Below are positions 1-64,000 of a stretch of DNA of 64,000 nucleotides, one piece after another. This DNA comes from Squalus acanthias (Eukaryota). Where the stretch lies: NCBI GenBank assembly GCA_030390025.1, contig CM059432.1, positions 11,284,001 to 11,348,000 of the forward strand. The letters are read 5' to 3'. The notes under the pieces are model-generated. The model saw only the letters and a program-made list of their open reading frames with translations. It was not told the DNA's origin and did not search any database. Every line of letters starts with the position of its first letter. The first letter of the stretch is position 1. A program made the translations under genes and the position numbers.

Positions 1-529
1 AAATATCAACCCACTGAGACATAACTCAGACAGATCAGTTTGTTCACTTTATCTTCAACTCCTGGTCAAGGCCAGTTTCACGTTCAGACCTAAGTTGAGT
101 GTTGTGGAGCATTCCCACTGTCTAAACCATAAAATCTAGTTGTTTTCGTGTATGAAGTAAAAAAAAAAACCCAGTTTGCTTCAAACTCTGCAAAAGGGCT
201 GTTTTGTGGTTAAGCCTTCTCACTGAATACTTGGGGTTTAGAACATTTCAGTGGATGCTATCCAACACAAGTCTCATCTTTAACAAATTAGGTTATTCAG
301 AGAGCGTAGAAGACTACCATCTACTGATTAGTAGAAGGCATCAGTGAGATTCTGTATCGGGAGTCAAGGCTGAAGCTCTTGACAGTTTGTTGATTCCCTG
401 GACTAAATGGTTCCTCTGTATTTTCCTTCAATTCTTTCTTGTTCACAGGTTCAGTCACAAGGTTCAAGCTGAGCAAACCACAGTGATGTTAAGAATTCTG
501 ATCCATCATAATTTTCAGTTGCATTCTTT

Positions 530-2040
530 ACATAACATAAGAAATAGGAGCAGGAGTAGGCCATTTGGTCCCTCGAGCCTGCTCCGCCATTCAATAATAT
601 CATGGCTGATCTGATCTTGGCCTCAACTCCCACTTTCCTGCCCGCTCCCCATAACCCTTGACTCCCCTATAGTTCAAAAATCTGTCTATCTCCACCTTAA
701 ATATATTCAATGACCCAGCCTCCACAGCTCTCTGGGGTAGAGAATTCCAAAGATTCACAACCCTCTGAGAGAAGAAATTCCTCCTTATCTCCGTTTTTAT
801 GGGCGATCCCTTATTCTGAAACTATGCCCTCTAGTTTTAGATTCCCCCACGAGGGGAAACACCCTCTCTGCATCTACCCTGTCAAGCCCCCTCAAAATCT
901 TGTATGTTTCAACAAAATCACCTCTCATTTTTCTAAACTCCAATGAGTATAGGCTCAACCTTTCTTCATAAGACAACCCTTTCATCTCAGGAATCAACCT
1001 CGTGAACCTTCTCTGAACTACCTCCAATGCAAGTATATCCCTCCTTAAATAAGGAGACCAAAACTGTACGCGGTACTCCAGGTGTGGTCTCACCAACGCC
1101 TTGTACAGTTGTAGCAAGACTTCCCTACTTTTATACTCCATCTCCCTTGCAATAAAGGCCAACATTCCATTTGCCTTCCTAATTACTTGCTGTACCTGCA
1201 TGCTAACTTTTTGTGTTTCGTGTACAAGGACCCCCAGATCCCTCTGTACTGCAGCATTTTGTAGTCTCTCTCCATTTAAATAATTTTCTTTTTTATTCTT
1301 CCTACCAAAGTGGATAACCTCACATTTTCCCACATTATACTCCATCTGCCAAATTTTTGCCCACTCAATTAACCTATCTATATCCCTTTGCAGATTCTTT
1401 GTGTCTTCCTCACAACTTGCTTTCCCACCTATCTTTGTATCATCAGCAAATTTGGCTACATTACACTTGGTCCCTTCATTCAAGTCATGAATATAGATTG
1501 TAAATAGTTGAGGCCCAGCACTGATCCCTGTGGCACCCCACTAGTTACAGTTTGCCAACCTGAAAATGACCCATTTATCCTGACTCTCTGTTTTCTGTTA
1601 ATTAGCCAATCCTCTATCCATGCTAATATATTACCCCCAACCATGTGAGCTCTTATCTTGTGCAGTAACCTTTTATGTGGCAGCTTATCGAATGCCTTCT
1701 GGAAATCCAAATACACTACATCTACTGGTTCCCCTTTATCCACCCTGGTTGTTATATCATCAAAGAACTCTAGCAAATTTGTCAAACATGATTTCCCTTT
1801 CATAAAACAATGCTGACTCTGCTTGATTGTATTATGATTTTCTAAATGTTCTGCTACTGCTTCCTTAATAATGGACTCCAGCATTTTCCCAATGACAGAT
1901 GTTAGGCTAACTGATCTATTGTTTCCTGCTTTCTGTCTCCTTCCTTTCTTGAATAGGGGTGTTATGTTTGCGATTTTCCAATCCGCTGGGACCCCCTCCA
2001 GTTCCAGGGAATTTTGGTAGATTACAAGCAATGCATCCAC
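530..2040 (-). mobile_element. CR1 LINE, 5'-truncated (RT and 3' UTR), frameshifted
   Basis: ORFs 1480-2040 and 797-1483 encode CR1 RT motifs (YLDFQKAFD, GVPQGSVLG, FADDTK, RPHLEY). The CR1 3' tail (acataacataag...) is at ~530. Confidence 0.95.
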
Positions 2041-3051
2041 AACAAAATTTTCAGCTATAATTTAAAGTCATTCTGCTCAAAGTTGCATCCTTGCCATTCA
2101 GGAAGTTTTCCCAGACAGTAATTTTACCCATTTATATGTGCAGTTTTCTAACGATTTCCTTGTATTTCTTAAGACTTACATTCCCTGTCATTAATTGCAA
2201 CACGCTACTTTTCTTTAACTCTGTGCGCAAACAAAACAATGAAATAATGACCCATTGATAAGGTTCATGGAGTACTGTTCACACCCTTGGAACACCAGAT
2301 CATTGTTATTACTGTGGAGAATAGGGGATAAAACAGTAGCTGGAAGGAAGGGGAGATGATTTATGAATGTCATAGAGTCATAACGGCACAGAAAGGAGGC
2401 CATTGGGCCCATCGTGCCGACTTACTGCAGAGCAATCCAGTCAGTCCCACTCCCCGCTCTATCCCCGTAGTCCTGCAAGTTTATTTCTCTCAAGTGTCTA
2501 TCCAGTCTCCCCTTGAAAACATTGATTGTCTCCGCTTCCAACCCTTCCGTCGGCAGCGAGTTCCAGGTCCTCACCACACATTTTGTAAAAAAAGGTTTTC
2601 CTCACATACCCCCATATCTCTTGCCCAAAACCTTAAAACCTTAAATCTGTGTCCCCCAGTCCTTGTACCATCAACTAGTGGAAACAGCCTTTCTCTTCTA
2701 GCCTATCCAAACCAGTCATAATCTTGTACACCTCTATCAAATCACCCCTCAACCTCCTTTGCTCTAATGAAAACAAATCCAGCTTCTCCAACCTGTCCTT
2801 GTAGCTTAGATCTCCCATCCCTGGAACCATTCTGGTAAATCTCCTCTGCACCCTCTCAAGGGCCTTCACATCCTTCCTAAAGTGTGGTGACCTGAACTGG
2901 GTGCAATTACAGTGGCTTAACCAGTGCTTTATAAAGTTTCAGCATAACTTCTCTGCTTTTATACTCAATACCTCTATTTATGAAGCCCAAGATCCTATAT
3001 GCTTTTCTAACCACTCTCTCAATATGTCCTGCCACCTTCAGGGACCTATGC

Positions 3052-3865
3052 ACATAGAAACATAGAAGATAGGAGCAGGAGTCGGCCATTCGGCCCTTCG
3101 AGCCTGTTCTGCCATTTAATGAGATCATGGCTGATCATCCAAATTCAGTACCCTGTCCCTGCTTTCTCCCCATATCCCTTGATCCCTTTAGCCTTAAGAA
3201 ATATATCCAACTCCTTCTTGAATATATTTAATGAATTGGCCTCAACTGCCTTCTGTGGTAGAGAATTCCACAGGTTCACACTCTGGGTGAAGAAATTCCT
3301 CCTCATCTCAGTCCTAAATGGTTTACCCCTTATCCTTCGACTGTGACCCCTGGTTCTGGACTCCCCTGCCATCGGGAACATCCTTCCTGTATCTAGTCTG
3401 TCTAGTCCTGTTAGAATTTTATAAGTTTCAATGAGATCCCCTCTCATTCTTCTAAACTCTAGCGAACATAAGCCCAATCGACCCAATCTCTCCTCATACG
3501 TCATTCCTGCCATCCCAGGTATCAGTCTGGTGAATCTTCGCTGCACTCCCTCCATGGCAAGAACATCCTTCCTCAGATAAGGTGACCAAAACTGCACACA
3601 CTACTCAAGGTGTGGTCTCACCAAGGCCCTGTACAACTGCAGCAAGACATCCTTGCTCCTGTACTCGAATCCTCTCGCTATGAAGGCCAACATACCATTT
3701 GCCTTCTTAACCAAGGACACCCAGATCTCGTTGCACTTCCTCTTTTCTCAATCTATTGCCGTTCAGATAATAATCTGTCTTCCTGTTTTTGCCACCAAAG
3801 TGGATAACCTCGCATTTATCCACATTGTACTGCATCTGCCCAATCACCCAACCTGTCCAAATCAT
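3052..3865 (-). mobile_element. Nested CR1, young subfamily (ORF2 ends GYGEKAGTGY)
   Basis: ORF 3145-3597. Near-identical to 41707-42570 apart from small deletions. cacat occurs at both junctions (3051-3055, 3867-3871). Confidence 0.93.
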
Positions 3866-4114
3866 ACACATTAGCTCCCAGGTCCCTCTGTCCCAGCACA
3901 CTCTTTAAAACTGTTGCCTCTCTCAGTTCCTTCTGCCAAAATGCATCACCTCACACTTCTCCGTATTAAATTCCATCTGCCACTTGTCTGCCCATTTTGC
4001 TAGCCTATCTATGTCCTGTTGCAGTTGATTGGTATCATCTTCACTTTTTGCCACACCCCCAAGTTTGGTGTCATCGGCAAATTTAGAAATTCTACTCTGT
4101 ATTCTAATATCCAG

Positions 4115-4118
<4 letters not shown>

Positions 4119-4186
<68 letters not shown>
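4119..4186. repeat. (TA)n microsatellite inside CR1 RT
   Basis: Uninterrupted TA run of about 33 units. Confidence 0.99.
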
Positions 4187-4191
<5 letters not shown>

Positions 4192-6015
4192 AAACAGTGG
4201 CCCCAGCACTGACCCTTGGCGAACACCACTGTCTAGCATCCTCCAGTCTGAAAAACAGCCATTTACCACAACTCACTTTTTTCTGTTCTTAAGCCAATTC
4301 CTTACCCAATCTGCCACTGACCCACCTATTCCATGAGTCTCAATTTTGTTAACCAGCCTTCTATGTGGTACTTTGTCAAACGCCTTCCTAAAATCCATGC
4401 AGACAACATCCATTGCATTCCCTTCATCAATCCTCCGTTACTTCATCAAAAAATTCAATTAGATTAGTCAAACATGATCTGCCTTTTACAAATCCATGTT
4501 GGCTCTCCTTAATTAGCTTAAACCTCTCCAAATACCCGTTAATTTTTTCCTTGATTATTGTTTCTAAAACTTTACCCACCACTGATAAACTGACCGGCCT
4601 GTTGTTACAAGGATTGTCTGTACACCCTTTCTTGAACAACGGTGTCACATTTGCCACTTTCCAATCCTCAGGTACCTCCCCCGCATCTAGGGAAGATTGG
4701 AAAATTATGGCAAGCCCTTCCGCTATCTCCTCCCCTACTTCCCTTCGCAACCTGGGATGCAAGCCATCTGGACCAGGCAACTTATCCACTCTAAGCATAC
4801 CCAGCCTTTCTAGTACATCCTGTCTATCAAGTTTCACCCCTTCCATTGCTTCTACCTTTTCCACTTCTACTGATATTTTGTCAGCATCCACCTCCTTAGT
4901 AAACACCGAAACAAAGTACTCATTGAGTATTCTAGCCTTGCCCTGCGCCTCTAAGCATACATCACCTCTTTGTCTCTAATAGGCCCTATCCTGCCTCTTA
5001 CTACCCGCTTACTGTGTACATGCTGGTAGAAGATTTTTGGGTTCCCTTTTATGTTAACCGCCAGTCTACTCTCATTTGCCAATCTTATTTTCATCTTCAC
5101 TTCCCCTCTCAACGTATTGTATTTGGTCTGGTCCTCACTTGAATTCACCTGAGATGCATCATCCACCCTCTTTTTTTTGTTTCATCATCTTCTCTATCTC
5201 CCTCGTCATCCAAGGAGCCCTTGCTTTGGTTGCCTTACCCTTCCCTCTTGTTGGAATGTACCTAGCCTGTACTTGAAACATCTCCTCCTTAAAGATCACC
5301 CATTGTTCCATTACAGTTTTTCCTGTCAGTCTTTGGTTCCATTTTACCCTGGCTAGATCCTTTCGCATCCCATTGAAGTTAGCCCTATTCCAGTTTAGAA
5401 GTTCCACTCTAGATTGTTCCTTGCTCCTCTCCATTGCTAATCTAAATCTTATGATATGATGATCACTCGTACCCAAGTGTTCTCCCACAGACACTTGGTC
5501 GATCTGGCCCACCTCATTCCCCAGCACCAGATCCAGCAATGCCTTCTTCCTAGTTGGGCCAAGAACATACTGGTCAAGGAAATTCTCCTGAACACATTTC
5601 AGAAATTCCACCCCCTCCTTTCCCTTTACCCTAGTATTACCCCAATCGATATTTGGGTAATTAAAGTCCCCCAATATCACCACTCTAGCTCTGCGATTTC
5701 CCTGCAGATTTGCTCCTCTACCTCCCCCTCACTAAAATAAAACTGAAAAGTGTACATTTTAAAAGAACAGAAATATCAGCACCCAAAAATATTTGAATAT
5801 AGCTGTATACTTCCCGATAGCCCAATGTAGTACACAGCCATACAAAATAGAAGATACCAAATTCAGTTTCCAAACTGGGGTGAATCAGTTGATCCCAGCC
5901 TGGGCAGCATGAAGGAAGTATAATTGGCTTGTGCCCCTGGACTAGACAAGTGGAAAAAATAGCCAGGGTTATCACTCCTTTTTTCACTATCCAGTGATCC
6001 ATATGGGTGTGTGTC

Positions 6016-6100
6016 TTTCATCAGAACTGGAAAATGTTAGAGATACAACAGGTTTTAAGCAAGTACAGAGGCAGGGAAAGGGGGGAGAGGAGAAAAGAAT
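6016..6100 (-). mobile_element. Penelope-type terminal fragment (half of the ribozyme motif)
   Basis: The reverse complement ends ...ttttccagttctgatgaaag and resembles 12660-12735. Confidence 0.65.
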
Positions 6101-7131
6101 TTTGTAATTTTCAGTTAGATACGAGAATGATATGGAAAACAAAGCTCACTTTCTCATAACCAAACCATGCTCTGCTTATCAGTTATATGTTTGTGGATCT
6201 CAGGTGAGAATGGTATCTAGCTCAGCTATGATGACCTCCATTCACAAATAGCTTGGTGATACTCACCGTCTACGTTCACACATGAACAATGGCCAATTAA
6301 ATGAAGGTCCTAGGGTTGATGCCACCTAGGGGGCTGCCAAGAATTGACAATTTCAGGAGAAGCGGGGTTACATCAAAATAAAAAAGCTGCATTTAAATGA
6401 AAAAGGATGACCATTGCTGTTCAGTTCAGTCATTATTTGGCATGTTTGTCATAGTATTGTCTTTCAGACATGATAATATTTCAATCATATGTTTGAGTAG
6501 ATGTGACTTAATTGTGGTGTGCAAATTACTAAAATTATGTTCAATGCAGAAAACAGGAAACCATACAAATGGGTTGTCAGTAAATATATAATTGAGTTCT
6601 TATTCGAGCTGCTGTTGAAGCAAATTTTGTTGCCATCTGCAGGAGAATGTTTACCAGTAGTGTCTTACCAGTTCCACAGATTGGCGTGAAACCTAGACAT
6701 TACTTCATTATCCTGGGCAGACATCCCATTTCTATGCTAAGCAAGTCTGCAGGAGTGAACAGCTAAATACCTGGATGATTAGCTGTTCAGCCACAGAAAC
6801 TGGCTGAAAACTAATTTCCCGGCACTCGCTGCAAGGTGAGTCATTGACTGTTGCATTTTTGCAGTGTATTATTGTCTTTGGGGGTTCGTTATGAAAAGGG
6901 ATGTGGCCTGATGATTTTGCTAATTTTAATCCTGAACATCAAGACAATTGGAGGAAAGCTGTTCCAAGGTGCAGTCATTTTTTTCTGTTCGTTTTGTTTT
7001 GGAGTGCAAAACGTGAGGTCAGATTAATAGTCAGAGACATATAACTGATAAGCAGAGCGTGGTTTGGCTATGCGAAAGTGAGCTTTGTTTTCTATATCAT
7101 TCTCATATCTTATTGAAAATTGCAAAACATT

Positions 7132-7896
7132 GGCCCAGAAATTAAACATTGATGGTTCCCGCGGGGGTAAGGATTCCCCGCGATATCGCACTCCGCGCCT
7201 ACCTTTTTGTTTCGGGCCCACACGAACTTCAGTTTCAGGGCCTCTCCCTGTTGCAACCGTGCAGTGCTTGCGTGTCCCAGAGGCGCAATTAGTTCGTGCG
7301 AGCTCTGGGATCACGTGATTCAGTTAGAGCCAATGGCAGCACACCATCTTTCATTCATAGTTTTGACAGCAAGGGCTGTCAAAGCTATGAATACTACAAG
7401 CCCCCAAAAGAACAGCTAAACCTCAATTAAATTAAAAAAAAGCCATCACATTAATAAAATAACTATAGTTAAATAAATTAACCACTTTAAACAAAAAATT
7501 AAATTTTTGAAAAAATTTAAAATCTTTTTAAAAGTTATAAAAATAAACTTACCTTTCTTTAAAGTCTCTAAAAAAGATAAACCTGTTGAAAAAAATTTAA
7601 AGTAACACTTAATTAACTACTTACCTTGTTAAAAGGGGGTCCTACGCCTGCTTTCTTTATGTATAAAATCTTCACCACTTACCTGCGCGTTCAAACCTGA
7701 AAAAAAAACTAAGTGTGCTGCGTGCGCGCAACCTGTAGCGCGCACGCGGTTCACTTAGGAACCGCCCCCTTTGCAATACACGAAGTGCCGGTTTCCCGCG
7801 CATGCGCGGTGCATGCAGGAAACCGGCAATTTGGGACCTAATACGCGAGAGTACACACAGTGCGTACTCTCGCGTATTAGGTCTAATTTTCGGGCC
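7132..7896. mobile_element. Non-autonomous DNA transposon (Harbinger-like MITE), type A copy 1
   Basis: TIRs ggcccagaaatt / aattttcgggcc, TSD ATT (7129-7131, 7897-7899). Colinear with 36986-37728. Confidence 0.85.
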
Positions 7897-8236
7897 ATTG
7901 TAACCTATGTAGAGACACAAATCATGGATGAATGAAAGTATTTTACTTCACTGTATTCCCTACACATCCATTTTCTCATTATTAAAATGACACATGATTA
8001 AATTCCTTTATTTAAAAAAAAAAGATTTAATTTTAAAAAGTCTGACTTAATTGAGACATGTCTGCTAAACTACACTGTCACAAAACAGCAGGATAAAGGT
8101 TTAACGGTGAATTCTCTATCTTGGCTGTATTATCAGGCGAGGTACAGCGTGGAGGTTTTCTGGTCGTCCAGTTGGGTGGAGGGAAAATTGGTGGATGAAC
8201 TGCATCCACTGGTTCCCCCTTTTCTACCTTGCTAAA

Positions 8237-9440
8237 TTAGCAGGGTAGATAAAGGGAAACTAGTGGATGTAGTGTATTTGGATTTTCAAAAAGCATTCGA
8301 TACGGTGCCACACAAGAGGTTATTGCACAAAATTAGGGCTCATGGGATTGGAGATAATATATTAGCATGGATTGAGGATTGGTTAACGGACAGAAAACAG
8401 AGTAGGAATAAAAGGGTCATTTTTGGGTTCGCTGGCTGTAACTCATGGAGTGCTGCAAGGATCAGTGCTTGGGCCTCGGCTATTTACAATCTATATTAAA
8501 GACTTAGATGAGGGGACTAAGTGCAATGTATTCAAGTTTGCTGTCAATACAAAGCTAGGTGAGAAAGTAAGTTGTGAGGAGGACTCAAAGAGGTAGCAAA
8601 GGGACCGGTTAAGTGAGTGGGCAAGAATATGGCAGATGGAATATAATGTGGAGCAATGTGACGTTACCCACTTTGGCAGGAAAAATAGAAAAGCAGAATA
8701 TTTTTTAGAAGGTGAGAGACTAGGAAATGTTGGTATTCAGAGGGACCTGGGTGTCCTTGTACATGAATCACAGAAAATTAACATGCAGGTACAGCAAGCA
8801 ATTAGGAAAGCAAATGCTTTGTTAGCCTTTATTACAAAAGGATTGAGTGTAAGAGTAAAGACGTCTTACTGCAATTATATAGGGCCTTAGTGAGACCACA
8901 CCTGGTACTGTGTACAGTTTTGATCTCCTTACCTAAGGAAGGATATACTTGCCTTGGAGGGAGTGCAACGAAGGTTCACCAGACTGATTCCTGGGATGGG
9001 GGAATTGTCCTGTGAGGAGACTAGGCCTATATTCTCTAGCATTTAGAAGAATGAGAGATGATATTGAAACATACAAACTTCTTACAGGGCTTGACATAGT
9101 AGATGCTGGGAGGATGTTTCCCCTGGCTGCGGAGTCTAGAACTAGGGGGGTCACAGTCTCCGAATAAGGGGTCGGCTATTTAGGACTGAGATGAGGAGAA
9201 GTTTATTCACTCAAAGGTTTGTGAAACTTTGGAATTCTCTACCCCAGAGGGCTGTGGATGCTCAGTCGTTGAGTATATTCAAGACAGAGATAGATAGATT
9301 TTTGGATACTAAGGGAATCGAGGGATATGTGAATAGTGCGGGAAGCTGGAGTTGAGGTAAAAGATCAGTCATGATCTTATTGAATGGCAGAGCAGGCTCG
9401 AAAGGCTGAATGGCCTGCTCCTGCTCCTATTATGTTCTTA
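8237..9440 (+). mobile_element. CR1 LINE, 5'-truncated, degenerate
   Basis: ORFs 8263-8499 and 8636-8890 carry CR1 RT motifs. CR1 3' tail at ~9440. Confidence 0.93.
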
Positions 9441-9614
9441 TTAGTCCAGCAGCAGGTTTGCAACAATGTACCAAGGACCATGACTTGACTGCCAATTACC
9501 AAATTGGTCTTCCTGTCTTTGTGCTAAAGAAACTGTTTATTTCATGAATGTTGATTGAGTGCATATTATTTACACTATTATACAAAAATAATCTATGATT
9601 TGCATATTGGGCTA

Positions 9615-10155
9615 AAGGGAGTGGTGTCCAAATTTGTAGACAATACTAAAATAGGAGGCATAATAACTAATTATAAAGACCAAAGGAAGCTGCAAAGGGA
9701 TATTGATGAGATGGTGGAATGAGCAAAATGTTGCAGATGGGATTCAAAATCATTAGAACAATGCAGATTACGAGACAATATGATAGAAGTTTTAAAATTA
9801 TGAAAGAATGGGACTGGGTCGATAGAAGCAGACTGTTTCCAGTAGTTGAGGGGTCTAGAACAAGGGGTCATAGTTTCCCAGGCTTCTGCCAATAGTGTTC
9901 AAAAACCAGCTGCTTGGTGCATTGCAGATGCAGACGGCTCACCATTTTACAAATGTTTTTACAAAAAGAGTTGTGCGAGGCTTTAGAATGCAATACTGGA
10001 ATTAGTGATTAAAACAGGCCATGTCAATTTTTAAGAACTGGTTAGGTAGGTGGTTGAAGGAAAGGTGATTAAAGGGATATGGGAACAGAGTGGATACATG
10101 AGATTACGACTACACGGAGTGGTTGGGCTGAATGACTTGTTTGTTATTTCTATGT
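9615..10155 (+). mobile_element. Old degenerate CR1 3' fragment
   Basis: Decayed 'ccaaatttgtagacaatactaaaatagg' (KFADDTK region), 'tctagaacaaggggtcatag' and a CR1-like tail. Confidence 0.7.
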
Positions 10156-10608
10156 AATAGGTTGGATGAAACCATATATCTATGTTTCTTTGCACATACT
10201 CTTAATTTCTTCATAGAGTAAATGGTAATCCCTCCTTCTTACCTGGGGATCTGTTCTGTTCACTCTAAAATGTGTATCTAGAGCAATTGGGTACCTTTCC
10301 ATGTAATATATGACTTCCTTCCTTGGCCTCACCAGTGCTCTTGACAGCGCTATACCACCTCCATTCCTATCTGTTGTATCCTCCATAAAGACATTATACC
10401 CTTCTATTTGTGTTCATTTCTATCAACAGAGGTTAGTCATGTTTCTGATATTACATCATACTTCCCTATGCCACAAGTACCTCAAGCTCAGGCATATTAT
10501 TCGCACCATCCTTGGTTCCGAGGGACTGCCTAAGAAGATTATTCGCACCCATAACATTTTTATTTTTTCACCTTTGCCATTGGATACTAATTCACTGTGT
10601 ACATATTC

Positions 10609-11273
10609 CATGCTTCCTGAAGCAATTTGTATTACCTTATGTTTATATTAAATTCTACTATTCGTTACTTCAACTTTATTTGGCCAGGCACCTCTGAATT
10701 CTACCAATTTACCCTATGCTAGATCATTTGCTGTGGATTTGTGTCATCAGTTCATATTTTAGAAACTTTGGAAATATCCTTTGTGTGCAGGGCCCAGTTG
10801 AAGAAAACAAATTAAATAAATACGCACAGTGATTTTTTTTTTAAGTTGAAATTCTTGATATTGTCAATTGGTTGTTGTGTTAACCAGAATGATTGGGTAT
10901 AAAGCTACTGCACAGTAGTGTGAGATACTACAGAAAAGTAAGAATGGACTGGGGATAGCTCCTGTAAGATATTGCCTAGAATGCCTACACATGTTTCAGG
11001 ACAATGAGACAGCTGAGTGACAAATCCAACAAGTAGGAGGACACTCAAAGTGGGAGACAGTGTATAATGCAGGCCAGCATCCGAGGTACCGCTTGTTATC
11101 TGAATCTTTAATTGTCACTCAGATTGTGGTACTGGGGTTTTGCTCATGCTTCCTGAAGCAATTTGTATTACCTTATGTTTATATTAAATTCATTACTTCA
11201 ACTTTATTTGGCCAGGCACCTCTGAATTCTACCGATTTGCCCTATACTAGATCATTTGCTGTGGATTTGTGTC
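10609..11273 (+). repeat. Direct repeat pair of ~130 bp (10609-10745 and 11145-11273)
   Basis: catgcttcctgaagcaatttg...gctgtggatttgtgtc occurs twice, differing by a few substitutions and an 8-bp indel. Confidence 0.95.
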
Positions 11274-11994
11274 TGTTGGCTTCGAGGTGTGATAAAATGC
11301 TTAAATAAGAAAGTAGTTAGATATGAAATACCTGCTTTATTAAGGGAACGATAATAGTGATGTATCAGAAGTTCTTCTTCAAGTTGGGGTCTGTTGCAAT
11401 ACGATGAAGTAACCATTTTTATGACATTGAAATGTAATTAATTAACTCTTTTAAATCACTGTTAGATGGCCTTAACCTCGTTAACGGTTAGATGGCCTTA
11501 AATGCCTTAACCTCGTTAACTATTAACAACTTATTAATTGCATGCTTTGACAGTTGATTAGAAGGAGAGCATGCCTAATTCTAGGCAAACAAGGACACGG
11601 TAGTCTGTAAGATAATAGCTGCTTCAATCAGGCTGTGTAATGAGTTTCGGCTGATGCAAGAGCATGCATGCACAATACAGCCATAAGGAAAGGGGTATAA
11701 ATGAAAGAACACGAATAGAATAGAGCCTTAAAGAAAGGGGTATAAATGAAAGAGTGTGAATAGAACGAAACACAGCAGATTTGAACAAGACCTACCATGC
11801 TGCGCTGCTGTCCAGAGACTTGGACCCGGTAATACCGACCTTGATTTTTGTTAATTGTTGCTTGAATACTGCATGTATGATTGATTCTGCTAATGTTACA
11901 ATAAAGCCATGTTATGCCCAATTGGGATTACCAAGCTGAATCATTAACTGGGTAACCTAGGGCAGAGCACCCCTGACTCGGAGACCCTGTAGCA
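11274..11994 (+). mobile_element. Possible solo LTR
   Basis: TG...CA ends, tandemly duplicated 45-bp TATA unit (ggggtataaatgaaaga, 11680-11765), AATAAA at 11900-11905. No TSD found. Confidence 0.4.
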
Positions 11995-12004
11995 CTTTTA
12001 TTTA

Positions 12005-12558
12005 AAAATGAGAAGTCGCACAACACCAGGTTATAGTCCAACAGATTTATTTAATTTTACAAGCTTTCGGAGCAGTTCGCTCCTTCGTCAGGTAAGTTTA
12101 GCAGTGAGAGAATCTCCCAGAATTCACAATTTAAACACAGACAAAATATATTCAAATCTTTCCTTACATCAAAGAGCATAGCCAAGACAATGAGATGTGT
12201 CCCAGGGGGTCCAACGTGTCAAACCACCTGCTGGCTGCATATCCTGTCAATCTGTGTAGGTTCTTGTGTTAGCCTTTTTTTAAAAAAAACACCTGGGAAG
12301 ACCGGCCATGATGTCAAGTCACGTTCTGTATCGTGACATGAACCCGATATCGCGATTGAGGCCATCCTCATGAGTGCGGAACTTGGCTATCAGTTTCTGC
12401 TCTATGATTTTGCGCTGTCGTGTATCTCGAAGGCCGCCTTGGAGAACGCTTACCCGCATATCCGAGGCTGAATGCCCCTGGCTGCTGAAGTGTTCCCCGA
12501 CTGGGAGGCAACCCTCCTGCCTGGCGATTGTTGCGCGGTGTCCGTTCATACGTTGTCT
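12005..12558 (-). mobile_element. Penelope-like element, 5'-truncated (GIY-YIG endonuclease C-terminus and 3' region)
   Basis: ORF 12319-12561 (RQRMNGHR...PVGEHF...EQKLIAKFRTHEDGLN) matches Penelope endonuclease C-termini. Perfect 12-bp TSD cacttttattta (11993-12004, 12559-12570). Confidence 0.9.
12057..12095 (-). ncRNA. Minimal type I hammerhead ribozyme motif
   Basis: Minus strand reads UUAC-CUGACGA-A-GGAGC-gaacu-GCUCC-GAAA-GCUU-GUAA: intact core, 5-bp stem II, palindromic AGCU stem III and UUAC/GUAA stem I. Confidence 0.85.
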
Positions 12559-12644
12559 CACTTTTATTTAGATGCATAAGACTTTGTATTTGTTTCAGGA
12601 CTCAGGCCAATGGCTGAGATGGGTATTGGCCAACTTAGAAATCC

Positions 12645-12824
12645 CTTTTGTTCCTTCATCCCCTCCCCCATTTCCCAGCCCCTACACTTGCTTAAAAATC
12701 TGTTCCATTTCCTGCTTTTTTCCAGTTCTGACAAAAGGTCATCGACCTGAAACGCTAACTCTGTTTCTCTCTTTACAGATGCTGCCTGATCTGCTGAGTA
12801 GCTCCAGCATTTTCTGTTTTTATT
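12645..12824 (+). mobile_element. Penelope-type terminal-repeat insertion with a decayed hammerhead
   Basis: 10-bp TSD ttagaaatcc (12635-12644, 12825-12834). The core is mutated (ctgacaa, gaaacgct). Same family as 18307-18407. Confidence 0.85.
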
Positions 12825-14769
12825 TTAGAAATCCAGGTGTCTGGTTGTATTTTTGTATCATTTTGTATCCAGACAAAAAAATCAGACTCAGCAGATTAGA
12901 ATGCAAATCTGATGTTTGAATATTAAATGTAGTGCCGCATACTCATATTACAGCAGGAATCGTAGCTAGCATATATATTTGTTTAAATATTAAATTGCGA
13001 ATCTCAGCTAGATCATCAGACTCAGCACCAAGGAGAGATGAGGTGATGGATAACTCATCGGGAAGGAGAAAAATCAGCGAGGGTTATCACCTCAGTATCG
13101 TACTTGAGTATACTCTACTGGCTGTTTACAGCAGTATTAGCAGACATTATGGACAGATCTCTAGTTGCTTGGTTGCTCTCTCTCTTGGAGCTGTTAACTC
13201 AACATTTAAACTTTACTTCTAACTAAATATTAAAACCTTTTAAAAACTGTTTTCTCACTGTTCCAGTAGAAATGTGGAGAAAAATTGCAAATAAAATATG
13301 TTCAGAAAATGCAACCATGTATTTAAACCTAAATGACAATTTCATTTAATTGCATGCAAATGATTTGTGGTGTAATGTCTGTCGTGTAGCTTTAAAAACT
13401 AAAATGCAGATCTCATGGTCAGTCAGATTACACTAAGGAAGGGTGATGGTGTGTTTGGTGTGAAAATGGGGTAAGAGTACAAATCTCCACTGAGAATTTG
13501 GAAAGAACTTCAGAAGAGATTTTTTTTTAGAGGCACTGAAGTATGTGCTTTTGATTGGTTCATGGAAAATAATTGCCCATTGCAGGTAGATGAATACACC
13601 TGTGTTCTTCACATTCCACATACATGAATAAATAAGCCTTTTCATTATAATAGAGGCAAGCAGTTCATTACCTTCATTGTGACCCTCTGTTTAGAATGAG
13701 TTTTTTGTGAAAGCCAAGAAATATTAAACTGATTTGCATCTTTCATCTTCAAATTCTCAGCAACAGAATTTCACATAATAAGTTTTTAATTAAATTCAGA
13801 ACTTTTATTCAGATCCTCACTCCAAACTTAAATAATGTGAATCTTTCTGGAACATCTCCCTGTTATGAGTCATTTTGTTTTCCTGGTTATGTTTAAGTTC
13901 TGAGAGAGACAGAAATACAATTATGTTACCATTTAGATTATATTAGGAAATTTGAAGACTGTTTCAAGTCACTCACGCCTGAATCCTTCCACACTTGCCA
14001 GTTTTGATCTCGGATATATGTGTTTGGCTGTCTTATGCGTACTTTCCCACTGTTGTTGAGAGATCAGATAGCATATAAATTGCATTATTTTTCTTTTAAA
14101 GTTATCTCTGAAAAGATTGAAGAATTTGTGCTTTACCTCATTATTAATGTTTTATACCTGAAAAAAAAAATTCTGATTACTTTTACTGCTCAAGGTGATT
14201 TCCTGGGATGGGGAGGGGAGTGCTTCGCAATAATTCACAGAAGTAGACTGTGTGTGTAGGCAGCAAGATCCGCACGTCCTGTGAATGGCCAATCTTACTA
14301 ATAATTCTGGGAATTATATGCACAGAGACATGCAGGAGCTGCAGCCTACAATTTTGTTGAAACTCCGCTGAGAATGATGGCTGTGGGGACCCCATGAAAT
14401 CAAGATTTGAAATTCAAATAGATACAGGAGTCTAACTGAATATACATTGGAGGCATTTTGAACACAGAGAATGGTCTTTAATAAGCAAATTGTAATTTTT
14501 TTTCTTTATTTTGTTAGAGACCTCATTTCAAGTAGTAAATTCTTAGCTTAGTAAAGAAACCAAGGTGACTGTCAAAAGGATTTTTGAAAAATGTTTTGAG
14601 CAATTTCATTGGTTCACCACCTGTATTGATTATTGTTGTCTGTCCTTGGTAGTAATTCATTTTAAGTTTAGCTGTCCACTTTTCCTGTGTTCACATTGAG
14701 TATTTCTTCAGTTATGATTTGTCACTGTTTTATGAAAATGAAATTTGAGCTAATTTAGTGCATAGACTT

Positions 14770-16400
14770 TGTGAAGGAATAAGCCATATTTCAGAAAAAT
14801 ACACCATCCTATGAACAGAATTCTGATTTAATTAATACATGATAAACTGGGTTTAAAAATCTAAAAGCCTCAACGACACAGGCTGCAAACAGAACACAGG
14901 CTTTTGAGATAAGATCAGTTGATAACACAAAAGTTGTAAACACCACAAGCTTTTGAAATGGGAATTGGTTGTAAATACTGAGACAAAGCCCCTATTGAAG
15001 CAAACCATTGGTGCTTCCAGAATGTCTACAGTTTGGAACCAAAACAATAGCAATGCCCAAGTAAAGTGTTAAAAGCTAACACGTCGAAAAGAAACACAGA
15101 ACATTAAAAAATACAAGTGCCTTTGGGAAAAAATGACATCAAGTAAAAGAAATACCTGCCGTAAAATAGTTTTATGTTAAACTTAGAACAAGGAGACATG
15201 ATTCTTAATACAACCAATTGAAGTAAATAAGAAATGCAAAGAACACCCTAGATGAAGTGTTTTTGATTTACATATTGTAAAAGGTACAAACAGAACACTT
15301 TGAAGATATAATATCAATGGATGCATCAAGCAATCACATTGTGTTTGTATTGAAAATGGAACAGTTGGGAGACGCGAGGTCTGGAATGCAAACAGCTAAA
15401 GTGGTTTAAGAATTCAAAGAGGAACCTCCTAAGAATCGCATCAAATAGATACAACTGTGAAATTGTTTTTTATGATAAGCTATGAACACCTAAAGGTAGA
15501 GACAGAATTCTAAAAGCTAACAGCTGAATTAACAGTAAGAATAGAAAGAAGTCAACAGAGGTATGGCTAGAGATAATTAGCTTACATCAGCAGAAAACTT
15601 CAAAGAATATACCACTAAAAAAAGGTATAAAAATAGAGCTTTTCAGATAGAGAGTCAGAAGTCGCTGGGAAGGGGCAGAGCGATTCTCGCCTTCAGAACC
15701 ACTCTGTAGGCCTACAACTCTGAGTCTCGGGTAATCAAGGTATTTGATTTTGGTGGATATTCTGGATTAAGAAATAAGTAGAAGTGTGGAAATGTAACGA
15801 AGTTAAGATTTGAGAATAAGGATCTCTGATAAGAAATGTAAGCTATTTGTATTTTGAATGGTTAAAGTTGCGATTGTCATACCAGCTGTTAACTAAATGT
15901 CAGTTCTTTAATAAATTTATATATTTTTTAAATTGTCTCAGAGTAATTTCTGTATCAATCTCGCGAACTCAATTTCTGTACACTCTTCTGAGAGGAGTTG
16001 CAGAATTCTGGGGGGTTTTCCGGACCCTCAAAATATCCGGAAGGTGACATTCTAGTTAAACTTGTTAAAAGTGCTATCCGGAGGACGGTAACATCTTCAG
16101 GCCGTTCCTTTCCTTTAGGGAGAGATAGTCTGAACCTTTAGACCCAATTAAGCGTCTTGTAGGATTCGGCTATCTCTAACTTTAGTTGAAGGGGAACGTC
16201 TGGGAAATACGCCTGATCTGGGGTAGCCCGAAAAGGGCTAGGACTTGTAATTATCCCTTCAACTTTGCATATAGACAAATATGATGGGGAAATGTGTGCT
16301 ACAGAGTGAAGATCTAGAATTTAGAAATTGAGCTATCAAGATACCAAAATGATACATAATAGCAAAAGGAGGCACTGAGCACAATTCTAAGCAGAATAAT
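14770..16400 (+). mobile_element. Probable endogenous retrovirus remnant: 5' LTR (to 16002), PBS-like sequence and leader
   Basis: TATAAAA 15626-15632, AATAAA 15910-15915, LTR-like end TTGCA at 16002. TGGGGGGTTTTCCGGA at 16009-16024 matches the tRNA-Pro PBS at 12/16. Structured leader follows. The left boundary is uncertain (14770 or 15276). Confidence 0.55.
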
Positions 16401-16422
16401 GTTACTGCTGAAGATCGTTGGT

Positions 16423-17355
16423 TCATAGGATCATAGAATGGTTACAGCACAGAAGGAGGCCATTCGGCTCGTCGAGCCCGTGCCGGCTCTCTGCAAGAGC
16501 ACTTCAGCTAGTCCCGCTCCCCTGCCCTTTCCCTGCAAATTTTTTTCTTTCAGGTACTTATCCAATTCCCTTTTGAAAGCCACGATTGAATCTGCCTCCA
16601 CCACCCTTTCAGGCAGTGCATTCCAGATCATAACCACTCGCTGCGTAAAAACGTTTTTCCTCATGTCGCCTTTGGTTCTTCTGCCAATCACCTTAAATCT
16701 GTGTCCTCTGGTTCTCGACCCTTCCGCCAATGGGAACAGTTTCTCTCTATCTACTCTGTCTAGACCCCTCATGATTCTGAACACCTCTATCAAATCTTCT
16801 CTCAATCTTCTCTGCTCTGAGGAGAACAACCCCAGTTTCTCTAGTCTATCCATGTAACTGAAGTCCCTCATCCCTGGAACCATTCTTGTAAATCTTTTCT
16901 GCACCCTCTCTAAGGCCTTCACATCCTTACTAAAGTGCGGTGCCCAGAATTGGACACAATACTCCAGTTGAGGCCAAACCAGTGTTTTATAAAGCCCAGG
17001 ATCCCGTATGCTTTTTTAACTGCTTTCTAAACCTGCCCTGCCACCTTCAACAATTTGTGCACATATACCTCCAGATCTCTCTGTTCCTGCACCCCCTTTA
17101 AAATTATATCCTTTAGTTTATATTGCCTCTCCTCGTTTTTCCTACCAAAATGTATCACGTCGCACTTTCCTGCGTCAAATTTCATCTGCCACGTGTCCAT
17201 CCATTTCACCAGCCTGTCTGTGTCTTGAAGTCTATCACTATCCTCCTCACTGTTCACTATACTTCCAAGTTTTGTGTCATCTGCAAATTTTGAAATTGTG
17301 CCCTGTACACTCAAGTCCAAGTCATTAATATATATCAAGAAAAGCAGTGGTCCGA
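16423..17355 (-). mobile_element. CR1 LINE, 5'-truncated with an internal deletion
   Basis: ORFs 17027-17377 (IYINDL, FADDTK) and 16431-16922. Confidence 0.93.
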
Positions 17356-17529
17356 GTATTTCTTTTAACCTTGTCATCTAATTAAAAGCTATTTCATATA
17401 GTAACAATGTAAATCAATATTGAATGGAGGTATCCCAATAATTTTGTCTTTAAAGAATTGGTTACAAATTTGCTTAATATTTTTGTGGTAAAGAGAATAT
17501 CCTGAAGCCATCTTAAAACTTAATTAGAC

Positions 17530-17715
17530 TGTGACCATGATTGTGACCCACCACTGGGGTTTTTCACTGGGTCTGTTGTAGACTAATTGATGGAGATTGA
17601 TTACTATGATTAGTCAGCAATCCCATTATCATTGTATCTTGAGACTAGCAGGATGGCAGAAGGCGAACTAGATGGACCGTGATCTTTTTCCGCCTAGCAA
17701 CACCTATGTTCCTAA
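17530..17715 (+). mobile_element. Old CR1-type 3' UTR remnant
   Basis: gaactagatggaccg...cctatgttccta tail pattern. Confidence 0.5.
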
Positions 17716-18305
17716 TTGTTTTTAACAGTGAACCTGATTTGGAATAACCCCACACATCATCTTTTCTCGGCACCAGTATCTCTGGATGAAATGTAATTGG
17801 CTAAATGAACTGTGATTTACCACCATGCAATTTTTTTCCCCCCAAGAGGTGACCAGTGTTACTTGAAAATATTATCCTGCAGAATTTGATTAATGTACAT
17901 TTAAGATTCATGATCTTTAGGTTAAATCAGTAAAACTGATGTGAAAAAGTCACCTTTTATTCATTAATACCAAAAAAACTAAAATGCTGCGTGTTTTACT
18001 TAACAAATTTCTAAATCTGGTATTAAGAACTGGCCCAATAAAAGCCATTTCAGTAGCATAAAAGTTACTCCACTCAAACAGAATTTAAACTCCCATCCTT
18101 GACTTTTTCTGCTGCACAGCTCTCCTTATGTTATTGGTTGCTTCCCCATTATGATATGAGGCTGATGTGTTTCTGGCTTCCACACGATTTAATTTCATTA
18201 ATAAAATTTTTTTAACATGCATGTATGAAAGCAGTGATAATGTACTGAATTTGGTTCAAATAAAAAATTGCTTAAAGATACTGAAACTCGACAGGAAAAC
18301 TGGGA

Positions 18306-18343
18306 AGTTCTGATGAAAGGTCATCGACCTGAAACGTTAACTC
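18306..18343 (+). ncRNA. Minimal type I hammerhead ribozyme motif
   Basis: AGUU-CUGAUGA-A-AGGUC-auc-GACCU-GAAA-CGUU-AACU: intact core, palindromic ACGU stem III, AGUU/AACU stem I. Confidence 0.85.
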
Positions 18344-18407
18344 TCTTTCTCTCTCCACGGATGCTGCCTGGCCTGCTGAGTTTTTCCAGCGTTTTCTGTT
18401 GTTATTT
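18307..18407 (+). mobile_element. 101-bp Penelope-derived insertion with an intact hammerhead motif
   Basis: Perfect 14-bp TSD aggaaaactgggaa (18293-18306, 18408-18421). Confidence 0.9.
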
Positions 18408-19127
18408 AGGAAAACTGGGAACCCTGGCTATATCAAAAGGATAGAGATCGTCATGAATCTAAAATTTTGATCATAAAAGGTGCCACATAGTTTTAACAAT
18501 TCTTAACAGAACATTTGTGTGTCTTTTTTTGTAGTAATTTATTGAAAGTACTGCTGAAAGCACAATTGTTTAAAATTACATTGCAAATTATGGTGCAATG
18601 CCTATCCTCAAAGCTTTCATCCATTATATATTTACCATGGCTGACAATTTTTATTTAATTCATTTTCACTTTATTTAATTCTCTTGCTGGTACTTGTGGT
18701 AACATTTGGAACTCTGTTGTGGGCCTTGGATCACTGCTTTGACAACCAGGAGTTAGGCGTCTTTTACACGTTCTACTCTCACCGGTTAAACCAGAGTTCA
18801 TTCTTGGAAATGGACAGACTGAGTGTTCCCATTCATGCTCATGACTTTTACTTTTACAAACTTTTGGGTCATTGACTTGTTTGGAAAGAATTCAAAGGAA
18901 GATGAATATGAACTCTGTTGGTACTAAACATGGATCCAAATGACTCGACAAGCTGAGTGAGTTCAATAACCTTTTCGTGTTACTACCCTACGTACTTCTG
19001 TTTTTTTGAAATTGAGATAAAATTTGTATTAGGTTTTTATATATTGTAATGGTTTAGTAATGAAGGAGACGTGAGTTAAATATATGAAATTGTGTAGTAA
19101 AATGTTACTATGTAATGTGTGATTGGT

Positions 19128-19282
19128 CTATATATAATCTATATAGACAGAGCAATATCTCTCTATAGATAATCTCTATCTCTGTCTCTATACATATCTC
19201 TCTGTCTCGACAGATATCTCTATAGATATCTCTCTATCTCTCTATCTCTAGATATATATCTATCTATAGATATCTATATATT
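19128..19282. repeat. Low-complexity TA/TC/GA simple repeat
   Basis: Mixed tatc/tctc/taga units. Confidence 0.9.
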
Positions 19283-20417
19283 TTAAAATTTATTGATAGT
19301 TTTTTTTCCTGTTGGGAGTGCGGTCAGGTTGGGGAGTTTTTAAAATTACTTTTCTATTGTATCCACAGGCAAGGCATGAGCAGAAAGACTTGTAAAACAA
19401 GAATGTGAAAATTGGTTGCTCTAATCTCTCCTGTGCTAATTTCTAGCATTGTAAAGTTGTGTGTCCAGTGCAGATTTGGAGCCTTCGGGGTGACCAAACA
19501 GCGCCACATAGTGGCTGAGGATGTCCAATAACATCATGACCAACAGTGCCAACATTGCGTTTTTCCATTATGAAATGTTGATACAGTCCCCACCAATTAC
19601 ACCGTCTCTGCTTATCCCGGATGGCTGCCTATATCGGGCAAATGGTGCTAACCATTTGCCATGACCACAGGCGTCACTTCCAAAGCGGCGCTTAAACCAT
19701 ATTAAGCGGGCCAGCTGTTTCGGGCAGTTCCGAACTGCTGTTGCGCCTCATGATTACCTGTCACTAAGTCCTAACCGCCCCTTGGCCTCAAACACCTGCC
19801 ACTGCTGAGAGCCCTTCTTGCCAGCTTGAACATAGGAATTTATAATGGAAAAAGTTGACGGGTAGTGGGCACAGTCAGTATATTTTAATAAATTATAGGT
19901 TTATCGGTATAGCATAATGTAAAAACTTTATGCGGTTTGTCAGGTCAGTGCTGGAAAAAGATGGTGTATTAATCTGGGAGTCCAATGGCTGGGGAGAGTC
20001 AGAGGTGAGGGGGTTGTGAGGTCAAAGGTAGGGGGTCAAGATGTTATGAAGTCAGAGGTCATATCCCATGACTCTGCACACTGAGTCGAGTTTAAGTAGC
20101 ATGTTTGGGTCAAGTAGCTTAGAGGACGGGGGCTAATTGGACCAGGGCAGAGGGAGGACTGTTACGATGGAGGTCAGAGGCAGAAGATACAGTGGGATAG
20201 GGTAGGGTAAAGTAGAGCCACCTTTAAGGCTGGGGGGAATAGAGAAGGGTTAGAGTGTTAGGTTGGCGAGTGAAAAGATAGAGTTACAGTTGGTGGGGGG
20301 GTGGGTGGCAAAGCAGGATTATAGGCCAGAGAGATACTAAAGGTAGAGCAGGATTGAAAGCTAGGGTGAAGATGGTAGGTACAGGAGGGAAGAGGAAGAA
20401 TAGCACAGGGTTAGCGA

Positions 20418-20988
20418 ATCATAGAAATGTACGGTACAGAAGGAGGTCATTCGGCCCATTGTATGATGGCCGAAAAAGAAGTATTCAGCCTAATCCCACT
20501 TTCCAGCTCTTGGTCTGTAGCCCTGTAGGTTAAGGCACTTCAAGTGTATATCCAAGTACTTTTTAAATGCGATGAGAGTTTCTGCCTCTATTGCCCTTTC
20601 AGGCAGTGAGTTCCAGACCCCCACCACCCTCTGGGTGAAAAAAGTTCTCCTCAACTTCCCTCTAATCCTTCTTCCAATTACTTTAAATCTATGCCGCCTA
20701 GTTATTGACCTCTCTGCTAAGGGAAATAGGTCCATATCCACTCTATCTAGGCCCCTCATTATTTTATACACCTCAATTAGGTCTCCTCTCCGCCTCCTCT
20801 GTTCCAAAGAAAACAACCCCAGCCTATCCAGTCTTTCCTCATAGTTAAAATTCTCCAGTCCTGGCAACATCCTTGTAAATCTCCTCTGTACCCTCTCTGG
20901 TGTACTTGCATCTTTCCTGTAATGTGGTGACCAGAACTGTACACATTACTCTAGCTGTGGTCTAACTAGTGTTTTGTACAATTCAAGC
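20418..20988 (-). mobile_element. CR1 3' fragment
   Basis: ORF 20490-20870 is a CR1 ORF2 C-terminus. Confidence 0.9.
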
Positions 20989-21049
20989 AGGGTTGGTGGC
21001 TGAGGGATGGGGAAGCTGGAGTCACATTAGAGGCTGGGGAGGGGCTGGT

Positions 21050-24000
21050 AGAACATAACATAACAATATAAGAAATCGGAGCAGTAGGTCATTTGGCCCT
21101 TCGAGCCAGCTCCGCCATTCAATAAGTTCATGGCTGAACTTCTACATCAATTCCACTTACCCGCCCTATCCCCATATCCCTTGATTCACTTAGCGCCCAA
21201 AACACTCTCGATCTCAGTCTTGAATATACTCAATGACTGAGCATCCACAGCTCTCTGGGGTAGAGAATTCCAAAGATTCACAACCCTCTGAGTGAAGAAA
21301 TTTCTCCATCTCAGTCCTAAATGGCTGATTCCCTTATCCTGAGACTATGATCCCTAGTTATAGTCTCTTCAGCCAGGGGAAACAGCCTCTCGGCATCTAC
21401 CCTGTCAAGCCCTCTAGGAGCTTTATATGTTTCAATGAGATCACCTCTCATTCTTCTAATTGCCAGAGAATATAGGCCCATTCTACTCAATCTCTTCTCA
21501 TAGGACAGCCCTCTCATCCCAGGAATCAATCTAGTTAACCTTCGTTGCACCCTCTCCAAGGCAAGTATATCCTTCCTTTGGTAAGGAGACCAAAACTGTG
21601 CACAGTGCTCCAGGTGTGGTCTCACTAAAGCCCTATATAATTACAGCAAGACTTCCTTACTCTTATACTCCAATCTCCTTGCAACAAAGGCTAACATACC
21701 ATTTGCCTTCCTAATTGCTTGCTGTACCTGCATGTTAATTTTGTGATTTGTGTACAAGGACCCCCAAATTCCTCTGTATACCAACATTTACTAGTCTCTC
21801 ATCTTTTAAAAAAAATATTCTGCTTTTGCATTCTTTCTATAGATATGTGAAGAGAAAAAGATTAGTGAAATCAAGCATAGGTCCCTTGCAGTCAGAATCA
21901 GGGGAACTTATAATGGGGAACAAAGAAATGTCAGACCAATTAAATATATATTTTGGTTCTGTCTTCACAAAGGAGGACACAAATAACCTCCCAGAGATGT
22001 TGGGGAACATAGGGTCTGATGAAAGGGAGGAACTGAAAGAAATCAGTATTTGCAGGGAAATGGTATTAGGGAAATTGAAGGCCGATAAATCCCCAGGGCC
22101 TGATAATCTACATCCTAGGGTACTTAAGGAAGTGGCCCTAGAAATAGTAGATGCATTGCTGATCATCATCCAACATTCGATGGAATCTGGAACAGTACCC
22201 ATGGATTGGAGGGTAGCTAATATTACCCCACTATTCAAAAAGGGTGGTAGAGAGAAAACGGGGAATTACAGACCGGTAAGCCTGACATCGGTAGTGGGGA
22301 AAATGCTAGGGTCCATTATAAAAGATGTAATAGCTGAGCACATGGAAAACAGTGACAGGATTGGACAAAGTCAACATGGATTTACAAAAGGTAAATCATG
22401 CTTGACTAATCTACTGGAATTTTTTGAGGATGCAACTAGTAAAATAGATACGGGAGAACCAGTGGATGTGGTGTATTTGGACTTCCAAAAGGCTTTTAAT
22501 AAGGTCCCGCATAAGAGATTAGCGTGTAAAGTTAAGACACATGGGATTGGGGGCAAGGTATTGACTTGGATAGAGAACTGGTTGGCAGACAGAAAGCAAA
22601 GAGTTGGAATAAACGGGTCTTTTTCCGAGTGGCAAGCAGTGACTAGTGGGGTACCGCAGGGATCGGTCCTTGGACCCCAGCTATTCACAATATATATTAA
22701 TGATCTAGACAAGGGAACTAGATGTAATATCTCCAAGTTTGCAGATGAGACAAAACTGGGTGGGCGTGTGTGCTGCGAGGAGGATGCCGAGAAACTCCAG
22801 GATGATTTGGACAGGTTGGGTGATTGGGCAGAAGCGTGGCAGATGCAATATAACGTGGATAAATGCGAGGTTATCCACTTTGGTGTCAAAAACAGAAAGG
22901 CAGATTATTATCTGAATGGCAATAGATTGGGAGAAGGGGAAGTGCAACGAGACCTGGGTGTCCTTGTGCACCAGTCGCTGAAGGTAAGCATGCAGGTGCA
23001 GCAGGCGGTTAAGAAGGCAAATGGTATGTTGGCCTTCAAAGCGAGAGGATTTGAGTACAGGAACAAGGATGTCTTGCTGCAGTTGTACAGGGCCTTGGTG
23101 AGACCACACCTTGAGTACTGTGTGCAGTTTTGGTCGCCTTATCTGAGGAAGGATGTTCTTGCCATGGAAGGAGTTCAGCGAAGATTCACAAGGCTGATAC
23201 CTGGGATGGCAGGAATGACGTATGAGGAGAGATTGGGTCGATTGGGCTTATACTCGCTGGAGTTTGGAAGAATGAGAGGGGATCTCATTGAAACTTATAA
23301 AATTCTGACAGGACAGGACAAACTAGATGCAGGAAGGATGTTCCCGATGGTCGGGGAGTCCAGAACCAGGGGTCACAGTCTAAGGATAAGGGGTAAGCCA
23401 ATTAGGACTGAGATGAGGAGGAATTTCTTCACCCAGAGAGTGGTGAACCTGTGGAATTCTCTGCCACAGAAAGCAGCAGAGGCCAATTCATTAAATAGAT
23501 TCAAGAAGGAGTTGGATATATTTCTTAAGGCTAAAGGGATCAAGGGATATGGGGAAAAAGCAGGGACAGGGTACTGAATTTGGATGATCAGCCATGATCG
23601 CATTGAATGGTGGAGCAGGCTAGAGGGGCCGAATGGCCGACTCCTGCTCCTATCTTCTATGATTCTACCAAAGTGGATAATTTCTCACTTACCCACATAT
23701 GCTCCGTTTGCCACCACCTTGTCCAATCACTTAATCAGTCTATATTCCTTTTGCAGCCTCTTTGCGTTCTCCTCACACTTACTTTCCCACCTAGCTTTGT
23801 ATTGTCAGCAAACTTGGATATATTACACTTGGTCCCCTCATCTAAGTCATTGATATAGATTGTAAATAGCTGAAGCCCAAGCACTGATCCTTATGGCACT
23901 CCACGAGTTGCAGCCTGCCATCCTGAAAATGACCCATTTATTTCTGCTTTCTGTCTGTTAACCAATCTTCAATCCATGCTAATATATTACCCCCAATCCC

Positions 24001-24255
24001 ATGAGCCCTAATCTTGTGTAACAATCTCTTGTGTGGTATCTTATCGAATGTCTTCTAAAAATTCTAATATACTACATCCACTGGTTCTCCCTTATCTTCC
24101 CTCAAAAAGCTCTAATAGATTTGTCAAACATGATTTTCCTTTCATAAAACTGTGTTGACTCTGCCTAATCATGTTGTGATTTTCCAAGTGCCCTGTTACC
24201 ACATAATAGATTACAGCATTTTCCCTACTCCTGATGTCAGGCTAACTCGCCTACA
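21050..24255 (-). mobile_element. Older CR1 interrupted by an opposite-strand CR1
   Basis: ORF 21317-21625. The host reads continuously as ...gcattctttcta|ccaaagtggata when 21840-23667 is removed. Confidence 0.9.
21840..23662 (+). mobile_element. Young-subfamily CR1, 5'-truncated, open RT frame but catalytic FADD changed to FADE
   Basis: ORF open to 23577. ttcta is duplicated at 21835-21839 and 23663-23667. It has a 9-nt in-frame deletion relative to the 41707 copy. Confidence 0.96.
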
Positions 24256-25700
24256 GAAGGGTTCATACCGTTATTGGCGCATGGGAGGATAGAGTGGGAA
24301 GGTAGAGTATAGTAAAAGGGCACACGAGAGTTCGAGGCCGTGGAGCAGTTGGTGGGAGAATCAAAGGCCACCAGAGAATGTTATAGCAATGTTGGAGCCC
24401 AGAGGAAGCAGCTTCACTGGTTCCAATGATGCCACTATGGTAACCTCAGTCAGAGTAGGGGGAGGGGGGTTAACGGGAAGGGAAGGATTAGAACAGACGC
24501 GGTAGAGGGCGAAGATGCAAAAGGGAGGGGGGATAAAGAGGAGCGATTGGAGTGTACAGGCAGAGCAGTGTGGAACAGGGATTTGGGTGTTCAGGTGAGA
24601 AGGCGGGTTGGTGAATAGGAAATTAAGGTAGGAGGAGTGAAGGTGGGAGAGGGGGAAATAGGAGAAGACTGAGTCCAGCAGGTGAATTCTACTATATTTA
24701 TTCAGTGAGTTTAATGAATTGTTAAGAAGACCCTACTGCATGTGTTATGGGGTGTGACAGGCAGGGTGTGACACCCTTAACATTGAAAATTCATAATCAC
24801 ATCAACCAAAGGGTTAACAGGCACTATAATAGATTTACCCATAAAAGCAAGCTTTGCATGAAAGTTATTGTTGAAGCATGTATCCCATTAAACAAATTTA
24901 ATGTGTAATAGATACATACCTGTATTTCACTTTCTGGTTAGGATAAATAGCTTTATATAAATTAAACAATAACTTATGCACAACTTTGCTCAACTAGTCT
25001 GCATTTCTGAATCACTTCCTTTTGAGTGTTCAACTTGATTGTAATGTTGAATCAACAGATTCAGAACAAAGTAAAATTACCATTTCAAGCAGACAGTTTA
25101 GGTTCAGTTGAAATGCATGTCTGGAAATTTCTGCTCTGTTTAGTCTGTGCAGCTGTGCTAGCTCAGTTAAGTGTGTTCCTGGGCATAGGGAATGTCAGTG
25201 TTGTCTCAAGTGCTGTAATGGCAAGGGGGAACCATTTGGCTTGTTGCCTGCAGTGTAAGCAATGTGACCTTTCAGTAATAGGATGTTTTTATTTTTACTT
25301 TGTAGCTTGCAACTTTGTACAATTATGCTTGAAGAAAATGGAGTAAGACTCATTGTCCGCACAGTATTTGAATGTACGATTGAACTATAATGATAGCTAC
25401 CTCCCGAACTATTTGTTTTCCTCTCATCAAATGATGAAGCACAAGTAACTAATGCTGAGAATTTATGATAGCTTGAACTGTTGCCATTGTTCTGCTGGTT
25501 GAGAGCTATTCTAGACATCATGACTGCTGCTAGCCTTGGATGGCCTGTCTGAAAATAATCTAGCTTTCTGTGAAGCTTTCACACACTTGGTAAAAGAATG
25601 AATTGATTGGTTCCTTGAATTTTACAATAGCAAGCAAAAAAATGTTTAGTATATTATGGAAAACTGATGCTGAATGTTCCCATTAGAGTCTGTTACTATA

Positions 25701-25980
25701 ATCATAGAAAAGTACAGCACAGAAGGATGCCATTTGGCCCATCGAGTCTGCGCCACTTTTTCGAAGAGCAATCCAGTTAGTCACACTCCCCGGCTCTTTC
25801 CCCATATCCCTGCAATTTTTTCACCTTCAAGTATTTATTCCATTCCCTTTTGAAGGCTACTATTGAATCTGTATCCACCACCCTATCAGGCAGCGCATTC
25901 AAAATCCTAACCACTCGTTGCGTAAAAAAGATTTTCCTCATGTCGGATCTGGTTCTTTTGCCAGTCGCCTTAAATTTATG
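25701..25980 (-). mobile_element. CR1 3' fragment
   Basis: ORF 25777-26007 (FFTQRVV...). Same type as the 16423 copy. Confidence 0.9.
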
Positions 25981-27013
25981 CACTTGTATGCAGATGGCAA
26001 GCAACAAAAGGACATGTACGGTCGTTACTCTGGAAACATTTGTTTTATGGAGAGTATGAATTCAAGTGCTTCGCATTACGTTTCTGTATTTAACATACTT
26101 TATACTTCGGCATATTATCTGTAGATCCTGTATGTTACATTATATTTAGATTTAAAAAATACTTTATAGCTGGGAATTTAGATGCTTCGGTACAGTCTCA
26201 GTAGGGCAGGCTTTGCACTCCCCTGTCTTGGCCACTATTGGCCCCTGTGAATTTTCCAGGGCTAGCTTAATTAGAGGGGGAATTCCTGTGCTGGGGAGAG
26301 ACAGAAAAATGACTGTTGCAGCAACAGAGGAGGGCCACATGCACAGGGCAGCTGAAGAGGAGATCCCTTATTCTGTGAATATCTTTAAATTTTTCAGGGC
26401 TGGGGAACAGCATTGATCTACTGCGATCAATTGCACTCCTTTAGGGGGAACTTAAAAATTTAGGCCCCACTCTTGCTTGCCCGAACAACTCCTATATGTG
26501 CTGGCAGTGGTAGCAAGAATGTGACGTCTGATGTCACTCTTTCATTACAATTTGAATACACCCATTCATATTTGGATGGACATAGTCAGTAGCCAATATC
26601 ATTTCTGGCGAGAGATCGACAGAATAGGGGCTTATGTAACTTGTTTCAATTACATTGATTTACTATGTACTGTAGGGACTGTGCGCTATAATATTTAATA
26701 TTTTAGATATAATTAATTGTGCTCATCAAACTGTGGGATGTCTGTAGGAGAATGTAATCTTTTTCCAAAATATTGTCACCCATTATTGGCATCAAGCATG
26801 CCCAGATCAGGCACAGTACTGCCAGCTACAGAATGTAGATTTCCTCCTTTGCCCAATCAATGTGCTGTAATTCCAAACTTAGTGCAGCCTCTATTGCACC
26901 AGTGTGAATTTTTTCATTTCCCACACCAGCCATTCTTATGACCTTCTTGCTGCGAGCCTGTGGCCATTAGGAATGTAGCTGAGACTGCCCAAAGTCAATT
27001 TACACAGGACTTT

Positions 27014-27105
27014 GGCTCACTTTGTAGCACTCCTGTCTGTATCTTGAGTCAGAAGGTTGTACTTGCGTGCATAATCTAGGGACAGGCCAGGGCAGTACTG
27101 AGTGA
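27014..27105 (+). mobile_element. Decayed head of the tRNA-derived SINE
   Basis: gagtcagaaggttgt...aatctagg...gcagtactgag matches the 40074 copy. Confidence 0.55.
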
Positions 27106-27120
27106 TATGTTAGAGATTAT

Positions 27121-27615
27121 CTTCTTCTTAGGCAGTCCCTCGGAACCGAGGATGACTTGCTTCCACATTAAAAATGAGTTCTCAGGTGACTGATGAGTCC
27201 AATGCGGGACCTACAGTCTCTGTCACAGGTGGGGCAGACGGTGGTTGAAGGGGCAGGTGGGTGGGGTGCTTGGGTTGACGTGCGCTCCTTCCGCTGCTTA
27301 CGCTTGGTTTCCGCTTGCTCCCGGCGAAGAGACTCGAGGTGTTCGGCGCCTTCCCGGATGCTTCTCCTCCACTTTGTGCGGTCTTGGGCCAGGGATTCCC
27401 AGGTGTCGGTGGGGATGTTGCACTTTTTCAAGGAGGCTCTGAGGGTGTCCTTGAAGTGTTTCTCTGCCCACCTGGGGCTCTATTGCCGTGTCGGAGCTCC
27501 GAGTAGTGCACTTGTTTTGGGAGTCTCGTATCGGGCATGTGGACGATGTGACCCGTCCATCGGAACTGATCAAGCGTGGTCAAAGCTTTGATGCTGGGGA
27601 TACTGATCTTCAGAG
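27121..27615 (-). mobile_element. RTE-clade LINE 3' end
   Basis: ORF 27168-27431 ends in CPTCDRDCRSRIGLISHLRTH, a C2H2-like C-terminus typical of RTE. (AAG)n tail at 27121. Confidence 0.88.
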
Positions 27616-28316
27616 ACACCTTTTGTCTAATTCAGTGCTTCATGTGGATGTTAAAGAAATCTTTAGCATTATTCAAAGAAGAGCATGGACATTTTGCATT
27701 GCTCCATCAACAACCACCACCTAAAATATTAATGCTGTCTGCAGGATCCTATATGGAAAATGGCTGCTGTGATTGCCTGTCCAATAATTTTTTTACCGAA
27801 TAATAATTTGTGGTATATGAAGTGCTTTGAGCTATTTCCTTCATGCCACTCTCTGTCGGGGATAGTAGAGTTCCACTCATCTGCTTCCAAATACTGGTTG
27901 TTTTAATGTTAGCTGAGAGCTGACTGTCCCATTGGCTCTCTGCTAGCATTGAACAGTCTTTTTTGTCTTTATAAGTTCCCAGGTGGCCCAATGGAAGCAG
28001 TGTGAGATTACCTTGTGGAGGTGTTCTCGCGCCACTTGGCGAGGTTGCCATTCAGTTGACTTCACACTACACAACTTGCAAAATGTGAAGCCAAAATTGC
28101 TTTGCTTTGATGCAAATTGTATTGTATAACTGGATTCTAAATTTCTTCTTTGTATATTTTGTTGTCTCCTTTTTCTTTGAAGCGGTGTCAAAAGGCTGCA
28201 GTAGTGCTTGGAGGAATACTGAGACAATTTTATCAAGGCATTGAGCAGCCAGCAGCAAAATTAATCTTTACAATTCTACGTCCTCTGGTGTTGCCAGCTG
28301 ACTCCCACATTATTAA

Positions 28317-28760
28317 AAATTCATTCTTGGCTGTGGCATCGCTGGCAAGGCGGGCATTTATTGCCCATCCCTAGTTGCTCTTGAGTGGCTTGCTAGGCCA
28401 CTTCAGAGGGCAGTTCAGAGGCACCCACGTTGGTATGGGGCTGGAATCACATATAGGCCAGATCATGTAAGGACGGCAGGTTTCCTTCCCTAAAGGACAT
28501 AAGTCAATCAGTTGGATTTTTAAGACAATCCAACGACTTCATGTTCACTTTTACTGCTACCAGATTTTGAGTCCAGCATTCTGTTTTTTTAATTCATTCT
28601 TGGGATATTGGCGTTGCTGGCAAGATTAGAAATTATTGCCCATCCCTAGATGCCCTTGAGAAGGTAATAGTGGGCCGTCTTCTTGAACCGCTGCCATCCC
28701 ATGTGGTGAAGGTATTCCCATGATACTGTTGGGTAAGGAGCTCCAGGATTTTGGCCCATC
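28317..28760 (-). mobile_element. Two adjacent related LINE/SINE 3' fragments
   Basis: attcattcttgg...gctggcaag...ttattgcccatccctag occurs at ~28319 and ~28592. Confidence 0.55.
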
Positions 28761-29099
28761 ATACTAAAGCTATTTCCACATTGGCGCTATATACAGTAAT
28801 CCTTTCTCTTTACTGTTTTCTGGTACTTTTTAATATTTTTCTTAATGTTATATTGTTTTCAAAGGCCATATATGAAGTGATTAACTCAGCTGGTTGGGTT
28901 AAAATATTCTAATAACCCACAGCATCAAGACATTTCTTCTAACCATCCTCATTTTTGCTTCTTGTACCAATCCTAAATTTACACCCTCTTGCTACCGATC
29001 ACCAATTCACTAAGCAGTGGAAATAATCTTTCATTATTTATTCTCTCAAATTATTTAAAAATTTTGAACACTATTTGATTTGGCTTCACCCACCTAGTG

Positions 29100-29480
29100 G
29101 TGAAGCTGAGGGGGTAATGCACAGGATGGTCAGCATCAGAAGATCAGCAGGCGCGGACTGACTTGGGACTACAGGAGGCTACAGAGATAAAGGTGGGGTG
29201 TGCCTGTTAATGGATGTGTAAACAAAAGCCAAGTGTTTTGAATTTGGTACATTGGAAGAGCTAGTGGAAAATAGTGAGGATGGCATGATGGATAAGTAGG
29301 TCAGTGTAGGACAGGATGTGGCCAGCAAGGTTTTGGATGAGTTGTAGTTTGTAGGATAGAGCTTGGGAGGCCAATGAGGGGAGCATCGGAGAGCTTGTGT
29401 CTGTCTGGAAAGCATGGATAAGGGTTTTAGTGGCAGTGGGGGTTAGGTGAAGGTGGAGGCAGACAATGGTGCAGAGTGTA
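29100..29480 (-). mobile_element. Old L2 LINE remnant
   Basis: Minus-strand translation contains KTLIHAF and KLQLIQN, L2 ORF2 C-terminal motifs. Confidence 0.65.
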
Positions 29481-30032
29481 AAGGCTAAGAGCCAGCTCAC
29501 AGGTGCCTGATTCCTGGAATCTAACAATAGAAAATAGATCTAAAATGCCCAAAGAAAAATTAACTTGAAAGACACATCTTTACAGAGAATGAATTTAATT
29601 TGCCAAATATAAATATTCACTTCAGTCATCAGAAAAATGTTACCATCGTTGTCAATTCTTTATGATCATGAAGTTATTCCTGATTCATCAGGAGTGCTGA
29701 TTAGTACTGCAAGAAAACATCTAGTTGCCCATTATGTAGATATCAGTCAACGAGAACACATCCTGTAACCCTCAAGAAAAACCATGCTTAATGCATTGAT
29801 GTGCATAGAAGTGAACTCATTGTCAGTACAACTTGAATAAATAGTGTTATAACAGCCAGTGTTTGGCCAAATGAATGTAATTTAATCTTTTTGAATTGCT
29901 AAGTATTTTTAAAAAAGCTAAACAAATGGAATGAGTCCTAAATTTCTAACCACAGCTCGGAGTAACTACTTCACCTTGACGTAGTCCTGAGAGTTCCCCA
30001 TGCAGAAGAACTGCCATGCAAACCACGTTATT

Positions 30033-31552
30033 GGAATAGTGGACGCATTGGTTGTCATCTTCCAAAAATCTATAGATTCAGGAACGGTTCCTGCAGATTG
30101 GAGGATAGCAAATGTATCGCCGCTCTTTAAGAAAGGAGGGAGAGAGAAAACGGGGAACTACAGACCTGTTAGCCTCACATCAGTAGTTGGGAAAATGCTG
30201 GAATCTATTATAAAGGATGCAATAACTGGGCACTTAGAAACTAATAGTAAGATTGGGCAGAGTCAACATGGATTTATGAAAGGGAAGTCCTGTTTGACAA
30301 ACCTATTGGAGTTCTTTGAGGATGTAACCAGTGGAATAGACAAAGGGGAACCGGTAGATGTGGTGTATCTGGATTTTCAGAAGGACTTCGATAAGGTCCC
30401 ACACAAGAAGTTGGTGAACAAAATTAGGGCACATGGAATTGGGGGTAATATACTAGCATGGATTGAGAATTGGTTAACAGACAGAAAACAAAGAGTAGGG
30501 ATAAACGGGTCTTTTTCAGGATGGCAGGCTGTGACTAGTGGGGTACCGCAAGGATCGATGCTTGGGCCCCAGCTATTCACAATCTATATCAATGATTTGG
30601 ATGAAGGGACTAAATGTAAAATTTCCAAATTTGCTGATGATACAAAGCTAGGTGGCAGTATCAGTTGCGAAGAGGATGTGAAGAGGCTTCAAGGGGATCT
30701 CGACAGGCTCAGTGAGTGGGCGAGAACATGGCAGATGGAATATAATGTGGATAAATGTGAAGTTATCCACTTTGGTAGAAAAAACAGAAAGGCAGAGTAT
30801 TTCCTAAATGGTGAAAGATTGGGGAATGCAGATGCTCAAAGGGACCTGGGTGTCCTTGTACATGAGTCACTGAAAGTGAATGTGCAGGTGCAGCAAGCCA
30901 TTAGGAAGGCAAATAGTATGCTGGCCTTCATTACAAGAGGATTTGAGTACAGGAGTAAAGAAGTCTTACTCCAATTATATAGGGCCTTGGTGAGACCACA
31001 CCTGGAGTACTGTGTACAATTTTGGTCTAAGGAAGGATATACTTGCCATAGAGGGAGTGCAACAAAGGTTCACGAGATTGATTCCTGGGATGGTGGGACT
31101 GTCGTATGAGAAGAGATTGAGTAAACTAGGCCTGTATTCTCTTGAATTCAGAAGAATGAGAGGGGATCTCATTGAAGCATACAAAATTATTACAGGGCTT
31201 GATAGGGTGGATGCTGGGAAAATGTTTCCCATAGCTGGGGAGTCTAGAACCAGGGGCCACAGCCTCAAGATAAAGGATAGGCCATTCAGGACTGAGATGA
31301 GAAGACATTTCTTCACACAGAGGGTGGTGAATCTTTGGAATTCTCTACTCCAGAGGGCTGTGGAAGCTCAGTCATTGGGTATATTCAAAACAGAAGTCGA
31401 TAGAATTCTGACTAGTAAGGGCATCAAGGGATATGGCGATATGGCCGGTGAATGGAGTTGAGGCAGAAGATCAGCCATGATCTCATTGAATGGCGGAGCA
31501 GGCTCGAAGGGCCGAATGGCTGACTCCTGCTCCTATTTCTTATGTTCTTATG
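30033..31552 (+). mobile_element. CR1 LINE, 5'-truncated, one frameshift near 31028
   Basis: ORFs 30000-31109 and 31012-31461 span RT with FADD intact. CR1 tail at ~31550. Confidence 0.96.
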
Positions 31553-31566
31553 GTGAGAGCATCTTG

Positions 31567-31735
31567 GGGTTGAATTCCTCTCTCAAAATAATGGGAGAAT
31601 GTGTTTTTTCTCTAATTAACCTGCTGACAAAATGATGGATATGCACAGCTTTTGAATGTGCTATTTCATTAGTGGGCCTTTAATTACAGAGTAAGATAGG
31701 CATTCTCCAATTTTTCGTTGAGAGGAATTTCACCC
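31567..31735. mobile_element. Short MITE with ~35-bp imperfect TIRs
   Basis: gggttgaattcctctctc...ggagaatg versus cattctcc...gagaggaatttcaccc. Confidence 0.7.
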
Positions 31736-34700
31736 TCGAGACTATGCTATCGGTACAGCTAAAAACCTCAGACTATGGTAATAAACATGACAAAAGCCAA
31801 CAAGAAATTAGATTTCCCCTTTTTTATAGTCTGGAGGGAGGGGAATATAATGCACATTTTTGGCAGAAGATGTAGACAGAGGCACACTTTAGAAAAATGT
31901 AGGAGACAGTATCTGCAGATGTATTTCACATTTTATTATTTTTATTACCACTTTCTAAGGCTGTGAACTGTCTGATTGGCTTTGCTTATTTTCCCCTCTG
32001 GAGAAAACAGTTTTCATTTTTTCCTGGCCTACCTGTACTAAAGCAAACATTTCCCCTCAGTGTTTCATCAATAAAACATGGTGACGATTATGATTTTTTT
32101 TAACAACTGCATTCAGAGCTCACTACAAAATTTTCATTTTACATTCTTGAAAATATAACTTGAATTTTTATATTATTCACTGGAATTAGCTGTAAATGTT
32201 CAAATTTCGGAAATGGCTTACACTTGTATTTCGTTGGTATAGATGAGTCAGGAAAAAACCTCTCTTAGTTCTACTGTCCTTTCTTTTTGCATTGGAGTTT
32301 CTGGATTACTGATGAAGCAGATGTTAGCTGTCAGTCCCCTGGCAATCGTTTTATACTGCTGCAGTTATCAAAAGGAAGAAGCTGCTTTAACTGGTTTGGT
32401 TATTTATAGACTGTAACCACTATGGGTGTATGGGGCCTTGTGCATCTGCTGAAGATCATCTAGACTACAGGTCAGCCTAAGGTTAGCTGTTTCGATGGCT
32501 GCATTGATTGGCTGTGGCGGCGCTTAATGAGTAATCAGAATTCTTTCCCCATCCCCCACGGCTAGACCATCTCCACTGCCACTGTCACCACCACTTTCGC
32601 CTTCGGTATAGAATTTGTCTGGACCCTTTCCCTCATTCATTTGTCTGTCTAGTACTTTGACCCAGCCCACACGATCACGTAACAGCAAATGCTCTCCTGA
32701 ATGAACAGGCCAATGCATCACCACAGCAACAGTCTTGTCTGTGAACATGGTGTAAAGTATGCATATTTGTGTCAGTGTCTGACAGCAGGCTGGTAAAAGT
32801 TGATCCCTGGGCTGTTTTAGCTGCAGTTTCCGCTCATTGTTACTAATGTATAACTTAACAATTCTGAACAGCACTGTCACTTCACGTACCAATGTATCCT
32901 GCTCCTGTAACTGCAGAAGTGCACAGCACCAGGGTATGGAGATATGTAAGTACCTCTTTTTGCTGTAGTTCAGTTTTTGATCTGTTATTGGTGGAGCATT
33001 GGATCTCTAAAGGAATACCCAGAGAAATTAGGTTAGGCAACAAAGAATATTAGGAAGTTTGACTAATTTACACAGAACTGAATTGGCTTGCAACAAATAT
33101 TTCTGCATGTGGCTTCAAACACCAGCAGCATATGCGATGTGTCTGCATTGATTCCTCAGTGTTTAAGTTTGCAGTGTATTTAGTTGATATCTTGTGGGAG
33201 GGGGAGAGAAAAGAAAGCAAGCTTTCAGACAAAATAATTGTTGAACATTTGCCTAAATGCTAATAGTTTTTAACTGAAGATGTTCTGCATCTAAGGTTAG
33301 CGGTGCTGTGCATTTCGGTTGAAATGAGGCTGATTAAATTGAGTGCTCATTTTGCACATAATGGGTGCAATTGACTGTTTGGAAACTCTGATTGTGGGAT
33401 TAAGGGGTGTGTGTGATTTTTTTTTAAACATGTCCTTCCCCCATACCCACGTGCACTATGATTTGTTCGGAGACATTTAACTGAAATTGCTGGCTGCTGC
33501 AGCTAAAGCCAAGCTGGAGTGATCTGAATGAAATTGAGTTTGCATAGCCTGGAACTAGAGCTGGTTTCAGTACTTTCTGGTCGACAGTGAAAAATAATTT
33601 TAAAGTTATGATTGGAAGATTAAAAATTACACCTTTTAAAGCATGGACAATTATGAAACTGGAGTTTTGCCTCCAATGGTTTTGGCAGTTTATCGTATCA
33701 GCTTCAGAAATCTTTTTTTTTGCAAAAGCAGTTATTCAAGGACCCGCTGCTAGCTGCAGTTACAGTATTCAATAATGCCATCTCTACTGTATTCAGACCT
33801 GATCATATTAATCTTTACTCTGTTGTAGATAATTCTCAAAATAGGGAAGGAAGAATGTACAATGTATTAATGATCTATGTATAATATATTAATGATCTAT
33901 GTGATGTGAAATGTTATAAACATTGGTATTTATTTAATCACCTTTCTCTTTCTCCACCCCCCCCAATTTAAGCAGCTGCATTAATTTTACCGCCTTTGCA
34001 CTTTAAGTGTACTCAATCTTGCTTTAAAAAAAAATTCTCCTGTGCCTGAACTACAATTCTTAGTGCAACACAATTGCTGTTGTTAATGGGTATCATATTA
34101 AACATAGTTTCCATTCCTTATTTATTTCCATTGCCTGTTGGTCTTTGTGCCCCCTCCTTCAGCCAAGACTGTGGGGATTGTTTGGAAGTTTCCACACGCT
34201 CGCCAATGCTGAGTTCTTATTTGCTGATGGGAGACATATTGCTATATATTGCTGCTTCAAAGAAATTGCTGTAATAAATATGAGACAGCTTATGTATCTC
34301 TGCAGGCAGGGACTTCAGTTGGTGACTTGGTTTTAGTTCATGCCTCTAGACTGAAAGTGCCCCCAACTGCAAAGGTAAATGGCTGCCGCTGGCGCAGCTT
34401 GCCATCAGGTTGGCCATTTTATTCCGTCCACAGATGTAATTATGCATATGAAGTTGTTCTTGTGTTAATGAATTCTTCCCACAATTAATTCTGCATAAAC
34501 AGAAGCTGGCTCATATTGCGCAACCACTCCCATTAGAACGATCTTGCAATATAATTAAGGTATTGATGTAAACAGGATAACTTGAGGAAAGGGATATTGA
34601 TTGCACTGGTGCAAAATGTACATGTCTAACTTTCACATTACATGGCCCAAGAATTGCTAAAAATTTCCAGGAGAAGTAAATTATGAACAACAGTTCAGGC

Positions 34701-35457
34701 TGTAAATGGTTCTGGGACTTTTGCAAGTTCAGCATTACTGCTGGAAGAGCAAATATAAATTTCAAAGGAGAGGTTAATGAGAGCTACCAACTGGTATCTT
34801 CTTTTTCACTCTTATAAATACCCCCTCCTCAATTACAATAGGCTGTTATATCTACACTTCTCCAACTGAGTACAGCAGGTAAGTTTGCTCCCAGGCACCT
34901 GCCAATGCCAATCTTGGAGTTGTACCTAAGATGATTTGCCCTCTAGCTTATTTATCTCTTCCATTTGAGGAAGACCCTAAAATGGGCAGCATGACCAAGA
35001 TCAGCAAATCAACAGCTTATCAATTCTTCTGCATTCAGTTGGAGACTATAGCATGAGATAATGATCTCCCCTGTATATTGACTGTTGCTGTTGGTTCCTG
35101 GTACTTTTGCTTTCTCGGACTTGAGATCAAGAGAAAGCAAGATAACACTATAGATGCAAGGCTCTTCCAGCATTCACTATGGTAATAAAAGACCTGTTAA
35201 ACTTTAAGATTATGTAGTTTTAATAGAAGGTTTTCAGTACTACTGTGAGTAGCCTTGACTTCATAGTTGTACGAGAAACAAAGCCACGCAAATCCCACAT
35301 CTAGGTTAGCAGTGAAAAGAGAAACCATGCAGGAAATATGAGTAAAAGGATACATTGCTGTCACTTCGCTGTCCTGTGCAATACACGAGTCAGATGTGGC
35401 TTGCTCCTTTTAATCACGTTTGTTTTTGGCATGACTTGACACCTCAGTTATACTGTA

Positions 35458-36750
35458 TTGAATGAAGGAATACAGAGTTGTATCTCCAAGTTTGCAGATG
35501 ACACCAAGTTCGGAGGCATAGTAAGTTGTGTAGATGGGAGCAGGAAGTTACAAAGGCTCATAGACAGACTGTGTGAGTCTGCAAAACTATGGCAGATAGA
35601 TTTTAATGCGGAGAAGTGTGAGGTCATTCACTTTGGATCTGAGAAAGACAAATCGGAATATTTTCTTAATGATGAGAGACTAGGATCTGTGGAGGAGCCA
35701 AGGGATTTAGGTGTTTATGTACACAAATCACTAAAAGTTAGTGTACAGGTACAAAAAAAATCAAAAAGACTAATGGACTGTTGACCTTTATCTCAAGGGG
35801 GTTATAATTCAAAAGTGAGGAAGTGATGCTTCAGCTGTGCAGAGCGTTGGTCAGACCCCATCTGGTGTACTGCATTCAGCTTTGGGCAGCGAATGTCAGG
35901 AAAGATATATTGGGCCAGAATTTGCGGTCCCGATGACGGCGTACGTTCAGCGTACGCCGTCGTAAGCGTTCTGAAAGGCCCCACAAGTTCAGTGTTTCCA
36001 CATGCGCGAAAACCCGGAACTTGCGATCTGTCAAGGTACTCCTTGACAGATCTACCGAACCAACTAGAAATTCTATTTGCCCAACTGCTGTCCAGCAAAT
36101 GCCCACGAAACTCTTACGCCTGGTAAAAGTGGGCATAGGGCCTGCTTTCACCAGCATAAGGGTTAATATAAATCTTAAATTAAAAATGTAAAAATAAAAA
36201 ATGATGCACAAACACTTAAAATTAATTTATGCAAATTTTGACACGGATTAAAATGTTTAAAATTATTTTTCAAAAAATTAAATTTTTATTGTATTTGCTG
36301 TATTGAAGGGAGTTTTAATTAAATTTGAAAATGATAATTATTTTTATTGCAGTTGCCTAAATTGTTTATATATTTCGGGATTCCATTGGGGTTTATGGGG
36401 ATTCCGTTCATAAATGGAATCCTCCTTTCTCATTGGAGGACCTGGCCCACGTGATCCCAGGGACGCTTTTGAACCGCCTGCGTCCCTGGGATCCGTGGGC
36501 CTTTACGCAGGCGTACGCCTGGAAGCCCAGGACCTGAACTCTCCATAACGGTGGAGCCAGGAGGTAAGTTCGGAAATATTTCGCAGGTCGGAGGCGTACT
36601 CGAGGTACGCCTCCGACTGCAAATTCAGGGCCATTGGCTTTGGAAGGGGTACAGCTCAGATTCACCAGAATTATATCGGGGCATAAAGGGTTAAATTATG
36701 AGGACAGGTTGCATAAGCTTGGCTTGTATTCACATCAGTTTAGAAGGCTG
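35458..36750 (+). mobile_element. CR1 fragment split by the MITE at 35912-36632
   Basis: ORF 35458-35784 (FADDTK). The host resumes at 36633 (attggctttggaagggg...). Confidence 0.9.
35912..36632. mobile_element. Harbinger-like MITE, type B copy 1
   Basis: TIRs gggccagaatttgcgg / ctgcaaattcagggcc. The TSD ATT is supported by the interrupted CR1, which rejoins as gatatattggctttgga. Confidence 0.9.
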
Positions 36751-36985
36751 CTTGTCTCCTAAACTACTGGAAGTAAAGCACTTAACCTGTGCGAGTGACC
36801 TTCCAATTTTACATAGGCAGTAAAGAGCAGAATTGAAGTCACCCAATGCAACCTAAATTCTTTTTAAGACTACTTGCAAAACTACAATTTCATTTCAGTA
36901 CCGCATTCTAAATTCTTACAAAGTTTTACTCTGTTACAATCCTTCTGTTTGTGCATACTCCAGTAGGCATTCAGCAAAACTTTAT

Positions 36986-37728
36986 GGCCCAGAAATTGAT
37001 CTCGCTCTGTTCCCGCGGGGGTAAGGCTTTCCCGCGATCTCTCACCTCGCTTGTGCTTTTTCAGATCCAGCTCGCACGAACTTCATGTTCTAGAGATCAG
37101 CTGGGCAGTGCTTGCGTATCCCAGCGGCGTAGTGAATTCGTGCGAACTGTGGGATCACGTGACTCAGTTAGAGCCAATGGCAGCACACCATCTTCCATTC
37201 ATAAGTTTCACAGCAGGCTGTGAAATCTATGAATCTTACACCCCCCCAAAATAACAGCTAAACCTCAATTAAATTTAAAAAAAAACCCATCACATTAATA
37301 AAATAAGTATAGTTAATTAAATTAACCATTTTAAATAAAAAATTACATTTTTGAAAAATTTTTAAATCTTTTAAAAAGTTATAAAAATAAACTTACCTGT
37401 CTTTAAAGTCTCTAAAAAAGATATACCTGTTAAAAAAAATTCAAAAAAATACTTAATTCACTACTTACCTTCTTAAAAGCGGGTCTTACTCCTCCTTTTT
37501 ACATTTCTAAAATCTTCAGTACTTACCTGCGCGTCCAAAGCATGAAGTGCACAGCGTGCGCGCAGCCTGTAGCGCGCACGCGATGCACCGAGGACCCGCC
37601 CCCTTTTCAGAAGAGCAATTGCCGGTTTTCAGCGCATGCGCAGGGCATGCAGAAAACCGGCAATTGGAGTGGGAATACGTGAGAGTACGCAGTGCGTACT
37701 CTCGCGTCCCGGGATCAATTTTCGGCCC
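36986..37728. mobile_element. Harbinger-like MITE, type A copy 2
   Basis: TIRs ggcccagaaattgatc / gatcaattttcggccc, TSD TAT. Confidence 0.88.
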
Positions 37729-38089
37729 TATATTTCTCCAAAGATAATCTTTCCACATATAGGCCCTTGAAGTCATAACAATACCAAGCTGTCACAACCT
37801 TAGTAACAAAGATGTATGCCAAACACGAAAAACTTGCTATTGTATGAGGAAGGCATGTAAACTGGAGGGGTGAAGCAAAATCTATGTGCAGTAGGAGATG
37901 CTTTTTTGAAGTTGCGTTTGCAGCATGCTTTTTCCATTATAGAGGAAATATACTCTGCACCTAGCAAGTGCTGCACCTGTCCTGGAATTGTACGATGCTA
38001 ACAATGACCGAAGTATTCCATTCCCTAGCAATTGTGTATGGGCACCACTATTCTGCTGCTGCAACATTTACTTCATTATTAAAGGCGCT

Positions 38090-38900
38090 TTATTAATGTA
38101 ATGTTGCAAGATGCTTCCCATAAGAATGCAAGGACACCAAGTAGGTGAGTTAGGAAAGTTGACCAAAAACATGGTCAAAAAATAAGTTTTGATGAGGTGT
38201 TGAAAGCAGGTAAAATAGTAGCAAGGAAAGAGTTTTAGGGAGTGAGTTACATCGAGTAGGGTTGCAACAGCTGGAGCCTGACTGGTGGTGAAGTATAGCA
38301 TGCACAGAACACCAAAGTCAGGTGACCAATGAACATGGCCTTGGACTTGACATGGTGTGAGCCAAAATGCTGCGACAGAGTTCTACAGGAGTTAGAATTT
38401 GTGTCAGGTGGAGTTCAGTGAAGAAGGTTTATTAGAAGTTAAGTCTTGAGGTAACAAAAGCATAGATAAGGGTCTCAGCAGTAAGTTGGTAAAGTAAATA
38501 TGGAGGTAGAAGTAAGCAGTCTTGGTGATAAATAGGATATGGGATTTGAAGCTAAGTTCAGGATCAAATTCGACACCAAAGTTTAGCTTTAACAAGTTGG
38601 TGGGGATTTCTTTTTGGCAGAAACTGAATATGATGACTTTGGATTTCCCAAAGTTTAATCAGAAAAAGTTCTGGCTAATCCATGACTTAAAAGCAGTCTG
38701 ACAGCAGAGAAGTTGTACAAGATGGTATGACATGCTGTAGTCAGTTACAAAGAATCTTTTAGTGACTTTGACGAAGCTTGTCAAAAGGAATTCGAAAAGA
38801 GAATTTTAGGAGAGGTGAGCACAGACCATGTGACAGTACAATCAAGGACTTTGGAGAGGAAAGGAAGGTTAAATACGGGACAGTAGTTGAAGAGGATGAG
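38090..38900 (-). mobile_element. Old L2 LINE remnant
   Basis: ORF 38404-38595 (FGVEFDPELSFKSHI...KTAYF) is L2-like. Confidence 0.6.
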
Positions 38901-39619
38901 CACCTAAACCCTATACAGTTGTTTCTGGAGCTGGCAGGAGCCTCGGTTGATAAGATTGGGTTAGTAGACACGAGTATGAAAACTCTGATCTCCATTAATG
39001 AAGGGGCAAAGTTGTTTTAAAAATTGCTGAAAGATGTCTTCACAGGTGGGCTTTTTAAGAATAAAAAACATGCGTCAGCAATAGAAAACTTTTTATTGGT
39101 GCATTCCAACAGGCACAACCTTCTTGAAGCTACTGTCGTAGAGAGTATTTATTTCAAGCCTTGAGCTCATGGTGACCCAGCTCCCAGATTTCTGTGCTTT
39201 GTAACTGGTTGCTAAAAGATACCAGAACATTCCTACATTGGCTCGTTCTCCAATTTTTTTCCCACCTGGAGAAGCACCTCCCCCAGAGTGCTCATCGACT
39301 TTCAGGTAATGCACTATCCAGAACTGACTGTAATTAAACATTGAAAAGTGACTTTGGGAGGAAATCACAGGCAGGTCCATCTGTGGCATATAACATAGCT
39401 ATCAAAGTACCTAGATATTATGTCACCTAACTATTCTATTAAATCAATTATTTTTCAGTAGTTTACTTAGGAACTTAATAACATGTCAAGTATAGTGGAC
39501 CATGGTACTATATTGTAAATAAATTCAGTTTACATCATTACAATTACAACAGTAAAAAAATATATAAATAGTTAATCTACCCTGATGATGCAGCAGATTT
39601 TCTGTGTTCTCTCACCCAA

Positions 39620-39905
39620 GCACATCACAACAATGCATTTATGTAGCACTTTTAATGATGAAAAAGGTCCCAACGCAATTCACAAAAAAAGGGAGGCGGG
39701 TAGAACAGACACTGTGCCATGGAGAGAGAAATTAGATTGGGTGATCGAAAACTTGGTCAAGAATCTGGATTTTCAGACAATTTTAAAGGAAAGTAGAGAA
39801 ACAGAGAGGCTGAGGGTTTAGGGAGGAGGGTTCCAGAAGCTAGGGTCAAGCAAGCTGAAGTCACCAGTGGTGCGCTGAGGTGGTGGGAGATGCACAAAAG
39901 GCCAG
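39620..39905 (-). mobile_element. Old L2-type 3' remnant
   Basis: gcatttatgtagcacttttaat tail followed by ...gtttagggaggagggttccagaagctaggg. Confidence 0.5.
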
Positions 39906-40073
39906 AGGGGATACAGGGTGGAGGAGGTATGGTTAACTCAAGTCTCCACACATCTTTACTATTGGTAATTGTACTGCATCTAATGAGTCATTTGTATAGA
40001 GCTGCATCAATTCTTCCAAGTCTACTTTTGTATCATATCTGAAGATACTATCCAATGAACATGCTTCCCAATG

Positions 40074-40472
40074 TCAATTGGTAACACTCTCGCCTCAGAG
40101 TCAGAAGGTTGTGGGTTCAAGTCTTACTCCAGAGACTTGAGCACAAAAATCTAGGCTGATACTCCAATGCAGTACTGAGGGAGAGCTGCACTGTTGGAGG
40201 TGCTGTCTTTCGGATGAAACGTTAAACCAAGGCCCCATCTGCTATTTTGAAGAGCAAGGGAGTTCTCAATATTTATCCCTCAATCAACATCCTCCAAAAA
40301 GCAGATTATCCGCTCGTTATCACATTGCTGTTTGTGGGAGCTTACTGTGCGCAAATTGACATTTACTGCATTACAACAGTGACTACACTTCAAAAGTACT
40401 TCATTGGCTGTAAAGCGCTTTGGGATGTCCTGAGGTCGTGAAAGGCGCTATATAAATACAAGTCTTTCTTTT
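40074..40472 (+). mobile_element. tRNA-derived DeuSINE (SacSINE1-like)
   Basis: B-box-like gggttcaagtc, Deu-like core gtctttcggatgaaacgttaaacc, L2-like tail aaaggcgctatataaatacaagt. Confidence 0.8.
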
Positions 40473-41706
40473 ATGATTATGCTTGTATTAAGTTAAATAC
40501 GAGCTGTCTTGGGAAAGTGAGTGCTTACAATACAATAAGACTGGAGTTTCAGCAGTGATAGATAAAACATTCTCTGGCCATCTGTCCTTGAGGCTTTACA
40601 GAGCAAAAGCTCTTACTGTTTGACGCCAGTGTACGACATTTATAATATGTTATCTGGTTCCAAGCAGAGTGCGATCAGGGTTCTGCTGGAGACTTTGACT
40701 TACTCGTGAATTTTAGCGCCTCTTAAATATACAAGAGGAGCTTTGTGCTCATAACTGTGAAATAGTTTGTCCTTTTTTTGAGCAGGAACCATCTACTTGG
40801 ATTCTGTGAATCTCTAAAAGAGATTGCTCCGATCTTCCCCGCAATAATACAGCACATTGTAAGTCCGTTGATACAATATAAAATCAATCCAGTGATGTAA
40901 TGTACATATATATTGCTAATGTATGCAGTCTGCATATCCAACAATTCTCAAAGGCAATAATAACAGTGCATAGTTTGGGTCTTTGTAGCTGCTGGTCGAC
41001 ATGTTTCGTTCATTCCCAGCAGATTCAAACTGCAAAGTAAATTGGTTAGTTAATTTGCCTTATTAGACCAATTTTTTTGGTACCTTTAAGTAATTTGTAT
41101 TGCCTTGGGTGCACTTCCAGGCCTGTGTTCTGTTAGGATGGTAGTAAGTTGGAGATGTTATTACAGCTTTTAGTCTGTAAGCTCTAACAGTATGAGTTGT
41201 GATTGGGTGTAGCTCCAAAATTATAGGTACATCAGCCAAGAATATTTTCCTTTGTCAATAATATACTTTTTTTAAATCAAGCTAGTAATAGAAAAACAAT
41301 TCTTAGCAATTTCCACATTCTCCAAAGTGCACCTTCATATCATTTGCCAATTTTGAGGAGTACAGCTTCATGCAAAGTCCTCCATAATACCATGCTTCTT
41401 GTTACAATTAAGAGGACAAGCAAGCAGTCACTTACTTTGAGGGTCCGCCCAGTGTAGAGTGGGATCCAATAGAATGTGTTGACTGTACTGATACTGACTG
41501 GGAAGAACTACATCACCTACACTCCATGTCTTCCCAGAGAGTCCTGACTTGAGTTTGAGGAATTCACAGGTGTGAATCCTGGCATGACACACTGTGTCTG
41601 GACCATAATGGTGTGCCATTACTAATCAGAAAAAACTGATTTTTGTTTAGTACATATATACCAGCTGTTGCTTAGTCTGAAGAAAATGCGACTTTATGAT
41701 AACTGA

Positions 41707-44540
41707 ACATAGAAGATAGGAGCAGGAGTAGGCCATTCGGCCCCTCGAGCCTGCTCCGCCATTCGATGAGATCATGGCTGATCATCCAAACTCAGTACCC
41801 TGTACCTGCCTTCTCCCCATATCCCTTGATACCTTTAGCTTTAAGAAATATATCTAACTCATTCTTGAATATATTTAATGACTTGGCCTCAACTACCTTC
41901 TGTGGTAGAGAATTCCACAGGTTCACCACTCTCTGGGTGAAGAAATTCTTCCTCATTTCTGTCCTAAATGGCTTACCTGTTATCCTTAGATTATGACCCC
42001 TGGTTCTGGACTCTCCGACCATCGGGAACATTCTTCCTGCATCTAGTTTGTCCAGACCTGTCAGAATTTTATATGTTTCGATGAGATCCCCTCTCATTCT
42101 TCTATACTCCAGCGAGTATAAGCCCAATCGACCCAATCTCTCCTCATATGTTATTCCTGCCATCCCAGGTATCAGCCTTGTGAATCTTCGCTGAACTCCT
42201 TCCATGGCAAGAACATCCTTCCTCAGATAAGGCGACCAAAACTGCACACAGTACTCAAGGTGTGGTCTCACCAAGGCCCTGTACAACTGCAGCAGGACAT
42301 CCCTGTTCCTATACTCAAACCCTTTCGCTATGAAGGCCAACATACCATTTGCCTTCTTCACCGCCTGCTGCACCTGCATGCTTACCTTCAGCGACTGGTG
42401 CACAAGGACACCCAGGTCTCGTTGCACTTCCCCTTCTCCCAATCTATTGCCATTCAGATAATAGTCTGCCTTTCTGTTTTTGACACCAAAGTGGATAACC
42501 TCGCATTTATCCACGTTATATTGCATCTGCCACGCTTCTGCCCACTCACCCAACCTGTCCAAATCATCCTGGAGTTTCTCAGTATCCTCCTCGGAGCACA
42601 CACGCCCACCCAGCTTTGTGTCATCTGCAAACTTGGAGATATTACATTTAGTTCCCTTATCCAGATCATTAATGTATATTGTGAATAGCTGGGGTCCAAG
42701 GACCGAACCCTGCGGTACCCCACTAGTCACTGCCTGCCACTCGGAAAAAGACCCATTAATTCATACTCTCTGCTTTCTGTCCGCCAACCAGTTCTCTATC
42801 CAAGTCAATACCTTGCCCCCAATCCCATGTGCCTTAACTTTACACGCTAATCTCTTATGCGGGACCTTATCGAAAGCCTTTTGAAAGTCCAAATACACCA
42901 CATCTACTGGTTCTCCCTTATCTATTTTCCCAGTTACATCCTCAAAAAATTCCAGTAGATTAGTCAAGCACGATTTACCTTTTGTAAATCCATGTTGACT
43001 TTGTCCGATCCTGTCACTGTTTTTCAAGTGCTCAGCTATTACATCCTTTATAATGGACTCTAGCATTTTCCCCACTACCGATGTCAGGCTTACCGGTCTG
43101 TAATTCCCCGCTTTCTCTCTACCACCCTTTTTGAATAGTGGGGTAACATTAGCTACCCTCCAGTCCATGGGTACAGTTCCAGATTCCATCGAATGTTGGA
43201 AGATGATCAGCAATGCATCTACTATTTCTAGGGCCACTTCCTTAAGTACCCTAGGATGTAGATTATCAGGCCCTGGGGATTTATCGGCCTTCAATCCCAT
43301 CAATTTCCCTAACACCATTTCCCTGCAAATACTGATTTCTTTCAGTTCCTCCCTTTCATCAGACCGTATGTTCTCCAACATCTCTGGGAGGTTATTTGTG
43401 TCCTCCTTTGTGAAGACAGAACCAAAATATGCATTTAATTGGTCTGCCATTTCTTTGTTCCCCATTATAACTTCCCCCGCTTCTGACTGCAAGGGACCTA
43501 CACTTGATTTCACTAATCTTTTTCTCTTCACATATCTATAAAAGCTCTTACAGTCAATTTTTATGTTCCCTGCAAGCTTACTTTCATATTCTATTTTCCC
43601 CTTCTTAATTAATCCCTTTGTCCTCCTTTGTTGAATCCTAAACTGCTCCAAATCCTCAGGGTTACCGCTTTTTCTGGCCAATTTATATGCCCTCTCCTTG
43701 GATCTTATGCTATCCCTAATTTCCCTTGTTAGCCACGGTTGAGCCACCCTTTTTGTTTTATTCTTATGCCACACTGGGATGAACAAATTCTGTAGTTCAT
43801 CCATGCAGTCTTTGAATGTTTGCCATTGCCTATCCACAGTCAACCCCTTGAGTGACATTCCCCAATCAATCCTACCCAATTCACGCCTCATACCATCGTA
43901 GTTTCCTTTATTTAAATTCAGGACCCTAGTCTCTGATTCAACTACTTCACTCTCCATCCTCATGAAGAATTCTATCATATTATGATCACTCTGACCCAAG
44001 GGGCCTCGTACAACAAGATTGCTAATTAATCCTTTCTCGTTACATAATACCCAGTCTAAGATGGCCTGATCTCTGGTTGGTTCCTTGACATATTGTTCCA
44101 GAAAACCATCCCGTAAACATTCTAGGAATTCCTCCACAGTATTTTTACTAATTTGGTTAGCCCAATCTATATGTAAATTAAAGTCACCCATGATGACTGC
44201 TGTGCCCTTACTGCATGCTTCTCTAATTTCCCTTTTCATGCCGTCCCCAACCTCCGTATTACTGTTTGGAGGTCTATATACCACTCCCACTAACGTTTTC
44301 TGCCCCTTGTTATTTCTCAGTTCTACCCATACAGATTCCGCATCATCAGAGCTAATATCCTTCCTTTCAATTGTGTTAATCCCCTCTTTAACCAGCAATG
44401 CTACCCCACCTCCCTTTCTTTTTTGCCTATCTTTCCTAAATATTGAATACCCCTGGATGTTGAGTTCCCAGCCTTGGCCACCCTGGAGCCATGTTTCTGT
44501 AATCCCAATCAAATCGTATTCATTTACCTCTAGTTGCAAA
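41707..44540 (-). mobile_element. Young-subfamily CR1: near-complete ORF2 with a single premature stop
   Basis: ORFs 42761-44539 and 41792-42730 are in the same frame and separated by one TGA. APE motifs (ITETWL, YRPP, GDFN, SDH) and FADD are intact. Confidence 0.97.
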
Positions 44541-45029
44541 TGCTATCACAGGAATTTTATTAATCAAATTTAGGCTGTCATGGTTTCTTATTTTCAGGCA
44601 GGCATCATCGCTAAGTGATAACAGGCATTCCCCCACAGGATGAGGGGAAAAAGTGTAGGACTGATAATTCTATTAAATAGATGTGGTGCCGTTCTCTTGC
44701 TGGGACAACCCCACCTCCTACTCTCATTCCATTGTCTCAAGTTGCTGGAGAGCCAGACAAGTGGAAATGTGCTGAATTCCAGGTTGGTGAACATTCTGCA
44801 GTGGGGCAACCCATATCTGGAGATCCAGAGGCAGTTTGGGTGTAAACTGTACTGGCCCATAGTTGTAGAGTGGTGGGCTGTAACTCATCCATAGGCTAAT
44901 TTATGGATACCACTGCTAGAAAGAACCTCTATTATACTGTACTTAAAATGCAAAATACAGTGCAGGCCTAAATGCATTTTATATTACATAAATTACATAG
45001 AAACTTTCTTTTGTAAAGAAAGAAGCAGC

Positions 45030-45530
45030 AAAGAACCTGCATTTATATAGCGTCTTTCACAACCTTAGGACTACCCAAAACACTTTACAGCCAATGAAGT
45101 ACTTTTGAAGTGCTTATGAATTTTTATCACTTTACAAAATATCTGCTGAAAATATTCAGATTATCTGTTTTTGTGCATTCCGCATTTTAACAGTATTATT
45201 TCACTTGTAATGTAGAAAATGCGGCAGCCAATTTATGCACACAAACAGCAATGTGATAATGACCAGATAATCTGTTTTAGTGGTGTTGGTTGAGAGATAA
45301 ATATTGGTCTGGGACACCGGGAAGAACTCCTCTACAACTCTTCGAATAGTGCTACGGGATCTTTTACATCTGCCAGAGAGGGCAAATGGGACCTCGATTT
45401 AAGATCTCATCCGAAAGACAGCACTTCCAACAATGCAGCACTCCCTCAGTACTGTACTGGAATATCAACGTGGATTATTGTTTGAACCCACAGCCTTCTG
45501 ACTCTGAGGCGAGTGTTACCCACTGAGCCA
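45030..45530 (-). mobile_element. DeuSINE copy carrying a foreign ~90-bp insertion
   Basis: Reverse complement of the 40074 family. 45124-45205 matches 45690-45776. Confidence 0.8.
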
Positions 45531-47739
45531 AGAGACACCTTGTACCCTGAAGCTGTGACGCCTCCTGACAAGGATTGAATCTAGTACCTTCCTGGTTTAT
45601 ATAACTCAGTACCACACCACATGACACAGTAGTTGTAAACAATTGGGAGAGCCCAACCAATATTTTTGATCAAGAATATTGCTGAAATGTTATCACTTTA
45701 CAAAATATCTGCTGAAAATATTCAGGTTGTCAGTTTTTGTGCATATCATTCCGCAGTTTAACAGTATTCTTTCACTGCTGCAATTTTCACTTACTTTGGA
45801 AAGTTATGATATATTATGCCGACTAATTACATGTACAAACAATAAATAGTTGTTTAAAAAGTCTTCTGGTCCCAGCAAATTGTAACATCACAAAATTTAT
45901 GGCATTGTAAAATTAAGATACGTCAGTCCTAAGAATTGTGCCCTTCACAAACTTGGTATCCGTAGAGTGCAGTTGTATTCCCAGGAGCAAAATACTTCCA
46001 ATGTAGTTCTCCTTATATAGATTCTGAGTCATAATTCCTGGTAGTACCTAAAGTTTCTAGGAACTTGTTAGAATGCCTTAATATCATAAGCTTTCTCGGA
46101 TTAGTTAAATGGAAGTCAAATTGCTTACTTCACAATCTCAATTAACTGATAAGCTTAATCCTTGAAGAGTTATTGAGTAGTGTACACATGGTTTTTATAC
46201 TTATTTTTAAGGGGGTATCTTTTATATTTGCTTCACCCCTTTATCCTTCTGGTTTACCATCTTCAGCCATTGAGGATGCGCACATGTTCTATTCCCAGTC
46301 CAATGCCTCTTACAGCTGGTTGTCAGGGAGTAGCCAGTTCTGATACTCACCTCAAGCTTTTCCTATTCTCTCTCTCTCTCTCTCTCTCTTCCCTGCCATA
46401 CCCCCAAATCCCTGGAACTAAATGCAGTCAAATTTCAACCTGTAGCTGTTGTTCTCTGTAGGATTGAGCCTTGACGTGTGAACAACTATTGGCACCATGT
46501 TTTCCAGAATGTTATTTTTAAGAGAAGGAAACCAAAAGAGGGACATTTAGTGTAGTCATTTTATCTGGACATTTTATCACTTAAAATATGTTTATGTATC
46601 GCACGTGTGTGTAGCGAAAAGATGTGTTTGCAAGCTATACAACTTGGGACCAGTGGCTTACCAATGAATAACCCACTTAGGACTCTGACTCTAATTCACA
46701 AGTATCTGTGGTTTATGTGGTCCAATATCAGTTGGCAGATTTAAAAAAAATTAAGTACAGTATGCTGACAGTATACATTTTGTGCACTCTTTTTCTGCTG
46801 TTAACAATTTGTTGGTAGAATGGCAGTTTGGTAGTGCAAGTAGCAGATTAAGTTTTCCTGCTCCATATGCTCCTACTTAATCCGGAATTCTCAAATGTTG
46901 CCTGGTGAGGGCATAAGAGATGGACAGTGATATTACAGCATGTTGTTTGAAAGACAAGTGTTCTGCCACTGGACAATCTTGAAATACTTCTATTGCTGCA
47001 TCTCTGTGCCAATTGACTATTTCCCTTTATGACTATTTCTCTTTACAATGTGTTTTCTGAAACCAAGCTGAAGCAAAATAGAAAAGCACTACAACATATT
47101 ATCATCCATCATAAAATATGTGACCAAGTTGTCTCCATGTACCTTTTACTTATAGACTATTTGATATGAGCTGTAAATGGAAAGTACATTTTTAAACTAA
47201 ATAATCATTTAATTTGCCGAGTACGTCAAGTATTCTTATTTGGCTTTCTTTGATCTATCTAATCCAGGAAGTTTTAATAAATACCAGCTTATGATGGACA
47301 AGTTTACAAAACCATCTTAGTTTGGCAGAATAAATATTTACGAGACCAAAAATTAAATATAGATGAGGAAGGTCATCAGCCTACTTTAGTTGATCCATCA
47401 AGGGGGAAAAAAAGTATTTCCGTTCCCCTGAACCGTCACATTGTCCAACTGTATCTAGGATTAATCTATTGATTCCAATACCCTGCCTAAATGACCATTA
47501 CAATGTTGATGACTCCTTGTTTGATGAGTGTCATCAGACATCAGCCCTACATTGGCTTTTTACAAATGTTAGCCTATGTCCTTTTGTTCCCCTATCCAAA
47601 ATAGTGCTGTGGATTTACCTAAAGCCTTTTACTGCATCGACAAACCCAAAGTTGCTTGCCGCCTTTCCAACGTAGGCTTTGGTATTTGCATGGATTTAGC
47701 CCGGTAGCTACAATCCATACTAAAAGATTTGGCAACAGG

Positions 47740-48810
47740 CTGGTGGTTCTTTGCATCCCCCTCTGGCAATAAGGCTATGCCACCATCATTATTGCATACG
47801 TATCAACACCGATAATGTGAAAGAACAGTTCTATGAAGATCTCACCAACATCAGCCAATCAATGCCAAGAAATGACAAACTAATAATCCTTGGCGATTTC
47901 ATTGCTTGTTCAGCTGCGATTATACCTCGTGAGAAAAGATAATTGGATGCCAAGAAATTGACTGCAAAAAAACTCCCGTAGCACTCTCCTCCTGGCCACC
48001 TGCATGGAACACCAGCTAATCATCAACACCATGTTTCAACGTGCCAATCAGTACAAAACACCTGGATCCGTCCTCGTTCTGGCCACAGGCACCTGATTTT
48101 CTCTGTTGCTGTGTGCCAGTGCAACATTGATGATATGATCACCCATGCAATGCGTGGTGCTAGTTGCTGGTCTGACCACTGGATAGTGAGGAGTTCTATG
48201 AAAGTGATGATTTAGCCAAAGCAACTCCAGCATTCTCAATCACCTTGTCAGACCATTCAATATCCATGCACTTGAGGATCACGACACCTGTGTTGAGCTG
48301 ACTAGTAAGCTCGAGGAAAGTCCTGGAATCAAGCGAGCTACCGAGCCAACATATCTGAGCAACAAATAAGTGATATTGAAAGGTTCTGGACAAACTTCAA
48401 GAAAGATGTATACAGCACCACCACTATTGGCTTCATTAAACATTTAAAAAAAAGATTGGTTTGATGACATTAATGAGAAAATCAGACTGCTTCTGGCCTC
48501 TATGCATACTGCTCATCTCTGCTGGATTAATGACAATAGCTGCTCGACGTAGAAGGCTGCATACGAGCACTTAAAACAGCAAGTTCAAACTAAGCTTCAC
48601 GCTATGAAAGAAAAATGGAGGAAGATGAAAGCTGAGGTACTGCAATCAGCTGCTGACGAAAAGGACGTGAAACGCTTCTGTGACGAGCTAAAAACTGTGT
48701 ATGGACTGAGAAAAAGTCGCACTGTCTCCATCCTGAGTGTAGATGGCACAAAGTTGCCCACTGGCCAAGCAGAAATCTTGGAATGCTCGGCAGCCACTTC
48801 AACTGTCACA
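47740..48810 (+). mobile_element. Old RTE LINE (APE and linker) remnant
   Basis: KEQFYEDL...DKLIILGDF (47751-47942) and AEVLQSAAD...LKTVYG (48604-48912). Confidence 0.75.
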
Positions 48811-51800
48811 ACATACTGCAACTACCTGTGTAAGATCAGTATTCCGTCCCACCTAACGTGGTTGCTAGTTCACTACTATAACGACCTCTGGGTTGCTAGT
48901 TCGCTACTTTAACCACAAGGCTCCTATCCTGGTGATCTCTCAAACCTCTTCACAACCAGCTACAGGGAACATTGACAGTAATTTAAAAGCAAGCACTAAC
49001 CCTCACTGCAGCAGAGGTAGGTGGACCAAGGATAGATAAATTTATACAAAGCATTACATCGAAAATATTTATAAAAAAGCTTTGATTGAGGAGCTGGTAA
49101 AGTGTCAATGGAAATAGATGGCCAATGCAAATAGCTGCCAGATCAGCAGTTGCCAACTACAAATCCAGAAAATGTTTTTTCTGACTTAGTTTTGTTTTCA
49201 CTTGTTTGCCTTAGTATGTGGAAAGTGATGGAGCAACTGAGGGCTGATGGTTGAAGCTGTGTTGTAATACGATATTTGGTCGGAGGCTTGTATTATGTTG
49301 GCAGCTAAGTATAGTGATCAGGAAACATATGTGATTGAGAGGCAGGATGCAAAAACAGGAACAGGTAGAATGGTCAGAGAAGGATGTGGGAAGGTCTGTG
49401 CGGTGGTCATCCAGAGAGCAAATGGAAATGTGCCTGCCTTGTAGAGTGACAGGCTTATGCTGTGATAGTAAAAAATAGTTGTAAGAGAAGCACCACTTCT
49501 CAAGCCACAGTGTGATCTACCTCCCTCTTGAAGGGCAGGGTGGTAAATGTGCTTTTTATCCATTAAATTACTGTGAAAAATCTGGTAAGTTTCCACTCAG
49601 CTTAAAAATGAATTTCTCAGGACAAGTTCAATGTCAGGCCAGATCCACTGTTGGCATCCTGTTGACCAGTGCTGTATTTTTTTAATCCTACGATAGCATT
49701 TTGGAGATAATAGCTATTGCTGTAGCATTACAGGATCTATCACCTGGAAATCCTGTGTGTAAAGCTTGATGTTTGTTCTCGCCAGTATTGTCCTTGCATA
49801 TTGGAGGTTTCTGGCTGATCACACCAGATCTTCAAAGTCACTTAATACCAGCCCAAGCAGCAGCGTGCATGTTGACTATCTGTACTTGACACGTGTTTTG
49901 GGGACACAATCTGTATTGGTGGACGAAAATCACAGATCAGGCACCTCCATCCTCATTGCTGCCCTAGAGCTTGTACCCAAGCTCTTTTTTACTGCTGGTA
50001 TAACTGATTCCCACTGCTCCATACCATCATGAGATCAGATTTCCCACCCACAGCATGCAGTGACAGGAGTCACTTACAACAGTAGCGACAGCAGGATTTG
50101 AGTAGGAGCTCCAGAAAATGGGAGGATGAGAGGAAAAGCCAGGATTAGTACTTTTAAGGAGGGAAGAAGAATTTTGAATGCTTTGGGGGAGCAACAGTAG
50201 TGTTTTTGTGAGGGGCAAGAGGAGATGGTTGAAGACATGAGTGGTGCTTTAGTGTGGAGGAGAAAGAAGAGTGCCAGCAAATAGGATAACTTTGAGAAAA
50301 TATTGCTTTTTAGACAAAATAAAAATAAATTTCTCAATCATTGTAGATTCAAAAATCCTGGTAAAACGTGACAAATAAAGCACCTAAAATCAAGATTTTC
50401 TGGAGGAGAGACAATCCTCCAACTTCCTCTTATGTCTTGAATACTTGTATTACCCTTCAGGCTTTAATGCATTAATGTTTCTTTTCCCTTCCAATACAAG
50501 TGAAGGAATAAATGTTAGCTTAAGTTGCAAGCCCATGTTCCACTGCAATTTCAAAGTAATTAGTGTTTTCACATCATAGGTTTACATTCGGTGCCATTCT
50601 TGCGGTTTCTGCTTTTTTGAGGCCATGGATAGATTTGATCGTTTACTGGAAACCCTACTCACAACCAGGTTCCTTGGACCTTGCTTGTTCTGGATGTCTT
50701 AGCTGATCCAAAAAATGAATCAATGTGCAAGAGCAAGTCATTCCTTCTTTTGCTGCATGGTGGGAGGGGAGGACAGAGGCATGTGGGAAGAATGCAGATT
50801 GACATATGATGTGTTCTTCAAATGGTGATAATGGAGTTTGATTGTCAACCACACATTACTATAATTTTAAGAGAAATTGTGTGACAGTAGCAGGATATGA
50901 AGGAAGAAGGAGGGGGGGGCGGAAGAAGATGTTTCCACTTGCTAAATTTGGCCAGTGGTTAACTGTTGTGTATAAAATATACATTATTATCTTTAGCAAA
51001 TTATAACCAAGGCCATTGGTTTAAGGTTTTTACTGGAAAAAGCATGGAATTGCAGAATGCTATCTCTAAAAAATACTGAGAAAATTCATGAAATCCCAGA
51101 TAATTGGAGCAGAATTTATCTTGTTTCGGCATCGTAAACCAGTGGTTCTGGTTATGGGAATTACTAGTTCCTTTGTATTTTATATACAAGGTCAGTCATT
51201 TTTTTTCATTTTCTTGGGGGGAAAAATCAGATGGAATCCTGGAACGCTATTCTAAAAACACCAGAAGTCCCTGCACCCCATGTAAGCTAGTGGCTCTAAT
51301 TATATTTCCCCTTTCTGATTGCTGGAAAATGTTGCTTCCGTTGATTTCTAATATTAATGCTACCAGTTTAAAGAAAGGTCAGCAGCGCAAAAGGTGCAAC
51401 ATACACATCTCTGTTCGTATTCCTCCTGCCCCACCCTCAGCAAAAAGATCGCCTTTCCTTCATTTATATTTTTGTAATTTTCCTGACTGATTTGAGGGAG
51501 AAATATTTTTGTTCTTCCAATGTCTATGAACTGTACATCCACTTTCTTTTCACCTTGATGACTTTTCATTTTTTCCCCCAATTCTCAACACGCATGTCAG
51601 AATAGGTTACAAATAGAACCAAGCAGTACTTGGCCGTACAAGATGTATCATCTTATGAGCATAATCTGTGTTTTCCCCCTTACAGATGTGGATGATGATG
51701 ATGGTTGGATCATGTTCTAGGTTTTTTCTTGTACATGTGAAGAAGACATCTGTCACATCCAGTTTCCATTCCCTGCACAGACATCAAAGATCCACTCAGT

Positions 51801-51920
51801 TTTAGCAGATTTTAACTACATTTTATGATTGTTGTCTTCTTACCAGACATTGGACATCTTTTAATAAGGCACATGCTCACAACACACCTGTTTCAATATC
51901 TGTAAAGTAATTTGCTAATT

Positions 51921-52570
51921 GATATTCTGATCCCTATGGGTGGGTACGCGCTGTGTACCCACCCGTAGGGACATCGGAAATGCCGGTTTCAGGCATGCGC
52001 TGAAAACCGGCATTTCTGATCTGTCAAGAATGCTCTTGACAGATCCTCCGGCTGCCCTGGAGAAGGGCCTCTGCGGGTGGATAGTTCCGCTTTTTGGAGA
52101 CCCTCCGCCCGCAGAAAAGCCTTACAACTCTTACGCCTGGTATCATTTAAAAATACTTTAAAAAAAGGTAAGTTTATTTTTAGCCCTGTAAAAAAAAACT
52201 AATTTTTTTCAAAAAATAAAATTTTTGTTTAAAATACTTAATTTATTATAATTTCAAGTCATTTTAAAAATGTGATTTAAAAAAAAAAAATTATTTAAAG
52301 TTTTACTATTTTTTTCATTGATCTCCATTCATATATTTGACAGGTCTTCCTGTCAAATGTATGAAGGGAGATTCCCTTCTGTGATTGGCTCCCCATGGCC
52401 CACGTGATCCCAGGGACGCTGCGAACTACATGCGCCCCTGGGATACGTGGGCCCTGCGCACTTGGAGTTTGGAGAGGCCCAGGAGCGGAAGTGTGTGCGT
52501 CCCAGGAGCCCTCAGGTAAGGGCGCAGATTTCTCTGCCCGCGGGAGGCCTGCAATCGGAAAATACGGGCC
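51921..52570. mobile_element. Harbinger-like MITE, type B copy 2 (left TIR eroded)
   Basis: Right TIR cggaaaatacgggcc followed by aat. Same internal motif order as the 35912 and 53120 copies. Confidence 0.8.
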
Positions 52571-53119
52571 AATAACTTTTAACACTCTCTGCATCGGAAA
52601 TCGCAGGTGTGAAACAATATTCTACATCACCAAACTTGTTGGAGCCCTGATGTGTTGTACCACAGTGCCCAGCTGCTTCATGTCCTTTTGACTGCTTTTT
52701 CAATGTTATTCATATCACTATTGATATCGACAGGGAGTTCTTTTATTTTTACATTTATTTGAGTTGGGAAACACTTGTTTGCTGCTGTGTCGGCCCTCTA
52801 CCATAATTGTGAAAATGGTTCATCAAATCCTACAACAACTTCTATGTCTGACTATCTTCCTAAAAACATGAAAGGAGGAAGAGATGGGCTCCTGATGGTT
52901 CAATGGGTAAATGGACTAGGTTTTGTGGTGGTGAGACAGAGACAGGAAGATTCTAGGTTTTAAAAAATGGTCCGTACTGAGTAAGCTGATCTGAAATAGG
53001 AGGCAGTGGGAGTGCAACAATTTCCCAGCATAAATCACTACCGTTTTATCTTTTCAACAAGAGAAATCATTTAAAACTAGCAGGCTACTGCTGCAAATGG
53101 GAGAGCTGAGTAAAATAAT

Positions 53120-53826
53120 GGGCCGTATTTTGCGACCCCTACGGGTGCGTACGAGGTGTGCACGCGCCCGTAGGGGCTGCACAAGTTCTGGGTTTAGGCA
53201 TGCGAAGCTAATGTACTAAAACCCAGAACTTGCGATCTGTCAAGAATCCTCTTGACAGATCCTCTGCATCCCCAGGAGATTGGCCTCTGCGGGTGGAGAG
53301 TTGCGCTATTTGCCCAACTTCCGACCGCTGAATGCCTGTGAAATTCTTACGCCTGGTAAAAGCAGGCGTAAGGCCTGCTTTTACCAGCATAAGAGTTTAA
53401 AAAAATAGAAAAATAAAATTTTATCACTCATTTATACATTAAAAACCCTGTCCAATTAGGTAAGTTTATTTTTAGCCCTGTTAAAACATATTAAAAAATA
53501 AATTTTTGTTTACAATATTTAATTAAATGGCATTTTAATTAATTTTAAATATGTAATTTAAAAAATTTATTTCATGTGTTCGTGTATTTTTTAAGTGATC
53601 CCCATTCATACTTATGGGAGTTCCGTACGTACGAAACTCCCATAAGTATGAATGGGGATTCCCTTCTTTTATTGGTTGGGCCGGCCCACGTGATCCCAGG
53701 GGCGCTTGCCAGAGAGGCCCAGGACCGCAAGCCTCCATATCTCCTGGGCCACCAGGTAAATGCGTAGATTTTTTACAGGTCGTAGGCATCCGCCCGCGGG
53801 AAGCCTCCGATTGCAAATTTTGGGCC
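53120..53826. mobile_element. Harbinger-like MITE, type B copy 3
   Basis: TIRs gggccgtattttgcga / ttgcaaattttgggcc, flanks AAT/ATT. Confidence 0.85.
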
Positions 53827-54312
53827 ATTGTGTCTGTAGCCTCTGAATCTTCAGTCTGTTCCAGTTGTGTTTTGTGTTGTCCATAAAACTGTCCAACTTC
53901 TAGAACATTCTGAACAAACAAGGGAGAAGTTCAACAAAATCTGACCAAATTGTCAATGAAAGAACTCGCTGTGTAATGCAGCAACTAAACTTCTCCTTAA
54001 CTTTCACCACAGTGATGGTTCCTGATCCCAGCCTGACCAACAGATCTTAATACAAAACACTTAGCAACTAGTCAAAAGCTTTATTGTTTTTGAGGCCTGG
54101 AAAGTGACCAGCTTCAGGCAATCAATGTGAAAATTGAGTTGCCAGGATAAAAACCTTAAAGAAGTGTGTGTTTGGGCTAGGGAAAAAATAGGGGTAAGAG
54201 TCATGTGTGACTTGTTTCTCCCTCATTGCTTTTGTCCAAATGTCTCAGTATGAAACTGAAGAATGTTTTTGCAGCATGCATGAATATTTGAATTATGCCT
54301 AATATGCTATAC

Positions 54313-54534
54313 TGTGGCGGATCGCCACCTAAATGGGCATTACCCACTTTTCCGTCCGTGGACAATATATCGATGCACCTTACCTTTAAGGCAGGAGTGG
54401 GCGGGGCCTCAGGATTTTTCCAGAGAATTCTGGGAGCAGTCTGTCAGCCATTTTGTACCCTGCGGTTGCATTAAAGTCTCTCTTTTTCCACACATGGATT
54501 CAGCTTTAATTCGTGTTTCGCGGCAGCCTCAACA
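54313..54534 (+). repeat. Gypsy 5' LTR (222 bp)
   Basis: TGTGG...CAACA, matches the 3' LTR. Confidence 0.98.
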
Positions 54535-54535
54535 T

Positions 54536-54549
54536 TGGTGACCCCGACG
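54536..54549 (+). promoter_or_regulatory. Primer-binding site complementary to tRNA-Trp
   Basis: TGGTGACCCCGACG equals the first 14 nt of the canonical tRNA-Trp PBS. Confidence 0.88.
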
Positions 54550-54574
54550 CTCAGAACGTATTCCGAGCACTGCA

Positions 54575-54832
54575 ATGGCGGACGCGAATGCAGTTTCCGT
54601 GAAACTGCCTGAGTTTTGGGAAAACCAGCCCGAAGCCTGGTTTCTCCAAGCTGAATCGCGCTTCCGGCTGCAACGCATCACCACAGATGGGACGAAGTAC
54701 GACTATCTCGTCACATCACTCGGTAGCGCCACAGTTTCGAAGGTTTGGACAACGCTGCAGAACCCACCAGAGGAAGGCAAGTACGCACATCTCAAGACAG
54801 CGCTCCTTAAAAAATTTACGGCCTACTGGTAG
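54575..54832 (+). pseudogene. gag: Truncated Gypsy gag N-terminus
   Basis: KLPEFW...PEAWFLQAESRF is typical of Gypsy Gag N-termini. Homology ends at ~54817. Confidence 0.88.
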
Positions 54833-57651
54833 ACATCCCTCGTCACCGCCTCATGGACATAAACACCATGTCCCCCATCCTGGGCGCCATGGACCCCCGT
54901 CAACCCGCCGACATGACGTCACAGTGCCACGCCCGGGCCACGGATGACTACTCGGCACTCCTGGCCGAATTCCCGGCCCTTACCAATCCGACCTTCTCCG
55001 CGGAGGCCGCCAAACACGGGGTGGAACACTTCATCCCCACCACAGGCCCCCCAGTGTACGCCCACGCCCGCAGGCTGGACCCGACCAAACTGGAGATCGC
55101 GCGGACCGAGTTTGCCACCATGGAACAGCTCGGCATCATCCGCCGCGCCGACAGCCCCTGGGCCTCCCCACTCCACATCGCCCCCAAACCAGGCGGGGGT
55201 TGGCGCCCCTGCGGGGATTACCGCCGCCTCAACGACGCCACCACCCCTGATTGGTACCCCGTGCCGCACATTCAGGACTTCTCGGCTGGACTGGCCGGCC
55301 GCTCAGTCTTTTCCAAGGTCGACCTGGTGCGCGGCTACCACCAAGTCCCCGTCCACCCCGCGGACGTCCCCAAGACGGCCGTAATCACCCCCTTCGGCCT
55401 GTTCGAGTTCCTGCGGATGCCCTTCGGCCTCAAAAACGCGGCCCAGGCATTCCAACGGCTCATGGACTCGGTCCTTCAGGACCTGAAGTTCCTGTTCGTC
55501 TACCTGGACGACATCCTGGTAGCCAGTTCCTCCAAGCAGGAACACCTCGAACACCTTCGCATCCTGTTCGGGCGCCTCAGCGACCACGGGCTCATCCTCA
55601 GCCCAGCAAAATGCCAGTTCGGCCTGGACAAGATCGACTTCCTCGGCCACCACATCACTCATGCTGGGGCCATTCCCCTGCCCACCAAGGTGCAGGCCGT
55701 CCAACAATTTCCCCGCCCCACCACCATCAAAGGCCTCCAGGAGTTCCTCGGGATGGTGAATTTCTATAACCGCTTCATCCCCAAAGCGGCGTCCCTCATG
55801 AGGCCCCTGTATGAAGCCCTCTGGGGCAGGAGCGGCAAGATGGCGGTCGAATGGACGGCAGACGCGTCCGCCGCCTTCGACTCCACCAAGACCGCGCTCG
55901 CCAACGCCACCCTGCTCGCGCACCCACGGCCCAATGCCAGGGTAGCGCTCACCACGGACGCCTCCGACCACGCGGTCGGCGCTGTGTATGAGCAGTGGGT
56001 CGACGGTGCCTGGCAACCACTTGCCTTCTTCAGTCGCCAACTACGCCCCCCGGAGGTCAAGTACAGCACCTTCGACCGCGAGCTCCTCGCGCTGTTCCTG
56101 GCGGTCCGCCATTTCCGGTTTTTGCTTGAGGGCCACCCCTTCACTGGGTTTGTCGACCACAAGCCCCTGACATTCGCAATGGCAAAGACAACCGACCCCT
56201 GGTCCGCCAGGCAGCAGCGCCAGCTCGCGGCAGTGTCCGAGTTCACCACGGACATCCAACACGTCTCCGGCCGAGACAATGTGGTAGCCGACTGCCTCTC
56301 CCGCCCCGCCATCCACGCCGCACACCTAGCAGTCGACTACGCTCAACTCGCAGCAGACCAGATCACCGACCCTGATCTGCTCTCCGCACCCACCAACCTA
56401 CCAGGGGCTACGCCTGGCCGACGTCGCCTGTGGCCCGACCGCAGTCACGGTCAAGTGCGACATATCCCTATGTCAACCTCGGCCCGTCGTCCCAGCGTCC
56501 TGGCACCGCCGGGTATTCGACATTCTGCATAACCTCTCCCACCCCGGCGCCCGCGCATCCATCAAATTGGTAGCCAACCGCTTCGTCTGGCGCGGCCTTC
56601 GCAAGGATGTGCGTACTTGGGCCAACTCCTGCCTAGCCTGCCAACGGGCCAAGGTACAGCACACACGAAAGCACCCCTCGAGGAGTTTACCGTCCCCTCG
56701 CGGAGATTCGACCACATCCACGTGGACATCGTTGGGCCCCTGCCGCCGCCGCAAGGCCACACGCACTTGCTGACCATCGTTGACCGCACCACACGCTGGC
56801 CTGAGGCAATTCCACTGACCTCTACCACCACCGCCGACATCGCCAGAGCCTTCGTCAGCACCTGGGTCGCACGGTTCGGCGTCCCCTCCGACATGACGTC
56901 GGACAGAGGTCCACAATTTACCTCTGAACTCTGGACCGCCGTCGCACGCAATCTCGGGGTGACCATTCACCGCACCACAGCGTACCACCCCCAAGCCAAC
57001 GGACTGTGTGAGCAGTTCCACAGATCCTTGAAGGCATCTCTTCGAGCCAGCCTCCAAGACGGCGCCTGGACCGACCGACTTCCGTGGGTCCTCCTCGGCC
57101 TGCGCACCGCGGTTAAAGAAGACCTCCACGCATCGGCAGCAGAGCTCATGTACGGTCAGCCGCTGCGCGTACCCGACGAGTTCCTGCCCACCGCCACGAC
57201 ACCCTGGTCAGCCGACCAGCAACGCCATGACTTCGCCTCACCGGCGCTGCAGTTTGCCCCGGTGCCCATTGCCCGACACGGCGAATCCACCTCACACGTC
57301 CCACTAAGCCTGCACCAGGCACGGTTTGTTTTCATCCGGCACGACGCCCACCGCGGACCCCTTCAACCCCCGTACGACGGGCCCTACAAGGTGCTACAGG
57401 CTGGGGACAAATTTTTCACCCTGCAAGTGGGCGACAGGACCGAAAAAGTGTCGGTTGACCGACTCAAGCCAGCACACTCGGAGCCCGGTGAGCAGGTCCC
57501 TGTAGCTCGTCCACCTCCACGTGGCCGACCTGCCCTCAAGCCGGTTCACCCGGCTGCTCCACACCCGGCCGTTCCACGTCCACCGGCGTCCTACAAGAGC
57601 CGCTCTGGCCGGCCCATCAGACCGCCGCACCGTCTCGTCCACACCTCCTAA
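54817..57651 (+). pseudogene. pol: Gypsy pol (protease tail, RT, RNase H, integrase) with two frameshifts
   Basis: RT (MPFGLKNA, YLDDILV), RNase H (TDAS, VADCLSR), integrase HHCC (HNLSHPG...CLAC) and core (SDRGPQF, YHPQANG). Frameshifts at ~56400 and ~56660. Confidence 0.95.
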
Positions 57652-57671
57652 GCGGATTCTGGGTGGAGCTG

Positions 57672-57909
57672 TGTGGCGGATCGCCACCTAAACGGGCATC
57701 ACCCACTTTTCCGTCCGTAGACAATATATCGATGCACCTTCCCTTTAAGGCACCTTACCTTTAAGGCAGGAGTGGGCGGGGCCTCAGGATTTTTCCAGAG
57801 AATTCTGGGAGCAGTCTGTCAGCCATTTTGTACCCTGCAGTTGCATTAAAGTCTCTCTTTTTCCACACATGGATTCAGCTTTAATTCGTGTTTCGCGGCA
57901 GCCTCAACA
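57672..57909 (+). repeat. Gypsy 3' LTR (238 bp)
   Basis: Differs from the 5' LTR by 4 transitions and a 16-bp tandem duplication. Preceded by purine-rich gggtggag (PPT-like). Confidence 0.98.
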
Positions 57910-60900
57910 ATACAGTCATTGATCTGTTAGTACTTGCTCTGCAGGTTTAACAGTAAATATTGTGGTACAAGTGGTAACTGAGCCAGTCAGTTTAATATTT
58001 GTCCTCCGGTTGACTAAGAGTCTTCTCTGCCATGAAGCATTTCAGTACTGGACATATATTGGCATCACTTACTTTTCCTTATGAGGTCAGACTTAGCAAT
58101 TTTTTTTTTAGAATATCAAATTTATTTTTACTTATCTCAAATAACTTCATTTCCCTGTTTAATACTATAAATATCTGTTACTGTAATTCTGTCCCCCCCC
58201 CTTTAACAGCCTTTCTCTGCCTTCATTCCTCCATTTCACTATCCTTCAAACCAGAGATTATGTCTGAGCAACAGATTTTGAACGGTTTCCATTGATGCAT
58301 TCTGTGTCAGCTGACAAAGATGTATTCCCAGCATATGGGTAGGTCCCTCTGTGGAGTGAGCTTTTTCTTTTTTTTACTTCCTCTGAGCTAGACTCTTTCA
58401 GACAAGACATCTTGTGGTCTTGTCAGGAACTGGCAAATCTCTAGTTTCCATCTCGGTCAGTTTGCATTTCAATCTGGCGGATGCCTGAGAGAGATGGCAA
58501 ACTGCTAATGGTACTCCATTTGTGAAGGGAATAGTGACTGAACCTTGCCAAGCATTGCACAAACAAAAAAAAACTGGTACAAATTTACAAGCTCCACACA
58601 TTTGGCATTGTAGAAAGGAAGCTACATTATTTCAGAAGGTAGGGTTTCATTGTATAACAAAAATCCATTACTGCCAAGTGCAGTGTGACTCATTATGCTG
58701 CATTCTACCGCCAAGTATACTGCACATAAGATGTAATACAAACTTCTCTGGTGAAAGGAAGGGTGGACCTCAAAATTACTCTGTGCTTGCCAATAGTATG
58801 TATAAAAGTTTATTGTGCAGACCTGTATTTTAATTTGAAGAAAAAAGCTGATGAACACCCACCTATTTCTGCTTTTTCAGTCTTTTTAAGGGTTCACAAG
58901 ATATTCACATTGTACTTTTTCACCAAGCAATAGAAAACTGCTGATTTGTGATAAGTCACATGCCCACGCAGCTGTTTATTTTATTAAGGGTCACTCCTTA
59001 TGTTTTCCTTTTTATGCGACTGATTAGCACAAATTAAGATTCATAGAAATTTCAGCACAGAAGACCATTCAACCCATCATGTCTGTAGTGATGCTAGCTC
59101 TATTCCATTTTCCTGCTTTTACCTCGTACCCTTCAATATTTTTCTTCGTTATATTTTTAAAATTAACCTATAGTACATAAGGGACATATTTTTGGATTTC
59201 TTTTACTCCTTTGGTCATTAACCTTGGTTGTTATATAACAATAACTTGTATCTATATTAGTGCTTTTAACATAGAAACTTCACAGGTGTGTGAGAGAAAA
59301 TAATGCTTGAGGGAAAAACTGATTATAGAGTACTTAAAAATTTATTTATGGGGATACAGTGATGAGCATATTGAAGCACCAGTGCACCCACAAAATAGGA
59401 AGTCACATATATAGATCTGCAGTCCTCCACTTGCTGAGTTCCCAATTTCAAACATTCAGCTATGGGGAGGGAGACTAAGTCATCGGAAGAGTCAATAAGA
59501 CTGCTTTGCACACCACTTAACAGCTGCTTTCTGACTCGTGAGGACAGGCCTGGGAGAATGAACTTCATGTTTTGTGATCCTGTCCTTCTTTCTGAACTTT
59601 CTAAGTAGTCTCAAGTTCCTTTAGGTACATACAGCATCCAGAACAACATTTCATTTCCCTTTGGCAGAGGTTGCAGATTTGTTCTTATTTGAAGGTTGCC
59701 CTGTAAATAGGGTTTCCAACCCTCCAGGATTGTCCTGCAGTCTCCAGGAGTTAAATATTAATCTCCAGTACGTTGTAAACCAACTGGTATCACCTCAACT
59801 TTGAGCTCTTAATTTTTTTTTGCTGTACAATCCAAATCACCTTTGAAATTCTTTGAAATTGACGCTTGTAAACAAAAGCATAAACTCCTTTGGGTATAAC
59901 TGTGTGCGTTTGGGTTATGGTTGTCACATCGCACAAAACCATTTGTAGTGGCAAATGGTGTATTCCTTCAGACTCCGGTTTGCTGCTGGTAAATTAGCTA
60001 ATTTTGTGAAATCAAATGCACCATTTTGTCATGATGCAGCATAAGACAATCCCATCAAACTGGATAACTCTTAGATAATCTAATCTCTAGATGGTTGCTC
60101 TGTTGAGAACATGTAATGTAAACAAGACAGCTCTAGGTCTTGTTTAGACAGAGCCTGAACTCAATAAATTGGCTTAGCTTACCTAATGTAAGTGGATCTT
60201 TAGAGAACCTGGATAGAAATAATGAAGATTTGCTGTTACTTAGCAGAGAATGTACGAAACTTTGGCCATTGCAAGCTTACAAAATGAAATGCGAACTCTA
60301 TTCTTCCTGGCCGATCTGCTCTGTGCAAGATGCAATTTCTGTATTTAAACTACTTCCCTCCACATTTACCATCTCTCTTTAATAGAAGTTTGGATTAATA
60401 TTCGTTCTGCATGTATTGTTGGTCATGCTAGCTTTTCCACTGCATACTTTGAGATACCATTCTATCATTGCTGAAGGCTTCATTCTGTGGCCTATCTGAG
60501 AATTAGTTAAATTTGCCCAATTGTGATTGCACAGTTTTGTGTATAAAAATGATGAAAGTCACAGGCCCACCACAATAGAATTAGGAAATACATTAACTGT
60601 ACCTTGTAACTGGCTTTGGAGGCAATTTATAAAAGGCTGTCTGGTTATGGGAGCACATGGAACAAACATGCATTGGCAATGTAATGCATTCACTGTCTTC
60701 TGACCTGTTGCATTCCTTTGCTTCATATACCAGCCTCAGTCTGTTGGACTAATGTTCATGCAAGCTCTGCTGTTTGAATGTCTGTGAAGGCTGCTGCTCA
60801 ATCTTGTGTCCTCTGCTTAAAAGTTCACTTTTATTGTTAGTAGATAGTTTTAGCTCTCATTTTCTGTTCACATATCAGAAATAATCGCTTCTCATGGCAT

Positions 60901-62129
60901 GCACTGCATAGTTCAGAATAATCTGGAAAAAGTAAAGCAATAATTTTAGACACAATTGCAGAAATAATGGCAAAAGACATACAGCTTCTTAAATTCATAT
61001 AAATGTTGTGTACTTTATGCTTTTCTTCAAAAAAAATGCAGTTTAATAAAGCAATTTAGAACTGTAGCCAGTTTAGAAAATGCTCTTTACTAAAGTGATA
61101 CGCAACACAACTTTGCTACTTCTCTATGACTTAAACCCTAGGGATTTCCCTAAAATGTAAAGTAGGTGGGCAACTACAGAGAGTAAACAGTAATCTCAGA
61201 TGAAATTATATTTTCCCACTGAAACAGACTCATACAGTGCAAAAAGCTCTGGGAAATTCACTCTTCTAACAACGAAAGCTTGAAGGGAGGAAAAAACTTT
61301 CTCACAACTGTTTTTGTATTTATGCACCCAAGGTTTTAAAAAAAACTATAAATGGCAATTTTGTGCACATCTCAATTTTGCTCTCAGTGACATGTTCAAA
61401 GTATATATCCTGAAAGAGGTTTTCTGTCACAACAAGTGGATGCCCCAAGAACTGATTAGAGGCACCAAGGGGGTAAAAGTCAGCATAGGCAGGGGCGCAA
61501 TATGGGCAGTAGAATATCCACCCGTTATACACCTCACCTGATTTTCCTTTCCAACAATTTTTGTGTTTTTTTTAGTGGAGCGGGCATGTCGGGTTGAGTG
61601 TGGTTGAATCTACACAAAAGACTAGGTCTGGCCTGAATCATCGGGCCAAAATAAGGAGACCTAAAAAATATTCAATGTTACTAATTCAGCTGATCAAATT
61701 TCTGCTTTGAAATTTTATTTTTACATTGATGTGCGAGTTTTCAGTTGCTGTGATGTTGGATAGTTTATATATAGTAGGATCACACTGTACTGAAATTCCA
61801 GATTTGCCCACTCACCTTCCTACACACCCTGTTTGTTTTTGCTATGATGTTTGTCACACCAGCAATAGCTCTGGATCCACTGTTTAATTTTTCAGGCCTG
61901 TTGGGTCTGTTACCAGTGCTGCTCCCTCAATGCTAGATTCAGAACATAAGGGCAAAATTCAGATCTTTAATCCCAGCAGTATTACAAACACAACAAACAT
62001 CATAACAAATACAGTGTTGCCAAGGAAGGTTGGGAAGGCTTTAGTAGATCATGAGTTTCAGTTGGCTAAAGTTTGGTATAGTGAGGTTTTACCTTGAAAG
62101 TTCAAAGATACCAAATTTCTACTTAAGAT

Positions 62130-62313
62130 AAAAACAAAAAATGCTGGGAATACTCAGCAGGTCAGGCAGCATCTGTGGAGAGAGAGAGAAACAGAGTTAA
62201 TGTTTCAGGTCGATGACCTTTCCCCTCTCCACAGATGTTGCCTGACCTGCTGAGTATTTCTAGCATTTTCTGTTTTATTTCAGATCTCCAGCATCTGCAG
62301 TATTTTGCTTTTG
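62130..62313. mobile_element. Penelope-type insertion with an inverted (fold-back) structure
   Basis: ~55-bp inverted arms. Degenerate TSD ttctacttaagat / ttctactccagat. Same family as the 18307 insertion. Confidence 0.85.
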
Positions 62314-64000
62314 TTCTACTCCAGATCACTTTGGTATGGTGAAATTCTAATCTATGTATTTTCTTATACTTTTTTCAGATTTTTTTTTCAGAAATCTTCT
62401 CCAAAATTGATTAAGCTTTGGTGTATACATTTGGCATGAACAGTTAGTTCTTGAGACTGGGAAAAGGGATTGGTGTACAGTTTGGGACTGAGAGCTGTCA
62501 GTGTGAGTTGTAAATGTGGAGTATGCTCGATAGACGCACACTCTCAACCTGGTGGAATAGAGTGCTCCTCTGTTACAATGGCTAAAAAACGTTAGTGCAC
62601 AATTGTTGGCTACCTGGGGAGGGGTTGGCATAGTGTCAGTCAGTTGCAGCTGGAGTAGGGAACTAAGGACATCCAAAAATCGAACTTGACCTTAAGAGGA
62701 ATGTTACTGTACAACAGACATCCATGTCGATTTTGTAATGCTATTCACATGTCATTGAAATATCTTGATTTTTTTTTTATGGGTTATATTGTATAACTAA
62801 CTCCTTTTCTGTTTTTTTTGTATTTTATCTGAACTAAGTTTGCTCTATTTTGGAAAATTACAATAATCTAATTGCCAATGTTCCTAAATCATCAAGAAGG
62901 TACACAAGTGTGCTCTGCTTGATTTTACAATTGTAAAATTAAAGTGAAATTGAAAAGTAGATTATTGGGAAGATTATTGCAGCTTCAAAGAATTTAAATA
63001 CTAGGAGTAAAACAATGAATGGAGTTTGTCACAGATAAATTTTGAGAGAGTTTGGTGGAAAGCCTTTTACTTTCCCCAGTTGAACTATTGTCATGTTTGC
63101 ATTCATTATCATCCTTGTCCATAAACAGCAGTAATTCAGTTTGAAGTAACTGAATTCAAAGGTGTTGAGTATTAATTTAAGCCTGTGTTTCCGCCTAAGC
63201 TGGTCTGATCTGGGTTTGGCGGTCTAACTACATGCATGCTGAATAATTGAACTCGAGTGGAAAAGCAAGGAGTCTAGACATGTCTGGTGTTGGTTTCTTG
63301 CATGACCCTAATTCTCAGGCTTTGTCAGAGATTAGAAGATATTTGGAAATGTAGGTAATTCAAGATGACAGTGGTATTATGAGTTAGGATTGCATTTGCA
63401 AAGGAACATTTTCATCTGGCCAAATACTAATTTGTGCACTTACGTAAACTATGACTTAAAATAATATAAATATGTAGATTTTAGTTACGTAAATTTTAGT
63501 AATCTGTGCTGCTATTATGGTAGACCATTTCTTCAATCCCTGCCCCACCCAGAAACCAGAAAACTGAAACTGAAATGCTATTTGTAATGTTCCTCATGCA
63601 TTAATTGAATTGTCAGTAAATCTGTTGTATTTTATTATAAATGTTAAAACATGAATTAGGATTTCTGGGACTTTGAATGCACATTATTCAGATGTTATTA
63701 ATGTCTATAAAGAGCATAAGTACCATAAATCTAAATAGTATTAAATAAATGTATTTAAGATTCAGGGTATTTCCGACCTTTTTAACAAGACTTCTGACAC
63801 ATACCAGCTGCTCTTGTACATCTGGGTGAATCATAGTGATTGTTGGTTTCCTGAAATTCCCAATGGCAACATTGAACTGCATGTGATGTTGTTCCAGTTT
63901 CATGAAGGGTATTTTTTTGTGATTACAATTCATGTGTTTGTTCAACTTATAGCAAACTTTTTCAGTCGAATCTAAGCCATTACAAGAGACGATCGTGGAA

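What the first reader, a model, noticed from the sequence alone, without database searches (positions are those of the whole stretch)
7132..53826. Five diverged Harbinger-like MITEs share one ordered architecture of palindromes with compensatory changes
Seen: the elements are at 7132-7896, 35912-36632, 36986-37728, ~51921-52570 and 53120-53826. Type A copies are the reverse orientation of type B: cacgtgatccca/tgggatcacgtg is shared by all five, and ggtaagtttatttt/aaaataaacttacc by four. All read TIR - GTAC-armed hairpin - hairpin enclosing catgcg - AT-rich core - central hairpin - CCAAT/CACGTG - TIR. Primary sequence differs but pairing is kept: gatctgtcaagG/Ccttgacagatc (36025-36052) vs gatctgtcaagA/Tcttgacagatc (52018-52045, 53234-53261); tttGacagc/gctgtCaaa (~7350) vs tttCacagc/gctgtGaaa (~37208); subterminal stems gacggcgtacg/cgtacgccgtc (35935-35961), ccctacgggtgcgt/acgcgcccgtaggg (~53137) and tacgcgagagtac/gtactctcgcgta (~7842). 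Established: 3-bp TSDs, GG-start short TIRs and subterminal palindromic binding sites for a Myb/SANT partner are PIF/Harbinger traits. Inference: structure rather than sequence is being maintained, either by selection (cruciform or RNA fold) or by repeated arm-to-arm conversion. I do not know of a description of this architecture.
Basis: partly seen in the sequence, partly recalled or inferred. Interest (0 to 1): 0.8.

Follow-up and report, generated by a model that had tools for sequence, protein, structure and literature searches.

The report
Harbinger-type MITEs with co-changing DNA palindromes
Five related, gene-less jumping-DNA elements carry a row of short mirror-image stretches whose two halves change together far beyond chance, likely because the DNA symmetry itself is kept up in the copies that spread, not because they encode a folded RNA.

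Summary
The observation mostly holds. The five 650-765-bp elements are one abundant, non-coding family: alignable in opposite orientations, with 14-16-bp GG-start TIRs. A 3-bp duplication is proven by paralogous empty sites for one copy. Hairpins are strongly enriched, and their arms co-change: 15 of 52 stem pairs, against means of 2-8 in tree-aware simulation.

Corrections: only three palindromes are shared broadly, one left TIR is decayed, and the duplications are AWT-like, not the TWA of PIF/Harbinger proper. The outer target flank (AAACAC) matches zebrafish Harbinger3_DR, so these are PHIS-superfamily MITEs of unresolved group.

Nothing points to RNA: both strands fold alike, there is no G.T preference, and transversion double changes dominate. 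Most likely the mirrored changes arise by arm-to-arm copying and persist because dyad sites help docking of the Myb/SANT helper or host factors. Selection on cruciform or hairpin DNA is not excluded.

No transposase lies in the window, and Dfam/Repbase could not be searched. The scan has already noted this family and this covariation several times, in this genome and in other shark-like genomes.

The parts
7132..7896 (-). E1, MITE copy (type A), TIR 13/16, TSD ATT/ATT
7835..7883 (-). E1 subterminal GTAC palindrome (H1), 24-bp arms including a mirrored outer extension
7786..7828 (-). E1 palindrome enclosing GCATGCG (H2)
7720..7747 (-). E1 GC-rich palindrome found only in E1 and E3
7353..7392 (-). 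E1 central palindrome (Hc)
35912..36632 (+). E2, MITE copy (type B) inserted in a CR1 LINE RT fragment; TIR 13/16, TSD ATT/ATT proven by paralogous empty sites
35935..35961 (+). E2 left GTAC palindrome (H1)
35984..36023 (+). E2 H2 (two one-sided mismatches)
36025..36052 (+). E2 gatctgtcaag palindrome (H3), G-C closing pair
36453..36493 (+). E2 palindrome following the invariant CACGTG (H5)
36587..36617 (+). E2 right subterminal GTAC palindrome, mirroring H1; not present in the other four
36986..37728 (-). E3, MITE copy (type A), TIR 13/16, TSD TAT/TAT
37677..37707 (-). E3 H1
37616..37666 (-). E3 H2
37197..37234 (-). E3 central palindrome, C-G where E1 and E4 have G-C
51921..52570 (+). E4, MITE copy (type B), left TIR decayed, internal deletion of about 75 nt; right junction bridged by an orthologous contig of organism D
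51931..52045 (+). E4 H1 (51931-51971), H2 (51973-52020) and H3 (52018-52045) in tandem
52321..52444 (+). E4 central palindrome (52321-52372), ATTGG and CACGTG motifs, H5 (52407-52444)
53120..53826 (+). E5, MITE copy (type B), TIR 11/16, TSD AAT/ATT; left junction bridged by an orthologous contig of organism D
53136..53261 (+). E5 H1 (53136-53176), H2 (53182-53232) and H3 (53234-53261)
53353..53387 (+). E5 perfect 15-bp-arm palindrome (H4); degenerate in E1, E2 and E3, deleted in E4
53598..53659 (+). E5 central 62-bp palindrome with no loop (30 of 31 pairs)

Best explanation
The five elements are diverged subfamilies of one abundant, non-coding family with TIRs and 3-bp target duplications, likely moved in trans by a Harbinger-type (PHIS) transposase and Myb/SANT helper; their palindromes co-change, likely because copying one arm from the other writes mirrored changes and copies with intact dyad protein-docking sites are predicted to spread better. 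SHOWN: TIRs, a 3-bp TSD, abundance, shared old insertions, palindrome enrichment, covariation, and no strand or G.T preference. INFERRED: (1) mobilisation by an AWT-targeting autonomous partner; (2) template switching, perhaps during gap repair after excision, as the source of one-step double changes; (3) selection among master copies for two-fold symmetric sites. The recurrent GGCGTAMG / AGGTAAG motifs and the four TACG/CGTA half-sites of H1, spaced 10 bp apart, would be read by a helper whose specificity differs between subfamilies; the other dyads and CCAAT/CACGTG would be read by host factors. After insertion the copies would decay by ordinary one-sided change.
For: 3-bp TSD: E2 flanks with one ATT align without gaps to 4 paralogous CR1 copies (a fifth, weaker hit has 2 gaps), and with two ATT they need 3-nt gaps. 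Target flank: loose ends of 115-176 contigs per run in 3 runs give the consensus AAACAC before ATT (agreement only 0.39-0.40), the same outer flank as the Harbinger3_DR target quoted in PMC3016246. Covariation: 28 of 86 pairs against 13.6 +/- 2.5 shuffled (0 of 500) and 2-10 when slid; 15 of 52 pairs and 163 of 183 Watson-Crick cells against simulated means of 1.9-7.9 and 95-133. DNA-level signature: at least 23 double changes, 14 transversions and 9 transitions; stem mismatches 10 G.T and 13 A.C; both strands fold alike. Template-switch-like events: a mirrored outer extension of H1 in E1 and a loop-less 62-bp palindrome in E5; such patterns are attributed to template switching in PMC8794818 (passages) and PMC3820800 (abstract). 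Repeated motifs: GGCGTAMG 8 of 8 window hits inside the elements (0.7 expected; palindromic hits count twice); AGGTAAG 10 of 20 inside, at about four distinct homologous positions. H1 alternates invariant and co-varying positions. The Myb-like helper binds terminal or subterminal DNA and diverges strongly between families (PMC13668399, PMC9179366, passages).
Against: No transposase or Myb gene was found in the window, so partner and binding are untested. One helper with a 6-8-bp site (PMC9921582, passage) cannot account for six palindromes of unrelated sequence. At variable positions of H1 the pairing is almost always kept, which needs either a very high arm-copying rate or selection on pairing itself. 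PMC8794818 calls the role of template switching in maintaining short stems 'less clear'. I saw no clear loop inversion, the most diagnostic trace (by eye). In mPing, internal enhancing regions share no specific sequence (PMC9921582). Only five copies, and no subfamily consensi.
Confidence: 0.5

Rival explanations
1. Pairing itself is selected at the DNA level: the palindromes extrude as cruciforms or fold in single-stranded DNA beside the AT-rich core, and this helps excision, gap repair or copy gain of the MITE.
For: Sequence turns over while 89% of cells stay Watson-Crick (163 of 183). Several unrelated stems co-change. In E1 and E3 a different palindrome sits near the place of H3. DNA folding z-scores are -2 to -14 on both strands.
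Against: Stems are gained and lost between subfamilies (H3, H4, H5). Invariant bases inside H1 and unpaired invariant motifs (ATTGG, CACGTG) suggest sequence reading. I know of no need for internal hairpins in DDE cut-and-paste transposition (own knowledge).
Confidence: 0.25
2. Neutral upkeep: once a palindrome exists, template switching keeps re-symmetrising it and the stems do nothing.
For: Transversion-rich double changes and mirrored insertions; quasi-palindrome correction is an established mutation type (PMC3820800, abstract).
Against: One-sided mismatches accumulate in the inserted copies (48 non-Watson-Crick cells of 355), so repair in place does not outpace point mutation. H1, H2 and Hc keep their order across 55-70% identity.
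Confidence: 0.12
3. The dyads and the CCAAT/CACGTG/GCATGCG motifs are inherited promoter ends of diverged autonomous parents, conserved for expression of transposase and helper, and simply carried by the MITEs.
For: ATTGG and CACGTGATCCCA are invariant in all five and partly unpaired. E1 and E3 differ by 6.7% in the core but by 16-19% (non-CpG) in the ends, as if ends were exchanged or evolve with partners. AGGTAAG, a splice-donor consensus (own knowledge), lies on one strand only.
Against: This does not by itself explain pairing at variable positions. The homologous AT core suggests a shared non-coding ancestor. No parent was available to compare.
Confidence: 0.08
4. A structured RNA (or pre-miRNA-like hairpins) transcribed from the element is under selection.
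For: RNA folding z-scores reach -13; RNAalifold covariation term -2.96, with 25 of 55 pairs showing double changes; the E5 central hairpin has pre-miRNA size.
Against: No strand preference; no G.U excess; double changes are not transition-enriched (14 transversions, 9 transitions); only local stems; no GNRA or UNCG loops closing the shared stems (by eye); 0 Rfam matches at gathering score; a DNA transposon moves without an RNA step.
Confidence: 0.05

Closest known systems
Harbinger3_DR of zebrafish (= NuwaI-2_DRer, PMC4482050 Table S5 row; target quoted in PMC3016246)
   Same: Short GG(G)-start TIR, 3-bp TSD, and the outer target flank AAACAC (weak consensus); a Myb-like helper that binds subterminal DNA is the presumed partner.
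   Different: The central triplet is AWT-like instead of CWG; these copies are non-coding; no covarying palindrome array was seen in the passages read.
Pangu group of PHIS (PMC4482050, section 6 and Table S3 rows)
   Same: ANT/AWT TSD, TIR of 11-40 bp starting GG.
   Different: No vertebrate among its 15 listed genomes; E3 has TAT; no transposase was available to place these elements.
Harbinger-N12A_XT, Xenopus tropicalis MITE, 342 bp (PMC12676858, abstract and passages; its Fig. S1 not seen)
   Same: Vertebrate Harbinger MITE with TIRs and internal repeats 'of palindromic nature', present in thousands of copies.
   Different: Half the length; no covariation analysis in the passages read; sequence relationship untested.
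mPing / Tourist-like MITEs (PMC9921582, passages)
   Same: Non-autonomous PIF/Harbinger MITE in which internal sequence modulates transposition.
   Different: Canonical PIF/Harbinger group; its internal effects were linked to GC content and nucleosomes; the words palindrome and hairpin do not occur in that text.

Membership tests
MITE (non-autonomous TIR element) | Terminal inverted repeats | tested here: met
   11-13 of 16 terminal bases match in 4 of 5 copies; E4 left end decayed
MITE (non-autonomous TIR element) | Target-site duplication | tested here: met
   3-bp ATT proven by paralogous CR1 empty sites for E2; matching triplets in E1 and E3; one mismatch in E5
MITE (non-autonomous TIR element) | Short, no coding capacity | tested here: met
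   650-765 bp; the only listed frame >=130 aa touching a copy (53535-53930) has no Pfam match
MITE (non-autonomous TIR element) | High copy number | tested here: met
   13,458-24,906 contigs laid per run; summed depth 1e4-4e6 on element parts against 14-39 on the spacer (not a copy count)
PHIS superfamily (Harbinger sensu Repbase) | 3-bp TSD and short G-start TIR | tested here: met
PHIS superfamily (Harbinger sensu Repbase) | Cognate DDE transposase plus Myb/SANT gene in an autonomous element with the same ends | not testable with these tools
   No genome held; no further copy or longer relative in the window; an AWT autonomous element in this genome is reported only in unchecked note e1-9127395
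PIF/Harbinger group in the narrow sense (Han 2015) | TWA TSD | tested here: not met
   0 of 4 testable copies
NuwaI (Harbinger3_DR group) | CWG TSD | tested here: not met
   0 of 4
NuwaI (Harbinger3_DR group) | TIR starting GGG; AAACAC outer target flank | tested here: inconclusive
   GGG at one end of E2, E3 and E5, GGC elsewhere; flank consensus matches but agreement is 0.4
Pangu | ANT/AWT TSD | tested here: inconclusive
   Met in E1, E2 and E5 (both triplets ANT), not in E3 (TAT)
Pangu | Transposase in the Pangu clade | not testable with these tools
   no transposase available
Structured non-coding RNA | Covariation of base pairs | tested here: met
Structured non-coding RNA | Strand-specific fold with G.U tolerance and transition-biased compensation | tested here: not met
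Structured non-coding RNA | Match to a described family | tested here: not met
   0 Rfam hits at gathering score in 64 kb
An already annotated Dfam/Repbase family | Match to a curated consensus | not testable with these tools

The most novel reading that the evidence does not exclude
A vertebrate cut-and-paste MITE lineage whose spread depends on a folded DNA architecture: a row of cruciform or single-strand hairpins around an AT-rich unwinding core, kept by selection on pairing while the sequence turns over. It would be the DNA counterpart of a structured RNA, serving as the cis-element for transposon amplification.
Probability: 0.25. Interest if true: 0.72.

Novelty: new variant of a known kind. 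Interest (0 to 1): 0.38.

Why it matters
How MITEs out-copy their autonomous parents is an open question, and internal sequence is known to matter (mPing, PMC9921582). A very abundant family whose internal palindromes covary between subfamilies offers a natural experiment to separate protein-dyad recognition, DNA secondary structure and template-switch mutation. It also warns RNA-structure screens that DNA transposon palindromes can give strong covariation with no RNA behind it. If the host is a shark (from unchecked earlier notes; not tested here), it bears on the statement that Harbinger is absent from elephant shark and that other cartilaginous fish still need testing (PMC9179366, passages). 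The kind of element is ordinary, palindromic Harbinger MITEs are mentioned in print (PMC12676858), and the scan has seen this family repeatedly, which keeps the score moderate.

Tried and rejected
No whole genome is held, so no genome-wide copies, subfamily consensi or autonomous partner could be collected.

Collection scans for more copies: 0 hits in metagenome contigs with a 23-mer. The H3 pattern gave 1 metagenome and 6 GTDB loci; none resembles the element outside the palindrome (best nhmmer E 0.19), so they were rejected as chance.

A profile of the five copies found no sixth copy in the window.

The look-up of sequencing runs: no RNA holder listed; this says nothing about expression.

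Laying contigs covered only the right end of E4, the spacer and the left end of E5. Its variant table was cut (102 rows not shown), so it gave no covariation data. The organism B contig reaches only 25 letters into each element, below the tool's bridging rule, so only organism D is counted.

Rfam: nothing.

Literature: Sinzelle 2008 is not held. Searches for a described helper-binding palindrome or for this architecture listed no description; two searches returned 0 papers. PMC5753468 and PMC11601247 (passages) gave nothing useful. This covers only the open library, not Repbase Reports, Dfam or subscription journals; the supplements of PMC12676858 were not seen.

Recombination between subfamilies was considered: H2 and Hc group E4 with E1/E3, while H1 groups it with E5. 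The tree ((E1,E3),E4,(E2,E5)) explains this without recombination.
Full report
WHAT IS THERE. The five stretches are present at the given coordinates. I call them E1 (7132-7896), E2 (35912-36632), E3 (36986-37728), E4 (about 51921-52570) and E5 (53120-53826). The window is repeat-rich eukaryotic DNA with many RT-bearing LINE fragments, CR1-like by my reading, and one Gypsy-type LTR element. No genome is held. Earlier, unchecked scan notes call it shark-like; I did not test that. E1 and E3 are 80% identical and lie opposite to E2, E4 and E5. All five align end to end in one orientation, with segment identities between types mostly 0.4-0.7. The tree is ((E1,E3),E4,(E2,E5)). A profile finds no sixth copy in the window.

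ENDS AND TARGET. Four copies have imperfect 14-16-bp TIRs starting GG(G/C)C (11-13 of 16 matches); the left end of E4 is decayed (5 of 16). Flanking triplets are ATT/ATT (E1, E2), TAT/TAT (E3) and AAT/ATT (E5). E2 interrupts a CR1 reverse-transcriptase fragment. With one ATT the two flanks align gap-free to 4 other CR1 copies of the window (a fifth, weaker hit has 2 gaps) and read in frame; with two ATT all 4 listed alignments need 3 gap positions. The duplication is therefore 3 bp. In Han et al. 2015 (PMC4482050; passages, section 6 and rows of supplement 1) PIF/Harbinger proper has TWA, NuwaI (including Harbinger3_DR) has CWG, and Pangu has ANT/AWT. Contigs that leave the E5 left end (169, 115 and 176 in runs X1, X5 and X6) have a loose-end consensus ending AAACAC before ATT, at agreement of only 0.39-0.40. 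That is the outer flank of the Harbinger3_DR target AAACACCWGGTCTTT quoted in PMC3016246 (passage). The elements therefore behave like PHIS MITEs with a Harbinger3_DR-like outer target and a Pangu-like centre. Without a transposase the group cannot be assigned.

ABUNDANCE AND AGE. On 52315-53392, 13,458-24,906 contigs per run were laid from organisms A (two runs), B and D. Summed depth is about 1e4 to 4e6 on element sequence and 14-39 on most of the spacer (the tool warns this is no copy count). A contig of organism D spans 52540-53154 with 33 differences and 12 gaps and reaches 31 and 35 letters into E4 and E5, so both insertions predate that split. The organism B contig reaches only 25 letters and is suggestive only. 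CpG observed/expected is 0.8-1.14 in the elements against 0.42 in the window.

PALINDROMES. 24 of 43 hairpin rows in the window (some overlap) fall in the 5.6% covered by the elements. Each element has 5-9 hairpins against about 1 in block-wise dinucleotide shuffles. Shared by all: H1 (subterminal, GTAC core) and H2 (loop with GCATGCG). The central Hc is clear in four copies and degenerate in E2. H3 is confined to E2, E4 and E5, while E1 and E3 have a different GC-rich palindrome slightly further in. H4 is perfect in E5, degenerate in E1-E3 and deleted in E4. H5, after the invariant CACGTG, is whole in E2 and E4 only. 'One ordered architecture' is therefore true for a core of three stems.

COVARIATION. 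With stems defined from E4 alone on a sequence-only alignment, 28 of 86 pairs show a change on both sides, against 13.6 +/- 2.5 in shuffles (0 of 500) and 2-10 with slid partners (G.U counted as a pair, some columns probably misaligned). The same excess appears with each copy as reference: 27-46 compensated cells against 3-15 when slid. A curated ungapped set gives 19 of 85 pairs and at least 23 double changes; 5 of these may be one replaced block in E5 and 1 may be double CpG decay. To allow for relatedness I simulated independent sites on the tree (18 settings, 400 runs each) for 52 pairs from H1, H2, Hc and H5. Observed were 15 covarying pairs and 163 of 183 Watson-Crick cells; simulated means were 1.9-7.9 and 95-133. 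Fifteen was reached in at most 4 of 400 runs, only when divergence was set above the observed level, and 163 was never reached. The co-change is real.

DNA OR RNA. Folding is equally strong on both strands with RNA or DNA parameters. Stem mismatches are 10 G.T, 13 A.C and 25 other. Double changes are 14 transversions to 9 transitions, close to the unpaired background of 1,389 to 759, whereas RNA stems passing through G.U would favour transitions (own knowledge). The mismatches are probably post-insertion decay, so that part of the test is weak. Rfam gives nothing. E1 has a mirrored outer extension of H1 and E5 a 62-bp palindrome without loop, patterns that template switching makes in one step (PMC8794818, passages; PMC3820800, abstract).

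WHY THE STEMS PERSIST. Inserted copies collect one-sided mismatches, so neutral repair in place looks insufficient; something acts in the lineage of master copies. Signs of sequence reading: H1 alternates invariant and co-varying bases, with TACG half-sites 10 bp apart on each arm. GGCGTAMG occurs 8 times in the window, all in E2, E4 and E5 (0.7 expected). AGGTAAG occurs 10 of 20 times in the elements, always on one strand, at about four homologous positions. ATTGG and CACGTGATCCCA are invariant. Harbinger's Myb-like helper binds terminal or subterminal DNA and differs greatly between families (PMC13668399, PMC9392472, PMC9179366; passages), so dyad sites would shift on both arms as partners change. 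Against this, one 6-8-bp reader cannot cover six unrelated stems, mPing's internal enhancers share no motif (PMC9921582, passages), and I saw no loop inversion. I give 0.5 to copying plus dyad selection, 0.25 to selection on DNA structure, 0.12 to neutral upkeep, 0.08 to inherited promoter ends and 0.05 to RNA.

KNOWN OR NEW. Palindromic internal repeats are mentioned for the Xenopus MITE Harbinger-N12A_XT (PMC12676858, abstract and passages; figure not seen). Eight searches of the open library listed no account of covarying palindrome arrays in a Harbinger MITE. Dfam, Repbase and subscription journals were out of reach, and Sinzelle 2008 was seen only as cited. The scan itself has noted the same family, covariation and target several times. 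Those notes are not independent support, but they show this is a genome-wide feature rather than a peculiarity of this window. Verdict: a real and moderately surprising variant of a known kind of element, with a testable but unresolved mechanism. Interest 0.38.

Noticed in passing
window 54313-57909 (+): Gypsy-type LTR retrotransposon with both LTRs (54313-54534, 57672-57909; 91.6% identical including a 16-nt indel), 4-bp ATAC duplication, RT/RNase H and integrase frames, GC about 0.6; gag-protease region shortened and pol in two frames.
   Followed up: partly
E1 7548/7620/7678, E3 37392/37464/37522, E2 36562, E4 52166/52514, E5 53458: AGGTAAG, a match to the 5' splice-site consensus, occurs 10 times in the elements, all on the same element strand. 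It could be a helper-binding repeat or U1-binding sites; unexplained.
   Followed up: partly
E1 versus E3: The AT-rich core differs by 6.7% but the two GC-rich ends by 16-19% at non-CpG sites, and the two TIRs of each copy vary together. This suggests faster evolution or exchange of ends.
   Followed up: partly
   Followed up: no
H3 (36025, 52018, 53234) and Hc (7353, 52321): Both palindromes contain TGACAG/CTGTCA in opposite polarity; recalled as a TALE-homeodomain-type site, not tested.
   Followed up: no
window 52315-53392, table 1: Variant places are strand-skewed in run X1 (T>C 16 against A>G 7, C>T 12 against G>A 2, G>C 10 against C>G 1); the table was cut, so this is unexplained.
   Followed up: no
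window 52693: Both organism A runs read C where the window has T, while B and D agree with the window: an allele or an assembly difference.
   Followed up: no
window 21739-23577 (+) and 41792-44542 (-): Young CR1-like LINE copies, 95% alike over 1.6 kb, with long open RT frames.
   Followed up: no
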